A DNA stretch of 64,000 nucleotides from NCBI GenBank assembly GCA_946965045.2, contig OX337235.1, forward strand, positions 558,001 to 622,000, in the 5' to 3' direction. Position numbers and translations under genes: made by a program. This document shows positions 1 to 64,000 of this stretch, in pieces. This DNA is from Epithemia pelagica. Taxonomy: Eukaryota > Protista > Bacillariophyta. Within the stretch, counting starts at the first letter, position 1. The number at the start of each line of letters is the position of its first letter. The notes under the pieces were generated by a model. The model had not been told where the DNA came from. It made no database searches and was given only the letters and a program-made list of their open reading frames with translations.

Positions 1-3000
1 ATAGAAGTCGCTTGTCGATGTTTCGAACGATATGCCATCGCCCACTTCGTCAAACTTGAAGTTAGACTCGCCATATACACTTGGAATGTAGACAAACCGA
101 TCAATTCCATACTTGGCCAAAACCTCTCTCTCGTAGAGACCCATTGCAGCGATGGTGCCTGATACACCCAGAATCCGTTTCGGTGATATGTTTGCATAGG
201 AGAACTGTCCGCATGAAATTGTCATTGATAGAACCTGCGCAAGCGTCAAATCTACATCACGTAATTTTCCTTTATCGGCTTCTTGAAGGTACGCAAACAT
301 CGTACAATATCCGTACGTCACATCGTATTCATACGTATCCATGATCTTGTACCCAATCCGATTTGAAATGGGGTCAAGGCGGTAGCGCGGTTCGTCGTTC
401 ACTTTTTTGACTTGGCTCATCATCAACACAATCTCATTGTCGATGATATCAGTGAACCTGGGGTATTTTCTGATCAAGTTTCGATAAGGCCCAGTAGCCT
501 TGACGTCGGATAGCCGAAGCTGGCCGCCGACGCTTTTATGTTCAACCCAAATATATTGAAGAATTTCAGTAACTTCTGTATCTCGAAGCTTCGCACCTTG
601 GTTGTATGTCTGTCCGTAGAAGTCCGAGCCAAAGAACACATCAAGCTCGTCAACAAGCAAGATTTCTTCCTCCTCTGGTTGTTCTCGTCTCCTTCCCGTC
701 TGTACTAGTTCGCCTCGTAGCATACTTTCGGTCATCCGACGTATGTCACCTTTCGCGGAGATGGTTTCCTCAGAAAATGTTGTTATCTTGGAGTAGTTGA
801 TGCGATCCAATAACTTGAAGATTGCGAATAGATCTTTAAAGAGCTCATAGTCACGAGTCGAAAGATAATCACTGTAGCAAACGCAGCGGACTCGATAGCC
901 AAGTAGAGCAAGAACGGTAGCAGTCGCGCCTAGAATAAGCGATTTCCCTTCTCCCGTTCGCACCTGCATAGCCTGGCTTTCCAACGAGAAACTCGTGGGC
1001 TCACCACATCCCAGCATACACAACAGCGTGAAGACTTGGATGTTATGAGGCTTCATCAATATCTTATTTCCCAGTCTTTCGTCCTCGATGCGGTTATAGC
1101 TAGTGCCAGATTTCAGAACAGTGAATACTGCAAACACACCTGCAAGGATCATGGGTATTTTCTTTTTCACCTCTGGACGCCAGCCTCCGATACAGTTCAC
1201 CGGTTTGAGTTCATTCGACATTCTGGTAACAATTTCAACAAGCCCGCTAGTATCAGCGTCATGTGGCAAAAATGTAGCAAGAAAGTTTTTAAAGGTCTCC
1301 TCGACCGCGAAGAAATTTGATAAAAGTTCATTTGAGTCAACAGAGAAATTGGCTGCCATATTCTCGGTGCAAGGTTTCACCTGAATTTGACGCACTGTGT
1401 CCTCACACGGTTTCTGACATGTTTCTTCATTCCAAACCATCGTGATCACCTCCCTAAAGTGGCTGAATTCGCCTAAATTCATGTGGCAAATGCGATTTTC
1501 GTCATCACTTGCATCTTGATCACCACGCTGCAATGATAACCCTAGCTCGAACAAGAAACTAGGGCCCCATCCGTACTGGAGACATGACTCTAACGAAGTA
1601 GACATTGTCAATTTGGTCAGTTCTCGGAAGTGTTGGAGATCGTCCATAACGGATCCCAGTCGGACAAGGTTTCTTCGAAAACCGATAACTTTTTGGTTTC
1701 CATTTGGATATTTTGCCAGCACCTGATGCAAACAATCTCCCAGTGACTCAATGCCCGATTCAATTTTGCTCAAAATTCCGGTCGTCCATGATGTTGGGAA
1801 AATATCAGCATGTGATTTCAAGCTAGTTTCAATTTTCTTCAAATCGATGATACTGTCGTTCAAAGCTTTGTATTTATGTTCTGCCCAGTTTGTTTCGACA
1901 TCAACTCTCACCCCATCCACATATTCTTTTACCAATCTAACGACTGCGTCATAAGTGGATCTTGATTCGTAAAGTGGTTCAACAAGGTCATCCAGCAACC
2001 GCAGGTCATGTAGCTTGAAAAGAAGATCGTCAATAAGGTCGTATCGTTGATCTCGTAGATATTCCTGAGCTTGCTCTCGCAGGCGAGTTCCCACGCCTCG
2101 AACTTGACTATCAAAGGGCTCACATCTACGACTACAGCGGCGATATTCCGCTCTGAGTAAACGAGTCCCGGCTTCTTCTTTGTCTCCGAGTTTTGCAGCG
2201 TTGAAGTATGAACTATTTCCAGGAACACACCGACTTTCAGCAGCGCATTCAATCAATCGCTGTTGAGTGGCTTCAATCTCAGCTAAAGAAGCTGAAGGAA
2301 ACAACCCCAAAAAAAAACAATCTTGTACACGCGTGGGCTCGCGGCCACAGCTGAAGTGATCAAACCAAAGAGAGTTAATTTTTTTGAGCCATGTATCAAC
2401 CACAAGACAATCATCTCTTTTTATCTCCTCAGAAAGGAGCACGAATCTTTCCACGAAAAAACAGATTTTTGTCCTCACAAGTTCAACCTGTTCCTTTATC
2501 TCTCTGAAATCCGTGGAGTTCATAAATAGCTTTTCCAAGTACGAAATTTTGTCCCGTGCCTTCGAGAAAACCAACTCATGCACCTTTGTCATACTCGCTT
2601 TGCCTGCATCAGATCCAGCAATCCAAGGAAGTTTGCGCACAAAATCGAGGTAAACAGGGAAAAGCGGGTCAAAGTTGTGAACGTCTCCATCTCTCAACGT
2701 ATCTTGAGCTTCGTGGCACAAAAGCAAAAACGTTTCCCGAGCAAGTCGCTCTAAATTCTGTCTCTTAGCGGATGAGTCGGCAATGTGCTTTCCCACTTTG
2801 ATTTCAATGAGACGGAGTTGATCAAAACTCGCCCGGGCAACGGCGAGATTTGTCCTAGTCTTTAGCGCATTTTTGCCATCTTCGAAGAATCGAATAACCT
2901 TTCGTTGCAGTTTGTCGCCGAGCCTGTTGTATGATTTGTCCCTGCCAAAACCTATTACGCCTGTCCACCATTGCGGATGCAAGCGTTCCAGTCTGTCTGC

Positions 3001-6000
3001 CCAAGCATTGAGCTTCGTTTCAGCAGTTGAACCTTCGTACTCAAGGTAATTGTCTTGCTGGATTTTCATCGAAAGCCATTCGTCACGCTGTCGTGTTGGA
3101 TCAAACTGAAGAATAGATGACACAATATGATTTCGTAAGCCAGAATTCAATTGGTGGATCAAACAGTCCATCCAGGAAATGGCCTCATCGAAACAATGGT
3201 GTTCTTCCACAGTACTCAAAATCCTGGTGTGGAAATCGTTTATTTCTCGGGTGAGGAGGACAACGGCGTTAGAGTAGTGAGCGGCCAGCTCGTCCAGCCG
3301 TGGTGTTTGGCAGTCACGAGCTTCTTGCAAGTTGTTGAGTTTTTTTAATAACAAGCTGCCTTTTTGTAGACCCGACGCGACAAAGTCGTCTACACTCTGC
3401 ATGACAGAGGTAAGCGCATCATCGAACTTTGAAAAAGCCTTAGTTTTGTTTTCCATGACATCTTTTGCAATGCAGCGAACGATAGTGGGGTGTAACAACT
3501 CGGTGATGTCCGATTTAAATCTTCCCAGCAAGACAAAATTTGAACACTTTGCCGCTGAATTCATTTCCCTCAGTTTGTTCGCAAAGGTGCTCGTCAACTG
3601 GTTGTTCAGGTTGTCGAGGGATCTTCGCAAAGAATGCCCTAGTTCACGAAGAAATCCTTGGAGTTTTCTTAGAGCTAGATCAAGAACTTCGATGATCACA
3701 GCAATTTCTTCTACCGTGCTCCTTGTGATAGCACTAATGGCGATTTGTCGATGCGCTCTATTCGCGAGATTGAAGAGAGACTCCGAAATCAGTTTACGGA
3801 AGCGAGAGACCTGATTTCCTCGTCCATTGTTGACATATTGTTCCACCAAATTAATCATTCCGGTGTAATCTTCGGCTTGCACTAGACTACGTATATCGGC
3901 ACCAACTCCAGTTTGATTTTGCTGTTGAAGATCTCGGAACATGCGTAATTTTGCACTTGCCTTGTGGTCAATGAATCGATCAATAACTGTGGCGTTCTCA
4001 AACAAGTTGATCTGACTGTTCAATCCTTTCCAGTCAACGGGCTCTTTAGAAGAGAGCTTCTGAAGTTCAGCTGCATGGTTTTCAACAGCAACGAGGGCTT
4101 TACGCTTCAACTCGGTAAAATCGTAAATGCACGTCACCTGATGGCTTGCAAGCGTTTCAGCGGCAGCTAATGAGAACTCCTTGGCCCGATATCGGCCCTT
4201 GACTTCCATTACCGATCCTAGCTGATCCGCAAAATGAGAAACGGTTCCAAGAATCAAATTGTAGCTATGATGGAGTTTCTCCTTGCATTTTGAATGGAGA
4301 GACATGACATCTTTGATTTCACCAAAACGGATCTCGATTTGTCTCCCCGCATTACATAGCGAACCATGTAGCTCTGTAGTCATGCCACCACATTCGTTCG
4401 TGTCTAATTGCTTCTTCCACTCCTTCGAAACCTTTTGCCAGATGACAAGATCGTCGTTCCCTCGTTTCTCAATTTTTCCAGCGTACTCTAATAATTGCGA
4501 AACAACATGACCCTCCCATGCAGTGAGCTCGTCGTCAAAAGCAATAATCTGAGAAAGCTCTGGAAGTAACCAAGTCCGAAGCTGATTGATGGAGGAAGAA
4601 GAATTATTCGTGTCTTGAAGTAAATCCGTGAGATGGCTATTCAAAGACGTTGAAATCAAATCGATTCGTTGACGGTATATGCTCTTCATGGAATGAAGTG
4701 AGTCAATAACGGAACATGCTCCGGGTGAACCGAACTCATCAAACCATTCAACGTTAGAAACTGAGGAGACATACTCCGCGTCAAGACATCCATTTGTGAA
4801 CCCTTTAGCGAACGTTTCTTCGGCTCTTCTTCTTGACGCGTTAATCAATAAAGTTATTTCAGCCATGACAGCATCTATGACAGACTTATAGTTCGAACGT
4901 ATTCCTTTCCATTCATCTCCTTGCAGGTCAGCAAAAAGGTCAACACTGGCCCGGAGATCATAAACACGTTGTTTCATCGTAGAGTCGCGAACATTACATA
5001 TCTTTTTCATCGAATCTGCCTCTAGTGCAAACTGTTCAGTAACAATACCGGCAAGCTGATCAAGCTTAACTTCCAATGCATCAATAAAAAAGGAAATGCC
5101 TGATGTTCGTTCAGCTGATCCCTTAGGAACTCGAGAGGATGAGCCTTTTGTGAAAGTGAGAAAAGGTTTTGCTGCTGCAAGTTAACCGGTCTATCGAGAG
5201 ACGGGGAATCACGAAGTGCTTTCATTCTCCTGTTAGCTTTGGCTCTTGCTGTATTAATCAAATCGACTGGCACTTCATGCATGGAAAGGTAACTTGAACG
5301 GCCTGAAATCGTTTCAAGGAGAAAAATACCTCGAACATAGCTCTGAATACATTCGTGTGGGACCATTGCAAGCTTCTCTGGATCGAATTCAGAGACTTCA
5401 TTACATGTCTCTTCAATCATGGATATGAATTTTGTTCGCGATGCATAATATAGAGGCTCAAGCTGTTCAAAGCTTTCAGCCCATAAGCGTAAGTTATGAA
5501 GAACAACGTGAAAGTTGTCGTAGTCGTCTTCTTTGGCCGTCTGGTCGTGGAAAGCGTGGACTTCATGTAGGATGTGTCCCCATGATTGGTCAGCCCGTAT
5601 ATCCGCTGACGGAACGAATCTGCCACAATGCCTTCTTCAGACAGTCAATGTTTGAGGTTGCAAACTTCATATTCGTCGAGGTGACTCGGGATGTTTCAGT
5701 TTCAACAATCTTGCAAAGGCGACGAGCATACTGAGTGAACAACCTCTCCGATTCCGCCACTGCATGGTGAACCGATTCAATTTCGATGTTATTAGAAAAG
5801 AAACGAAGGATTTCAGAAATAGCCCGCATGTCATTAACTTTGAAGTGTACTGGGTCGTTCAACAAAACCTGCAGCTTGCGCACCATCGAATTTAGTTCTG
5901 ACTCAAACTTCATTGAAAGATGCTGTGGCAGAACGCAAGTTCTTGAGGTAAACTTGTCTTCAAATGGTTTCATATTTTCTATTGTTAACCGAAGTTGAGC

Positions 6001-8586
6001 AAAATCCGTCTCCGTAGGATGGAGAATATCGACAATATGGTAGCGACGTTTGTTCGGATCGGTTTTACGCTTTCTCAAACATTTCACCATGTGGTCGACG
6101 ATAGTCGCCACATCACGATCATTCCTGCTAGTGCCGTTCAGGATCTGAACTAATTCTTCCAAGAGGAAATCTCGTGCATCTTGAATTTCTTCCGGAAATT
6201 TCTTAATCTGGTTGGTATGAGTGAAAAAGAAAGCGAAGCTTGCTTTATGGGACGAAAAATCTTGGACAAAGCTCCTTGTTAATCTGAGAACGGCTCTCAT
6301 CGAACCTCCTCGGTCCTCGAGCAACGACGTGTAGTTGATCAAAATTACAAACCGCAAACTTTTGCACCTTTTGACCACATGGTTTTTCATAACGGACGTG
6401 GCAACATCGACCTCCTGGCCACTCGTATCTTCAAACCCCGGGGAGTCAACAAAAGCAATCTGTGTATTCTTCGTTGTCGTTGATGTCAGGTACGCACGAA
6501 GGCATTTCGTTACTGACTCTTTACTGTGACCAATTTCAAACCCCGTCATCTCATCCTCAGCCTCGAACACGTCTTTCCCCACTGTCTGGCCCACATTAGT
6601 GATAGTCTTTCTCGTTAACTGACGGAGAGAAATACCGTTGATGAAGGTTGATTTGCCGCTCCCAGTCTTTCCCACAACCAAGACCACATCCCTGTTTGAA
6701 ACTTGTTCAAGGGCGGGTAGTCCGTTCTCGATGCATTCTCGCAAAAGTCCCATGTCGAAAGGCATCGAAATCGTGTATGTACCCAAGTCCCAACCATGTG
6801 GAATTCCACAATTACTTGATTCTGATTCGCTATCGGACCATCCGTCCTCAAGACTTCCCTCGTGCTCTCCGTGCACAGTGACTTCTATCTCCTCTATGAT
6901 AGATACTTCGTTCCCAGGTTGGGATGTTGGCGTTGAAGTTAACGGAATCACCTCCGTGTGAACACCGGTGACAGGAGCTTCTTGCACCGGATCCCCAGCT
7001 ACGCCGGAACTTTTGGGAAACACTGCATCCATGTTGACCAATCCATTCGGCGTTGACACCTCCCCCGCTTCAGCGAGAGCAACATTGAGGTTGCCGGGCT
7101 CCAAATGTCCGTCATCGCCGTTGTGATAAACAATATCTCGCTTCGACGTGAGAGCGTGCTGGTCTTCCGCACCTTTGTGCTGGACTTTTTGGGGATCAAA
7201 AACTACCGGTTTTTCCTGGGTAACCCACGCCCAACTCAGAGATTCAGGCTCAGCTGCAGCTTCGACGGCCGGTAAGACCACAGACGAATTGGGGCTGCTT
7301 TTAACAGCCTGGATTTTCCCATGTCCTCCAACATCAACATTACAAGACTGTTCATGACCAATCCTCAAGCCTTGGATTTCAGTTCCAGTTCCATCCGTAG
7401 CCTCAATCTCTTGCAAACCTTCCAATACAATCTCAGAGCGGGTGGATGACACGGCTTTTTCAGTCTCCTCGGATTGCTTCTCGGTACTAGTCCCGTCGTT
7501 ACTCACGCGTTCTGTCGCTTTTGTCAAACAGGCCAGATGGTCTTTGTGTGCCATCGCTCCACCACGAGCTTCGTGTTCGATTGCATCGGCAGTCGCTGGA
7601 GGCGGAACTTGATCGATGTTCGTCGAATCGGGCATTCCAAGTGAGTGCGCTTCAGTCATCGATTTTTCTTGATGCTTACCGGCATTCTCCGCACCGGCAA
7701 GACAAGTCCCTCCTACTGTTTTGTTCATCAGTGCTTCCTTTTTAGATTTCTCATTCGACCAGGGCTCCTCCAACGTCATCGGGTTTGTACCAAGTTCACC
7801 GGGAGTACCATCGTCGTTATCATGGTTCCAAACTTGAGGAGCCGGCTGCAACCCATCCTGTTCAGAGCAAAAGGTTTCCTTCGGCATGAGGACAACACTA
7901 CCCTCTACAGTCTCAATATGGTTTGGATCTCCGTGAGCCCAATCTTCACCATCCAGTTCCTTGCGGTACCCGGAATCAACAACCAAAACTTCCTCCTTTT
8001 CCTGGATAAAACCAGTCTTGGGTACATTCACAGTGCTGACGCCAACTTGATCCACATCCATTGCTAGCACTGTCTGGCAAAGATGCCCGTTTTCAACAAG
8101 CACTTTTGCTGGAGTGGGCGAATCAATCTCCATCTGCACGGGGTGCTTCCATGCCGGACCCTTGGCCGTTTTCTTCGGGATCTCCTTCTGGTCACCCTCC
8201 ATCACATCGTTGCCAAGAGGCGCTTCCTTCAATCCAACCTTGTTCCACGACAACAACTCATGCCCCTCGCAACCATCACCACCACCAAGTCCAGCATCAC
8301 CATCAGATGCCTTGGCACCAGACATTTCCATCGTTTCCCAATCATTACCATCCGAACGGATCGGGGGTTTTGATTGGCCCACAATGGACTTACAATCAAC
8401 TGTTTCCAACACACCTTTTCCACCGTCTTTCTCCTCTACTTTCATCGTCACATCACCGCCAACCGTCGTAGCCGTGTCCTCCGTACTGGACAAGTCGTCA
8501 TCGTCGAGGCCGACATGGAGGAACGAGTTCTTCAACTTCATGATACGAGGATGCGTCGAATGTACTTTGCATATCTCTTCACACAC
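1..8586 (-). pseudogene. Paralog A of the giant GTPase / SecA-like ATPase family; frameshifted (pseudogene or assembly indels); runs off the left edge
   Basis: The 998-aa ORF 8586-5590 has G1 VGKTGSGKST, DSPG and THTN. After a +1 shift near 5600 the frame HEVHAFHDQT...MIEETCNEV...AHPLEFLRDQLNEHQAFP aligns with paralog C. After a -1 shift at the A6 run (5086-5091) the original frame resumes. Spot translations in that frame give QVRTGEGKS (about 940-965) and FKFDEVGDGISFETSTSDFY (1-60). No stop-terminated minus-strand ORF is listed in that frame, which is consistent with it running off the edge. Confidence 0.85.
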
Positions 8587-9893
8587 AAGAGGGACTCAAT
8601 CTTAGTTTGTTTTTGACACACACAAACAAGATTTTGTGGCAGCCTGAACGCGAGACACACACTCTTTTTTGCCCGAACCCCAAAAGATCCAAAAGATCTT
8701 TTGGCTTCCACAGCCAATCAACATCCATGGAATTCTGACAGCTGTCCGAAATGGTACAGACCGTTCCTTGCATTCGCAAAATGTTTTAACAAGGTGCCTT
8801 ATTCGTCAAACTGGTACACAGTTCCTTGGATTTTTTCGCCACATTTTATAACGGTATCTCATTGGCCCAACCGGGGAATCCATCTCACGGGAAAATCCGT
8901 GAACTGGCAGTCGCCGATTTTTCGCGCCGTTGTTCATCGATCATCTGCAGCCGGAAGCACACCACTTGCCGTTTCCGGTCTATGTGTCAGTCGAAATTCC
9001 GTTCAAGATTTTAACGAGGCTTCTTATTGGTCCATCCGAGTAGGTCACTGGAAAACCCTGCTCAGTTTCTTTTTTCGCAAACGACAACACCAGTGACCTC
9101 AAGGTAGTGGATCGGGACCACGAGAGAGATTCAGTGGACGACTTCCCAGAAACGCTCAGTCGACCCACTTCCCAGAATCGAAAGGTAAACCGCGAGAGTG
9201 CATCGCTGCTTCATTCAAACTGTTCTCGAAAACGAAAGATTCCAAGAGACAGAGATCATGATCAACCATCGGGTTGTTCTTTTGGGGACAACTGTGGTCT
9301 TTCTCTTGTTGTAACGAGAACACCACACATTGTCAGCGAAACAGACGGCTGAAAGTTCATGGTGCATCAACCACACACACGACATGCAAAACCACACACG
9401 AATGTCATCTCTGCAGAGCGCCGTGCGGAGGAGAGGGTGTGCGTGCTCGGTAGGGCATGCGCGCGACCGGCCCGACTGCGCCTGGAATGCGGGTACCCGC
9501 AAGAGTAAGAGCGGGGCTACCGTCTGCACGTCGCCACACCAAACGAATAACGACCCCTTTTTCGTTGATGTAGCAGACATAGCGGAGCTTTCCCCTATTT
9601 TAAGTCGTTTCTACTCCTAGAGAGTTTCTTCAGTTATTTTACGACAACACTAATGATAGATTGCTTCAGTCCAATCGGCCCAAAGCCAAATGGTAGAATG
9701 TCAAACCGTCACTCGACGAAGGCGACCGAGAGCGAAAGAGGGCATGACTCACAATGTCAATCAAGAGGACAATCCAATACTCTGCTCCGTCGCAAGATGT
9801 GGTGCGCCGAGGTCGGTATGAAGGAAAACCACTATGCATCATCTAGACTTTTATTGGACTGAGCTACGCACAACGTTGAATTGAAATACAGAG

Positions 9894-12800
9894 TTACATG
9901 AATTCCAGGGCAAGTTTGTTGCCAACGGCCTCGGAGACTCGTTTTCCGATTTCGGCCTCGAGGAGCCCAGCCACATTTGCACCACCCGCGATCTCTTGAA
10001 AAACTTTCGCAAGGTCGGACGTATCCGTACTTGCCTTAACCTTACCAATCGGTGAAGCAGCGGCTATTTGTCCGAGCTGAGATTGGTCAGCATAGGGGCT
10101 GAATGCAATCACATGCAGCTCAAGATCACTGCCAGTAAGTGCCTTGATATCATTGTTCAAATCAGAGAAATGCGATGCCGCTTGCGGAGCATCGTTTGCG
10201 CAACCATCGCTCATGAAGACAATAACAGGAACATGCGTCGATGGAGAAGCCTTAGCCACATTGTAGGCACTCAGTGCAGCTGGACTGAAGTTCGTTCCGC
10301 CATCATGATAGTAGAGATCTTTCGGCGCCGATCCGATGGGGCTTAGGCTCACCGTGACTTCGGCTTCATGTGAAAACTGGACAACAGACACAAGGTCGGA
10401 CTCGCACTGATACTGCTGGCGGCGCGCGATGTACTGATTGTATGCGATCACAACTCCAGACCAGTCATCGTACATAGAACCTGACTGGTCAAGAACGAAA
10501 ATGATGTGTCGATCGTAGTTCACCGATGGATCATGAGCACCTGGATGTTTGGAAGTAGGTACGAGAGGGATAGTCGTCACCTCACGTTGGTCCTTATTAC
10601 GGGGATGATCTCGGTATGTCTGGGATAATTCCTGCTCTGTCTTCAACGTGGACGCAGGGTTGAATGAACACATGAACAAATCAATCCCCTTGGAAACAAG
10701 TCCATCAACAACACTATCAACCGTCAATCCAAGAGGATGCCGTGAAGAATAGTTGTCTGAATTCTGACCACTCGCAAAACCTGGATCCGTCAAACCATGT
10801 GCCGCGGCGTCCGTGAGAACCATTATGAACTTGAGTCTTGAGGCCCAGTCTCCCGGGCCGCTCCAATGCGCACACCGATCAAGAGCTCCTAGAATATCTT
10901 CCGCCAAGTCGCCACCACCTGAAGAATGTTTAGTATTACGTTCCACAAAACGAATTGCCTCGTCGGCGCTGTCGGTGAAATGGCTCTTTGAGTGCCATGT
11001 ACTTTCTGTGAATTGCTTCGCCTCGTCATCTATGTCGCGAAAAGCCATAACTGCAGTACGGAATGTAAACTCCGTGTCAGGGTAGTTGGCCTGGAGACGC
11101 CCCATGACTGCTCCCCGCTTGTCAATCAGTGTGTGGATAGTCGCCGCAATGGCAGACTTGTACGGCCCCATGCTTCCGGTGACATCAATCAAAAACGCGA
11201 TGTCAATATCAGTGTTTGCAGCGAGTGCCTGTGTTTTCATTGAAAAATATAACTCTTTGAATAAGTCCTGTGCTTTCCGCGAGTCACCTTGGATGAGAGC
11301 GTCAAAGTACAGGTTTGTGTTCTGGTCTTTCTCGGTGGCGTCTTGGAGATTCACGTCCATCACATGACAATGACTTTCATGTTTCTTCGCACGGGCACTG
11401 GAAAGCCATTCATACATATCCTTTTTGGCAACAGTGTCTTTCGCGCCAATCTCAACGCCAAAATGAGTTTTCAGGTCAGATTCAAGCAATACCATTTGAT
11501 AGGATCCTTCCTTTCCTTGTCGAGATGTTCGTCCTCGGATCTGGAGTTCCTCGCTTAGAGCTTCCGACAAAAACGCTTGGACAACGTGCACGCCACCATT
11601 CTTATGCACCACATCGTCCTTGCAAAAGAAATCAGTGCCTCGACCAAACGAGGCCGTGCACAACGTGGTCTGACCAGCCGTCGCAGCTTTCTTGACAACA
11701 AACTCTTTGTCATTCGCACTCATATCCTCTGTCAGCAATCGAACTTGACGACGATCAAACTTCTTGAAGAACGAACTTCGTTTGTATTCTTGTAAGCGCA
11801 AATTATCATGAAAGAACACGATCGCAGCCCTCCTTTGTTTCGTCACATCGAGAATGACATCCGTGATTTTGTGAAAGAAGTCGCTAACAGATGGTTCCAC
11901 GAATATTCCATCTCCAGCCTTATCAAAATCGAAATTGGACTTCCCATAGACACTCGGAACGTAAATAAACCGTTCAATCCCATATTTCGCCAAAACATCG
12001 TGTTCATATTGACCCATTGCCGCAACGGTTCCAGAGACACCTAGAATTCGAAGCGGGCTGATACTTGCATAGGAAAACTGACCACATGACACGGGCATTG
12101 CAAGAACATTCGCCAGTCTTGTCTCGGCATTCTGCAGTTTTCCCTTGTCGGCCTCCTTGAGGTATGCAAACATCGTGCAGTATCCATAAGTAACATCGTA
12201 CTCGATTGTATCCATAACTTTGTACCCAATTCTCCCTGTCACTTCGTCAAGGTGGTATGGTTCCTCGTCAACCCTTTTAACTTGGTCAATCATCAACAAA
12301 ATTTCGTTATCGAAAAGATAAGTAAAGTCAGGATACTTTTTCACAAGATGCTGGTATGACTCGATGCCTTGTATATCCGCAAGTTTCAGTTTCTGTCCTA
12401 CTCGCTTGCTGTTGGTCCAAATGAACCTGAGTATCTCAGCGATTTCGTCTTCTTGCAACTGATAAACCTGATTATATGTTTGTCCGTAAAAGTCGGAGCC
12501 AAAGAAAACATCAAATTCATCCACAACCAAAATCTCCTCGTCAAGCCTGCCCTGCTCATTCTTTCCAGTCTTGCAGCCTCTTGAAGACAAACTTCCCTTC
12601 AATAGACTTTCTGTCAAGTTGCGGATGTCGCCTTTTGTTCTCGTACAATCTTCCGAAAGTTTCGTAATCTTGGAGTAAGTTATTCTATCGGCCAACTGGA
12701 AATACCCAAACAAATCCTTGAATAACTCAAAGTCACGATTTGAAAGATACTCGCTGTAGCAAACGCAGCGAACGCGGAAACCAAAAAGCGCCAGTACAAC

Positions 12801-15800
12801 TGCAGCGGCACCAAGAATCAGAGATTTTCCTTCACCGGTGCGGATCTGCATGACCTGGTTCTCAAGATTGGAACTTGTCGGATCACCACATCCAAACATG
12901 GACAGAATCGTTAGTACTTGGATGTTGTGCGGCTTCATCAGAATTTTCTCTCCTAGTTTGTCATTTCCAATTCGATTATACGTCGCAGAAGATTTGAGAA
13001 CCGTAAATACAGCGAACACACCTGCAAGTATCGACGGAAGATGCTCTTTCACCTCAGTTGTCCAACCGCCATCACACTCGATTGGCTTCAAACTGTTCGC
13101 ATATTTGACTACAGTTTGGACGAGTTCGTTGACAGCTGCATCTTCGTGCAGATATTCGGCCAAATACTGTTTGTACTTCTCTTCAAAGGACCAGAACTTC
13201 GTCAACAGCTCTTGCTGATCGATGTCTAACTCTTTCGTGCCAGAGCTACTTCGTTGCTCTCCTCGTATGTCGTGGACCGTATCATCCGCAGGCTTCTGGC
13301 ATGTCTCTTCGTTCCACACCATTGTCTGAACCTCCCTGAAATGGCTAAACTCTGCAACGATCATTTGACAAATGCGATTCTCATCATCATCTGCGTTTGC
13401 GTCGCCTCTCTGAAGACTAAGTCCAAGATCGAACAAGAAGCCATGGCCCCAATCAACGTTCAAACAGGCCTCAAGCACTGAATTCATGATTGTTTTTGTG
13501 AAATCTTTGAACCAAACCAATTCATCCAGTACAAATCCCATGCTTACAAACCATCGACGAAAGTCGGTCAACTTCTGGTATGCTGTCGCTTTAGAAACCA
13601 GAAAGCCACGTGCACGAGCGCCAAAATTTTCAATTTCGGATTCAACAGCACTAAAAACTCTGGTGTTCCAGGATGTTGGAAAAATGTCACTGTAGGACTT
13701 GAAACTAGCCTCCATTTGTTTCAGATCAGCAATGTTCTCATTCACAGACTTGTATTTACGTTCGGCCCAGTTGGTTTCAACGTCAATTCTCACTCCATCT
13801 ACGTGCTGCTTTACCAGATCGCTTATTGTGTTAACAATCGTGGTCGATTCCAGAGATGGCCGAACAATGTCATCTAAAACATGCAGGCCCCCGAGCTTGA
13901 ATAGAAGCTGCTCAACAAGGTCATATCTCTGTTGTCTCAAAAGATGTCTTGCCTTTTCCCGTAAACGATCACCAAGTGAGCGAATAATGTCATCAAACGG
14001 CTGTGCTGCACTCGGGATCACAGTATTCTCATCTTTGGTCAGTTCCGTGTATGCAATTTCAAGGTTCCGGAGAATGACTCTCAACTCAGCCTCGTTCCTG
14101 CAACCACCGGCAGTATCATTATTCTTGCTCAGTGCGCGATCTTTCTTCAGTTTATATGAATGCACGACCTCAGTTTGAGAAGCAGAAGGAGACAACTCAA
14201 GAACTGCAAAATGCTTTATCAGGTCAAGACGGCGCCCATTGCTAAAGTTAGCATAACAAAGCTTTCGCAGTTCCTCCAACGAACGATCCACATTGGCGTG
14301 ATGTGAACACTCCACTTCTTCATGCAACAACGCGAACCTATCAGCTATATATCCCCAATGTTTTCGCATATGCTCAACAGTTTCCTTGATTTTCCTGAAA
14401 TCAAACGAATTAACGAGTTCTTTCATGTCGGTAATCAATTTGTCCGCTGTCTCGAAGACCTTTTGATTGGTGGAAGAGAAGGCAGCTTTTCCACGAGGAG
14501 AACGCATTGTGAGCGGAATTTGGAGAACAAAATTCCGATATTCTGGCAAGAGTCTCTTGAATTCATTTGTACTGCCTGATTCCAGTGCCTGCTGTGCGTC
14601 ATCGCAGAGCTGGATGAACGAATCCAGGGCAATCTTCTGTAATTCATCTCGAGATTGAATGGACTTCGAAACATGTTTTCCCACCTTGCTACTGACCAAG
14701 TCCAACATCGCTATCTTTTCTTGAGCTGTTTCAAGATCCTTCGTTCTCAGAATTGCCGCCTCGCCTGAGGAAAAAATCCGTTGTATCTCCGCTTCGAGAT
14801 TCTTGCAAAGTCTCATGTATGAACTGTCACGCTCATTCTTCAGGAAGCCGGGTATCCACCACTTTGATTGTGGGTCTAATTTATTAAGAGAACGAGACCA
14901 TTTATCAAGTGTCGACGCTGCATCGAAGCCTTCGAATTCCAGATCCTTATCGTAGTCCCTTTTCTGAGAGCGCCATTCATGCAGTTGGGCTGTGAAGTCA
15001 AAGTCAAGTTTTATATGATCTTGCAGACCAAGGTTCAGTTGATGTTGTAGTGCAAGTATCCAAGCTATTGCTTCGTCAAAACACTGCCGTTCGACCACGG
15101 CCGTTGCAATGGCATGGTATTTCTCATTCAGCTGCATGGACAATGCTCTCGAAGTCTCTTGATATTTCAATGCAAGTTCCCCCAACTTTGGGGAATTGTG
15201 ATCATGAGCATGTTTCAAACTGATAAGGTCACCAATAAGACAAGATCCCTCTGTCAAACAAGAAGAAACAAACAGCGCTGAATGCTGCGAAACAGAATCA
15301 ACTGCTTTCTGGAATAGCGCCAAGGCACCGTGCATATCGACAGCAACACCTTTTTCGAGAAAGCCGAGAATAGACGAGTTCAAAAACGCGCTTATATTAA
15401 GCTGTCCGACACCAAGGCCAACGAAGTCCATTCGCTTGGAAGCAAGTTTCATTTGCTCAATATTTTTCCTTGCAATTTCATTGATAAGCTTTTTCAGTGC
15501 ACTTATCTCGCGGGGTAAGTACAGGCCACCATGAACAGCATACTCTGAGAGCTTGATCCTGGCTAATTCGAGGGACTCCATACGTCGTGTCACACGCTGA
15601 ATGATTTCTCTGTCGAGATTTGGGAGATGCATTTCGCAACGTGCCTTCTCTACAATATCAAGCATCATCGAGGAAACAAGTGTTTTTAGTTTGGGCAACG
15701 ACCGATGACCTTTGGGGTAGATATTGGACTGAAGAAGATCCACCACGCCTTGACAATCGTTTGCCTGAATCAGATCTTGAAGTTGACTATCCAGACCCTC

Positions 15801-18800
15801 TTCCTTTTGGACAAGTAGCCTTTGAAGAGAAACAAGACTTGTTGATCCTTCGTTGGAGGTGAATCGGTCAATCAAAGGAGACTTTGCAAACATTCTCATT
15901 TCGTTTTCAACGTCCTGGTGGACGGAATTCTCACCAATTAACTTTTGGACATAAGTCGCATGCTTCTCCACGGATGTTTTGGCTTTCGTCTTGAGCCGAT
16001 CAAGTCCTTTGAGAGGAATGTGCCGATACCTGGCGAGCTCCTCGGCCAAAGATAACGCATGATATTTAGCAAGATACCTTCCTTTACAGCCCACAACTAC
16101 TTCAAGGGACTGCGCAAATGTTTGAAAGCCCTCACAAGTTTCTTTAAGTATGCCTTGCTTGTCCGTTGAATTGAGCTTAGGGCAAATCTCGAATAAGGAT
16201 TTGAGTTTGCCAAGACTCGCGTCAACAGCAAAACCAGCTTCAGAGAGTAACTGTTGTTGACGATTCATATTCGCCGCTCTTGGTGTATTCAGGTCAATTT
16301 TCCATTGCTTCGCAGTATCTGTCCAGCTGTGAAGAAGCTCTGACGTGCGCGTTGTGTTGACTTTGACCTGGTCCAAAAGTTGAGCAAGCGCACTTGACTC
16401 GTAATGGGCATAGCTCCTGTCCAATTGGGATACTTGCTTTAACTCTGGAAATATAGAGTCTTTCAGAAGCTTGGAAGCTTGACTCCACTCGTTGGTGTCG
16501 TCAGTCAATTTTGACAAATGCAGGTTGGCCATATGGACGACAACATCAATTCTTTCTTGATATATTTTCCTCAGTTCACTCAAAGAGAAGACAACAAAGC
16601 ATCTATCAGGGGGGAGGTAATTGTCAAGCCAATCACAACCAGCGACGTTGGCAATCGCACTTCTGAATTTGTGGCATCCCTCTCGAAAACCATTCTCTCG
16701 AATTTCATTAGCTGAAAGCGTCAAGGTTTTTATCCTTGCCTCCAAAACGAACCCAATGGAAAGCATCATAGACTTATAGCCTGTTCTAATTTGCTCCCAG
16801 TATTCACCTTTCAGATCATCAAAGAGTGTAACCGTATCATGGAGTCGGCGGATTCGGTCATGCCAACGAGCATCGACATTAGCTCTTTTCTTTTCATACT
16901 GAGTAAATTTCTTGGAACAAAAGTTGAGAACAGATTCTCCCATCTGGTCTAGTCGTTTTGAAGATGCATCACTTAAACCTGGTATCTCGTCCAGTCTGCT
17001 CTCGGTGAGTTCTTGCAGGTGTTTTAAAGTACATACATGTCTTGCTGCAACAACCAAATCATCTTCTGTAGTGAGCTCGGACGTGCACCCTAGTCCATGA
17101 ACAGCTTCAATTATCTTCCTTCTTGATTCGTCCAAAGTTTTCCGAGCCAGCGAAATATTGATAGTGTGCTCCGATAATCGTGTGTTAAGTTTACACACGA
17201 GCTCGAGCATGCGCACGGCCTCCACAAAGCTCTGTATTACCTCGCGGGATGAAGACGTTGGATCCATCAGGTCAAATTTAGCAATAGTATTGCAACAACT
17301 GCGGAGTTGACGCACCAAATGACTCCGTGTTTCTTTGTAAAGAGTTGCGAACTCGCCAAAACCCTCTGACCAGAAGTACAGATTGTTAAGAACAACATGG
17401 AGGTGCTCAAAAGCAATTCCATCTTCGTTGACCGCATGAGTCTGGTAGTTTCGTACTTTGCGGTCGATGAATGATTCGAGTTCACCCACACTTCTACCAT
17501 TTTCAGCAAATTTGTTGAACACTTTCAACTGATCCAACGTATTCTTCAAAATCTCAACGTTGGAAGCACAAAATTTGGAATCAACCGATGTTCCCCGTTG
17601 AGTCTCCATTTCGACCACTCCAGACAAGGACTTGGTATAGGCGGCTACCACGGACGAACATTCTGCTACTTTTGTATGAACGACTTCAATGTCAACGAAT
17701 TTTTTCAAGAATTCAACATTTTCGCATAGTTCCATTGCTTCCTTTGCTTCAGCAGACGAGGAATCGTTCTTCAGTTGCCAACGTATTCGTTGCAACATAC
17801 TTTCCAGACCGGCAGTAAGTCTTAGCAGAAGTTGAGGTGTGAGACCGCAGTTGCCCGCGATGAACTTCTTGGTTACTGCTTTGCTTTCTTCCACTATTTC
17901 TTTCAACTCCGCGAAATCAGACTTCATTGGATGAAGAACATCCACAATTTTGTATCTGCGTTTATCTGGATCATAACCGCGCTTCTTCAAATAATCGATC
18001 ATGTGGTTAAGAATTTGCAAAACTTCGGTCTCTCGTTTGTTCGTCCCTGCTTTGGTGCGAATCAATTCTTTCAAAAGGGATTCTCTCGCACCTGGTAGGT
18101 CCTCTGGGACCTCTTTAATCTCATTAAGGTGGGTAAACAGAAACGTGAAGCTCGTTTTGTTTGCCTTGAAATCATCCACAAACAAATTGATGGTTTTGAG
18201 AAGAGCCCTCAAGGAACCTCCACGATCTTCCAGTAAGGACGTATAGTTGATGAGGAGAACAAATCGAATACTCTTGCATCTCTTCACCACTTGATTGATC
18301 ATAACCGACGTGGCAATGTCCACTTCGGGACCATCCGTATCCTCATGACCTGGTGCGTCCACGTAAACAGTCTTTCCTCCAGGAGCAAAACATCGAATGC
18401 ATTTCGTCATTGACTTCTTGGAATGTCCAATCTTAAAACCCGGGAGCTCATCCTTGACAACAAAAACTTGCTTTTCCACGGTCATACCAGAACTCGTATG
18501 ATTCACAACAGCTTGTTCGATCTCCTTCTGAGCAATACCATTGATGAAGCAAGTTTTCCCCGCTCCTGTTTTCCCCATAACAAGAACAACATTCTTGTTA
18601 TGAATTTCATCGAGGGCAGCTTCTCCATTCTTCATACAATCTCCCAACCATCCCACGTTGAACGAGAGGGCCTGTTGAGTACCTTCGTTATTGTCATGCT
18701 CTTCATCGATGGAAAGTTCAGAGTCGCTTTCTGACCAGCACCCAGCACAACTGTTCTCGTCATCTTCGTCTACATCATTGGTTGGCTTCGATACGGCGGT

Positions 18801-20702
18801 GTATGCTTTATGATCCGGTGCATCCTGTTTGAGGTTGTCAATGGTCGAGCCTACGGCCTTAGTACGATGATGAGACTGTTCTCGCTCTTCCAACCGTTCG
18901 CATCCGGTGTCCAATGTCCTTGCCCGGTCAGCTTCAGTGTCGCTTATGATGAAATGTTCAGGTATATCATCCTCTTGGTCTTGCAAGTCCATTGTTGCAG
19001 AGGAAGGACTGGGAGTCTCCCACGCCCATTTCCGTCCAACAGATGCAAGTCCTGCGCTGTCTCCGAAGTCGTCATAATGGGGTCGTGCCTCCTCGTTCAT
19101 TTGTTTGTTCGATACAACTCGTATATCTTTCGTAAGACCATGGCTACTAACGATTGGATCCACTGACGGTGCTGTACGCCGAGCCTTGAGTCCTTTACTT
19201 CCAGGACAATGTCCTTCTCCTCCAACGTTGACTGTTCCCAGAACAACTGATGGCCCTGCAACAGTACTTTCGACCTTGTCGAGAAGACTCCCATGCGGGA
19301 AGGCGGGGTTCATCGCATTGGTGAGCGGCGTTGTGCTACCTTCACCTCGTTGACTGGAAAGAATCTCTTCCTTCCCTGACTTCCTCTCAGAGGAAGAAAG
19401 AGGTGGCCAAACGGTCTTGTCTTCACGAGGCAAACCTCCTGCTCCACGACCAACAGATCCAGGTCCGTGTGCGAGTAGGGGCTTCATCTGCTGACGACTC
19501 TTCAGCGCTGTTTCATTAGTTTTGTCCTCACGGTTGGGTAAAGTCTTGGAGGGGATGGGCTCAGCCTTCTTCTTACTGCTCGCTGCCACGTCCGTCACAT
19601 CCCGCGCTTCTTGACCCTCAGGGTTCGGTTCTTGCAGCGAATATCCATCTCGGACGACTGAAGATTTGTCGGGTGACATTACAAGAGGAGGAGAAGGGAT
19701 TTCTTTGACAGAGATCCGATTCGTAGTGTTACTGCCAATCGAAAGACTCTTGTGATTTCCAAAAAATGGTCCTTCATATACAGAACCTGTTTTGGAATCG
19801 GATTGCATCGAAGCAGACTCCTGATCACGTGTCTTGGCAAAACCAATGTGATACTCGTGGGTCTGGTCGTTCGGTTCACTCTCTTTTTTCACCGATTCTG
19901 TAGGAGGTTCAACCCATCCATCGATATCCTTGCCCTCGCTATCTTCGGTCGAGAATGCAGTTTCCGTGTGGGTGCTGCCTTCGATAAGACCAACTTTGTC
20001 GGCGAGATCTTGGGTGCTCCGAGTTATCTTCTGGTATGAGGTAGCGAGAACGGAATCATCCTCATCTCCTCCTCCTTCTTCATCTCCTTCTTCTTCTTCA
20101 CAACTATTTTCTCCCTTGGGGAACTGCATGCTCAATGCAGTGTCCATCATCGTCGCTTCGATTCCTTCTTCCATGCTCCCACCATGCGTAAAGGACGGCT
20201 CTCGCTGCGATCCGTCCTTCTCCAGATCATGCTTGGTATTCCACTCATCCGACGGTCCCAGAACGGAATCATCCTCATCGTCTTCTTCTTCACTAACCTG
20301 ATCTTCCTTGTCGGGGAACGGCTTGGCCAACGAAGTGTCAACCTTCGTTTCGAATGGTTCTTCCATACCTTCACCACCATTTGGAAAAGACTGCTTCTTG
20401 GCAAACGATCCATTCTTCTCGGAAAGATCTTGATTTTGCTGGCCACTATTTCCCTTGGCAACATGCTTGTACAACGGAGTCTCCATTATGGTCTCAACTT
20501 CTCCTTCTCCACCTTCTTCCAGAAACGGCCTTGCGGATGCCTGCGTTCCAGTAGGAGATCCTCCTGGATTCGTAACGGCATTCGTCCGTGCCACACCGTT
20601 CGCCATTGTAGGAGGAGGTGTCACCTCCATCACCGTGTCTTCCCAACTCCCATCGTCGTCATCGCTGCCAAACAACGAACCTTCGTCTTCCAGTTGCGTC
20701 AT
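9894..20702 (-). CDS. Paralog B: 3602-aa protein with acidic disordered N-terminus, AIG1/septin-like GTPase, helical region, J-like segment, SecA-like ATPase and 2 vWA domains
   Basis: Uninterrupted ORF. GTPase motifs VMGKTGAGKT, DAPG, THLN. SecA motifs QIRTGEGKS, VDEFD, DEVTGR, LGVSGT, CTASFGRGTDF, GGVHV, QIRGRTSRQGKEGS. vWA MIDAS-type motifs FLIDVTGSM and FVLDQSGSM...GGT...MSDG. Confidence 0.93.
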   Translation of the reverse strand: MTQLEDEGSLFGSDDDDGSWEDTVMEVTPPPTMANGVARTNAVTNPGGSPTGTQASARPFLEEGGEGEVETIMETPLYKHVAKGNSGQQNQDLSEKNGSFAKKQSFPNGGEGMEEPFETKVDTSLAKPFPDKEDQVSEEEDDEDDSVLGPSDEWNTKHDLEKDGSQREPSFTHGGSMEEGIEATMMDTALSMQFPKGENSCEEEEGDEEGGGDEDDSVLATSYQKITRSTQDLADKVGLIEGSTHTETAFSTEDSEGKDIDGWVEPPTESVKKESEPNDQTHEYHIGFAKTRDQESASMQSDSKTGSVYEGPFFGNHKSLSIGSNTTNRISVKEIPSPPLVMSPDKSSVVRDGYSLQEPNPEGQEARDVTDVAASSKKKAEPIPSKTLPNREDKTNETALKSRQQMKPLLAHGPGSVGRGAGGLPREDKTVWPPLSSSERKSGKEEILSSQRGEGSTTPLTNAMNPAFPHGSLLDKVESTVAGPSVVLGTVNVGGEGHCPGSKGLKARRTAPSVDPIVSSHGLTKDIRVVSNKQMNEEARPHYDDFGDSAGLASVGRKWAWETPSPSSATMDLQDQEDDIPEHFIISDTEADRARTLDTGCERLEEREQSHHRTKAVGSTIDNLKQDAPDHKAYTAVSKPTNDVDEDDENSCAGCWSESDSELSIDEEHDNNEGTQQALSFNVGWLGDCMKNGEAALDEIHNKNVVLVMGKTGAGKTCFINGIAQKEIEQAVVNHTSSGMTVEKQVFVVKDELPGFKIGHSKKSMTKCIRCFAPGGKTVYVDAPGHEDTDGPEVDIATSVMINQVVKRCKSIRFVLLINYTSLLEDRGGSLRALLKTINLFVDDFKANKTSFTFLFTHLNEIKEVPEDLPGARESLLKELIRTKAGTNKRETEVLQILNHMIDYLKKRGYDPDKRRYKIVDVLHPMKSDFAELKEIVEESKAVTKKFIAGNCGLTPQLLLRLTAGLESMLQRIRWQLKNDSSSAEAKEAMELCENVEFLKKFVDIEVVHTKVAECSSVVAAYTKSLSGVVEMETQRGTSVDSKFCASNVEILKNTLDQLKVFNKFAENGRSVGELESFIDRKVRNYQTHAVNEDGIAFEHLHVVLNNLYFWSEGFGEFATLYKETRSHLVRQLRSCCNTIAKFDLMDPTSSSREVIQSFVEAVRMLELVCKLNTRLSEHTINISLARKTLDESRRKIIEAVHGLGCTSELTTEDDLVVAARHVCTLKHLQELTESRLDEIPGLSDASSKRLDQMGESVLNFCSKKFTQYEKKRANVDARWHDRIRRLHDTVTLFDDLKGEYWEQIRTGYKSMMLSIGFVLEARIKTLTLSANEIRENGFREGCHKFRSAIANVAGCDWLDNYLPPDRCFVVFSLSELRKIYQERIDVVVHMANLHLSKLTDDTNEWSQASKLLKDSIFPELKQVSQLDRSYAHYESSALAQLLDQVKVNTTRTSELLHSWTDTAKQWKIDLNTPRAANMNRQQQLLSEAGFAVDASLGKLKSLFEICPKLNSTDKQGILKETCEGFQTFAQSLEVVVGCKGRYLAKYHALSLAEELARYRHIPLKGLDRLKTKAKTSVEKHATYVQKLIGENSVHQDVENEMRMFAKSPLIDRFTSNEGSTSLVSLQRLLVQKEEGLDSQLQDLIQANDCQGVVDLLQSNIYPKGHRSLPKLKTLVSSMMLDIVEKARCEMHLPNLDREIIQRVTRRMESLELARIKLSEYAVHGGLYLPREISALKKLINEIARKNIEQMKLASKRMDFVGLGVGQLNISAFLNSSILGFLEKGVAVDMHGALALFQKAVDSVSQHSALFVSSCLTEGSCLIGDLISLKHAHDHNSPKLGELALKYQETSRALSMQLNEKYHAIATAVVERQCFDEAIAWILALQHQLNLGLQDHIKLDFDFTAQLHEWRSQKRDYDKDLEFEGFDAASTLDKWSRSLNKLDPQSKWWIPGFLKNERDSSYMRLCKNLEAEIQRIFSSGEAAILRTKDLETAQEKIAMLDLVSSKVGKHVSKSIQSRDELQKIALDSFIQLCDDAQQALESGSTNEFKRLLPEYRNFVLQIPLTMRSPRGKAAFSSTNQKVFETADKLITDMKELVNSFDFRKIKETVEHMRKHWGYIADRFALLHEEVECSHHANVDRSLEELRKLCYANFSNGRRLDLIKHFAVLELSPSASQTEVVHSYKLKKDRALSKNNDTAGGCRNEAELRVILRNLEIAYTELTKDENTVIPSAAQPFDDIIRSLGDRLREKARHLLRQQRYDLVEQLLFKLGGLHVLDDIVRPSLESTTIVNTISDLVKQHVDGVRIDVETNWAERKYKSVNENIADLKQMEASFKSYSDIFPTSWNTRVFSAVESEIENFGARARGFLVSKATAYQKLTDFRRWFVSMGFVLDELVWFKDFTKTIMNSVLEACLNVDWGHGFLFDLGLSLQRGDANADDDENRICQMIVAEFSHFREVQTMVWNEETCQKPADDTVHDIRGEQRSSSGTKELDIDQQELLTKFWSFEEKYKQYLAEYLHEDAAVNELVQTVVKYANSLKPIECDGGWTTEVKEHLPSILAGVFAVFTVLKSSATYNRIGNDKLGEKILMKPHNIQVLTILSMFGCGDPTSSNLENQVMQIRTGEGKSLILGAAAVVLALFGFRVRCVCYSEYLSNRDFELFKDLFGYFQLADRITYSKITKLSEDCTRTKGDIRNLTESLLKGSLSSRGCKTGKNEQGRLDEEILVVDEFDVFFGSDFYGQTYNQVYQLQEDEIAEILRFIWTNSKRVGQKLKLADIQGIESYQHLVKKYPDFTYLFDNEILLMIDQVKRVDEEPYHLDEVTGRIGYKVMDTIEYDVTYGYCTMFAYLKEADKGKLQNAETRLANVLAMPVSCGQFSYASISPLRILGVSGTVAAMGQYEHDVLAKYGIERFIYVPSVYGKSNFDFDKAGDGIFVEPSVSDFFHKITDVILDVTKQRRAAIVFFHDNLRLQEYKRSSFFKKFDRRQVRLLTEDMSANDKEFVVKKAATAGQTTLCTASFGRGTDFFCKDDVVHKNGGVHVVQAFLSEALSEELQIRGRTSRQGKEGSYQMVLLESDLKTHFGVEIGAKDTVAKKDMYEWLSSARAKKHESHCHVMDVNLQDATEKDQNTNLYFDALIQGDSRKAQDLFKELYFSMKTQALAANTDIDIAFLIDVTGSMGPYKSAIAATIHTLIDKRGAVMGRLQANYPDTEFTFRTAVMAFRDIDDEAKQFTESTWHSKSHFTDSADEAIRFVERNTKHSSGGGDLAEDILGALDRCAHWSGPGDWASRLKFIMVLTDAAAHGLTDPGFASGQNSDNYSSRHPLGLTVDSVVDGLVSKGIDLFMCSFNPASTLKTEQELSQTYRDHPRNKDQREVTTIPLVPTSKHPGAHDPSVNYDRHIIFVLDQSGSMYDDWSGVVIAYNQYIARRQQYQCESDLVSVVQFSHEAEVTVSLSPIGSAPKDLYYHDGGTNFSPAALSAYNVAKASPSTHVPVIVFMSDGCANDAPQAASHFSDLNNDIKALTGSDLELHVIAFSPYADQSQLGQIAAASPIGKVKASTDTSDLAKVFQEIAGGANVAGLLEAEIGKRVSEAVGNKLALEFM

Positions 20703-20940
20703 GGTTGATCCGTTCTCGTACTTGTGTTCTCAACTTGCGAAAAAGGACAATCTTGTTGTGCGTGCGGTTTCGCCCGAGTCCAAGATTGTGAGAACCTCGC
20801 ACTTTCCCTTGATCCAAAATTGCAAAAAAGATCCATTTCACTGCAAATCTTCACCGAACAAAGATCCATGTCACGGTGAATTCTCTCCACATCCCCCAAA
20901 GATACATTTCCCTCCAGAGCCTCACAGAACCACAGAACCG

Positions 20941-21004
20941 TTTCACTCCAAAGCCCAAGATCCATTTCACTCCAAAGCCCAAGATCCATTTCACTCCAAA
21001 GCCC
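20941..21004 (+). repeat. 24-bp tandem repeat (TTTCACTCCAAAGCCCAAGATCCA, about 2.7 copies) upstream of gene B
   Basis: Units at 20941-20964 and 20965-20988, with a partial unit at 20989-21004. Confidence 0.9.
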
Positions 21005-21100
21005 CACTCCTGCAGGATCCAATTCACCGCAAAATCCACATTCCAGGTTGAAGAAATTCCCAAAGATCCATTTCCGGAATTCCGGTCCTGTGAACGAAGA

Positions 21101-21260
21101 GGGAGAGAATAGCAACAAGAGGAGAACCAATCGGTGCAGTGAGACAGAAATGCAGACACGACATTATTTTTTAGTCTCTCTCTCTCTCAATTGGTTGATG
21201 GGGGAGAGGATAGCAATCAAAGAACCACAATCGGTGCAGTGAGACAAAAACGCAGACATG
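21101..21260 (+). repeat. Imperfect direct repeat with 100-bp spacing
   Basis: CAATCGGTGCAGTGAGACA(G/A)AAA(T/C)GCAGACA starts at 21128 and at 21228; both are preceded by GAGAG(A/G)ATAGCAA. Confidence 0.8.
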
Positions 21261-22165
21261 ATGGGACTGGATACATGCATCATATTCGCAACACACACAA
21301 GTAGTGTATATTTTTTCTTTCTCCTTCCCTCGTTTGGTTGGTTGATTGGTAACGTCTATCAGCAAACCGAAACCGTCAATGGCAGTTTTTCGGGTCGTCC
21401 GCAGGCCATGGTTCTGATTTGGTTACCAGGGACTATACGGATTCCACAGTATCATCATCTTCATCATCAAATGCGATTCAGTGGCAATTCGACAGCCGTT
21501 GTTGCCACGACGGGGAATTGTGGATGCACCACTGATGTTTCTCGCTCGAGCGGCTCCTCAGATTGCGTATCTTCTCTGTTCCATACCAACCATGCTTTTG
21601 TCATTTCCATGGCATTTTGGTTGTCCACCCATTCAACTTGTCCAAGGCGACGTGCCCAGAAGTGTGTTTGTCCTGGATTATCCCAGAATACATGACAGGT
21701 TCCAAAGAGGTTTTCACAAACGACGAGACAGTGTCGCTCCAACCGACGCATCCAGAGAACGACAAAGTAGAAACAACTCGAAGCTTTTACGGGAACGTGG
21801 AAGAAACGATGGATTCAAGTATCCCATCGTGCTGATAGAAAAGATCTCAACAAACGAAGAAATCTTTTGGTGGGGGGCGGAATGTGTATGTGCGACCGAT
21901 GCCTCTCGGCGACGGGCGAGGGGCAGAAGGGCATCCAGGTAGTTAGGATAGGCATATAGATATCTAGAGTCTAGTTTGACAAAAATGGAAGTATAGGAGT
22001 ATAGCCACCGCAACACAGGTTCCTCCTCCTCCTCCTCGAAATTGATACCTTTGCCCCTCCCTCCTCTCTCTGGACACAGGTGTCTGCTCCTGCTTCTAGC
22101 TAGCTAGTAGAGACGATAGATCGAATACCATCTATACGACGAGACGTACTGTGGAGTGCCTGATC

Positions 22166-22185
22166 CACACACACACACACACACA
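22166..22185 (+). repeat. (CA)10 microsatellite
   Basis: Read directly from the sequence. Confidence 0.95.
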
Positions 22186-23461
22186 GGTTCGCTTCTCCTT
22201 GCCAACGCTTGCTTGCTGTTCGACCTCCATTTATATTGATCCTTTCGTCATGCTATGATATACAGACGTAGATAGATGCAACGATTGATTCTTTCTTGGT
22301 CTAAATATCGACGACCAAGATATCTTGCGCATCGACATAGATGGCATAGACTTTTTCGTTGTCGTAGTAGGGGCAAGGCCGGGTGTATCCCCAATGCCGG
22401 GGGGCAATAGTGTAGATGAACGAAAAGAAACTGCTTGGTCCAACTCAGTCGCGGCGAGATCGTGATTTTACTTTGTCCGTTGAACTGTCGGTCGACTCGA
22501 GTATTGCCCCAAGAATAAAACTTGGCAGCGATATAGTTGTGGTTGTTCGGGCCCAATGCCTTCGGACATTCTGGCAGTACTCTTTGTTGGACAGAAAACA
22601 AAGTTCCGTCTTTCTCTTTTTGTGGCAGCAAGAATTGCACCCAACGATGCCGGTGAGTGGTGATGTATTCGCAGTACGAGAACAGACACTCGCAGAGGGT
22701 GTATGCGCAAGACGTGGAGACGGAGTTGAATAAAACACAACTAGACAACAACGACTTTCTTCTTTCTATATATGGATGGGGATCGACTTGGTGTCGCTGT
22801 TTGTTCTTTACTACTATAGAGCTAGACCCTGTCTCCAATCCGCATCTCTCGAGTGTATATCGAGAGGGACATTTTTGGTTGAGAGAAACACAGAATCACC
22901 GCCAAAAAGAGGCACGCTCCATCATCACAACTGCATACGAAACCAATTCTCGAAACTTGTGTGGGTGGGTTGTGAGAGTCCATTGAAACCCGGTTGTGGA
23001 CCTCTTCTCTCTTTTTTGGTGGACCAAAAGACAGCGAGCCAGTCGAGATCCACATAAAAAAGGGAGTATACACTCCGACCAATTTACCCAACCACAATTC
23101 ACCCCCTTTGGCATCATCACTTTCGGTGCAACGCGAACGACAAACGACGTGAGCGAGGAAGAGAGATTCGTGTATACAGTGTGTGGTGCTGTCCGCCGTT
23201 GTGTGTGATCTCGCTCCTGCACCTCTCCAACACTGGAAACACAACCACAGCACAGTGTGTCGAGTAATAGTTTCCTGCCTCTCTCCACGACAGCAACCTC
23301 CCAAAAAGGAACAACGTCTCTACGTTTCGGAGTGAGAAACGGGAATTTGGGTCCGCAGAGTGCAGTTTGTGATCTTGATTGGAGTGCGCGGTTGGATAAT
23401 TCAATAAAACGACACACTTTCCAAACACCCTGCCAACAATATAAAAAGTCCTCGGATCATC

Positions 23462-25267
23462 ATGACAGCCAGTGGAGCACCGTCGTCGTCCACCAACTCC
23501 TGGTTGGGATTGACCGAAGAAGAGACTCCTACGACCAATAATACGTCGGGGGCCCGTTGGTCCGGGTTGGAAACGCAGGGCATGAAGGATGCCCGCTGTT
23601 CCCTCTTGTTGCAAGAAGAAACTACCTACGATGCCCGGTGCAAGGTGTTGCCCCGACAACGCGTCTTGGTCTGTCAAGACAAGGGCTTTTATCATCATCC
23701 TTCCAATCCTACCGCCGCAAGTGTTCATCCATCCTCATCGTCGTCGTCCTCGCCCTTGCCGTCGACGCCCATTTCCTCCTCCTTTTCGTCGTCCAGCAGT
23801 TCCTTTTCTGCGGCCGCCGACGAATCCAATTTTTATGTCGATTTTGCCGGCACGACCATTTTGCAATTGGAACCCGTCGCCGCACCGCCGGCGTCGTCGT
23901 CGCAGTCGTCGTCGTCGCAGTCATCGCAGCAGCAACATCACAAGACCATGCCCGTCACCTTGACGGTCGGTGGTCGGTGTACCTTTACAGCGGAAAATTA
24001 TCACGATTTTCGTGTCATGATGCGAACCAAGGATCAATCGCGCGACATGGACTTGGCCCCGAATGGCAATTTTGAATGGCCCGATGTCCAATCCTTGCTG
24101 CTCTGTCCCTGTTGTGGTCGACAGGGACCCGTGCCGCAACCCGGATCGCCGAAACGCTACGAATATTGGATGGTCTTTTATCCCCTCTTGCAAATTACCT
24201 TGGTCCAGGGATCGCAACTGACCTTGGGCACGCGCACCATTTGTCGATTGACCTGTTTGGATTGTATGGAAGACTTGTTGGATGGCTTGACGCTCCGCGT
24301 TCAACCCGGTGGGGGCAATGATTGGAATACTGGGGAACGACGCACCCGATTGGCCTTTACCCTGCCGGCCGCCGATGTCTTGGCCGAAGCCGGATCGGCC
24401 TCCTTTTTGGAAAATGCGCCACCCCGACCCGACACGACTAGTGGAGGGCCCACACTGTCATCAACCACCAATGCATCGTCGTCGTCCTTGTCGTTACTGA
24501 CCAATCCATTGAATGGCACTCCTGGCACGACCACGGGTGGAACAAGCAGCAACCCAAGTACCACTCCAACGACGCCCTTTTGGATGGACGAACTCATGGA
24601 TGCTTGGACCTTGTACAATTTGTGGGAACATACCGGAGCGTGGGAAGCGTTGCAAAATGATTATCGACTCGTGCTCAGCAAAAGTATGCATCCCGAACCG
24701 CCACCAACTTCCGCACCCATGGAAGGACGACGACGGGGCAACGATGGCGGCGGTACGGCGTCCCACAATCCCTATGCTCGAACGGGCGTTTCGTCCGCGT
24801 CGTCCTTGGTGAGTCATTCCTCCTCCTGTGTCGTGGTACCCAATGGTACTGGTAATGCTACGAATAACAAGGACGATGCGCGATGGCGGGAACGAGTGGG
24901 CAAACCCTGTGGCAATCCGGCCTGTGGCAAGATTCATGGCGATCCCGATCCAGACAATAGCAATTGTTTGGTCCGCTTGACCATCAAGTGTCGCGATTGT
25001 TGGAGTGAATATTATTGCAGTCGAGCCTGTCGTGAAGCCCATCGGATTCCCCATCAACAAACCGATTGTTTGCTCAAACAACAAGAACGGGAAGAACGAC
25101 GGGAAAAAAAGGCCAAGCGCGTCGTCCAATGCGATACCTGTGCCAAAAAGTTTCCCTACACCAAAATGAAAAAATGCAGTCGGTGTCGACGCGCCACCTA
25201 TTGCAGTGTCGAATGTCAAAAGGGAGATTGGGACAAGCATCGACTCGTTTGCAAAAAAGCCATGTAA
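23462..25267 (+). CDS. 601-aa protein with two C-terminal MYND-type zinc fingers
   Basis: CGNPAC...KCRDCWSEYYCSRACREAHRIPHQQTDC and CDTC...KKCSRCRRATYCSVECQKGDWDKHRLVC match the MYND Cys/His spacing. N-terminal CPCC and CLDC pairs; Ser/Thr-rich linkers. Confidence 0.85.
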   Translation: MTASGAPSSSTNSWLGLTEEETPTTNNTSGARWSGLETQGMKDARCSLLLQEETTYDARCKVLPRQRVLVCQDKGFYHHPSNPTAASVHPSSSSSSSPLPSTPISSSFSSSSSSFSAAADESNFYVDFAGTTILQLEPVAAPPASSSQSSSSQSSQQQHHKTMPVTLTVGGRCTFTAENYHDFRVMMRTKDQSRDMDLAPNGNFEWPDVQSLLLCPCCGRQGPVPQPGSPKRYEYWMVFYPLLQITLVQGSQLTLGTRTICRLTCLDCMEDLLDGLTLRVQPGGGNDWNTGERRTRLAFTLPAADVLAEAGSASFLENAPPRPDTTSGGPTLSSTTNASSSSLSLLTNPLNGTPGTTTGGTSSNPSTTPTTPFWMDELMDAWTLYNLWEHTGAWEALQNDYRLVLSKSMHPEPPPTSAPMEGRRRGNDGGGTASHNPYARTGVSSASSLVSHSSSCVVVPNGTGNATNNKDDARWRERVGKPCGNPACGKIHGDPDPDNSNCLVRLTIKCRDCWSEYYCSRACREAHRIPHQQTDCLLKQQEREERREKKAKRVVQCDTCAKKFPYTKMKKCSRCRRATYCSVECQKGDWDKHRLVCKKAM

Positions 25268-28200
25268 CAAAAGAGTATAGGAAAAACGTCCGAACCGTGC
25301 TGCGACTCCAAGAACGAGGACAAGACAAATGGAAGCAGGACGACAAGCTGGACCCCCGACACACCGCACGAACAACGATGCAATGACACAATGGCACACG
25401 TGTCCATGAGGGTCTTCGATTTTATAATTTGTGGACAAGAAACGCAAAGCATCCGGTGAATAGGCCCCGGCAGAGCGAGACACTGGTACATTACCTCAAG
25501 GAGAGAGAGAGTTCCAAGTCGGATCTTTCATAGATGATTGGTTGGACGTTGACGGTTCCACCGTACTACCTTACAACAAACAGTGGTCCAGCAGAAAAGA
25601 TGTGGGTTTTCTCTTGCTATTCTTTTAGATGCAAAACAATCTCCACGCTTTGGGCCAACGCGTCGCACGAGGAACTGGGAGTAGTATATATATACCCTGT
25701 GATGCTCTCTCTCTATACTGTTAAAGAGTTCCTTGTTGTGACACAAAATATGTGTATGTTCCTGTTTGAACTACCTATGCTTTTCAGTAGCAAGAGACTT
25801 GGAAGATGCCTCTAGTTAGTCCGGGTACTATAGAGAAGCATGGGAAAACGAAATACTCCACCGACCAAGGACGGTACGCGAGAAATGTATACGACTTCTA
25901 CGAAACCGACGCCCTACTAACAAAGAGTTCCTTTTGGATCTCTAAATCTTGGAATGGTGGCTCTCTCGAATGGCTCCGCAACCAGGTCAATTGAGTGTGC
26001 GAATTGCGAATGCATTCGTCTCTTTGTACAGAGAAAGATACCGCCTATGGTAATGGGTTCGTCTTGATGGCATTCGATATCGTCTACCTCTAGAACCAGG
26101 ATGAGGTTCATAATAGACAGAAGGGATGGACAAAGAATCTTAGAAGGAGGGTCCGTTTTTTGGTTGCCTATCATATGTAGAGGCCTATTTATCTCTCTCT
26201 CTATGGGATGCTAAAAACTCTGCTCCTCCGCCCCGCCTCTCGCCCGGTGCCCTTCGCCCACATGTGGGTCGCCCATACACATTCCGCCCCACCACCTGCT
26301 GGGAGATCTTTTTTAGAGATCGAGCCTCTCATTTCTCATTTCATCTGCATCATACAATTACCGATGGCATGGATCAGTGTTCCGCAAAGGAATGCGAGTG
26401 GAGAGAGGCCAAAACGGAAGTATCGCGTTGAAAGGCAGGCGTTGGCAGTTGGCATTGAGAAGATTTGTTTGGAGCGTCATGGAGCAGGCACTACGCCTGT
26501 ACGGAGCGGAACAAGAGAAGGAGTGAGGTTGTCCCGACCCAAAATGCCATATTCCCTGAAGGCATCCACGAGAAGGAAGATCTTTTTTATCCGCACTTGG
26601 ATGGCAAATTTGTTGGGGGTCTTCACCTGCGTTCCAGAACGTATGGTTCGAGGATGGATCGGACAAAAGCAGGAGAGGAGGAAATTGGAATCATGGTGGA
26701 ACCAGAGAAACGTCGGACGTACGTGGTGGAAGAGAAGTAGTGGCGTCGAATAATTGTCCTATGGATTCAAGGACACAATCCACCAGACACATCCACAAGA
26801 CTTGAGAGAAAAAGGACACGATTGCATGGTGGGAGTACTGGTCCGGAATGGGACTGTGTGGGAGTGCATCGAACGCACATTTCCGTTGGAACAAGGACAT
26901 GCAACAACAATAACAACAATCACGAGGAAGAGGAACGCGTTGTTCCTTGTTGCCTGCCGAGAAACACTGTGGAGTTCGGGCAACAAACATCATGACTGTC
27001 TCTTTCGAAAGTAGAGGACTCGTTCGGAGTGGTATTGGTTTCGTTGAAGGAGCTCAAGGATCCTTGAACTCCTCCAACGAAACTAAGACCAGTCCGAACC
27101 AGTCCGAACCAGTCATTCGGAAGAAAACTGACAAATGGTTATAATATTCTGCGTCACGATCTTTTGGATGAAACGGGTGAAAGGGACACACGGATTCAGT
27201 CCATTCTTCCTGCAAGCCCGGGCAACCGCTCCAAACGGCCACTACGACGTTTTGTATGAACGAGTCCCAAAAGTCGTATTGGCCATTTGTTTCGTTTCCC
27301 CGAGCTTCCAGCATAAGAATGGGTTGTGCCCATTGCGCCATTGCAAAAGTCGATCAAGTCGGGTGCCGAGAGGCTCATCAGGAAGTCGCCAAGTCCATGG
27401 AGGCTAATAGTAAGACGTCTCGAAAGCGCTCGTGGTGTCATTGGCGATTGCCATCCCTCCATCCAGCCTATCACAAGACGATAAAACCGCAACGAAGAAG
27501 GAGAAAGGCTTTGGGTAAGGGCTGGGTCATCGATTTGACTGTACGTCTTCCAAATGCTAAGGGGGCGTATAGGGTTAAGGATTTCATCACAGACACGGTG
27601 ATTTCCCTCACATTTTCTTCCGCAATGACCATGGTGGTCTTCCGTTGTTGATTGTGAGCCCCGTAGTCAAAAGTAACTGCACAAAATATAGTAGAGAGCA
27701 AGATTAGTCTCTTAGGAACACATTGATGCCATTTAGTGCAGTTACTTTTTCGAAATGAGCTCAGGAATTGACATTTTCAATGCCATCACGAAAACTCTAT
27801 GACGTAAAAGTGGTCATTCCCCTCTTCTTGACTATTGAGTGTCTTCCACAGCATGGCTAGCGCATGGTCGAAACACCTTATTGTTCACAAGGACTCGAGA
27901 TATGTAGGGAACGAGAATAGACCCAATGAAAGACTTCGACCACGAACACACCTACTAGCACAACACAGTAGACGAAATGCTGGTTCTATGATGCTGCCTG
28001 ACCGAAATAAAAAGTGTAGACCTACAACATTTGCTTTGTAGCTACAATACCGCAGTCAGCCTCAGCACCACAACCAGCTATATTGCAGGAGCGCCAACTG
28101 AAGCACTATGTCGGCAAAAGCAATAGACTCCAAACATTGACTTTGGAGACATTTCCTGCATTGCAGGGTTCGGTTAAAACCAAAGGCATGAGGCCCAAAG

Positions 28201-29197
28201 AATACAAGGCCACATTCAGGGCCGTAGTAGTATTCGTGCAGGACTACGATCGAGCCTTGGCATTGTGGTGGTTGGATTTGCTGCTGCTCCGACAACGACA
28301 ACTCTTCGGCAGCATTCCACAAATGGCGGCAATGTGGACCGTTGGGCAGCATCGTCGGCCGTTGAGGACATGAACGATGACATGTTGTTGCGTTTGGTGT
28401 TCGGCTACTAGCAGTCGTCCTGGAGAAATATCTCGTGTACGTCCCTGCGTAAAAGAGGGATCGAATTAGATGCAAGTTATACAAAGAAAATAGAATACAA
28501 TGTAGGACATGACTTTGCTGCTTACCATTGCTCCAGACAAGCAAAAATGGCCTCTGTTTCGTCGTTTGCTCGTTGATTGTTGTGTGCCAACGTGCCAAAC
28601 AGAGCTGTTTTTGAGTGGTAAGCTATCTAAAGCTGCACTTCCCCCTGCACACCCACCACTCCACATCGCTTTTAATACTACTAAAGAATAACAGGAAGCA
28701 TTATCAGGGTGTGAGAGAGCGAAATAGACAAATAGCGACGTAAATGGTGCAGCACAAGCAAAATGGTAAAAAAACACAGAGCATCTCAGATGAACGACTT
28801 CATCTCTACCGCCCCTTCGATTTTTCGCACGAAACTCACACGACCTGTCTGCTGTCTGGATATGATGAACGGCGGCATCAAATGCGGAGCGTCATGGTGA
28901 GGTGGTGATTTTAAAATTTATAACTTTAACCCTAGTGAAACAGGATGGGGTCGTGTTCAAGTCGCTTCTCCTGAAGTGTGCGCGCGCAGGCACGCCTCCT
29001 TCACGCATGACCGGGCAGCGAGACGACTCTTTTTTTCTCGCCTTTCACTCCAAATCCCGAGGTATCTTTTTCTCGCCATACAGCCAAAAAAAAACACGGA
29101 ATCGCTAGTTCAGTTGTTGGGCCAACGCAAGCCAAAGACGATTGATTGAGAAACCAAAAGCACCTGTTGAACCATTACATCAGTGGTGGTGTGGTGT

Positions 29198-32100
29198 ATG
29201 AAATCGTTCCTGGATAAGGAGGCGTCGACTGTCCCAATCGCGGAGAACGGGCCAAAGATGCTGCCCAACTCCAAAGATGCTGCCAACGACACAAAGAAGG
29301 AGGAAGATCCAAGTTTGCACCAAAACCCGACCTCAATTCCTTACAAAAGCATGGAACCCAAGGACAAGACAACATCATCATCTGATCCAACTGTTAAGGT
29401 AACTCCCAAGATTGCCAAGGAATGGGCGGTCGTCCAAACGCAAGAAGACAAAATGAGTGACGAGGAATTCCTCGATGTGCTGTCCGACTTTGATGAAGAG
29501 CCTGAAACGGAAGACTCCAACTCGACCTCACGGTTTCTGGATGCCAAGCAGGACGAGAACCAAGACAGTACCAACAAAACAGATTCCAGAATCCAGACAA
29601 GGTCCGAAGACAACAAGGGTAGAGAGGCTCCCCCGATGGATTCGGAAATGGTTCATAGGGTTGTAGTGGACTTGACGAAGGCCGAGAATCGCTCCAACGT
29701 CCCTCAAGACCCTCCAGGGCATGGTTCAAAGACCACCTCGAAGCTTCTCGAGAGAACCAAAGAGTGAGAAGCCATCCCAAGCAAAGTGTCAGAAGCAAAC
29801 AACGAGAACCGTGGGACTGTTGTGACAGCAGGAACTGCTCGCTCGCAAGGCAAGGAGGGCAATGCACGTGTGCTACAAGAGGATGGTTCCCACCGGGTGC
29901 GGCTTTGGAACAATAAGGATTCGACGGAGGACAGTACTACACGCAAACGTTCTTGTACAGAACTGCAAACAACGCAAAAAGACGAATCCAGCAAGAACCC
30001 TCCTCGAGAAACCAGTGTATCCTTGCAGCAGGCAAAACCGATTCAACGAGAAGCAGGGGCTACGACTGTGTCGTTGAGTGAACAACAAGGCACCTTGTCT
30101 GACGTCAACAACAACAAGACTGTTATTCAAAATGGGTCGGATGAGGAGGATGGCAACCGGAAGCGGGCCAGAGTACAGCTTGAGGTGGATGTTTATGAAG
30201 CTATAACCCACAAGCCCGAGAATGAGCATCCTCATTCTACTGTAGAAGGAGAGGACGACCACGAATCGTACGATGCATGGTCGGAGAGCGATGCCGGGTC
30301 GGTCAGCATGCTGATAGAAGATGCAGTTACCAACAATGGTCCTCCTCAGCGCAAGTTGGACATGAAGTGTTTGCAGGAATGTATCAAGAATGGCGAGGCA
30401 GCTCTGGAGCAAGTGAATGGTATGGATGTCGTTCTCATCATGGGCAAGACAGGTGCTGGAAAGACTACGTTGATTAACGGAATTGCCCGAAAGGAATTGA
30501 AAGAAACAGTCATCCAAGAGACAAGTACCGGAGTAACAGTGGAGAAAAATGTTTTTATGGCCACGCAGGAGCTTCCCGGCTTTGAGATTGGACATGCCAA
30601 ACAGTCCATGACCAAATGCCTTCGATGCTTTGCCCCAGAACTTGAAGTTTCGTCGTCCAAGAAGAAGAGTAGAGTTGTATACGTCGACTCTCCCGGGTTT
30701 GAAGACACGGATGGCCCCGAAGTCGACATTGCCACATCGGTGATGATCAATCAAGTGGTCAAACGATCCAAAAGTCTTCGATTTGTCATTTTGATCAATT
30801 ACGCCTCATTGCTCGAAGACCGCGGAGGTTCGATGCGGGCGGTCCTCAAGCTCATTCATGTGTTTGTTGATGATTTCAAGGCCCACAAGACGAGTTTCAC
30901 GTTTCTTTTTACGCATATAAATGAGATCAAGGATGTCTCAGAAGACCTGGCTGGTGCACGAGAATGTCTCTTAAAGGAGTTGATTCGAACCAGAATGGGT
31001 ACCAATGCATCCGACACAGATGTCGTGCAAATTCTTGACCACATGATCGACTACCTAATGAAGCGCAAACATGATCCCAAAAAAACTAAATACCAAATTG
31101 TGGACATTTTGCATCCCATTCAGTCAGATTTTGCAAATTTGAAGACGATCGTTGAAGAAAGCAAGCCAGTAACAAAGAAGTTTGTCGCAGGAAACTGTGG
31201 TCTCTCACCTCAGCTGAAACTGAAACTCGGCGCTGGTCTGGAGAGTATGTTGCAGCATCTGCGTGTTCTGTTGAACAATGATTCATCGCTTGCAGAGGCC
31301 AAGGAGGCCAAGGAGGTTTGTGATTATATGCTTTATTTAATGCGCTTTATGGACATTGAAGTGGTCCGTAGCAACGTCACAGCCTGTTCTTCCCTGGCTC
31401 AAAAGTACGCAAAACACTTGTGTGATGTCGTGGAAACGGAAACGCGACGAGGCACGTCGGTACAAGTCAAGTTTGGCCGCTCTAATGTGGAATCGCTCAA
31501 GAATGCTCTGGGACAAGTGGAACTGTTGGACAGCTTTTGCGAAGAAGGAAAACGTTTCAAGGAGGTCAATGCTTTTGTAGACTGTAAAGTTCGAGATTTT
31601 CATCAAGAGGCCATGTGTGGATTTGGGTGCGACAACTTGCACATTGTGCTTGCTCATTTACGTTGCTGGGCTGACGGCTTTGGACAGTTTCAGACTCTCT
31701 ACCAGAGTGCCCATAGCCATTTCGTCCAGCTGCTCGAAGGAGGGTGCAAATACATTAGTGGCTTCGACCTGGATGGATTTGCTTCTGTATCACAAGACAG
31801 TTTGGAGACCTTTGTGGAAACGCTCCGCGATATCGAGCTCGTGTGCAAACTTGTGGGCCATGCTGCGGAACATGAGATTGACGTTACCGTGCCGCGTCGG
31901 GTCGTTGTCAAGGTGAGGCAAGCAATGTTAAAGGCAGTCCAAACAAAGGCGTCACTTCCAACAAGTGTATGCCCAGAACAACTGGCGGACGTAGCTCGAG
32001 TTGCACGGTCCTTAGAATTGTTTCAGGAGTTGGCGAAACGCCACCTCGTCTTTCCGTCGTTTGATGAAGCATTATCAAGCCACATCCGTAAATTGGGTCA

Positions 32101-35100
32101 AGAGGTGACCACGTGCTTCTCGGAAATATATGAGAAAGCCGAAACGGCAAGTCAGAATTTTGATTCAGGTTGGAATCAAGCTCTCACTAAACTTCAGTAT
32201 CAGGTTGGTTGCTTTGATGGTCTTCAATCGCCTTGCTGGGGTCCTGTAAGGGCTGGATTTGCTTCCATCATACGCAAGCTTGAATCTGTTTTGGAAGAAC
32301 GGATGCGTATTGTCGAAGTTAGAGCGAAAGATGTTTTACAGCATGGGTTTCGAGACGGGGCCGAAGAGAGAATCGCGATCGATCATCTGGCTGGGTTTGA
32401 GTGGTTTGACGAATTCCTACATGCCGACCACAAATTTGTGGCTCTTTCACTGAGGGGAATTCAGAAAAGCTACCAGGAGAGAATTGACTTTGTTTTGCAA
32501 GAGATCAAAAAGTACATTTCAGACCTACTTAGCGATAACCGAGAACGACATTCCAAGCTATGTTTGCAAGATTATGTAAGGGAAATTCATGAGATTGGGA
32601 TTTTTGATACTGGTGTTGCCCCCATGGTATCTGAAGCATTTTCCAGACTACAACAGCACATCCAATTGAAAGAAAAACAGGCTGATGAGCTTTTGATAGC
32701 CTGGGGGAAAGCGGTTTCGGAATGGAAGAAGCATCTTAACAAACCCGTCGTTGACGATACCAAAATGGATGATGAACCTCAACAGAAACTTTATGAAGCG
32801 GGAAGGCAAGTTGATGATATTTTGGGCAAGATGGAAATGCTTGCTGACATGCATCAATGCTCAACAGATGGTACGCTGAGTAAGCTTACAGCGAATATTC
32901 GTCAATGCTTTCATCAATTTGAGGAGGATAGTCAAGAGATAGTCAAGTGCCAAGGAAGGTATTTCGCCAAGCACCGTATTATATGTGCTTTGCACGAATT
33001 CGCTAATTTATCTCACATTCCTATCAAGGGAACCGAAACGATGAAAGTTGAAGCAAAAGCTGGAATAAAGCAACATGCAATTTCAATCAAACAAATGATA
33101 TCGGATGGATCAGATCCACCAAAGATCGAAAGAGAGCTAAAAGAGTTGAGAAAGTCTGTATCAATTGACCATTTCACTGGAAACGAAGGTACATCCTGTC
33201 TTCATGTCATTCAAAATATCCAAGAGGAAGAGGGCGAAGAGTTGGAAAGCGAAATACGAAACCTGATTGAACACCGAGAGTACTCACGCGTCATCGATCT
33301 CCTGAAGCCCTACAAAAACTGCCGAACTACTCATACCAACAAGTGTCGTACAATTGTTTCCACAAATTTGCTCCGTATTCTTCATGAATCTTTCTCGGAA
33401 CTCTCGGCTCGTAATATGAGCGGAGATGGTCTCGATACCGTCGCAGAAAACATAGCTGTCCTTAAGCGATTTTTGGACGGGCTTGGAGACTTTACTGTAG
33501 ATTGCAGACTTTCCTTACCGCGAGATATACGAAAACTCAAGACGAAGATCAATTCTTGCCTGTGCTTGATATGCTCAGATATGAAAGAGTCAGCGAAACG
33601 GCCAGACTTTGTCAGCCTCGGTACAGGAAAAATTGCTGTAAAAGCATTCTCGTCATCCAAGATTCATGTCTACATTTCGAAAGCAACTAGATCCCAAATG
33701 AACAATGCATTGGCTGCTTTCAAGGAAGCAGTTGATTCCGTTTCACGTCATCTGGAGAATTTCGTTTCGTCTGGCTTGACAGAAGGCTCTTTGTTAGTTG
33801 GTGATCTAATTAGTTTGCGCGAGGCCCGTGATCACGATTCCCAAACTCTGGAGGAACTCTCGACGATCTATACATCGATACAAAAAGATCTTATCAAGCA
33901 ATTGAACGAGAAGTACAGGACTATATCAATGGCGGTTGAACGCCATATGTGTTTCGAAGAAGCCATAGCGTGGATGAGAGCACTTGGGCGACAGATGGAC
34001 TTTGGTTTGCGCGACCATCTACGAACCAAGGACCTTGTTTTTGACATCAGCGCACAGGTGGATCGTTGGCGTTCGCAGAAGACTGATTACGAGAAGGACT
34101 TGGAGTTTGAAGGAATTGACGCCGACATTAAGCTGGACAAATGGTCTCATTCCCTCGCTAGTTTGGATCCAAAGTCAAAGTGGTGGTTCCCCGGGTTCCT
34201 GCGGTCTGGGCGAGACAGTTCCTATTGGCGCCTTTGTTATACGCTTGAAACCAAGATAGAACGAGTTTTTATGTCTGGAAAAGCGGCACTATTAAGGAAC
34301 AAAGATCTTGAAACGGCACAGGAGAAGATATCAATGTTGGACTTAATCAGCAAGAAGCTGGGTAAGAATGTCTCGAAATCTATTGTAGCTCGAGACGAAT
34401 TGAAGAAAATTGCATTGGATTCGTTTCTTTGCCTTTGCCGTGATGCCCAACATGCATTGGAGGTCGGAGGACTAAGTCATCAGTTCCAGCGGCTCTTCCC
34501 TGACTATCGAAATTTTGTTATCCATGTTCCGGTAGCAATGCTTTCAGATTCCGGAAAGAATGCTTTCTCTTCGACAAATCAAAAAATATACGAAGAACTT
34601 GATAAAAAGATTGCTGAGTTGGAAAGCTTATTAGAGTCATTTGACTTCCGGAAAATTAAGGAATCGGTTGAGCATCTGCGGTCGGATGGGGGCTTCATTG
34701 CAGATAGGTTCACACTGCTGCATGAGGAAGTGGAATGTTCCGAGCATGCGAATGTTGATCGGTGGTTAGAAAAGATTCAGTCCCTTTCCATGGCTCACTT
34801 TTGCCGTGGTCGCCGTCTTGACCAGATAAAGCATTTCGCCGTCCTCGGGTTGCCTCCTTCGGCTTCTCTGACGGACATCATCCAGACAAAGGAAACAATG
34901 GATGGACAACTAAAAAGAAAGGGTGGCTACAAGAATGACAGCGAGTTGAGAGCGAAGTTACGAAAAGTTGAGATTGCTTATTTGGAGTTGACCAAATATG
35001 AGAGCATGGACATTGAGAATGTTGCACAACCTTTTGATGATGTAGTCTCTTCTCTTGGAGATCGCCTGCGAAAGCGAACGAGAGAGTTGCTACAACAACA

Positions 35101-38100
35101 GAAATATCATCAGGTCGAGCAGTTGCTGTTTAAACTGGATGGTCTGCATTTATTGGATGATCTAGTCAGTCCTCCGATGGAGTCAAACAAGACTTTACAA
35201 GCGGTAAGCCAATTGGTTAAACAGCACGTAGACGGGGTGAGGGTTGATGTAAATACGAACTGGTCAGAACGAAAATACAAGTCCGTCAATGAGAATATTG
35301 CTGATCTGAAACAAATGGAGGCGAGTTTCAAGTCTTACCATGATATTTTTCCAACATCATGGAACACCGGAGTATTACGTGCTATCGAATCCGAGATTGA
35401 GTCGCTGGGCGCTCGGGCACGTGGCTTTCTGGAATCGAAAGTTACAGCGTACCAGAAGTTAGATGACTTTCGTCGATGCTTTGTACGGATGGGGTATGTC
35501 CTAGATGAATTGGTTTGGTTCAAAGATATCACGAAATCGACGATGTATTCAGTCCTGGAGGCTTGTTTGAATGCTGATTGGGGCCACGGGTTCTTATTTG
35601 AACTTGGGCTTAGTCTACAACGAGGTGACGCAAATGCAGATGATGACGAGAATCGCATTTGTCAAATGATCGTTGCAGAGTTTAGTCATTTCAAGGAGGT
35701 TCAGACTATGGTGTGGAATGAAGAGACATGCCAGAAGCCTGCCGATGATACAGTTCATGATATACGAGGAGAGCAACGAAGTAGCTCAGGCACGAAAGAG
35801 TTGGACATTGATAAGCACGAGCTGTTGAAGAAATTTTGGTCCTTTGAAGAGAAGTACAAGCTGTATTTGGCTGAATATCTGAATCCAGATGCAGATATAA
35901 ATGAGCTTGTACAAACAGTGGTTAGAGCAGCGACAAGTTTACAACCTATCAAATGTGCTGGTGGATGGACAACGGAGGTGAAAGAACGTCTTCCGTCGGT
36001 AGTGGCAGGTGTTTTTGCTGTATTTACGGTCCTCAAATCTTCTGCAACGTATAATCGAATTGGCAATGACGAACTAGGAGAAAAAATTCTCATGAAACCA
36101 CATAACATCCAAGTCTTGACGATTCTGTCCATGTTTGGATGTGGTGATTTGACAAGCTCTAATCTTGAGAACCAAGTCATGCAGATCCGCACGGGTGAGG
36201 GAAAATCTCTGATTCTTGGTGCCTCGGCTGTTGTACTGGCGCTTTTTGGTTTCCGCGTTCGTTGCGTATGCTACAGCGAGTATCTTTCAAATCGCGACTA
36301 CGAGTTATTCAAGGATTTGTTTGGATGTTTCCAGTTGACAGATAAAATCACGTACTCCAAGATCACGACACTTTCCGAAGATTGCACAAGAGCAAAAGGG
36401 GACATCCGCAAGTTGACCGGTGGCCTATTAAGAGGTTCTCTCGCCCATGATGGTACCGCGATTCGGACGACAGGACAAGGCGGCCTTGACGAGGAGATTT
36501 TGGTTGTGGATGAATTTGATGTATTCTTTGGCTCCGACTTTTATGGCCAAACATATAATCAGGTTTACCAGTTGCAAGAAGACGAAATTGCTGAGATACT
36601 TAAATTCATTTGGGCGAACAACATGCGAGGAGGACCAAAACTGAAACTTGCGGATGTACAAAGTATCGAGCCATACCGTCACCTTGTGCAGAAGTATCCT
36701 GACTTTGCTTATGTATTCGACAACGAAATTTTGTTGATGATTGATCAAGTGAAGAGAGTCGACGAGGAACCATACCATCTTGACGAAGTTACGGGACGCA
36801 TCGGGTACAAAGTAATGGATACAATCGAGTACGATGTTACTTATGGATACTGTACGATGTTTGCATACCTCAAGGAAGCCGAAAAGGGAAAACTGCAGAA
36901 TGCCGAGACAAGACTGGCGAATGTTCTTGCAATGCCCGTGTCATGTGGACAGTTTTCGTATGCCGGTATCAGTCCACTTCGAATTCTAGGTGTTTCTGGA
37001 ACAGTGGAGGCAATGGGTCAATACGAACACGATGTTCTGGCGAAGTATGGAATTGAAAGGTTTATCTACGTTCCGAGTGTCTATGGTCCATCCAATTTCA
37101 AATTTGACATGGCTGGAGATGGTATATTCGTGGAACCATCGGTTAGCGATTTCTTTCACAAAATCACGGATGTCATTCTCGATGTGACGAAGCAAAGGAG
37201 GGCTGCGATCGTGTTCTTTCATGATAACTTGCGCTTACAAGAATACAAACAAAGTTCATTCTTCAAGAGGCTTGGTCGTCGTCAAATTCGATTGCTGACA
37301 GAGGATATGAGCGCTGATGATAAAGGTTTTGTTGTGAAAAAAGCTGCGACGGCTGGTCAGATAACATTGTGTACAGCGTCGTTTGGTCGAGGAACAGATT
37401 TCTTTTGCAAGGATGATGTTGTGCAAAAGAATGGCGGTGTCCACGTCATCCAAGCTTTTTTGTCGGAGGAACTCAGTGAGGAGGTTCAAATCAGAGGCCG
37501 AACAGCTAGGCAGGGGAAGCAAGGATCTTATCAGATGGTATTGCTTGAATCTGACCTCGAGACTCACTTTGATATCGAGCGAGGTGCAAAAGACAAAGTT
37601 CCAAAAAAGGATAGATATGAATGGCTTTCTAATGCCCGCCGAAAGAAGCATCAAAGTCATTGCCATGTGATGGACGTCAATCTCGAGGGTGCCACCGAAA
37701 AGGATAAGAACACAAATCTTTACTTTGATTCTCTTCTACAGGGTAACGCGCGGAGGGCACAGGACTTGTTCAAAGAGTTGTACTTTTCAATGAAAACCCA
37801 GGCATTGGCTGCAAACACGGAAATTGACATTGCGTTTCTGATTGATGTCACTGGAAGCATGGGGCCTTACAGTTCTGCGATTGCGGCCACTATCCGAACA
37901 CTGATTGACAAGCAGGGAGTAGTCATGGGACGCCTCAAAGCTAACTACCCAGACACGGAGTTCACCTTCCGCACCGCAGTGATGGCTTTTAGGGACATTG
38001 ATGACAAGGCGAAACAATTCACTGAGAGTGTATGGCAATCAAAGAGTCGTTTCACAGACGTTGCCGATGAAGCAATTCGTTTTGTCGAACGTGAAACTAA

Positions 38101-39133
38101 ACAGTCATCTGGTGGTGGTGATTTGGCCGAAGATATTCTAGGAGCTCTTGATCGCTCTGCAGAATGGAAGGGCCCAGGAGCTTGGACTTCAAGACTTAAG
38201 TTCATGATGGTTCTCACAGATGCGGCTGCACATGGGTTGGCCAATCCGGCAGTAGCAGGTGGTCCAAACGGAGACCACTATTCTTCACGGCATCCTCTTG
38301 GTTTGACCGCTCATAGTGTGATGGGTAAACTTGTTTCCAAGGGGATTGATCTGTTCATGTGTTCGTTCAACCCAATGGCAACATTGAAGACTGAAGAGGA
38401 ACTTTCCCAGACGTATCTCAACCACCCTAGCAATAAGGATCAACGTGAAGTGACAACTATCCCCCTAGTACCTACTTCCAAACAGTCAGGTGCTCACGAT
38501 CCAGTGAGCTACAATCGACACATTGTTTTTGTGCTGGATGAGTCAGGATCAATGTACAATGACTGGTCGGGGGTAGTGGTTGCTTACAATCAATACATTT
38601 CACGTCGCCGGCAGTACCAGTGCGACTCAGATCTCGTGTCGGTTGTCCAGTTTTCTAGTCAATCAAGAATCACAATTCAGCAGCAGAAAATCCAAGAGGC
38701 TCCGAAGTCCTTGCACTATCACAATGGTGGAACTCAGTTCAGTCCAGCTGCTCAGAATGCCTGTGCCTTGGCAAGGGGTACTCCGTCGACGCATGTACCA
38801 GTCATTGTCTTTATGAGTGATGGTTGCGCAGACGATGCTTCACAAGCAGCATCGTATTTTTCTTCACTTAATAATTACATCAAGGGACACACCGGCAGTG
38901 ATCTTGAGCTTCATGTAATTGCCTTCGGGTTGAATGCAAGTCAGGCTCAACTCAGTCAAATTGCCGCCGCGTCGCCGATTGGCAAGGTTCGCGCCAGTAC
39001 CGACACGGCGGACTTGTCCAAAGTCTTTGAAGAGATTGCGGGTGGTGCGAATGTGGCTGGACTCCTCGAGGCCGAGATTGGAAAACGAGTTTCGGAGGCC
39101 GTGGGCAACAAACTTGCCCTCGAATTCATGTAA
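29198..39133 (+). CDS. Paralog C of the giant GTPase / SecA-like / 2x vWA family (3311 codons including one in-frame TGA at 29765-29767)
   Basis: ORFs 29183-29767 and 29786-39133 are in the same frame, separated only by GAG TGA GAA; first ATG at 29198. Same motif set as B: IMGKTGAGKT, DSPG, QIRTGEGKS, VDEFD, GRGTDF, QIRGRTARQG, DVTGS, DESGS. Identical C-terminus LLEAEIGKRVSEAVGNKLALEFM. Confidence 0.9.
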
Positions 39134-39685
39134 TTCATACACCTGGGCACGTGGACATGGGCTGTTTGGTTTGGCAGTCGTTGTCAATGGTCACGCTTCT
39201 TTACGTCATATCCTCTCGTAGTCTCTTTCGTGGACTTTATATGCATGTTGCGCTCAACAATAAGATAATAACAGTACATTTGTTTTGTTCGCTGGGAAGC
39301 AGCAGCCTCTCGCTTGTAGCTATGGATTGTGCGTTCTGGCCACAAGATGGTGTTCTCTCGTAACCTTGAGATGTGGATCGGTTGTAGACAGACGAGGCTT
39401 CTATAGATTGCCAAGAATATGGAACCGACTCTACTAAAGCAACACAGACCGTTGCATGAAATAACATCTACCTATTAGGCAGAATCGACATAGCAGTGGC
39501 TTTTATGCGACCGGTATTGATGGTGGAGGGCAGAGCCGTCGTGTTTCAGTCGCTTATATTAAATCGTGTCAAAAGTAAACCGGAAGTAGATCTTTTTCCA
39601 CGAACTTTTTCGACCATGATGATATCTTATTCCGAGAGAGGAATTACTCACAACAAACCCACCGTTGGCCATGTTTGAAACAGTG

Positions 39686-42382
39686 ATGCATCGTATCCGT
39701 CGACTTTCCTTGCTTGCTGTCTGTCTTTCTTCTCCGCTTTTCGCATCTCGTTCTTTCTTCCTGTTCGTCGTGTGCGATGCTGCATCATCGGGTGTTCACG
39801 TTCATGAATTGGCACCCAGAATCTATCACAAAGGCGATCAGTGAGTACAACAGAGCCTTGTGTTTACTTGCACCACTCATGGCTGTGGACAGCCATTGTC
39901 ACCGCTCGCGACTCTCACTTGATCTTTCTGTCAATCTCATGCTACCCATGGGAACGAACATCACCTGCAAAACGTGACTAGGGTGGAGCTCAAAACAAAC
40001 AAGCTCTATTCGACAAAGACATTGATACCCGTCGATTATTTCTCGCTTCCCTTTATCCAAAATGAGTGTTCAGGTACTCTGGACCAACAATATCAAAACG
40101 TTGGCGTGTTGCTGCAAGGTGATCGTATCCATAAGTTGCCATACCGCATCGAGTTTCTCAAGGATGTCTATTGTGAGCAACTGGGCATTACCAATGCCGG
40201 CCGAGGTGAACGCAAAGGCACACGCGACAATCGAATGGTCGCCGCTATTCACAACAGTTATGGCAGCAATTGGATTGTCGACAATCTTCCTGCGTTGAAA
40301 ATGTATTTCGACAGGGCTGAAATAAAGCAGTATGTTCCTGGTGCCGCTCCTATTGGCTTTGTGTCGTCGGCAGATGGCATTGCTTATTTGAACAATCACG
40401 TAAGTATCATTCTCTTTCAAAACACTCTGCCTTTCTTTAGATATCGCTGACATCGGCTCATTTATGCATATACTATAAGGTCAACATCATATTGGAATAC
40501 CAAGTGGTACAAGGCAAGAAGGATTCGTACCAGATTGTAGGGTTCGCCCTTGAACCATTTAGTTTTCATCAAGACTTTGAGTTCCTTCAGGATTCCACTG
40601 ATGGTAGTGCCCCCTTTGTCGAGATTATCAACCCGATTCCCTCCTGTAACTCGGCTATACGTGATCCTCCACATGTCTACCAAAGAGCAATTGAGGATCT
40701 TTCTCCTCAACCAGCTTCGGGCAAGGTACTCTTCACCTACGTAAGACTTTCAAAGATAATTTCACCAAAACTGTGACACCGCAAAGTCCTCATCATTCTA
40801 TTTTGTTCTCTTTCTCCAGGATGTCATTTGGAAAGAAAAAGCGAACGTTTCATGGTCCAATCGATGGGATCCCTACGTCCAAAATTGGATTCCACCCGTC
40901 ATACAAACGACTCTGATAGGTCAAAAAGTCTTTTTGTTGATTGTCGTATCGGGCATTGCCTTGTGGGTGGTACTTCAAAAGCTTTGTTGCCAGAAGCGAC
41001 GACAACGACCCTGGCGTGATGAAGTGCTGGATTACCAACGTGTTTCCACCTCCACGACCGAATCGACAGCTGGGCAAGGCCCTTTGGATTCGAACTCAGA
41101 AGCACCACCGGACATGGTTTCTGACAATGACGACCGAAACACGAACAATTCCGGTAACGCATCATCACCCACAGGGCCTTGTTGGATTACGGCACAGGCC
41201 TCCATGATACGTCCTCCAGTGACTGCACCCAAATTCTTGGTCTTGTTTGTGGGTACGGGAGCACAGCTCTTGGTCATGACTGTGGGCATGCTCTGCATGG
41301 GACTCCATGGTTCCTTGAGCCCTGCCATTCCCGGTCGGTGGCATACAGCGCAACTTTTTTGGTACAGCATGGGTGGTTTGGTGGGTGGATACAGTTCCAC
41401 ACGATTGTACGAATTGTTTGGAGGTAACAACAATGATTGGGGTCCTCATGCTCTTCGAATGGCTCACTTTTTCCCCTTGGTCGCTGCTATAGCCTATTGT
41501 TTCATCAATCTCATTGCGCTGGGACAACGATCAACATATGTCATGCCCTTTCGCGTGACGGGCTATTTGCTCATGCTCTGGTTGGGTCTTTCGACACCCA
41601 TGGTATATCTGGGTAATATGATTGCTCGAGGTCAAAGTGCAATCGGCTTTGTGCCCGACACAACTAATGACAACAACAATTCATCCTCGGACGATGTTCG
41701 TGACAGGTCCCCACCACATCCAGTACCGTTTAGGTTGTCTCCTCCCTGTTCCATTGCCATTGCAGGAGCTGTGCCCTATTTTGGTGCCATCTCTTTTGAA
41801 TTTCGCAATCTTCTCATGCCAAGTTTGTGGAACAATGATTTGTTCCATGACTATGTCTACCTTGCCAAAACGATGGTCCTTTTTGTCTTGCTGGTACAAG
41901 TCATGACCTTGTTGCTTCATGTCAAATTGTTGTGTCATCACCAGTACGACACTTGGTGGTGGCGATCCTTTGTGCATGGGGGTGCCTCGGCGTTGTGGTT
42001 GTGGGGCAACAGTTTGACGTACTACATGCACATGTACCTTTGGACGGCTAGTTTCGGTACATTTCTGATTTATTTTGTGTACATGACGGTGCTATCGTTC
42101 AGTGTCTTTTTGATACTGGGCTTTGTGGGTCTGTCCACCATTTACTTATTTCATCACCTGGCCGTTGCTTGCAGTTTCCCAATCCCATCTCCCACGGCAA
42201 GCCAAAACAACAACACTCATGATTTGGAAATGAGCGAGGCCGACAGTCCCCTGTTGCAAACTAGTAGTAGTAATGCAAACGACGCTTCCTCTTCCGTAGA
42301 AGAATCGCACCCGAAATCCAATCTCGTCGATACAATCTCGTCGGATTCACCAACAGACACACCGGCATTGTCCCCGCCGTGA
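39686..42382 (+). CDS. TM9SF: Divergent transmembrane 9 superfamily (EMP70/TMN) protein, 4 exons (39686-39840, 39982-40399, 40480-40740, 40820-42382), about 798 aa
   Basis: GT-AG introns 39841-39981, 40400-40479 and 40741-40819 join in frame. The spliced product reads APRIYHKGDQVELKTNKLYSTKT, WIVDNLP, YLNNHVNIILEY, VLFTYDVIW...WSNRWDPY, followed by multi-TM segments and WWWRSFVHGG. Alternative in-frame ATG at 39671. Confidence 0.88.
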
Positions 42383-42618
42383 TTGAGTCACTGACATGTA
42401 TCACCCCTGATTTCAATCTCATCGATGCAATCTCGTCCGGTCCACCACCAGACACACCGGCATTGTCCCCGCCGTGACAATCGCAGTACTCTCTTCTGTA
42501 TTAAATCCTATCACCCGGATTTCAATCTCATCGATGCAATCTCGTCCGGTCCACCACCAGACACACCGGCATTGTCCCCGCCGTGACAATCGCAGTACTC
42601 TCTTCTGTATTAAATCCT
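42319..42618 (+). repeat. Three imperfect copies (periods 95 and 109 bp) of the TM9SF terminal codons plus stop
   Basis: CAGACACACCGGCATTGTCCCCGCCGTGA starts at 42354, 42449 and 42558; copies 2 and 3 are nearly identical over about 100 bp. Confidence 0.92.
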
Positions 42619-42782
42619 GTTTGTTCTCAATGATGCAGGGTTCTAGAACTACAGATATAAATACTTGATATAAACAAGATACGTTTCCTTTCCTTTGTCG
42701 TTTCGATCGACTGATGTAATGGAAGGACCGGCAAATCCAATCTAATTTTGTCATTTTATTTCGAACAAGACGAAGATGACCT

Positions 42783-43678
42783 TTACGGACCCGCATTGTT
42801 GTTGTCGTTGTTGTTGTCGTTGTTGTTGTTGTTGTCGTTGTTGTTGCTGTTGTTGTTCCACCAGTTGTTCCACAGACGTTGCGCCTTGGCAGTCACATGG
42901 TCGACCCTTTGTGTCATGGACGACACTGGCAACGTGGAGTTGGATCGAGTCCAGGACGATGACGATACGGAGGAAGCCACGCCTCTTCTTGTTGTTGCTG
43001 CTGTTGCTGTTGGTGGATCACGAAAGGAGACTTGTCGATGACGTCGGCCATGCCGTAAGGACGACGACGACAAGCGTGTTGTTGGGTTGGATCGTGCTCG
43101 TTTCGCATTCCGGGTGTGGGTGACCTTGGTTGAAACCGTCGGTGTTCTTTTGGTTTGTTTGGAAATATATCGTGGACTCGTCCACAGGGAGCCCAATAGG
43201 GTTTGTTCGTTTTCTTCTGGTTTGGTACCGGAAAATGACAGGGGTAGTTTTCTCGTGGTGCTGGTGCTGGGCGTTGTCGTTGGAGGAGGACATGGCGATG
43301 CCGAATTTCTCAAGTTCAATCGGGGACGTTTGCGAGGTCTCGGTGTTGTGGCAGTAGTTGTCGTAGGAATTGGGCTGGCCATATTGCTGCTGCTTGTTGT
43401 TTCTTGTCCCAACGAGGCTGCCACATTCCTGGCGTCTAGCGTGGCATTCATCAGTACGGTGTCGTGTTTTGGATTGTTCTTTTCCTGGAATGGCCACAGC
43501 AACGAAGACCAAGACGTTGGACGAGAGCGTTTTCGTCCCTTGGTGGAATGTCGTGGAGTACTACTAGTCTGCATTGGATTGGCAATGGACGTTGTCGAGA
43601 TATTGTTGCGCCTTGCTGTCGCATCAGTGCCGAAAATGACCGGCCCTTGTGAAGGACAAGGAGAAGAAGAGGAGGGCA

Positions 43679-43712
<34 letters not shown>

Positions 43713-44251
43713 GCATTTTGGCGTTGGTAGGTGTGCCACTGTGGTGGTGGAACCAGGGGGACAAGGTTGCTCTCTCTTCTTTTGACGTTGTTGTCGTTGT
43801 CGTTTCTGGTGATGATGAGAATAATAGCAGGGCCGACACACAAAGGTATCGGCCAACAAGAGTCTTCCACACAAGGGACTATTGTGCAGTGGTTTTTGAC
43901 ACGATGCACACCACGTCACTGCTGCCGCCATTCGGACCGTCGTCGGGGCGGTTGGAGGCCTTTTCCTCGACGAGGCGATTGCTGTGGTGGTTTCTTCTGG
44001 AGTGGATGAATTCTGGAGCGGCAAATTCCTGTGGGTGTGAAGAATGGCGCGCTGGTTGTGCGTTGCTTGATTGGAACGTTGTGGTTCGTCTGGACTAGCG
44101 GTTTCCAAACCCACGAAACCTGTGTTTTGAGTAGCGCAATCGTCCTTCTTCTTGTCCTTGTCCTGAGATTTCGTCGTCGTCTCATCAGCGGCAACATCCA
44201 CCATCTCCAACAGGTCGTGGATCCACGTTGTTTCGTGGCCACAGGCAATAC
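42783..44251 (-). CDS. Low-complexity host ORF with a CxxC...CxxC pair, interrupted at codon 7 by the Copia element (first 19 nt at 50542-50560)
   Basis: Long open frame containing WCASC...VCRPC and Ser/Thr/Asn runs. Removing the element and one TSD copy restores ATG GTG CAT TGT TGT GCG GGT ATT GCC (MVHCCAGIACGH...), 495 aa. No family recognised. Confidence 0.5.
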
Positions 44252-44707
44252 TGTTGTTTTTCACTACTGTCGAGTAACGAAAAAGAGCTCTTTTGCAAAA
44301 ATTGTGTGTTTCTAGATTATCGTGTGCAAGCTATGAATCGCTCCTGCTCATGCGTTGAGCGTTGACTCGTAGATTGGTGCGTTGATCGACCAAATTGGCG
44401 GTCCCAATTGTTTATAGACGACCTTGCTGCCTCTTCTGAGATTCGTGGCTCCCTAAGTGGCGTCCGCTTACTTAGGAGCCAGTACCGTTATTGCTCTGGC
44501 CATGGGAGTCGTTGTTTAGAGCGGCATGAGTGTTACATAGCCGTCGTCCAAATCCCATGTTGAGATGCGTCGTTCGTCTTTGTGGATTTGTGATTTGTGA
44601 GAGGCGGCGGTTCAATGATGCGTTGGGCGTGTTGTGTCATGGGAATTCTGTCTCTGTCCCCCATTGTCCCCACGTGTAGTTATGCCCTTGCGTACAGTAT
44701 TTGAACA
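44252..44707 (-). repeat. 3' LTR of the Copia element
   Basis: Matches 50080-50535 except C/T at 44522 versus 50350. Confidence 0.95.
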
Positions 44708-44743
44708 CTCCCTCACAGAGCGGTATTGTCAGGACTACCAGGA

Positions 44744-47700
44744 CTACCAGCCCATGATAGATTTGCGATGTCGCTCGAAAGTATCCTTGTCCAAGGCTTT
44801 GGTGAAGATGTCGGCAGTTTGTAGCTCAGTATCACATGGTAGTATTGTGATCAGTTTCTGTTCCACATATTCTTTGAAGTGGAAGAGTTTTGTACACAGA
44901 TAGCGCGTTCGAGGACGATATTTGTGGACGGTTGCTAATTCGAACGCTCCATTGTTGTCCTCAAACGCTCGGCAATGCACTCTTGGTTGCGTCGATATGA
45001 CCTTGTATCCCCGCGTTTTCATTTCCTTGGTGATATGCATCAGTGGGATAACCGTCCGTAGTGACGTCGACAGACTAATGATCTCGGCCTCGGTTGTGGA
45101 AAGAGCAATCTCAGTCTGTAATTTAGAAGCCCACACAATAGGGCAGCCCCCGTAGAAGATGATATAGCCGGTACGAGATCGTGCCATATCCGTCCTGGGC
45201 ATATCAGTTTTGTTGAAGTTCCCACAAAAATCCGCATCGGCATAGACATCGAAGTTGGCATCTTCTTGTGGATTCAGTAGTATGCCGAGAGTACGGGTCG
45301 ACGCAAGATAGCGTCCGATTTGCTTGACTGCTCTTCCGTGTATTTGCTTTGGATTTGCTGCAAATCTCGCGCATTGGTGCACGGCATACGAAATGTCCGG
45401 TCGTGTACTCTTCTCGAGGAAGTTCAACTTCCCAATCACAGAGCGATAATGGAAGTGTCCGTCGAATGGGTCACCGTCGTCGTCTGAGCGCATCTTTACT
45501 GTACTTGCTGCTGGAATGTCTTTTCCTTGGGCGTCCTCCGGCAATCGTAAGTCATCGAGAATCGAATCAATTAGTCGTGTCTGGGATAGATGCATCCCCG
45601 ATTCCTGTTTTGTGATATGGACCCCTAAGAAATCTTCAACCCCGTCTTCATATGTCATCTTAAGCCCGATCTCTTCTAACTTGGCGATGATGCGATTCAG
45701 TTCTTCTGGATCCGGCCCTGTAAGAATTGAGTCATCTGTATACAATATGTATATGCTTTGGCCGTGATAAAACAGGCATTCGTCATGAGAGCTTTGTGTG
45801 AATCCCGCCTTCTCGAGCTGTTGTACCAGATGTTTGTTCCATACACGTGCTGCTTGCTTCTGTCCGTAGTAATTACGCCGAATTTTGAGTACATAGTCTT
45901 CAGCCTTTTGTTCACCCTTAGTGTCGAAGGTAAAAGCCTTTGGAGCCTCCATGTACATATCCGTCTCGGCCATTGCTTGGGTGTACGCTAGGACGTAGTC
46001 GACCTGTTTAATAGCCCATCCTTGCGCCAGAGCGGCAGTTAGAACATATCGTACAACAGGCCATTGGACAACAGGGGCATAGGTCTCCCAATAGTTGACC
46101 CCCTTTGTTTGTCCGGACCCATCAAAAGCTAGTCGTGATTTCCACTTGTAAATTTCCCCGGTCTCTAGCCTGCGCTTCCGCATGCAGCTCCAGACAGCGC
46201 GAGTAATATAGCTACCGGGAGGAATGTCTTTTCGGCGTACGATCTCCCACAATCCATTTTCCGTGTGATCTCTGACTTCCTTTTGTGCGGCCTTGATAAA
46301 TTCGTGGCGATCTGGTTGCTGCATGGCTTCGTGCCAATACATAACGTCAGGATTCTTCTGTGCTTGCGCCGTCATGCTCACGATGCCTGGGAGAGCAATA
46401 GCTAGTTCCCCCAATGGATTTAGGTCGTCGCCGAGTTCTGCCATGTATTCTTGATATCGTGTTGTCGGTCTTGGCTCCCTTTGTGACCGTCGGAGACCAG
46501 CTCCCTCATGCACGGGGATATTTGGTACGGCATCTCCCTCATCGTCTCTTGTCGGTGTAGCCTGATCTTGGTCCACTATCTCCTCGTTATTGTCTACCTC
46601 CCTCATGGGTGCGTCTAGATTGATAGCTTTTGCTCGTTTGGGTCGTGCTGTTCCGCTCGTCTGTTTGCTGAATCCCGCGCGCTGTTGCCAATAAGAGATT
46701 GGTTGGGCTTCTCCAAAACTACGACGGATAGTCTCAAAGTTGTCGTCATAGTGCACATGGAACTGTGGTGACGATAGGCCCGATGAAAGGGACAAAATAA
46801 GCCCAACCGTCCTTGCATGTTGCGCCGAGTAACCCAGGAAGATACCAACCCGTGATCGTTCGGACCACTTCGGTAGGCCCTTTCCAGCTTGAAGTTCGTT
46901 ATCCAGCACATAACTTGGGCATCCGAAGGTATGTGCATTTCGGATATTGAATCGTACAGGGGAACCGGAGAAGAGTTCAATCGGTGTCTTGTCTTTATGT
47001 TTCTTCAACGGAGCTTCGTTGAACATGTCTGATGCATACCGAACGGCATACGGCCATAGGTTCGTTGTGATCGCTGTGGGCCATCGTCGGTGTGCATGCA
47101 ATAGCATAGTTCTTGCCGAGTCTTGTAGATCGCGTATCCGACGTTCGGCCATGCCACTCTGGAAATGAGCGTTGACGCCACTGAAAGTCAGTCGCTGGCC
47201 TTTGCTCGCGACTGCTTTTCTAAACTCGTTGTCTGCGAAAATCCCATTGTCGGCATGATAATGCTGGATAGCTACCCCATGGGTTTCTGCCCATGACTCG
47301 AATCTCTCCTTAGCTTCACTAGTATCAGTAGCTGAGGTAGACCGCTGTAGATGTACATAGCCGATTCCCGAGAAGTGATCCACGAAAACAGTTGCAACGC
47401 GATATCGTTCTCGCGTCGGAGTACCGCGCATGTGTGCGATATAGCCAGGCGTATTCGAGATGAGCTGGTCCACTGACACGCATTGACCGGGGCGCGTCAT
47501 TGTATCTAAAGTTCCTTGCGATCCCTTGACTCGCCATGGTTTCTTCGTCGCTTTGCCGTACAGGCATGCGGTGCATGCTGGAACTGCACATGATCCCAGT
47601 CGCCTTGGTAATGCTCCTTGGCGTGCCATGGTTTGGATCTTTGCCATTGATAAATGTCCGAGTCGATGGTGAATGCGAAGGAGTTCAGCTGTTGGACTTT

Positions 47701-48778
47701 CTTGCGGCACTTCTTCTTCGTTTGGTATCACATGCACCACTTTTTCCGTATCGAATAAAAAATCTGTCGTCAATGGCGTGTCTCGATGTGGAAAGTATTG
47801 CTCGTTGTGTTCGTCATCCATGTCCGTCCGGTCCTCGAGACTCCCTTCATCGTCACTTGTTCTTGGTACGTTGTCTTCCTGTGTGGCGTCGTCATCGTTT
47901 TCGATCACATTTGCCTCACTAACAATCGGTGGATTGTTGTCATCTTCACAGATTTTACAACAAAAGCTTTGGTAGTGGGTCATTCCGGTGGCCGTGGAGA
48001 ACTCTCCCACATTGGTGCCTCGCCGATTCAACGGAATCGTTCGTTTGCTCGTTCCTTGGTTCCATTCCAGGGTAATTGTGTCATCAGTGGTGATACATCG
48101 GGTGCCATGCGGCTTCGGTCGGTGATCTCGTGCCACTTGTGCCCAGTGTTGCGGGGAAAGGAGTCGATGTGACGTGGATGGAATATAGAATGACCCGGGG
48201 AGCACAATGCGGTATACTTGCCCATCGTCGTCTTCAATGTCCCATTTGATCGTCGTGGAGTACACCTCGGTCTTGTATAATCCAGCAATTCCCTTTATTT
48301 TGCGTTGAATTGGTGTTGGAGATGTCAGGCAATCGGTGATATCGTGGGTGATTGATGCTGTGGCACAGTTGTCGATGAAGAGAGGTTTGCTGTCCGAGTC
48401 AAATCGGACCGAATGCGCCTTGACCAGTTTGCTTGCCACCGGAGCTGCAAGTATCGTGGTCATGCACAGTCCTTTCATGAGGCTCGAGTTCCACTGTTTT
48501 CGTCGTCTCCTGGTTGCTGGCGATCTTGGCCTTGGTCTATATCTGGGTGGTGGAATGGCTGCATCAAGTATTGCCAGGCTGTTGGCCATCATGGTTGCTA
48601 TCGTGATCCATAAATAGTCGATCCATCTTGCATTCGTGGCTGGAGCAGTAGTAGTTGGAGCTTCATCATCATAACCTACTAGGACATACAAGTAAAGAGT
48701 TGTAGTCGCTAGTAAGATATAGATGAGCTGTTCGAAAGTCTTGGTGAACAGCCCGAGGAGTGACCTCGGGTCTGGTTG
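44744..48778 (-). CDS. pol: Copia pol (protease, integrase, reverse transcriptase, RNase H), in frame with gag after a single TGA
   Basis: Protease LFIDNCAT. Integrase HHRLGH/CTAC and SVDQL...HADNG...AERRI. RT KSRLAFDG, YYGQKQA, LYTDD. RNase H YADADF, TTEAE, EDNNGA, ADIFTKAL. The frame is open from 48778 onward. Confidence 0.95.
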   Translation of the reverse strand, partial: QPDPRSLLGLFTKTFEQLIYILLATTTLYLYVLVGYDDEAPTTTAPATNARWIDYLWITIATMMANSLAILDAAIPPPRYRPRPRSPATRRRRKQWNSSLMKGLCMTTILAAPVASKLVKAHSVRFDSDSKPLFIDNCATASITHDITDCLTSPTPIQRKIKGIAGLYKTEVYSTTIKWDIEDDDGQVYRIVLPGSFYIPSTSHRLLSPQHWAQVARDHRPKPHGTRCITTDDTITLEWNQGTSKRTIPLNRRGTNVGEFSTATGMTHYQSFCCKICEDDNNPPIVSEANVIENDDDATQEDNVPRTSDDEGSLEDRTDMDDEHNEQYFPHRDTPLTTDFLFDTEKVVHVIPNEEEVPQESPTAELLRIHHRLGHLSMAKIQTMARQGALPRRLGSCAVPACTACLYGKATKKPWRVKGSQGTLDTMTRPGQCVSVDQLISNTPGYIAHMRGTPTRERYRVATVFVDHFSGIGYVHLQRSTSATDTSEAKERFESWAETHGVAIQHYHADNGIFADNEFRKAVASKGQRLTFSGVNAHFQSGMAERRIRDLQDSARTMLLHAHRRWPTAITTNLWPYAVRYASDMFNEAPLKKHKDKTPIELFSGSPVRFNIRNAHTFGCPSYVLDNELQAGKGLPKWSERSRVGIFLGYSAQHARTVGLILSLSSGLSSPQFHVHYDDNFETIRRSFGEAQPISYWQQRAGFSKQTSGTARPKRAKAINLDAPMREVDNNEEIVDQDQATPTRDDEGDAVPNIPVHEGAGLRRSQREPRPTTRYQEYMAELGDDLNPLGELAIALPGIVSMTAQAQKNPDVMYWHEAMQQPDRHEFIKAAQKEVRDHTENGLWEIVRRKDIPPGSYITRAVWSCMRKRRLETGEIYKWKSRLAFDGSGQTKGVNYWETYAPVVQWPVVRYVLTAALAQGWAIKQVDYVLAYTQAMAETDMYMEAPKAFTFDTKGEQKAEDYVLKIRRNYYGQKQAARVWNKHLVQQLEKAGFTQSSHDECLFYHGQSIYILYTDDSILTGPDPEELNRIIAKLEEIGLKMTYEDGVEDFLGVHITKQESGMHLSQTRLIDSILDDLRLPEDAQGKDIPAASTVKMRSDDDGDPFDGHFHYRSVIGKLNFLEKSTRPDISYAVHQCARFAANPKQIHGRAVKQIGRYLASTRTLGILLNPQEDANFDVYADADFCGNFNKTDMPRTDMARSRTGYIIFYGGCPIVWASKLQTEIALSTTEAEIISLSTSLRTVIPLMHITKEMKTRGYKVISTQPRVHCRAFEDNNGAFELATVHKYRPRTRYLCTKLFHFKEYVEQKLITILPCDTELQTADIFTKALDKDTFERHRKSIMGW

Positions 48779-50038
48779 TCATTCTTCATCCGAGGACTCT
48801 TCTTGGGCAGGGAGATCAGCCAAGGCATTTGCCAAACGGAGTGCCGGGGTGGTTCCTTCTTTTCCCGTATCCGGGTGCGCTGCGTCATATGCTTTCTTCT
48901 TGTCTCCAGTCAATCCGCGTCCGTTGCAAGTGGCTGAGGTATGGTTCTTGTTGAGAGACCATTTCTCGTGCCACTTGCACCAATAGTAGGTCTTGCCGTT
49001 CACCTCTTTCACTTCTGGACCTCCCTCAGGCGGACCAGTGGTTTGCCAAGCTTCTTTGAGTCCCTCTTTGTCCTTAGTCTGTTTAGCCTTGCCGGTCTTG
49101 TTGTTGCTACCAGTGCTACCTTCATTGCTTTGTGCAGAACGTCCCTTCGCCATGCGTTTCACCTGGGCCTCAAGGGCAATAATCTTCTGGTCGCGCTCCG
49201 ATAGGGATTGCCATTTCTTGGCTTCCACTAGTGCCTGGTACTTAAGCCGTGCCCAATCCATGAGTTGCGTGGGAGTTAGGTTCGGCAAATCTCCTTCTTC
49301 GTATGCGTTCTTGCGACGCCTGATCATTTCCAGAAAGTTCTCGTCATTCACCGTTTCATATGCCTTGAATAGGTTCGGGAGGAGGTCGAGGGTCCGTTCC
49401 CCACGTGCACTTAGGCCCTGCAATGTTTCTTTCACGTACGAATTGAACTTGATAATGTCTCCGTTGAAGTCTGCGATATGGATGTGAAGGTCCGACAGAC
49501 GCTGGCGTAGCACCATTACGGTCGCTTCGGTATCCACATAAGCCAAGGAAATGATGACCTTGAGGAGCAACGGCCCGACACCCTTGTTATCCACTATGAA
49601 TTCGTCGCGTCGGAGATTGACTTGTGCCCTCGCTTCTTCGTTTAACGATGCCATGAGACACATGTAGGACATGTAGGAGTTCTGCGTGATGCGATTCTGT
49701 CCGAGGAAGCTGTCCACGTAGTTGCGCACTTGTCGAAGGGAAACTCGTCCGTAGGCTTGAGTAAGGAGATGAGTAGGAGCAGCTGGAGGAGCTGGTCCTG
49801 CTGCAGGAGGGACCACGATATGTTCCGGAATGGAGAATGTGCTAGTCCAAGATTGCTCGACGATGCGATCTTGAAACGAATCGAGGAAAAGCTTGAGTCC
49901 CTCCGCATGGAGATCGTAGAGATCTCCGCCCTCAAAAAGTCCTGTCGTCGCTTGCTTGTATAACTTCGAGCCTGCCGCGGTCGTAAAGTTGATTACGTTG
50001 TTCGCGTTGGCGTTGGCGGGAGAGATTGCAAAAGCCAT
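48779..50038 (-). CDS. gag: Copia gag, 419 aa
   Basis: Lies just 3' of the 5' LTR and PBS. Contains the C-terminal WCKWH...NHTSATC zinc-knuckle variant typical of diatom Copia gag. Confidence 0.9.
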   Translation of the reverse strand: MAFAISPANANANNVINFTTAAGSKLYKQATTGLFEGGDLYDLHAEGLKLFLDSFQDRIVEQSWTSTFSIPEHIVVPPAAGPAPPAAPTHLLTQAYGRVSLRQVRNYVDSFLGQNRITQNSYMSYMCLMASLNEEARAQVNLRRDEFIVDNKGVGPLLLKVIISLAYVDTEATVMVLRQRLSDLHIHIADFNGDIIKFNSYVKETLQGLSARGERTLDLLPNLFKAYETVNDENFLEMIRRRKNAYEEGDLPNLTPTQLMDWARLKYQALVEAKKWQSLSERDQKIIALEAQVKRMAKGRSAQSNEGSTGSNNKTGKAKQTKDKEGLKEAWQTTGPPEGGPEVKEVNGKTYYWCKWHEKWSLNKNHTSATCNGRGLTGDKKKAYDAAHPDTGKEGTTPALRLANALADLPAQEESSDEE

Positions 50039-50046
50039 GGTCGACG

Positions 50047-50081
50047 ATCAGAGATGCTGTTTACAGCGCAGAGGAAGCGTG
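50047..50081 (-). other. Putative split primer-binding site complementary to the 5' end of initiator tRNA-Met
   Basis: The plus strand reads ATCAGAG-ATGCTGTTTACA-GCGCAGAGGAAGCGTG, versus the plant-type tRNAi-Met 5' end ATCAGAG-TG-GCGCAGCGGAAGCGTG (recalled, not looked up). There is no canonical TGG-start PBS. Confidence 0.6.
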
Positions 50082-50535
50082 TTGTTTTTCACTACTGTCG
50101 AGTAACGAAAAAGAGCTCTTTTGCAAAAATTGTGTGTTTCTAGATTATCGTGTGCAAGCTATGAATCGCTCCTGCTCATGCGTTGAGCGTTGACTCGTAG
50201 ATTGGTGCGTTGATCGACCAAATTGGCGGTCCCAATTGTTTATAGACGACCTTGCTGCCTCTTCTGAGATTCGTGGCTCCCTAAGTGGCGTCCGCTTACT
50301 TAGGAGCCAGTACCGTTATTGCTCTGGCCATGGGAGTCGTTGTTTAGAGTGGCATGAGTGTTACATAGCCGTCGTCCAAATCCCATGTTGAGATGCGTCG
50401 TTCGTCTTTGTGGATTTGTGATTTGTGAGAGGCGGCGGTTCAATGATGCGTTGGGCGTGTTGTGTCATGGGAATTCTGTCTCTGTCCCCCATTGTCCCCA
50501 CGTGTAGTTATGCCCTTGCGTACAGTATTTGAACA
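50080..50535 (-). repeat. 5' LTR of the Copia element
   Basis: Direct repeat of 44252-44707. Confidence 0.95.
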
Positions 50536-51339
50536 CAATACCCGCACAACAATGCACCATTTGGATGGTTCGAGGGTGTGTGTTTTGGGTGCAATGCAAA
50601 CCGCTATTCTCCTTCTCCTCGTTTCGTTTCCGAGAGTATCGGATGATTTTATCAGAAAATCGTCCGTGTCAACTCCTCATACGATTTGTTCTGCCAGATC
50701 TCTACATACGCCATGGTCGTCGCCAATCAAAAAATGAGGGCGAGCCGGCGATCGATGGGTTTTCGCGACTGATCAGCGGTCGTCTCATCATACAGACGAT
50801 GAAAAGCTACCATAGCACGTACTCCTTGTGCTAGGTAGGAGTAGTTTGGAAAGCGAGTTGTGTTACCTTTGCTGTCGTAACACAAATGATAGATTCAATC
50901 CAGTGGTGCATGAGTAGGAAGTAGGAATCGACCAAGTGTCCGTCTGGACGATTCACAACCGCCCATGGATGGCGGCCACGGCGATCACGCTCAATGTCCA
51001 AAGGAAAATGATCCATAGAGCAAAGAAAGGCCTGTTTCGTAAACGCTGCTAGCCGTGGAGAATCCCTCGAAAACGGTGTGTGGTATGTACACACGCTATA
51101 AGTTGGGTCCTTGTCACACAACTGCAACAGCAGACGGAGCACTATTGGTAGCGTTCTGGCACGAATGGAACAGCAATGATTGGCCACCAACACGGCGACT
51201 CTCGAAGCTGCGCTAAACAGATGTCATTAGGAACTTGCCGTCAGAGACGGCTTTTGAATTTGTCCATCCAAGAGTATCGTTGCAATGACATCTATCCAAT
51301 CATAGGGTAGTAACTATAGACACCCTAGACACCCGCTAA

Positions 51340-52447
51340 GGCTATCTCCACCCGAGCGCCGCTATGCTGACGTATTGGGGCTTTCTGATTGGCCTCGCTA
51401 TCCGGATAGCGGATTAGCGGAGCCAAAGGGAAATAAATAGAGGTTGGACCCGCGAGCTCAAATCGATGCGGGTAGGTTACCCGCGCATCCCAGCCTTTGC
51501 GGCTCCAAGTACCCGCGTGTTCCGCAGTTCCGCACTACTATCGGATTTTATGTACTCTGCACAAATGTGACGTACGGGCGGTCAGACCTAGAGAGGACCA
51601 AATCGCTGCACCCCGCCTTTACTGTGCGTAGGTGCGAGTAGTGCGGATCGGAACCGCCAGTCTCTTTCGTTGCGGTTCCAGGGATCAGCACCGCTGATCC
51701 GCGGATCCGATCCGCAGCACCGCGGTGCGGGTCCAACCTCTTGAAATAAACTCCACGATCTCCGTTAAAAGAACGCCGCTATCTCGCGTTGCGCGTACGC
51801 ATTGCGCATATGCCCTCTCTTGTTTCGGTTAAAAAGGTGCCCGGCGTGCGGCCGCGGAAGTTGCGGAATTCAAATAAGACAATCAACGAGAGCACAAAGC
51901 ATAAACCAAAGATGGAGGACTCGTTGTTCTCCCTCTTCATTGTTGACTGTCATGGTGAATCATGTTGTTGTTCATGGCCAATGTAGATGTAGGTTGTAGG
52001 TTGCAGTCCAATCGTCCTATTGTATTCCCTGTCCGATTTCCGATTGATTGTCTGATAATCGAACACATCAATAGTTTGAATGATGCGTTTGTTTGATTGT
52101 TGCATTCCTTCCGATCCGTGATCCTCGAATCATCTTGCTGTGCATGGTTCTTATCCCATTGTAGGAAGTAGGGAACACAACAATGGAAAAAGAGATGGTA
52201 AGCGATCGTCACAAATCAATACGTGCCATTGCCATGTTTTCGACACGAGAGATACTGTAGGCAGCAGACGTTAATTTATATTTATGCCGACGGTTATATT
52301 TTGCTCCGCTATCCGCTATTTTCCCCGCTATTCGGGGCTCCAAATAGCGGCAAAAATAGCGGATAGTGGAGCTGTTTAGCGGTTAGAGGAGATGGTGGAG
52401 TTCGATAGCGGTTTTTGGACCTTTAGCGGCCCCGGGTGGAGATAGCC
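51340..52447. mobile_element. Non-autonomous PIF/Harbinger-type element
   Basis: Perfect 15-bp TIRs GGCTATCTCCACCCG (51340-51354) and CGGGTGGAGATAGCC (52433-52447). TAA on both flanks. Many subterminal CCGCTA/TAGCGG motifs. Confidence 0.88.
51438..51742. mobile_element. hAT-type MITE (305 bp) nested in the Harbinger element
   Basis: TIRs AGAGGTTGGACCCGC and GCGGGTCCAACCTCT (terminal base mismatched). 8-bp TSD GAAATAAA at 51430-51437 and 51743-51750. Confidence 0.85.
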
Positions 52448-52694
52448 TAAGTTACAAGATTGAGGGCCATCTTGTGGGGGAGAGAATGGTAGACTACCCC
52501 CCCCCGCTCTGACCATCGTCCGTCTTTGGCGCCGGACCAAAATTTCTTTCAAATTTTTTGGTGAACTGTGCCGCCCATTTTGGCCACACCACCCAACTTT
52601 CGACGCACCTCTGCTTTCTATATCTATATGGCATGTCGTGGAAACTCCAAATGCCAGTGTCACAACCCCAACAGCGAGAGTATCTATTCGTAGG

Positions 52695-55299
52695 ATGAGG
52701 AAGGTTTCGGTGGGTGCAACGAGCAGCACGAGCAGGAAGCAGAGGTTGGTGTTCTTGTTCTTGTCGTGGTCCGTGTTGCCGGAAAATGTGGTTGGGTCGT
52801 CTTCCTTTGTTTTGGATGGTTCCGACTATACGGAGGACAGCATTTGCATCCCTCCTCCTTCCACCCTTGCTCGTCCAAAAGAGGAGGAGGAGGACGAGGC
52901 ACAAGCAGCAATCCTGGCACACCTGCTTCATCGGCAAAACAACGATACCTTGGACGAGGACTACCAGGAAAGAACCAACAGCACAAGCACAATCGATCCA
53001 CTACTACCATCACGCAAGGAGGACGACTCGTGTGGCGTGTATTTTGCCACGTCGACCATTGCCGGTGGCAAGGCGGGCAATGGCATTTTTGCCGGCAAGG
53101 CCTTTGCGGAAGGTGACTTGGTGACACCGGGAGATTTGGCCGTCTTGTTGACCGATTTGGAATTTCATCATCCCTGGCAGACGCGAACCAACAAGTTTTT
53201 GTGGGAAGAGTACGTATATATATATAGAGAGAGAGAGGAATGAGAGATGGTGTGCTTTTGTACAAACAAACATGGGGCTCGTGTTGGCGCATGTCTCACA
53301 ACAAGAGGTCTTTTTGGTTCTTGTTTCGTGTGGTTCGGTTTTGGTTGTGGGCACAGATATGTGTGGGAAAGCCACAAGGATGAGGCCACCATGGCGGATA
53401 TGGCCATTTTTGGAATTGGAGCAGCGGTCAATTGCGATCATGGTTTGGTCAATGTCGATCGATCCAGTCCGGAAACCACCTGGTCCGAACGCATCACGGG
53501 TGGACAGGAGCATCCGGGAGCGGGAGCTTCCACCGTCTACCACAATGTCTATGGCTTTGCCACGCAAGACATCCAACCGGGGTACGTCGTACGTGTGTCG
53601 TGATGCAAAACGACAAGACTCCAAGAAACGATTTGTGTGATTTTGTGTGTGTGTGTCTCACGAGTTTGGTGGTCTGTTGCTGTTGGTATGATTGGTATGC
53701 GTTTTTGATTCTTTGTTGTTAATCTATAGCATGGAACTCTTTTTGGATTATGGAGAAGATTACTTTTCCTCGAGGGATCATTACAACGCTCCCTCGGCTC
53801 CCCACTTTGAAAAGGGCACCAAGCTGCTCCAATCCTTTGCCACTCTGCGAGACTCGGTAGTGGGAAGAACCACCATCAGCAACAACAACAACAACAAGAC
53901 CAGCACCACAACCAATAGTACTACCGCAGAACAAACACCGGCATGGGTCCAAGACTTGTATCGTTTTGTCAAGGAGGAGGTTCCCTCCCTTTGGGAGGAT
54001 GGCACTGCGACCATTGCCACCTTACCGGATGAAGTGGAACGAGTCGATGACATTTTGGAGTCCAAGGATATTGGACGAGCTCATGTCCACAAGAGTATTC
54101 GGTCTGTGGAGTGGCTCCACCAACATGGGAGTTGTGCCGATCACTTGCAAGCGCAACCCAGCACTCTACCACATGCCGGACGAGGGGCCTTTACCCGTCG
54201 GCCCATTGCCCAGGGAGAAACCGTGGCACCCGTTCCCCTGATTCACATTGCCCATCGATCCATTTTTGTCATGTACGAAACCTTGAACGTGACTCATCAT
54301 CAATATGGATATCCCATGAGCAAAAGCGACGAGAAAAAACGAAGACGAAAGCTGTTCCTAGGACAGGGCAAAGAACCCGCCCATCAGCAATTGCTTCTCA
54401 ATTACTGTTTTGGTCATGCCGAGACAGACATTCTGCTCTGCCCCTACGGCATTGGTACAGCCCTCATTAACCATTCGCCCGAACATGACAAGGCCAATGT
54501 GAAAATGGTTTGGAGTACCAAACACACGACGCATCCGGAATGGTTTGATCAACATCCCCGGAAATGGGCCAATCATATCGGTGCCGGTTTGGCCTGGGAA
54601 TTTGTGGCGACTCGCGATTTGGCTGCGGGAGAAGAAGTGTTGATTGATTATGGCCACGAATGGGACGAGGCTTGGTCGAATCATGTCGCTTCTTGGTCGT
54701 CCCAGTCGTCTTTGTCGTCGTCGTGCCGCCCGTTGAGTGCGCACTATTTGAATGAAGAACGGGACCAGTGGATTCTTCCCACCTGGTCGGAAGGGTATGA
54801 CTCCTTTTCCTTGCTCAATTCCAAACAACACACGCAGGACCCTGCCGTTTGCGACTCTCCACCACCACAAGCCTTTCCCAAAATTCGTTGTCATGATGTG
54901 TATTTGGATATGGCAGGCTTGTCCGAGTATTCCTTTGCTCGATGGAGAGCGACATATCCCTGTCGACCTGTGGATCGGTACCTGGATGAGGACACGGGCA
55001 CTGTCTTGTACACGGTGGAGTTGTATTCCTTGAATCAAAATTTGTTGGACAAGGAGGACGAGGACGAAGAAGAACAAGAAGAGGAAGACGATGAGGAGGA
55101 CGACGAGGAGGATCCACCGCAATGTGAAGAATTCTTTGAAGGTATCATGTTTAACGTACCAGGAGATGTGTTCCACTTTGTGGATCGTCCCTATACCAGT
55201 GATGCCTCGCAACCCTGGTCCTTTCGACATGACATGAGAATTCCAGATCATCTTCTTCCTTCCGCGTGGACAAGAAGAAACGATGCGCAAACCAACTAA
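52695..55299 (+). CDS. Tandem SET-like domain protein, 3 exons (52695-53209, 53357-53581, 53730-55299), about 769 aa
   Basis: GT-AG introns 53210-53356 and 53582-53729 give in-frame WEEYVW and QPGMELFLDYG. SET motifs STIAGGKAGNGIFA...AVNC...ELFLDYG and STLPHAGRGAF...INHS...ATRDLAAGEEVLIDYG. Confidence 0.85.
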
Positions 55300-55732
55300 A
55301 ACACGAATGATATATCCACAGTATGAATGATTGTGAATCGACAATCCTTGTGATTTCGCTAGGACAATGAGGATGACAGCTACTATACAAGCATGTGACT
55401 TCTTGGAGATGCTAGCGTCCGTTCTCCGATGCACATAGAGTTAGGAGTAGGAGTTCAAATCTAGCAGGTGCTTTGGACGTTTGTCGGACCGATCAAGAGA
55501 TTGGAGTTAGCTCGTTCGTCACACTCTCTATTAGTCGAGTAAAGAGTACGATAATGGTCGAGACAACGTTCCAAGTCAATAATTCTAGAGGGGTATGTTG
55601 ATCACTTTGCAATCCATGGAAACTCAACATCGCGTCAAAGATCGGGCATAGAGCTATCAAAGCTATCTGTCCTTCGAAATGGTTCGAGAAAAGCGAGTAC
55701 GACGCTCAGACCCCCGAAGCGTTATTGCCACG

Positions 55733-57436
55733 ATGGGCGACACGGCAGCTCCATTTGAAGCGGTAGGGCAGTACTATAATGCCGTATCTCCAGACGATAG
55801 TATCACGTCCGCTCATGAGCTGACCGATGCTCGGTTTCGACAGTTGTTCGACGTCGAGGAAGTCTCAAGGTTGAATGAATTGCTTGGGGACGAGATGCCT
55901 CTTTGTGATAGTCCTCCAGACTGTTGGATCGATCGCTTGAGTACGGCGCTCCTCAACACGAACAGCGATGAACAAAACATGAACGCAATTTTACAAGATT
56001 CATTGAAGGAAGCAACAGGGGTCGAAGGCCTGAAGACCAAGAAAAGAAAAAATAATAGGAGCAAGAAGACGGTGACAGAAAAGGAAATTCGTAATATTTT
56101 CTTTGATTTTTACAACCGTCAGTGCTACAAGGGGCTAGAAAGAAAGAATGGCTTGCCCGTAACCCTCCTATCCAGACCAGACTTTGCAGTGTGGGCTGAG
56201 GGGGGTGCGGGCATGGGCATCACGGGTGAGGGAAAGCACGCATCAAAATACATGCTGCACAACGCCATTCGACAATGTGCTGCCTACATGCTGGTTCATC
56301 TGTTCTACTGGCTGGCAACAAAGTCCAAGTTGGTAGAAAGCGTGTACGGGGTTGCTGTTGCCGGGGTAAATTGCAAGGACATGGCGCGGGATAATAGCTT
56401 TGCCGTCGTATTGATGAGCCTGACACTTCCTGCTACTATTGGCGGGAAGCTCAGGATCACGAAGTACAAGATTGTTGTGCTCGACGACTTGTGGACATTT
56501 GTCAACTTTGTGTGTGGAAAGAAGCCCGGTGCTAGTTGTGAGTTACAGGTTGGTCAAGGCCGCCCCGCTTGTCTACAATTGCCTTTTGACCTACTACAGT
56601 CTAAACCTGTAGGATGGGAGATTGTCAAGAATGGCACAGCCAACCTTGTGGTACGTATTGATGAAGAAACTGGATGGGAGGCCCTTGGATCGTTTCTTTA
56701 TGATCGTGCTTTGAAAGAGTTGGATCGCGGTTTCCGGCAAAGCGTCAAAGAGATCTACTACCCGATCTATTTCAAGTCAAAGAATTATCTTGCCACTGAC
56801 GATCCTAAAGGCTTGGCATTCTACACCGCCATCCTGCGAGAAAACTCGTCGCTGATGGACTTACGCGATAGTTATTTCGCGGTACCGTCGATAACTGCTT
56901 CTGGGATTTACATCTTGATGTCAAACATGGGGGAACCGTTTCACAGAAAAGAAATTCCTGAAGGCTTGCGCGGCTTTGCAATCGCTTTTGTTCCTTTTAT
57001 GATGCGTGTCATTGATTGTCAGATGGAGTCAGGACTTGTCCATGGCGACATCCACAGGGGTAATTTGCTCATTGATAAGCAAGGACGGCTACGTTTGATC
57101 GATTACAATGAGGCAAAGGTGGATGAACTCACCATACGCAAGCCCCGAACGGATGTCCAAAAGTTCACCTACAATGAAAGCCTTGCACATAAATTTGTTC
57201 AATTCACAAAGAACCAATTAATGCAACTTTTTTGGGAATGCTGGGTCGTGGTGCGGCAACATTCTGGTTGCGACTCCCCGGCCGATGTTCGTATCACTGC
57301 TGTGATTGGGGAATTCCACGCTTTCTTTTCAGATGAGCAAGGTGCTGATGCAGACTCCGTCGATGATGTGTATGAAAAGTTGATGACGTCGCTTGATCAA
57401 ATTTCGAAAGGTCGTCTAGCGGCTGGGGTATCATAA
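55733..57436 (+). CDS. PD-(D/E)xK nuclease-like plus atypical kinase protein, copy 1 (567 aa from the shared ATG; upstream ATG at 55679)
   Basis: SRPDFAV...GEGK...RQCAAYM, followed by LVHGDIHRGNLL...LIDYN. Confidence 0.75.
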   Translation: MGDTAAPFEAVGQYYNAVSPDDSITSAHELTDARFRQLFDVEEVSRLNELLGDEMPLCDSPPDCWIDRLSTALLNTNSDEQNMNAILQDSLKEATGVEGLKTKKRKNNRSKKTVTEKEIRNIFFDFYNRQCYKGLERKNGLPVTLLSRPDFAVWAEGGAGMGITGEGKHASKYMLHNAIRQCAAYMLVHLFYWLATKSKLVESVYGVAVAGVNCKDMARDNSFAVVLMSLTLPATIGGKLRITKYKIVVLDDLWTFVNFVCGKKPGASCELQVGQGRPACLQLPFDLLQSKPVGWEIVKNGTANLVVRIDEETGWEALGSFLYDRALKELDRGFRQSVKEIYYPIYFKSKNYLATDDPKGLAFYTAILRENSSLMDLRDSYFAVPSITASGIYILMSNMGEPFHRKEIPEGLRGFAIAFVPFMMRVIDCQMESGLVHGDIHRGNLLIDKQGRLRLIDYNEAKVDELTIRKPRTDVQKFTYNESLAHKFVQFTKNQLMQLFWECWVVVRQHSGCDSPADVRITAVIGEFHAFFSDEQGADADSVDDVYEKLMTSLDQISKGRLAAGVS

Positions 57437-57822
57437 GAAAGTCCTAAATACTATTGAAATTCTCCGGTGAGATCGATAATCATGATGAGATCTTGTTCTG
57501 GTGATAACTTTACTTAAAAAGATTACTATTCTATTGCAATAGATCAAAGTCTGCTCTTCCGATCATAGCAGAGTCTTCACAAAAGAATGGCAAACCAATT
57601 GCCAACACTTTTCACAATTCTTGGAGATCTTCGTAGATCTCTCGTACGTACCCCTGGGCCAGAATTCTAGTACGTGGTAAGTCCTGAATTCTGCCCGGTC
57701 TGTCCGTACTCCTTCCCTTCCTAGCCAACACTGGCAGTTTTTGCGTATTGTCCACTGAATTGACTTCAGGTAACATTTTGAGTGTTATTTTCGGCTCAGA
57801 CCCCCGAAGCGTTATTGCCACG

Positions 57823-59526
57823 ATGGGCGACACGGCAGCTCCATTTGAAGCGGTAGGGCAGTACTATAATGCCGTATCTCCAGACGATAGTATCACGTCC
57901 GCTCATGAGCTGACCGATGCTCGGTTTCGACAGTTGTTCGACGTCGAGGAAGTCTCAAGGTTGAATGAATTGCTTGGGGACGAGATGCCTCTTTGTGATA
58001 GTCCTCCAGACTATTGGATCGATCGCTTGAGTACGGCGCTCCTCAACACGAACAGCGATGAACAAAACATGAACGCAATTTTACAAGATTCATTGAAGGA
58101 AGCAACAGGGGTCGAAGGCCTGAAGACCAAGAAAAGAAAAAATAATAGGAGCAAGAAGACGGTGACAGAAAAGGAAATTCGTAATATTTTCTTTGATTTT
58201 TACAACGATCAGTGCTACAAGGGGCTAGAAAGAAAGAATGGCTTGCCCGTAACCCTCCTATCCAGACCAGACTTTGCAGTGTGGGCTGAGGGGGGTGCGG
58301 GCATGGGCATCACGGGTGAGGGAAAGCACGCATCAAAATACATGCTGCACAACGCCATTCGACAATGTGCTGCCTACATGCTGGTTCATCTGTTCTACTG
58401 GCTGGCAACAAAGTCCAAGTTGGTAGAAAGCGTGTACGGGGTTGCTGTTGCCGGGGTAAATTGCAAGGACATGGCGCGGGATAATTGCTTTGCCGTCGTA
58501 TTGATGAGCCTGACACTTCCTGCTACTATTGGCGGGAAGCTCAGGATCACGAAGTACAAGATTGTTGTGCTCGACGACTTGTGGACATTTGTCAACTTTG
58601 TGTGTGGAAAGAAGCCCGGTGCTAGTTGTGAGTTACAGGTTGGTCAAGGCCGCCCCGCTTGTCTACAATTGCCTTTTGACCTACTACAGTCTAAACCTGT
58701 AGGATGGGAGATTGTCAAGAATGGCACAGCCAACCTTGTGGTACGTATTGATGAAGAAACTGGATGGGAGGCCCTTGGATCGTTTCTTTATGATCGTGCT
58801 TTGAAAGAGTTGGATCGCGGTTTCCGGCAAAGCGTCAAAGAGATCTACTACCCGATCTATTTCAAGTCAAAGAATTATCTTGCCACTGACGATCCTAAAG
58901 GCTTGGCATTCTACACCGCCATCCTGCGAGAAAACTCGTCGCTGATGGACTTACGCGATAGTTATTTCGCGGTACCGTCGATAACTGCTTCTGGGATTTA
59001 CATCTTGATGTCAAACATGGGGGAACCGTTTCACAGAAAAGAAATTCCTGAAGGCTTGCGTGGCTTTGCAATCGCTTTTGTTCCTTTTATGATGCGTGTC
59101 ATTGATTGTCAGATGGAGTCAAGACTTGTCCATGGCGACATCCACAGGGGTAATTTGCTCATTGATAAGCAAGGACGGCTACGTTTGATCGATTACGATG
59201 AGGCAAAGGTGGATGAACTCACCATACGCAAGCCCCGAACGGATGTCCAAAAGTTCGCCTACAATGAAAGCCTTGCAAATAAATTTGTTCAATTCACAAA
59301 GAACCAGTTAATGCAACTTTTTTGGGAATGCTGGGTCGTGGTGCGGCAACATTCTGGTTGCGACTCCCCGGCCGATGTTCGTATCACTGCTGTGATTGGG
59401 GAATTCCACGCTTTCTTTTCAGATGAGCAAGGTGCTGATGCAGACTCCGTCGATGATGTGTATGAAAAGTTGATGACGTCGCTTGATCAAATTTCGAAAG
59501 GTCGTCTAGCGGCTGGGGTATCATAA
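57823..59526 (+). CDS. PD-(D/E)xK nuclease-like plus atypical kinase protein, copy 2
   Basis: Near-identical to copy 1 at a fixed offset of 2090 bp; LIDYD instead of LIDYN. Confidence 0.75.
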   Translation: MGDTAAPFEAVGQYYNAVSPDDSITSAHELTDARFRQLFDVEEVSRLNELLGDEMPLCDSPPDYWIDRLSTALLNTNSDEQNMNAILQDSLKEATGVEGLKTKKRKNNRSKKTVTEKEIRNIFFDFYNDQCYKGLERKNGLPVTLLSRPDFAVWAEGGAGMGITGEGKHASKYMLHNAIRQCAAYMLVHLFYWLATKSKLVESVYGVAVAGVNCKDMARDNCFAVVLMSLTLPATIGGKLRITKYKIVVLDDLWTFVNFVCGKKPGASCELQVGQGRPACLQLPFDLLQSKPVGWEIVKNGTANLVVRIDEETGWEALGSFLYDRALKELDRGFRQSVKEIYYPIYFKSKNYLATDDPKGLAFYTAILRENSSLMDLRDSYFAVPSITASGIYILMSNMGEPFHRKEIPEGLRGFAIAFVPFMMRVIDCQMESRLVHGDIHRGNLLIDKQGRLRLIDYDEAKVDELTIRKPRTDVQKFAYNESLANKFVQFTKNQLMQLFWECWVVVRQHSGCDSPADVRITAVIGEFHAFFSDEQGADADSVDDVYEKLMTSLDQISKGRLAAGVS

Positions 59527-60462
59527 GAAAGTCCTAAATACTATTGAAATCGGTCGACAGCGAGTACGGCAGGTTAGAATTGGAGCATGATGAGCGACAG
59601 CGCCCCTTGGCAGCACCTTATTTTCATGCTGGTGTCGCTCACAGCAGCGTCTTTCTTTTCCACGTTGCCCAGCCGCAGGAGATCTTGGCGGGCTTGGTTT
59701 TTCAACAACAAGCAGAGCCTGCTGTTGTTTGTTGATTGACTATTTGTTGGTGTTGTTGGTTGGAGTTTTCATGTACAAGTACCGTGTTGGTGGGGTGCTG
59801 TGTATGTGCACATATGCATAGCTCGTTGCAGTGCTGCTCACAGATATTATGAATACAAGTCTGACACTTTCGCAAGTTTTCTTATTGTGATCAGTTTACT
59901 GTGAAGACCACTCTGAAGCCATCGTGTCTACGGAAAGACAGAGATAAGGAAAATGATGTCGGGATTCAGCATTCTTCTAATTCTCTTTGACCAATCCAAC
60001 AAGAAAGGAGAATGCACAAATCATGCAGTCTTGAACCGTGACGCCTTGGCGGACCCTGAACGATGGAAGATTTTTCAATGTTTCGAAGACGACTCGCAAT
60101 CTATTCAGGAAGAACGTACAGTATACATAATAGTACTATTTTGTGTCTATCTAAAGTTCTAGTGCTGTGTCTCGTCCATTTGATCAGACTCAGCAGTGTC
60201 TTGTCGATTCGCAAGTTCTTGTAAATACGATTATTCCCTTCCGAATTTTTTCCCATACAAATGACTGAATTCAGCCTCTCTTTGACAGGCAAATTCTACA
60301 TTCCAAATTCCATCAAATTTATTGAAACTCGGCAGATGGCAACTTCAGATACTAACGGAAGGGTGTGTGCCCTCAGAAACAGTAGTTCATAATTAATTTT
60401 TAGACTTTCTATAAGCACGTATGTGGACGAAAAATCCAGGTGAATGACAGACTGAATTCAGC

Positions 60463-61497
60463 CTATACTTCGTCAATTATTTCTACATCTAGACAATGCT
60501 GTGGATAGCAACCCTTACAGATACTAACACCAGGGGTACACTGGCAATAGGTTCTGACCTTGCGTTTGCACTTATATGTACAGAAGTACTGTGGATAAGC
60601 TGATTTTGCACGGACGATCCGAGCGCCATCAAATTTTTGGTGTGCGCCCAATGCCTGGAGCTTGCAACCATTGTCGGTACCAAGTCGGGCTCTCTTGCGG
60701 GCACTCCTTTCATTTTGTTGCTCTGACTCCAAGTAGTGGTTATTGATAAGCTCTTTGGCAAATCTTTTCCTGAAATCAAGCATGGATGGCTGGGTTTCAT
60801 ACATGTCAGTGAATGCGACAGCCGCCAACATGACGTTCACCTCGGTGATTGCAAGCAAGAAGGCAAAGACTCTGTTTGGCCACCATGTGGTAGCCCACCT
60901 TGTTTCAAAGCTGATTGGTGAATGTCTTTTGCTGTTGTGATCGTCAACAGCATGCCTATACTTGAAGTGGTTGTTGACTACTTCTGGAAAGCTGAAGTGC
61001 ACCGTCTCTGTACCGACCTTGCGGCTTGTCTGCTTGCAGCCCTCCCGGGACAAAGTACCATACGTAGTCATCAACGACATGACATAGTCTGGCTCCTTCA
61101 TAGCATGGATCTCAAAGGAATGACCATCCAAGGTGCCTCTCCATGCATCTGCATCTCCAACAGCTTTGGAGTCAAAGTGCTCACGAATCTCATCACCCCG
61201 AACATACCTTGGCCAGTACCGACGCTTCTTGATCAGAGCTGCAGCAAAGACTCCTCGTTTGATAAGTTCAATTATACCCTTAACAACACAGAACCCACTA
61301 TCAAGAACTACAACCTTCCCAGTACTGTAGATTGGTTTGAGCATCCTTAAGAGAAGCCCAACTGTCTTGCCAAGCTGCTCAAATTCTGGAGTTGCTCGTT
61401 GACGAGGAGCATCCTTTCCTTTGACAAGCTCGATGCCCCACATGATTCCGGAGAGACCACAGCACACTGTGTGGTACTCATTACCAAAAGGCCAAGG
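60463..61497 (-). mobile_element. 5'-truncated piggyBac-like (DDE_Tnp_1_7-type) transposase
   Basis: PWPFGNEYHTVCC, VVLDSGF, YKYRH-like FKYRHAVDDHN, and a C-terminal Cys-rich finger (CTYKC...CQC...CKGC). Homology stops at the palindrome at 61498. No TTAA/TIR end found. Confidence 0.8.
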
Positions 61498-61520
61498 CAA
61501 TTCCGCAAGTTGCGGAATTG
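61498..61520. other. Perfect 23-bp palindrome at an element junction
   Basis: CAATTCCGCAA-G-TTGCGGAATTG. Confidence 0.9.
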
Positions 61521-61598
61521 AAGAAGGCCAACAAGCGTCGAGGTGGCAATAACAACAACAACAACGATTCGTGATGGGACGGAGCATCTAAATTAGGA

Positions 61599-64000
61599 AT
61601 GGAGATTTCGCCATCTGTCACTGCTGATTTAGATGCTCTTAGTGAGGCTTCTACGATTAGTACGGAACTTCCCCAACGTCCAACGAAACCTCGGGCGCGA
61701 CCTCATCCGCCCTGTGAAGTTACGGTTCAACGTTCGGTTCGACGCATGGTGGATCGCGGAGTCAAAACCTTCCGTGCTGATGTCTCTTGCCTCTTGTTGG
61801 GACAGAGTTCTTGGTACTGGGGTTTGGCCCTCAACAACGGGGATTGGAGCGGAATCTACATGCTTGCCAGCGACTATGAAGCCCGACGATCCAACCCTTT
61901 CTGGCATGCGGTCGCACAGCACTTAGAACCCAAGCTTCATCTCGTCCCTAGCATCAACTTCATCTTGGGACGAGGATTGATCTCGTTGGTCCTGGTGGAA
62001 GGAGATCCGACTTACTTGGGGACTACTTTGCCCCACATCCCTTCTGATTGGCCTGTGTTGCTCCTTTTGCCTTCAGGATGGACTCGACCTGCGCTTCCGG
62101 GCGTACAGTGGCTCACCGTGAATCATACTCGCTGTGGGGGCATTACCACGGCAAGAGTTCAGGTCGGCCGCAGGAATCTTCCACCATTGCATTTTCAAGT
62201 GGAGGTCCGGCATACCATTTCGGCCATCCTTGATCATTCGATTCGGCCGGTTTCTTGCTCTGCGGTGGGTCCGTCGCAACCTTGTTATCCGCAGCACAGT
62301 CAGCTCTACGTCCGAGACTTGAAACGCCACGTTTTGGTTCCTACGACATTTTTCAAGACAGGCTGGGGCCACCGATGTCTCACTCCTGCTGAGTTGGGCG
62401 CCGCTTTCGATCTTCCCTTGTGGCTGTCGCCGACTTCCGAGGCTCATGCTTGGTGGCACTCACATGTTTTGGGCGCCCGCTTCATCCCCATCAAGATCCC
62501 TGCTGCTGTGTTGGGTGGAGCACTTCCTCATTTGGAACCCGTCTTTGTCCACCATCTCGACCGGGCTGGCGAAAAGCGTGATGGTCCTCCTCCCCATTCA
62601 CCTCCGATGACAAAACGGCCGCGGCTGTCCCCTCCCGTGGACGCTGCTACAAAAGATGGACAGCTCGGCACTTGGTTTGCGTCGCTTCGGGCCTTTCTTC
62701 CACATGCGGCTTGGCTGGACGACTCTTTGATTGCAACCAAGGCTACCAAGGCTGATGACGCGGAGGCACCTTATGATTTGTGGGACGGCCGCATTCGGGG
62801 CGTCTTTCCCTGGCTCACCGATGCGGCTCTCGCTGGTTTTCGTCTTCTTGGCCTTTGGTGGTGGCGACGTTCCTTGTATCGCAGTTTCCTCTCTTATCTG
62901 CGGTCTCGGTTTGGCAATGAGTGGCTGTCGCTTCTACCAGCGGCGCGACAGCGCCAGGGGGGGGGGGGGGGTGATACTTTTTCTCTTTACGATGTTTGCG
63001 TGGCTGGGCGTTCGGTCCTTTCTCAATTGCTGGCGGCCTCCTGGTGGGACTGGGACCAGGGCTCCTCCCTCATTTTCTGGCGGTGGAACGGTCTTCAACA
63101 GCAAAGGGATGCCTGGTTCGGTACCCCTATCCATGTTACTGCTCCTCTTCCACACAACAAACGGCCTCAGCGCGCTCCTACCGCCGATTCTCGGCCGCGT
63201 GTGGCGGCAAAACTCGCCAAGGTCCTGTCTCGCGGTTATTTTGATACGGACGCAACGATTCTTAGTCTAACGGATTATTTTGATGTGCCTAAGGGTGAAT
63301 CTGATATACGCATGGTATACAACGGTACCAGCTCTGGTCTAAACGACTCCCTATGGGCACCAAACTTCTGGCTCCCGACGGCGGAGACTTCATTGCGTCT
63401 GCTTACGACGGCCTCCTACTGCGGCGATATGGACCTAGGGGAAATGTTTCTTAATTTTCCTATGGACCGGAATTTGCGACCATTTGCTGGAGTTGATCTT
63501 CGTCCCATCAAGGACTTGTTCCCTTCGGATCTTTTGGAGGCTGGCTGCACCGACAAAGTTCGGTGGAATAGATTGTTCATGGGCATGCTTCCCAGCCCGT
63601 TTCATGCGGTGGAACAATTCTACTTGGCCGAAGAAGTTGCTCGTGGATCCCCGCACGATCTCTTCAACCCATGTGGATTTGACGAGGTTCGCTTCAATAT
63701 TCCAGGCTCGGCTGATTATTCTCCGGTACGCCCTTGGATAATGAAATGGAACTCGCGGACAAACTCCATTGCTGGGGACTCTGTCACCTACATGGACGAC
63801 ATTCGAATCATCGGATCTTTGGCGGAAAATGCCTGGCAAGTAGGTCGACAGTTGGCTGCGCGCCTTCAATACTTCGGAATCCAGGACGCTCCCAGAAAGC
63901 GACGACCACCCTCCAAAACACCGGGAGCTTGGGCTGGGTCCGTCCAACACATTTCAGACACGGCTGTGTCGAAAACAGTCACTCAAGCAAAGTGGGAAAA
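61599..64000 (+). mobile_element. Reverse transcriptase ORF of a DIRS/Ngaro-like (tyrosine-recombinase class) retrotransposon, running off the right edge
   Basis: My translation of the frame starting at ATG 61599 shows no stop to 64000. Motifs DIRMVYNGT, DMDLGEMFLNFP, LFMGMLPSPF, TYMDDIRIIG, LQYFGIQDAPRK. Absent from the ORF track because it has no stop in the window. The class assignment rests on RT motif style; no recombinase gene is in view. Confidence 0.75.

Follow-up and report, generated by a model that had tools for sequence, protein, structure and literature searches.

Giant diatom proteins joining a GTPase, a SecA-like motor and vWA domains: a candidate protein-remodelling family with relatives across protists and bacteria

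A stretch of 64,000 nucleotides from the diatom Epithemia pelagica (contig OX337235.1, positions 558,001 to 622,000; hereafter the window) carries three paralogs of a giant protein in which a GTPase, a long helical arm, a SecA-like motor and two vWA domains are joined in one chain. By domain logic and by analogy, the members of this soluble family may act as nucleotide-gated protein-remodelling or extraction machines, a reading to which a probability of about one half is given. The family is large, old and, as far as the literature was searched, undescribed; no published description of the fused architecture was found there, in agreement with the original prediction, which knew of no functional account.

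The prediction, made from the DNA alone, had described three paralogs with one order of parts, and both a tblastn search with paralog B against the window and Pfam bear this out. In A, B and C, an acidic disordered head is followed by a P-loop GTPase, about 1,250 residues of helices, a J-like segment, the SecA-like motor and two vWA domains (Table 1), and the catalytic motifs are all intact in each copy. A protein identical to B is present in a public collection. C is 63.6% identical to B over B residues 633–3602, and A is 42–43% identical over B residues 635–2943 before it runs off the left edge of the window. What remains of A inside the window is the acidic head, the GTPase (G1 near 6700), the helical region, the J-like segment and the beginning of the motor (about 1–1350); the remaining motor sequence and both vWA domains extend up to ~1,975 nt beyond the left edge, the vWA pair, expected past that edge, being 59.8% identical to B 3215–3602. 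The copy states had been called as one intact, one with an in-frame stop and one frameshifted. This stood for the intact B and for the stop in C, but the latter proved to be allelic, A has three frame changes (near 5600, near 5110–5180 and ~810 nt left of the window), and there is a fourth, broken paralog, D, which begins 1,828 nt to the right of the window and is disrupted by a frame change and by a recently inserted Copia element whose LTRs are 99.73% identical.

Table 1. Positions of the paralogs, of the parts of B and of associated features in the window
Feature	Position	Strand	Description	Basis or remark
Paralog A	1..8541	minus	Transcribed pseudogene	tblastn; all catalytic motifs kept
Paralog B	9894..20702	minus	Intact, without introns, 3,602 aa	ORF list, Pfam
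B vWA2	9897..10526	minus	Residues 3393–3602, canonical	MIDAS motif DQSGSM
B vWA1	10527..11225	minus	Residues 3160–3392, divergent	MIDAS-like DVTGSM
B motor	11253..13235	minus	Residues 2490–3150	NBD1, PPXD-site insertion, NBD2, long scaffold-type helix
B linker	13236..13997	minus	Residues 2236–2489, conserved helical linker ahead of motor	80% B–C identity
B J-like segment	13998..14255	minus	Residues 2150–2235	HPD lost
B helical region	14256..18002	minus	Residues 901–2149, alpha-solenoid-like array	
B GTPase	18003..18635	minus	Residues 690–900	G1 GKTGAGKT, G3 DAPG, G4-like FTHLNE; AF2 model
B head	18636..20702	minus	Residues 1–689, acidic, low-complexity, copy-specific	
MYND-finger gene	23462..25267	plus	Between B and C; context outside the family	Pfam
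Paralog C	29198..39133	plus	~3,311-codon frame interrupted in the assembly by one TGA	
C allelic stop codon	29765..29767	plus	TGA in the window and run X4	TGC (Cys) in X1, X2 and X3

The frame changes in A were not explained by introns, as the protein alignment runs unbroken through every site and no DNA is added there, nor by homopolymer errors, as the sites are not homopolymer runs, a second contig has the same sequence, and read runs X1 and X2 contain all of the sampled words (a fraction of 1.00 over 4800–8600). The four homologous pieces of A have no internal stops. For C, the base at 29767 was read from contigs of four public read sets and is C in X1, X2 and X3 and A in X4; since three of the four sets have TGC, the stop is one of two alleles, and the other leaves C intact. 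C is crossed by a DNA contig as well as by an RNA-like contig, the latter spanning 29447–31732 unspliced. An intron over the stop was also considered, many in-frame GT..AG pairs being possible, yet the RNA-like contig of X2 is unspliced there. The transposons reported around the cluster are present (Copia and a piggyBac-like transposase), but so are ordinary genes (EMP70, SET and the MYND finger, from Pfam), and the label "effector-like" given to some neighbours came solely from weak kinase-like matches. Carriage of the giant genes as cargo of a mobile element was rejected, as no repeats bounding the genes were found, B–C homology stops at the stop codons, and the relatives fall into orthologous clades across species.

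The head of B (pI 4.46, D+E 19.7%) has no homolog among 107 relatives by phmmer, and neither a signal peptide nor a transmembrane segment was found in B. The GTPase motifs quoted for the family, GKTGxGK, D[AS]PG and TH[TLI]N, were confirmed, the last as FTHxN. The Pfam matches of this domain are of the MMR_HSR1/AIG1 type, with B and C matching only MMR_HSR1 and generic P-loop models; the AIG1 model PF04548 reaches 25.2 bits in copy A against a cutoff of 27 (E 1.2e-5) and matches neither B nor C. In structural comparison (VIA Z), the G domain scores 12.0 with EngB, 11.9 with GIMAP7 (184 aligned residues), 11.8 each with GIMAP4, FeoB and Rab27a, and 10.3 with Toc33. Because EngB, FeoB and Rab match equally well, the domain can be assigned to TRAFAC but not to AIG1/GIMAP specifically. 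It resembles GIMAP/AIG1, Toc and septin-type GTPases in its P-loop G domain, in G1 and G3, and in a G4-like hhFTHx[DN]E that replaces NKxD. Classification through short homologs was also tried, and only fragments of the giant GTPase–SecA-like family itself came back.

The helical region of B is predicted by AF2 to be all-helical (pLDDT 84), and the first half of this arm, residues 1060–1600, is the fastest-evolving folded part of the protein. No specific relative of the arm was found, the matches being non-specific solenoids at a TM of ~0.1, with ESM Atlas features at 0.72. Pfam found no STAND module (NACHT, NB-ARC or other), the nSTAND3 match being of P-loop length only (E 0.0078; 16.4 bits against a cutoff of 27.2), and no TIR, death-fold or nuclease effector domain. 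The J-like segment proposed earlier is real, and the HPD motif is absent from it in A, B and C. The motif is kept in 52 of 68 relatives, in which PF00226 scored, and its loss spans one whole clade; with HPD missing, a link to Hsp70 does not apply to the window copies. The last 60 residues of the linker that follows align with a bacterial giant protein. Both predicted vWA domains were recovered at the C-terminus: vWA2 scores 52.7 bits with PF00092 against a cutoff of 23.8, and the more divergent vWA1 is supported by its MIDAS-like motif and by VWA_4, which matches 15 of 18 family members (best E 4.7e-6). An internal duplication as the origin of the pair was not significant by hhalign.

SecA is the motor of bacterial and plastid protein export, and the motor of the giant proteins is SecA-like in its modelled fold, well above ordinary helicases. 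Walker A (TGEGKS) and Walker B (DEFD) lie in NBD1, and FGRGTD and RGRTSRQG in NBD2. Pfam reports SecA_DEAD plus P-loop_SecA/Helicase_C, with PF07517 at 41 bits against a cutoff of 24.6, and phmmer finds SecA of the PDB at 4e-10 with Walker A and motif VI aligned. The structural check that had been called for was run on an AF2 model of the motor (pLDDT 88), and the best 36 Foldseek matches are SecA, at E 3e-16 to 4e-9; the VIA comparison with SecA gives a Z of 27 over 541 aligned residues, the bare DEAD motor having 384. SecA/SecA2 are thus the closest match in sequence and in fold, with an identity of only 15–18%, and share with the family a two-lobed DEAD-like motor, TGEGKS, DExD, FGRGTD, RGRTxRQG, an insertion at the PPXD site and a helix after NBD2. 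In the AF2 model, this insertion has ~140 residues and is followed by a helix of 45 residues. Pfam found no match to PF01043 (preprotein-binding), PF07516 (wing) or SEC-C. With PF01043 and PF07516 undetected, a polypeptide clamp is suggested only by the similar size of the insertion at the PPXD site and by the longer structural alignment. Unlike SecA/SecA2, the motor sits in a soluble protein of 3,600 aa together with a GTPase, a helical arm, a J-like segment and vWA domains, and no membrane or plastid targeting signal was found in B.

The family had been taken to be narrower than it is. There are 107 full-length relatives in diatoms, Cymbomonas and Reticulomyxa, and at E ≤ 1e-30 the family reaches 1,304 sequence clusters. 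Members occur in many diatoms, in a green alga, in a foraminifer and in other protists, and as giant proteins in intracellular-type bacteria. Distant members retain the GTPase, the helical region and the SecA motor, and often vWA as well; copies are many and vary in number, with two subtypes per species, and some relatives are fused to kinase or U-box domains. Automatic annotation labels some of them "chloroplast protein-transporting ATPase" or SecA. The bacterial giants, found in MAGs of Gammaproteobacteria, Legionellaceae, Chlamydiae, Rickettsiaceae and Wolbachia and typified by lfa2470 of Legionella fallonii, are 2,000–2,950 aa long and share the N-terminal GTPase (26% identity over 245 aa, E 1e-15) and the linker with the SecA-like motor (35% over 663 aa, E 1e-106), but neither a vWA nor a J domain was detected in them. 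They are polyphyletic and nested among the eukaryotic rows of the tree. A SecA DEAD-like gene has been listed among the Legionella genes acquired from eukaryotes (PMC4256840), and GIMAP-type and SecA-like domains have been noted in Amoebophilus effectors (PMC3482391). Animal SecA_DEAD-domain proteins (rotifer, Daphnia and fish) likewise place a SecA-like motor in a eukaryotic non-plastid protein and are the best ESM Atlas match by shape, but they match weakly and in the motor motifs only (E 8e-8 to 5e-4), and they form a separate clade (100* support) with ankyrin or endonuclease domains in other architectures.

The observation of a tandem array of four paralogs, of which one is intact, two are pseudogenes and one segregates for a nonsense allele, and of independent duplications in the sister species Epithemia clementina, supports the birth-and-death mode proposed at the outset, in which the cluster turns over by duplication and decay. 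A mosaic origin of B and C, raised by an arm identity of 32% that is below the identity to E. clementina, was not supported, as every per-domain tree makes the two sisters. The dS is saturated in the 5' half of the B–C comparison; wherever dN/dS could be measured, it lies between 0.08 and 0.29. The proposed per-domain test indicates purifying selection (below 0.3). The motor is the most conserved part (86–90% B–C identity, dN/dS 0.12–0.16, tree path 0.19) and the first half of the helical arm the least (32% identity, tree path 1.65). A loosening of constraint, rather than adaptation, may lie behind the fast arm, and the lower dS of the 3' half (0.5–0.65 against more than 1.9) may reflect gene conversion.

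How such a protein might work is suggested by midasin/Rea1, MoxR–vWA, CbbQ–CbbO and VWA8-type systems, in which a giant protein or a pair of proteins combines an NTP motor, a long helical linker and an acidic disordered stretch with a C-terminal MIDAS vWA that docks the client. The resemblance lies in the design alone, no relationship in sequence or fold to these systems having been detected; AAA+ families gave only matches of P-loop length in Pfam, and the giant proteins, unlike midasin and MoxR–vWA, have a SecA-like motor of two RecA lobes instead of an AAA+ ring, and a GTPase and a J domain in addition. In the scheme proposed here, the vWA MIDAS sites and the variable helical arm would bind a client protein or complex, the GTPase would be the assembly or licensing switch, and the motor would spend ATP to grip and then to pull or unfold the polypeptide. 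The J domain would pass the client on to Hsp70 in members that keep HPD, a connection that the window copies would have lost.

Two readings that turn on the motor itself have to be weighed against protein remodelling. Automatic SecA annotations on some relatives invite the idea of a true SecA translocase, misassembled or fused into a host gene, or of bacterial contamination. The family proteins are not the SecA translocase, plastid or bacterial, as had been argued for the plastid enzyme: the best NCBIfam SecA equivalog model reaches 60.7 bits against a cutoff of 862 and the others 30–49 against 725–1,493 (30–61 bits against 725–1,493 over all), neither a signal peptide nor a transmembrane segment was found, which, like the acidic N-terminus, bears indirectly on work at a SecYEG channel, and no SecA wing or SEC-C tail was detected. 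The locus, moreover, is flanked by eukaryotic genes and retrotransposons and is spanned by both the DNA contig and the RNA-like contig. An origin of this kind is extremely improbable. It is also quite unlikely that the SecA-like part works on nucleic acids, as a helicase or translocase comparable to sensors of the RIG-I/MDA5 type. Two RecA-like domains do place it in the helicase superfamily, the DEAD and Helicase_C models of Pfam match B weakly, and Foldseek also lists DinG, RIG-I, MDA5 and LGP2, with E-values of 3e-6 to 5e-5. SecA, however, is far ahead of them (E 1e-16 against 1e-6, and Z 27 over 541 residues against Z ≤18 over ~330 for DEAD-box helicases), TGEGKS and RGRTxRQG stand in a SecA-specific context, and the accompanying J and vWA domains suggest that the clients are proteins.

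Other explanations concern what the machine is for. It is possible, though not probable, that the proteins are, as the original prediction suggested, cell-autonomous immune sensors and effectors, in which the variable head and arm would recognise pathogen molecules and oligomerisation of the GTPase would activate the motor and vWA domains against a virus, parasite or bacterium. The tandem cluster with its pseudogenes and segregating null allele, the lineage-specific duplications in two sister species, a helical arm that changes ninefold faster than the motor, the high rank of GIMAP7 and GIMAP4 in the structural comparison of the G domain, the kinase and U-box fusions, and the recurrence in intracellular-type bacteria, with its Legionella (PMC4256840) and Amoebophilus (PMC3482391) parallels, are all consistent with such a role. 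Against it, PADLOC returned no defence match other than mad8 at E 0.007, on the P-loop alone; STAND, TIR, death-fold and nuclease effector domains are absent; dN/dS stays below 0.3; the GTPase is inseparable from EngB-type housekeeping GTPases; and conservation across distant eukaryotes is unusual in fast-cycling immune receptors. An ancient housekeeping machine for the assembly or disassembly of large complexes, organelle biogenesis or trafficking, whose extra copies decay neutrally, would account for a core architecture kept from diatoms to a green alga, a foraminifer and other protists, for strong purifying selection on the motor, vWA and GTPase, for the midasin/Rea1-like layout and for EMP70 and SET nearby. 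We consider it unlikely, as copy number is high and variable with two subtypes per species, three out of four copies in this cluster can be dispensed with, divergence of the head and helical arm is very rapid, and one clade has lost HPD throughout. The conserved core across eukaryotic groups and bacteria fits an old cellular function as well as an immune one, and the turnover speaks for surveillance or conflict rather than for one housekeeping task.

Under the preferred reading, protein remodelling, a SecA-type motor in soluble protist proteins of 3,000 aa, combined with a GTPase, a J domain and MIDAS docking, would put SecA to a new use, in a family of 1,304 clusters whose members have so far been labelled hypothetical or mislabelled SecA. 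To our knowledge, almost nothing is known of innate immunity in algae, and the rapid turnover in diatoms, together with the repeated presence in intracellular bacteria, makes the family a candidate for host–microbe conflict in these organisms. It is conceivable, if rather doubtful, that it represents a new arm of protist cell-autonomous defence, in which a cytosolic SecA-type motor would seize and unfold pathogen or pathogen-modified proteins docked by the MIDAS vWA domains and the diversifying arm, and that intracellular bacteria of the Legionella, Chlamydia, Rickettsia and Wolbachia types have repeatedly captured the host gene to interfere with it. Even if the role should turn out to be a housekeeping one, the family would establish a new class of protein remodellers, open to testing in diatoms that are experimentally tractable.

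With B, the copy whose reading frame is intact, as the tblastn query, three paralogs were found in the window, C matching B at 63.6% identity across B 633-3602 and A at 42-43% across B 635-2943, the latter in pieces and leaving the window at its left edge. The shared order of parts named in the original prediction was borne out in all three by tblastn and Pfam, the latter placing a P-loop GTPase ahead of SecA_DEAD (41 bits, cutoff 24.6), then P-loop_SecA/Helicase_C and VWA (52.7 bits, cutoff 23.8). The GTPase matched MMR_HSR1 and, in A, also AIG1 (E 1.2e-5); the head regions are of low complexity and acidic, with a pI of about 4.5 and 18-20% D+E.

The large ATPase had been called SecA-like but not the translocase, and both claims held. 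Phmmer matches of the motor in the PDB were to SecA only (4e-10), with TGEGK and RGRTSRQG aligned, and when the AF2 model of B 1960-3150 (pLDDT 88, pTM 0.72) was compared with the PDB by Foldseek, the top 36 matches were all SecA or SecA2 (3e-16 to 4e-9), DinG and RIG-I-type helicases appearing only from 3e-6 on. In the VIA comparison, residues 534-1191 of the motor model aligned with residues 14-727 of the substrate-engaged SecA chain at Z 27 over 541 residues, while the isolated DEAD motor aligned over 384 and DEAD-box helicases reached a Z of at most 18. The model also has an insertion of about 140 residues after Walker B, which is the site of the preprotein-binding domain of SecA, and a 45-residue helix after NBD2. 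Pfam gave no match to PF01043, PF07516 or SEC-C, the curated SecA models scored 30-61 bits, far below their cutoffs of 725-1,493, and neither a signal peptide nor a hydrophobic segment was found in the sequences of the paralogs. These proteins have a SecA-like motor without being SecA translocases.

In the GTPase, G1 reads GKTGxGK[ST], G3 reads D[AS]PG and the G4-like box reads [FL]F[TS]Hx[DN]E. The AF2 model of this domain (pLDDT 84) is a TRAFAC G domain, for which the best solved structures were EngB (Z 12.0), GIMAP7 (11.9, 184 residues aligned), GIMAP4 (11.8) and FeoB, with Toc33 at Z 10.3, so that no single GTPase subfamily stands out. At this G4-like box, which in B is residues 856-861 (window about 18120-18137), A, B and C all have FTHxN, and FTHxD occurs in about half of the family. 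The arm is entirely helical (Atlas feature scores 0.72), and no specific structural relative of it was found, the matches being non-specific solenoids at TM about 0.1. The family consensus of the J-like segment is a J domain, with HPD kept in 52 of 68 members and missing from A, B, C and their Epithemia clementina relatives. Of the two vWA domains, vWA2 is canonical (DQSGSM) and vWA1 divergent (DVTGSM); VWA_4 matched 15 of 18 family members at vWA1 (best E 4.7e-6), where the closest PDB profile match was the integrin beta I-like domain (E 0.036).

Features of the window, with reading frames taken from the ORF list where a protein length is given
Feature	Positions	Strand	Details
A, listed ORF	5590-8586	minus	998 aa
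B	9894-20702	minus	uninterrupted 3,602-aa ORF, copy intact
ORF	28062-28598	minus	
C, listed ORF	29786-39133	plus	3,115 aa
Copia-type retrotransposon	44744-50038		gag_pre-integrase, SH3_retrovirus and RVT_2 domains
Two tandem genes	55679-57436 and 57748-59526		1,757-nt common block, 99.4% identical
piggyBac-like transposase ORF	60463-61587		DDE_Tnp_1_7

A survey of the architecture across protists, by a protein search limited to similar length, gave 107 relatives, found in diatoms (E. clementina at 71% identity, Pseudo-nitzschia, Cylindrotheca, Thalassiosira, Seminavis, Nitzschia and Skeletonema) and beyond them (Cymbomonas, Reticulomyxa and several protist transcriptomes), all of them unnamed or mislabelled in annotation. 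They form two subtypes, with and without vWA, which are frequently neighbours on one contig. At E ≤ 1e-30, a linker-motor profile matched 1,304 clusters (50% identity), and match number 150 still stood at 1e-161. Distant members (19% identity) retain the GTPase, the helical arm and the motor, many of them vWA too, and a U-box is present in one. Among prokaryotic genomes, a scan turned up 17 loci whose ORFs measure 2,000-2,950 aa; the MAGs that contain them are labelled Gammaproteobacteria, Legionellaceae, Chlamydiae, Rickettsiaceae, Wolbachia and Actinomycetota. One such ORF, which adjoins ordinary bacterial genes, matched B in the GTPase (26% over 245 aa, E 1e-15) and in the linker and motor (35% over 663 aa, E 1e-106); vWA was not found in it. 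On four MAG contigs (L012, L004, L006 and L010), the GTPase and SecA-like motor are joined in one ORF of 1,992-2,954 aa that lacks vWA, and the neighbouring genes, GGDEF/EAL and aconitase among them, are ordinary bacterial ones. Bacterial rows fell at three or more separate places among the eukaryotic rows of an unrooted motor tree. A comparison of Legionella counted a "SecA DEAD-like" gene among those acquired from eukaryotes (PMC4256840), and GIMAP-type and SecA-like domains were noted among Amoebophilus effectors in an earlier survey (PMC3482391). The original prediction knew of no functional description, and no published description of the architecture was found in the full texts searched, which include only a minority of subscription-journal papers; the sole mention of a "SecA-like ATPase" there concerned actinobacterial secreted toxins (PMC8195603).

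Identity between B and C contrasts sharply between domains, from 86-90% in the motor, 80% in the linker, 76-83% in the vWA domains and 72% in the GTPase to 52% and 32% in the second and first halves of the helical arm, and the B-C tree path is 0.19 for the motor versus 1.65 for the first half of the arm. The two are sisters in all per-domain trees. The clade around them, which has full support, also takes in A and four E. clementina-type proteins, and recent duplications occurred separately in each species. A per-domain dN/dS, proposed as a check, was informative in part: NG86 gave 0.12 for the motor (dS 0.65) and 0.14-0.15 for the vWA domains, while dS is saturated in the 5' half, so that the B-C ratio carries no verdict on selection in the helical arm. 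The DNA similarity of B and C stops at the stop codons. Between the E. clementina paralogs P0002 and P0005, the vWA parts are near-identical (tree branches 0.008 and 0.005) and the GTPase and helical parts well apart (0.07 against 0.38 and more); their sequences suggest 3'-end gene conversion.

In A the main frame has two open stretches, 8598-5592 and 5184-1, and the 27%-identical piece between them lies in another frame. As predicted, its vWA part lies past the left edge, where two ENA contig ends (L001 and L002, 99.965% identical across 11.3 kb) hold both vWA domains (59.8% identity to B 3215-3602) and a third frame change exactly at the B 3213/3215 junction. The protein alignment is unbroken at every frame change, so these are indels, and introns are excluded. 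Together with this continuity, the frame-change sites, which are not homopolymer runs, the recovery of sampled 31-mers of 4800-8600 (1.00 found in the public runs X1 and X2 of the same organism), the lack of stop codons in the four pieces and the retention of every catalytic motif point to a recent inactivation of A. A fourth copy, D, begins 1,828 nt beyond the right end of the window and was followed as far as B residue 1593; it is 56% identical to B 640-1147, changes frame near B 1140, is then interrupted by a Copia-type element of about 9.7 kb (734-bp LTRs, 99.73% identical) and continues from B 1526. The one frameshifted copy noted originally is A, with three frame changes rather than one, and D, beyond the window, is broken as well.

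The listed ORF of C can be extended upstream as far as an ATG at 29198 with a single interruption, the in-frame stop noted originally, which is a TGA at 29765-29767. When window 28400-32400 was compared with the contigs assembled from four public sequencing runs (X1-X4) of this organism, position 29767 was C in X1, X2 and X3, giving TGC (Cys), and A in X4, which comes from one sample with X3; these Logan contigs indicate presence, not allele frequency. Over 28903-31084, the X1 contig differs from the window at 29767 only. The stop is therefore allelic, an error being less likely, and an intact C exists. From its total of 39 Mb, zero depth in intergenic stretches and a minus-strand GT..AG joint, we infer that X2 is RNA, and since a 2,285-nt X2 contig runs unspliced along 29447-31732, C would be transcribed, at low depth, and an intron spliced over the stop is ruled out. 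The same X2 contig lacks one letter at 30098 (depth 9, head region of C), a change absent from the DNA runs that may reflect an error, a difference between strains or another defective allele. The cluster, A(-) B(-) C(+) D(+), spans about 85 kb and comprises one intact copy (B), one with a segregating null allele (C) and two pseudogenes (A and D).

Just upstream of C, X2 has an 81-nt skip at 28443-28525 whose CT..AC ends correspond to GT..AG of the minus strand, a sign that a gene on that strand is spliced and well expressed. A high-copy repeat lies at 28534-28935, where words from the DNA-run contigs reach a depth of 1,600-4,900, with about 190 in the flanks (10-25 fold), and many contigs end. 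The tandem genes, a very recent duplication, have weak APH/ABC1 kinase-like matches only, near residue 450-490. In the ENA assembly ERZ21939226, window 1-30700 lies at the end of ctg1311l and the copy A region recurs at the start of ctg1297l, so the A/B region was assembled twice; one gene looked up from 47800-64000 was found on ctg1336l only, and the right part of the window may lie on another contig than the left.

An immune role, as originally proposed, would fit both the turnover of the local cluster and the presumed bacterial captures of the gene, but a PADLOC search gave no defence-system match, the proteins hold no STAND or known effector domain, and their deep conservation suits a cellular role equally well, which leaves defence rather unlikely. 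It is established how the parts are arranged, that the motor has a SecA-like fold and the catalytic motifs are intact, that domains differ in rate, that the family is broad and that the local cluster turns over. Beyond this, the proteins may, with a probability of about 0.5, be nucleotide-gated protein-remodelling machines. Midasin/Rea1 and the MoxR-vWA pairs appear to share a similar design, with a different type of motor. In such a remodelling machine, the client would be held by the variable arm together with the MIDAS vWA domains, the GTPase would license assembly and the SecA-like motor would pull on the polypeptide, with Hsp70 recruited by those paralogs that retain HPD.

Follow-up and report, generated by a model that had tools for sequence, protein, structure and literature searches.

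A SecA-derived ATPase joined to GTPase, J-like and vWA domains in a giant soluble protein of the diatom Epithemia pelagica

The 64-kb window of Epithemia pelagica DNA analysed here (the whole stretch, 64,000 nucleotides) contains a gene, gene A, that encodes a soluble protein of 3602 amino acids (aa) belonging to a conserved, unnamed family. The protein contains a SecA-class two-RecA motor in which every catalytic motif is intact, and which lacks all of the parts that couple SecA to SecY and the membrane (wing domain, two-helix finger and tail). SecA is usually viewed as the translocase motor of bacteria and plastids; the gene A family is large and conserved and belongs with neither the plastid SecAs nor the helicases; the parts of SecA that couple it to the channel are gone, and a GTPase, a J domain and MIDAS domains have been added. 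The best explanation, to which we give a probability of roughly 45%, is that the gene A motor works in the cytosol, using ATP to clamp or remodel a client protein; that it would not be a membrane translocase follows from the loss of the parts that couple SecA to SecY and the membrane.

Gene A and its product

Gene A is an unbroken open reading frame of 3602 aa (positions 9894–20702 of the window, with the stop codon at 9894–9896; all features of genes A and C are on the minus strand) and is identical to database gene model P0001. The original prediction treated positions 9894–13000 as a unit, but this span is the last 1035 aa, the C-terminal third, of the gene A product. Neither a signal peptide nor a transmembrane segment was found in the whole 3602-aa protein, which is therefore considered to be soluble. 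From the N-terminus onwards the protein consists of a probably disordered region, the GIMAP/septin-like GTPase, a stretch of about 1200 aa that is probably helical, a J domain (apparently dead here), the SecA-derived ATPase, vWA1, vWA2 and a C-terminal helix. The motor and vWA domains, previously described as a self-contained machine, are one module beside the GTPase, the long probably helical region and the J domain. The N-terminal region (aa 1–680; 18663–20702) is acidic and rich in Ser, Pro and Gly, a composition that points to disorder, and is poorly conserved, with 26–37% identity to relatives; by the same measure the best-conserved parts are the motor, its insertion, the GTPase and the vWA domains. 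Gene A as an artefact or pseudogene was also considered and set aside in view of the 10.8-kb open frame and the conserved motifs.

The SecA-like motor

The ATPase module (aa 2520–3165; 11208–13145) is composed of N-terminal helices, NBD1, an insertion, NBD2 and two C-terminal helices. Of the hallmarks predicted to be present in SecA order, TGEGKS (aa 2622), DEFD (2728), GVSGT (2888), GRGTDF (3020) and QIRGRTSRQG (3054) were found, and their columns are invariant or nearly so in an alignment of 70 relatives. NBD1 and NBD2 carry Walker A, Ia, Walker B, III, V and VI of the SecA type, with motif Ia (YSEYLSxRD; VNDYLAxRD in SecA) and motif VI (QIRGRxxRQG) invariant in the family. Pfam SecA_DEAD matches gene A above the gathering cut-off, and both SecA_DEAD and P-loop_SecA match 70 of the 70 relatives.

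Comparisons of profile and predicted structure agree with this assignment. In a profile search against PDB sequences SecA was matched at 5e-19 and the best helicase at 5.6e-4; the AF2 model of the module (pLDDT 90.7, pTM 0.86) has SecA as its top-ranked Foldseek match at 1.6e-18, compared with 1.9e-7 for the best helicase. In this structural comparison, suggested as a check in the original prediction, SecA is well ahead of the nucleic-acid helicases, and VIA-align likewise places the motor in the SecA class with these helicases well behind.

The motor is nonetheless not the complete SecA that had been proposed, as SecA_PP_bind and SecA_SW match none of the 70 members and there are just two helices after NBD2. 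Identity to SecA is about 16%, the best of the NCBIfam SecA models scores 63.8 bits and does not reach the curated equivalog cut-offs of 725–1493 bits, and hhalign of the family profile with E. coli SecA aligned NBD2 alone. PF07516, which represents the scaffold, wing domain and two-helix finger, matched 0 of 70 members, and PF02810, which represents the C-terminal linker and metal-binding domain, gave no match in the gene A protein. In the AF2 model the stretch from NBD2 to vWA1 consists of only two helices, about 70 aa in length; a 45-residue helix resembling the scaffold helix and a second helix (aa 3093–3162; 11217–11426) form the predicted remnant, and sole leftover, of the SecA C-domain.

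The gene A module thus shares several features with SecA and SecA2 of bacteria and plastids: the SecA-type motifs I, Ia, II, III, V and VI in NBD1 and NBD2, helices at the N-terminus, an insertion within NBD1 where the PPXD lies and, past NBD2, a long helix similar to the scaffold helix. It differs from them in that the helical wing domain, the two-helix finger (IRA1), the C-terminal linker and the metal-binding domain are all missing, and in being embedded at residues 2520–3165 of a 3602-aa soluble eukaryotic protein. We note that the gene A motor lacks the two-helix finger, the element with which SecA is considered to contact the chain and to push it, and that this counts against a remodeller.

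The insertion in NBD1

The insertion (aa 2742–2877, 136 aa; 12072–12479) is located at the position of the SecA PPXD and is modelled as stem strands, four helices, a hairpin and two further helices. It is 52–90% identical to relatives, with conservation on a par with the NBDs. An insertion is therefore present where the original prediction placed the preprotein-binding one, but with no detectable PPXD sequence similarity: PF01043, the preprotein cross-linking domain, matched 0 of 70 members, and the insertion alone showed no sequence similarity to PPXD-bearing relatives or to canonical SecA (hhalign probability <1%). Because hhalign of the insertion matched nothing, any homology to the PPXD is argued from position only. 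The DExTGR motif that had been cited as a signature of this domain was not confirmed, as DEVTGR is common to gene A and the neighbouring paralogue B only and is replaced in relatives by DQSTDR, DPISNR or D...dRIGYK; in the profile alignment the gene A DEVTGR aligns to the hairpin preceding the DEFTGR site of SecA.

The vWA domains and C-terminal helix

The two vWA domains with MIDAS residues predicted to follow the motor are real, and begin about 95 aa past motif VI. The first (vWA1, aa 3166–3392; 10527–11207) is divergent and integrin-beta-I-like, with DVTGS, GGGDLAED and TDA, and the second (vWA2, aa 3397–3575; 9978–10514) has a canonical MIDAS of DQSGS, GGT and SDG. Pfam matches to vWA2 are strong and those to vWA1 are weak, with VWA_4 found in 17 of 22 relatives; vWA1 is restricted to diatom members of the family. 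Among 22 diatom sequences the MIDAS residues are invariant in both vWA1 (DxTxS, D, D, with an integrin-beta-like GGxDxxED loop) and vWA2 (DxSxS, T, D), and both domains carry predicted metal-dependent docking sites. The AF2 model of the pair (pLDDT 82.8) has the tandem-vWA proteins PTMP1 and collagen VI as its top Foldseek matches, over about 465 columns. The protein ends in a conserved amphipathic helix (aa 3576–3602; 9897–9977; LLEAEIGKRVSEAV…LEFM) that paralogue B and Epithemia P0002 share with 100% identity.

The GTPase, middle region and J domain

The P-loop GTPase (aa 690–930; 17913–18635) is of the GIMAP/AIG1-septin type, with GKTGAGKT, a switch-I Thr, DxPG and FTHxxE, and an N-terminal region homologous to it was found in 92 of 120 full-length relatives. 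Matches of the GTPase profile to midasin cover only the P-loop and were set aside.

The long region that follows (aa 931–2139; 14286–17912), approximately 1200 aa of low Pro and Gly content, is probably helical and is the least conserved folded part of the protein, with 22–45% identity to relatives. It matched no Pfam family, and an ESM Atlas search with aa 940–2140 returned no usable match.

A degenerate J domain (aa 2140–2225; 14028–14285) lies between this region and the motor. The segment aligns with relatives that have HPDK, and in gene A the HPD is replaced (…DRALSKNND…). Pfam DnaJ is matched in most relatives and is absent from the clade of gene A; genes A, B and C, like the Epithemia paralogues, retain the homologous segment but have lost the HPD. 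The J domain of gene A is predicted to be dead, and the HPD is kept by most relatives.

Family distribution and paralogues

The family has hundreds of unnamed members identified by word search in diatoms, other algae, ciliates, rotifers, Arcella and Hexamita, and giant homologues combining the GTPase and SecA-like modules are present in Legionellales, Coxiellaceae and Chlamydiae. The distribution of the family among protists is wide and extends to bacteria that live within them. Gene A has the defining family features, an N-terminal GIMAP/septin-like GTPase and a SecA-like module with CYSEYLSxRD and QIxGRTxRQG. In the tree the gene A protein is nested in a diatom clade and the bacterial homologues interleave with eukaryotic sequences, while the family as a whole forms its own long-branched clade well apart from canonical SecA (stem length 2.8). 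Literature searches found no description of the eukaryotic family, and the bacterial cases are mentioned in passing only.

Three paralogues of the family, genes A, B and C, are found inside the window. Gene B (29786–39133, plus strand; 3115 aa) is intact, 64% identical to gene A and has the same domain order, and also lacks the HPD. Gene C (1–8586) is about 43% identical, extends past the window start and is disrupted, with two frame changes near 5573–5614 and 5109–5223.

Comparison with known systems

One close likeness is to giant bacterial and symbiont SecA-like proteins, in which a SecA motor freed from the Sec machinery is part of a very large multidomain protein without SecA_SW. In a profile-profile comparison, residues 66–619 of the gene A module match SecA-like proteins of Legionella, Mycoavidus, Neisseriaceae and Holosporaceae found in this analysis (E 4e-50). 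The bacterial modules differ from the gene A family in retaining a Pfam-recognised PPXD, and have ankyrin, TPR, transmembrane or toxin domains as partners in place of the GTPase, J and vWA domains. SecA modules without the scaffold and wing have been reported in giant proteins of Omnitrophota and Actinobacteria (bioRxiv 10.1101/2023.11.21.568195), and Legionella fallonii lfa2470 is an example of a SecA-like module outside the Sec machinery (PMC4256840).

The pairing of an NTP-driven motor with a MIDAS vWA that could hold a substrate is also seen in MoxR-vWA and midasin/Rea1, and is an analogy of logic, not homology; the gene A motor is a monomeric two-RecA SF2/SecA type with no AAA+ ring, and Pfam found no AAA+ domain in the gene A protein. 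Sacsin, RME-8 and Sec63 similarly have a J domain in a very large protein beside an ATPase or helicase-like module (in Sec63 the J domain is paired with a helicase-derived Brl domain), but no sequence relationship to them was found and the gene A J domain lacks the HPD.

Proposed function and alternatives

In the proposed mechanism, the SecA-derived ATPase would be a cytosolic motor that uses ATP to clamp or remodel a client protein. Acidic residues, either on this client or on an adaptor, would dock at the two MIDAS sites, Hsp70 would ancestrally have been recruited through the J domain, and the GTPase would gate assembly, perhaps through dimerising; the Hsp70 link would have been lost in the diatom clade of gene A. 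Protein rather than nucleic-acid clients are favoured because most relatives carry a J domain with HPDK, an argument that is valid for the family ancestor and not applicable to gene A, as its own J domain appears dead. The original prediction of polypeptide-pulling is drawn by analogy with MoxR-vWA and midasin, and, because the insertion has no detectable PPXD sequence similarity, the polypeptide clamp is offered as a proposal. A cytosolic protein-remodelling role for the family is plausible. If the motor does act on polypeptides, it would follow that a SecA engine can operate without SecY, and eukaryotic protein-remodelling machines would gain a non-AAA+ motor.

An alternative that we regard as possible but on balance unlikely is an immune or conflict machine, in which the GTPase senses or switches in the manner of GIMAP, IRG and the very large inducible GTPases, the output against an invader or symbiont comes from the motor and vWA domains, and the bacterial copies are mimics or decoys. 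The GIMAP/septin/IRG-like GTPase, at least three clustered paralogues in the window with one disrupted, the patchy eukaryotic distribution, the variable N-terminal additions of relatives (kinase, ankyrin, LRR), and the concentration of homologues in Legionellales, Coxiellaceae, Chlamydiae and Margulisbacteria, interleaved with eukaryotes in the tree, are all consistent with such a role. However, PADLOC matched no known defence family, death, TIR, nuclease and other effector domains are all absent, a J domain is atypical for immune sensors, and ordinary gene families show paralogue turnover too. This alternative concerns biological role and is compatible with the remodeller mechanism.

More doubtful is an RNA or RNP remodeller, with the two RecA domains forming an SF2 helicase or RNPase and the vWA and GTPase domains serving RNP assembly, as in midasin-driven ribosome maturation. 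RNA-helicase activity in vitro has been reported for E. coli SecA, so SecA ancestry alone does not exclude RNA, and weak Pfam DEAD and Helicase_C matches and the absence of the SecA-specific C-domain are in keeping with it. However, the lead of SecA over every helicase is about 11 orders of magnitude in the Foldseek top rank and about 15 with the profile, motifs Ia and VI follow the SecA pattern and not PTRELA or HRxGRxGR, no known RNA-binding domain is present, and the J domain of the family suggests protein clients.

A true Sec-type translocation ATPase feeding a SecY/Sec61-like channel in the plastid or ER is largely refuted and very improbable: SecA is the nearest solved family and one source auto-names a relative 'chloroplast protein-translocase', but the wing domain, two-helix finger and C-terminal tail are all missing, the score of 63.8 bits compares with NCBIfam cut-offs of 725–1493 bits, no targeting peptide or transmembrane segment was found, and the long-branched clade is far from canonical SecA (stem length 2.8). 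The translocase reading was rejected on the missing C-domain.

That the paralogues cluster and decay, and that intracellular bacteria have members of the family too, hints at a process at the host-symbiont or host-pathogen interface. A fuller and distinctly tentative version of the remodeller reading, unlikely to hold in all its parts, is that of a cytosolic SecA-derived, non-AAA+ eukaryotic remodeller with a MIDAS-held client, an ancestral J/Hsp70 hand-over and a GIMAP-like GTPase switch, the whole machine having been exchanged between Legionella-, Coxiella- or Chlamydia-like bacteria and protist hosts; such an exchange would mark the family as part of the host-invader interface. The whole-length homologues in amoeba-associated bacteria offer a second route to function, via effector biology, and we note that the effector domains of Amoebophilus include both GIMAP-type GTPase and SecA-like domains (PMC3482391).

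Domain organization of gene A

Gene A is a single unbroken ORF (9894–20702, minus strand) encoding a 3602-aa protein identical to the database gene model P0001, and its closest relatives are Epithemia clementina proteins, with 71% identity. The original prediction treated 9894–13000 as a unit and described a SecA–vWA protein; this span encodes residues 2568–3602, the final third of the ORF, and the description holds for the SecA-class motor and the vWA pair but misses everything upstream. The protein begins with an acidic, probably disordered N-terminus (aa 1–680) and a P-loop GTPase (aa 690–930) with specific matches to GIMAP4, septins, and IRG proteins, followed by ~1200 aa that are probably helical and have no recognisable domains, and a J-domain-homologous segment (aa 2140–2225). 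A signal peptide and a transmembrane segment were both looked for in gene A and neither was found; its two hydrophobicity maxima correspond to buried elements of NBD1.

In most members of this unnamed family of giant proteins the J segment includes HPDK and a Pfam DnaJ match, and the HPD is absent from genes A, B, and C (the latter two being paralogues in the window) and from the Epithemia paralogues. Because HPD is needed for Hsp70 stimulation, its loss marks the J domain of gene A, as read from its sequence, as dead.

A SecA-class motor

The motor (aa 2520–3165) has TGEGKS (2622), DEFD (2728), DEVTGR (2819), GVSGT (2888), GRGTDF (3020), and QIRGRTSRQG (3054), and together with the vWA motifs these are all found sequentially between aa 2622 and 3497, the order originally claimed. 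In an alignment of 70 motor sequences the residues of Walker A, Walker B, and motifs III, V, and VI are invariant, as, or nearly so, is a motif Ia of SecA type (CYSEYLSxRD, compared with TVNDYLAxRD in SecA). Pfam SecA_DEAD scores above its gathering cut-off in gene A, and P-loop_SecA is weak in gene A yet matched in 70/70 relatives; the NCBIfam SecA and SecA2 models match two stretches of gene A at 63.8 bits, far below their cut-offs of 725 or more. Searched against all PDB sequences, the family profile finds SecA at 5e-19, with the DEAD-box helicase Mss116 as the first non-SecA match (5.6e-4).

Structure prediction, proposed at the outset as a comparison with SecA, agrees: the AF2 model of aa 2520–3170 is confident (pLDDT 90.7, pTM 0.86), and with it the Foldseek ranks 1–36 are all SecA or SecA2 (1.6e-18 to 2e-10), with RIG-I, MDA5, and DinG starting at 2e-7. 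Because the Pfam, PDB-profile, and Foldseek results all favour SecA, the motor does not group with nucleic-acid helicases lacking the insertion; by sequence and model it is SecA-class.

The motor is not a complete SecA, as had been claimed. Beyond NBD2, SecA has well over 200 residues comprising the scaffold, wing, two-helix finger, and tail; in the AF2 model there are only two helices between NBD2 and vWA1, a 45-residue helix resembling the SecA scaffold helix (model residues 574–618) and a second at 622–643. The family profile alignment on E. coli SecA stops at residue 621 of 901, and neither SecA_SW (PF07516) nor SecA_PP_bind (PF01043) matches any of 70 family members. Residue-level mapping onto SecA subdomains is based on aligned ranges and secondary structure.

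At the site in NBD1 where SecA carries its preprotein cross-linking domain (PPXD) there is a 136-aa insertion (aa 2742–2877), as conserved as the NBDs, with 90% identity to paralogue B and 52–62% to distant diatoms. It corresponds to the PPXD by position only, because hhalign of the insertion alone with PPXD-bearing relatives and with canonical SecA gives probabilities below 1%. The DEVTGR at 2819 had been equated with the DExTGR of the preprotein-binding insertion; the motif is present, but it is common only to gene A and paralogue B (other members have DQSTDR, DPISNR, or D…dRIGYK) and in the profile alignment it falls on the hairpin preceding the SecA DEFTGR site. On sequence grounds we read the likeness as a chance resemblance.

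The vWA pair and C-terminus

The motor is followed by vWA1 (aa 3166–3392; DVTGSMG 3173, SGGGD 3261, LTDAAAHG 3296) and vWA2 (aa 3397–3575; DQSGSM 3405, DGGTNF 3467, MSDGCA 3497). The latter has a strong Pfam match (7.8e-14); vWA1 has none in a whole-protein Pfam scan and, as a separate segment, only matches below cut-offs. In relatives, VWA_4 is matched at vWA1 in 17/22 (best 3.9e-6), and the GGGDxAED loop of vWA1 lines up with its counterpart in integrin beta I domains. For the pair, AF2 gives a model (pLDDT 82.8) with two alpha/beta domains, and Foldseek places tandem-vWA proteins first, PTMP1 (1.4e-10 over 465 columns) and then collagen VI. With MIDAS residues invariant in both domains in 22 diatom sequences, the two predicted vWA domains are confirmed. 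vWA1 is found in diatom members only, and non-diatom lineages have a single vWA2-like domain immediately after the motor, or no vWA.

The protein ends in a 27-residue amphipathic helix, LLEAEIGKRVSEAVGNKLALEFM (9897–9977, minus strand; aa 3576–3602), which both paralogue B and Epithemia P0002 share with 100% identity and which is well conserved across diatoms; it may serve in docking or oligomerisation.

Mechanism

Gene A comprises a GTPase, an ancestral J domain dead in this copy, two MIDAS vWA domains, and a motor that, judged by motifs and model, is ATPase-competent and without channel-coupling parts. Such a protein would act in the cytosol on a protein client, driven by ATP, with the MIDAS sites docking, the GTPase gating the machine, and, in the ancestral J-bearing form, Hsp70 cooperating. 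An immune or conflict reading is about the role of the protein, not its mechanism, and could hold alongside remodelling of a protein client. An RNA remodeller is a less likely reading. A true Sec translocase is essentially excluded.

Relatives in eukaryotes and bacteria

At least 148 full-length relatives (2000–3900 aa) are present in diatoms, a pelagophyte, the green alga Cymbomonas, rotifers, Arcella, Hexamita, and Tetrahymena, and shorter matches add dinoflagellate and further ciliate members. All eukaryotic relatives are labelled hypothetical, some being transcriptome-derived, and we found no description of the eukaryotic family in the literature searched. The GTPase-homologous region is present in 92/120 relatives among the matches listed. 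Extra N-terminal modules (protein kinase, PF07714/PF00069; ankyrin repeats or LRR) were seen in P0084, P0090 (Cymbomonas), P0119, and the bacterial locus L005 (residues ~437–456), and in this family the variable 'input' end seems to be the N-terminus.

Family-specific patterns, scanned over 185,579 bacterial and archaeal genomes, yielded 125 relatives. The stronger, tier 1 (290–740 bits), are giant ORFs of about 2600–2900 aa in Legionellales, Coxiellaceae, Parachlamydiaceae and other Chlamydiae, Margulisbacteria, and unclassified Gammaproteobacteria, and their SecA_DEAD occupies the relative position that it has in the diatom protein. An N-terminal GTPase match is present in two of the three checked (L002:31-8808, L014:118-8523, and L005:25-7950, from Legionellales, Pseudomonadota, and Parachlamydiaceae MAGs), and these proteins are candidates for whole-gene exchange between protists and their intracellular bacteria.

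The weaker, tier 2 (100–155 bits), are in Legionella, Mycoavidus, Neisseriaceae, Francisella-like, Holosporaceae, and Oscillospiraceae genomes. Among five examined, four keep a Pfam-recognised PPXD (Legionella, Mycoavidus, Neisseria, and Oscillospiraceae) and none has the SecA_SW wing domain; the family profile aligns with the tier-2 alignment at E 4e-50, collinear across residues 66–619. The protein of Holosporaceae bacterium 'Namur' (L025:1-8544; >2800 aa) has at least 14 ankyrin-repeat stretches, a SecA_DEAD and P-loop_SecA motor, and C-terminal TPRs, and is one of a broader group of proteins from intracellular bacteria that are SecA-like but non-canonical.

In a tree built with IQ-TREE in quick mode (two canonical SecA sequences as outgroup, 26 tier-2 rows omitted, long branches flagged), a single clade (SH-aLRT 100, stem length 2.8) unites the eukaryotic sequences with those of tier 1. 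The tier-1 bacteria are intermixed with rotifers, Arcella, Hexamita, and ciliates, the 21 algal sequences group in a clade of eukaryotes alone, and tier 2 is basal.

Giant Omnitrophota and Actinobacteria proteins have SecA DEAD and preprotein-binding domains without scaffold and wing (bioRxiv 10.1101/2023.11.21.568195), and actinobacterial giant toxins contain a SecA-like ATPase (PMC8195603). Amoebophilus effector modules include GIMAP-type GTPase and SecA-like helicase-related domains (PMC3482391), and a Legionella fallonii 'SecA DEAD-like' protein is classed as eukaryote-like (PMC4256840).

Paralogues in the window

Gene B (29786–39133, plus strand) is an intact 3115-aa paralogue, 64% identical to gene A and divergently oriented ~9 kb from it, with the same domains in the same order (GTPase, dead J domain, SecA-like motor, two vWA domains); it also carries YHLDEVTGRIGY. 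Gene C (1–8586, minus strand), ~43% identical, is cut off by the start of the window. A 998-aa ORF (5590–8586) encodes its N-terminus and GTPase, and the remainder is in another frame past two frame changes, near 5573–5614 and 5109–5223; gene C is possibly split or a pseudogene. Of gene C, the database model P0006 (2008 aa) includes the downstream part alone. The gene A copy is intact. On the same 629,299-bp contig, P0121 (979 aa) is 86% identical to the gene A motor region and carries vWA domains, and the minus strand at 44744–50038 has two large ORFs of 1315 aa and 419 aa.
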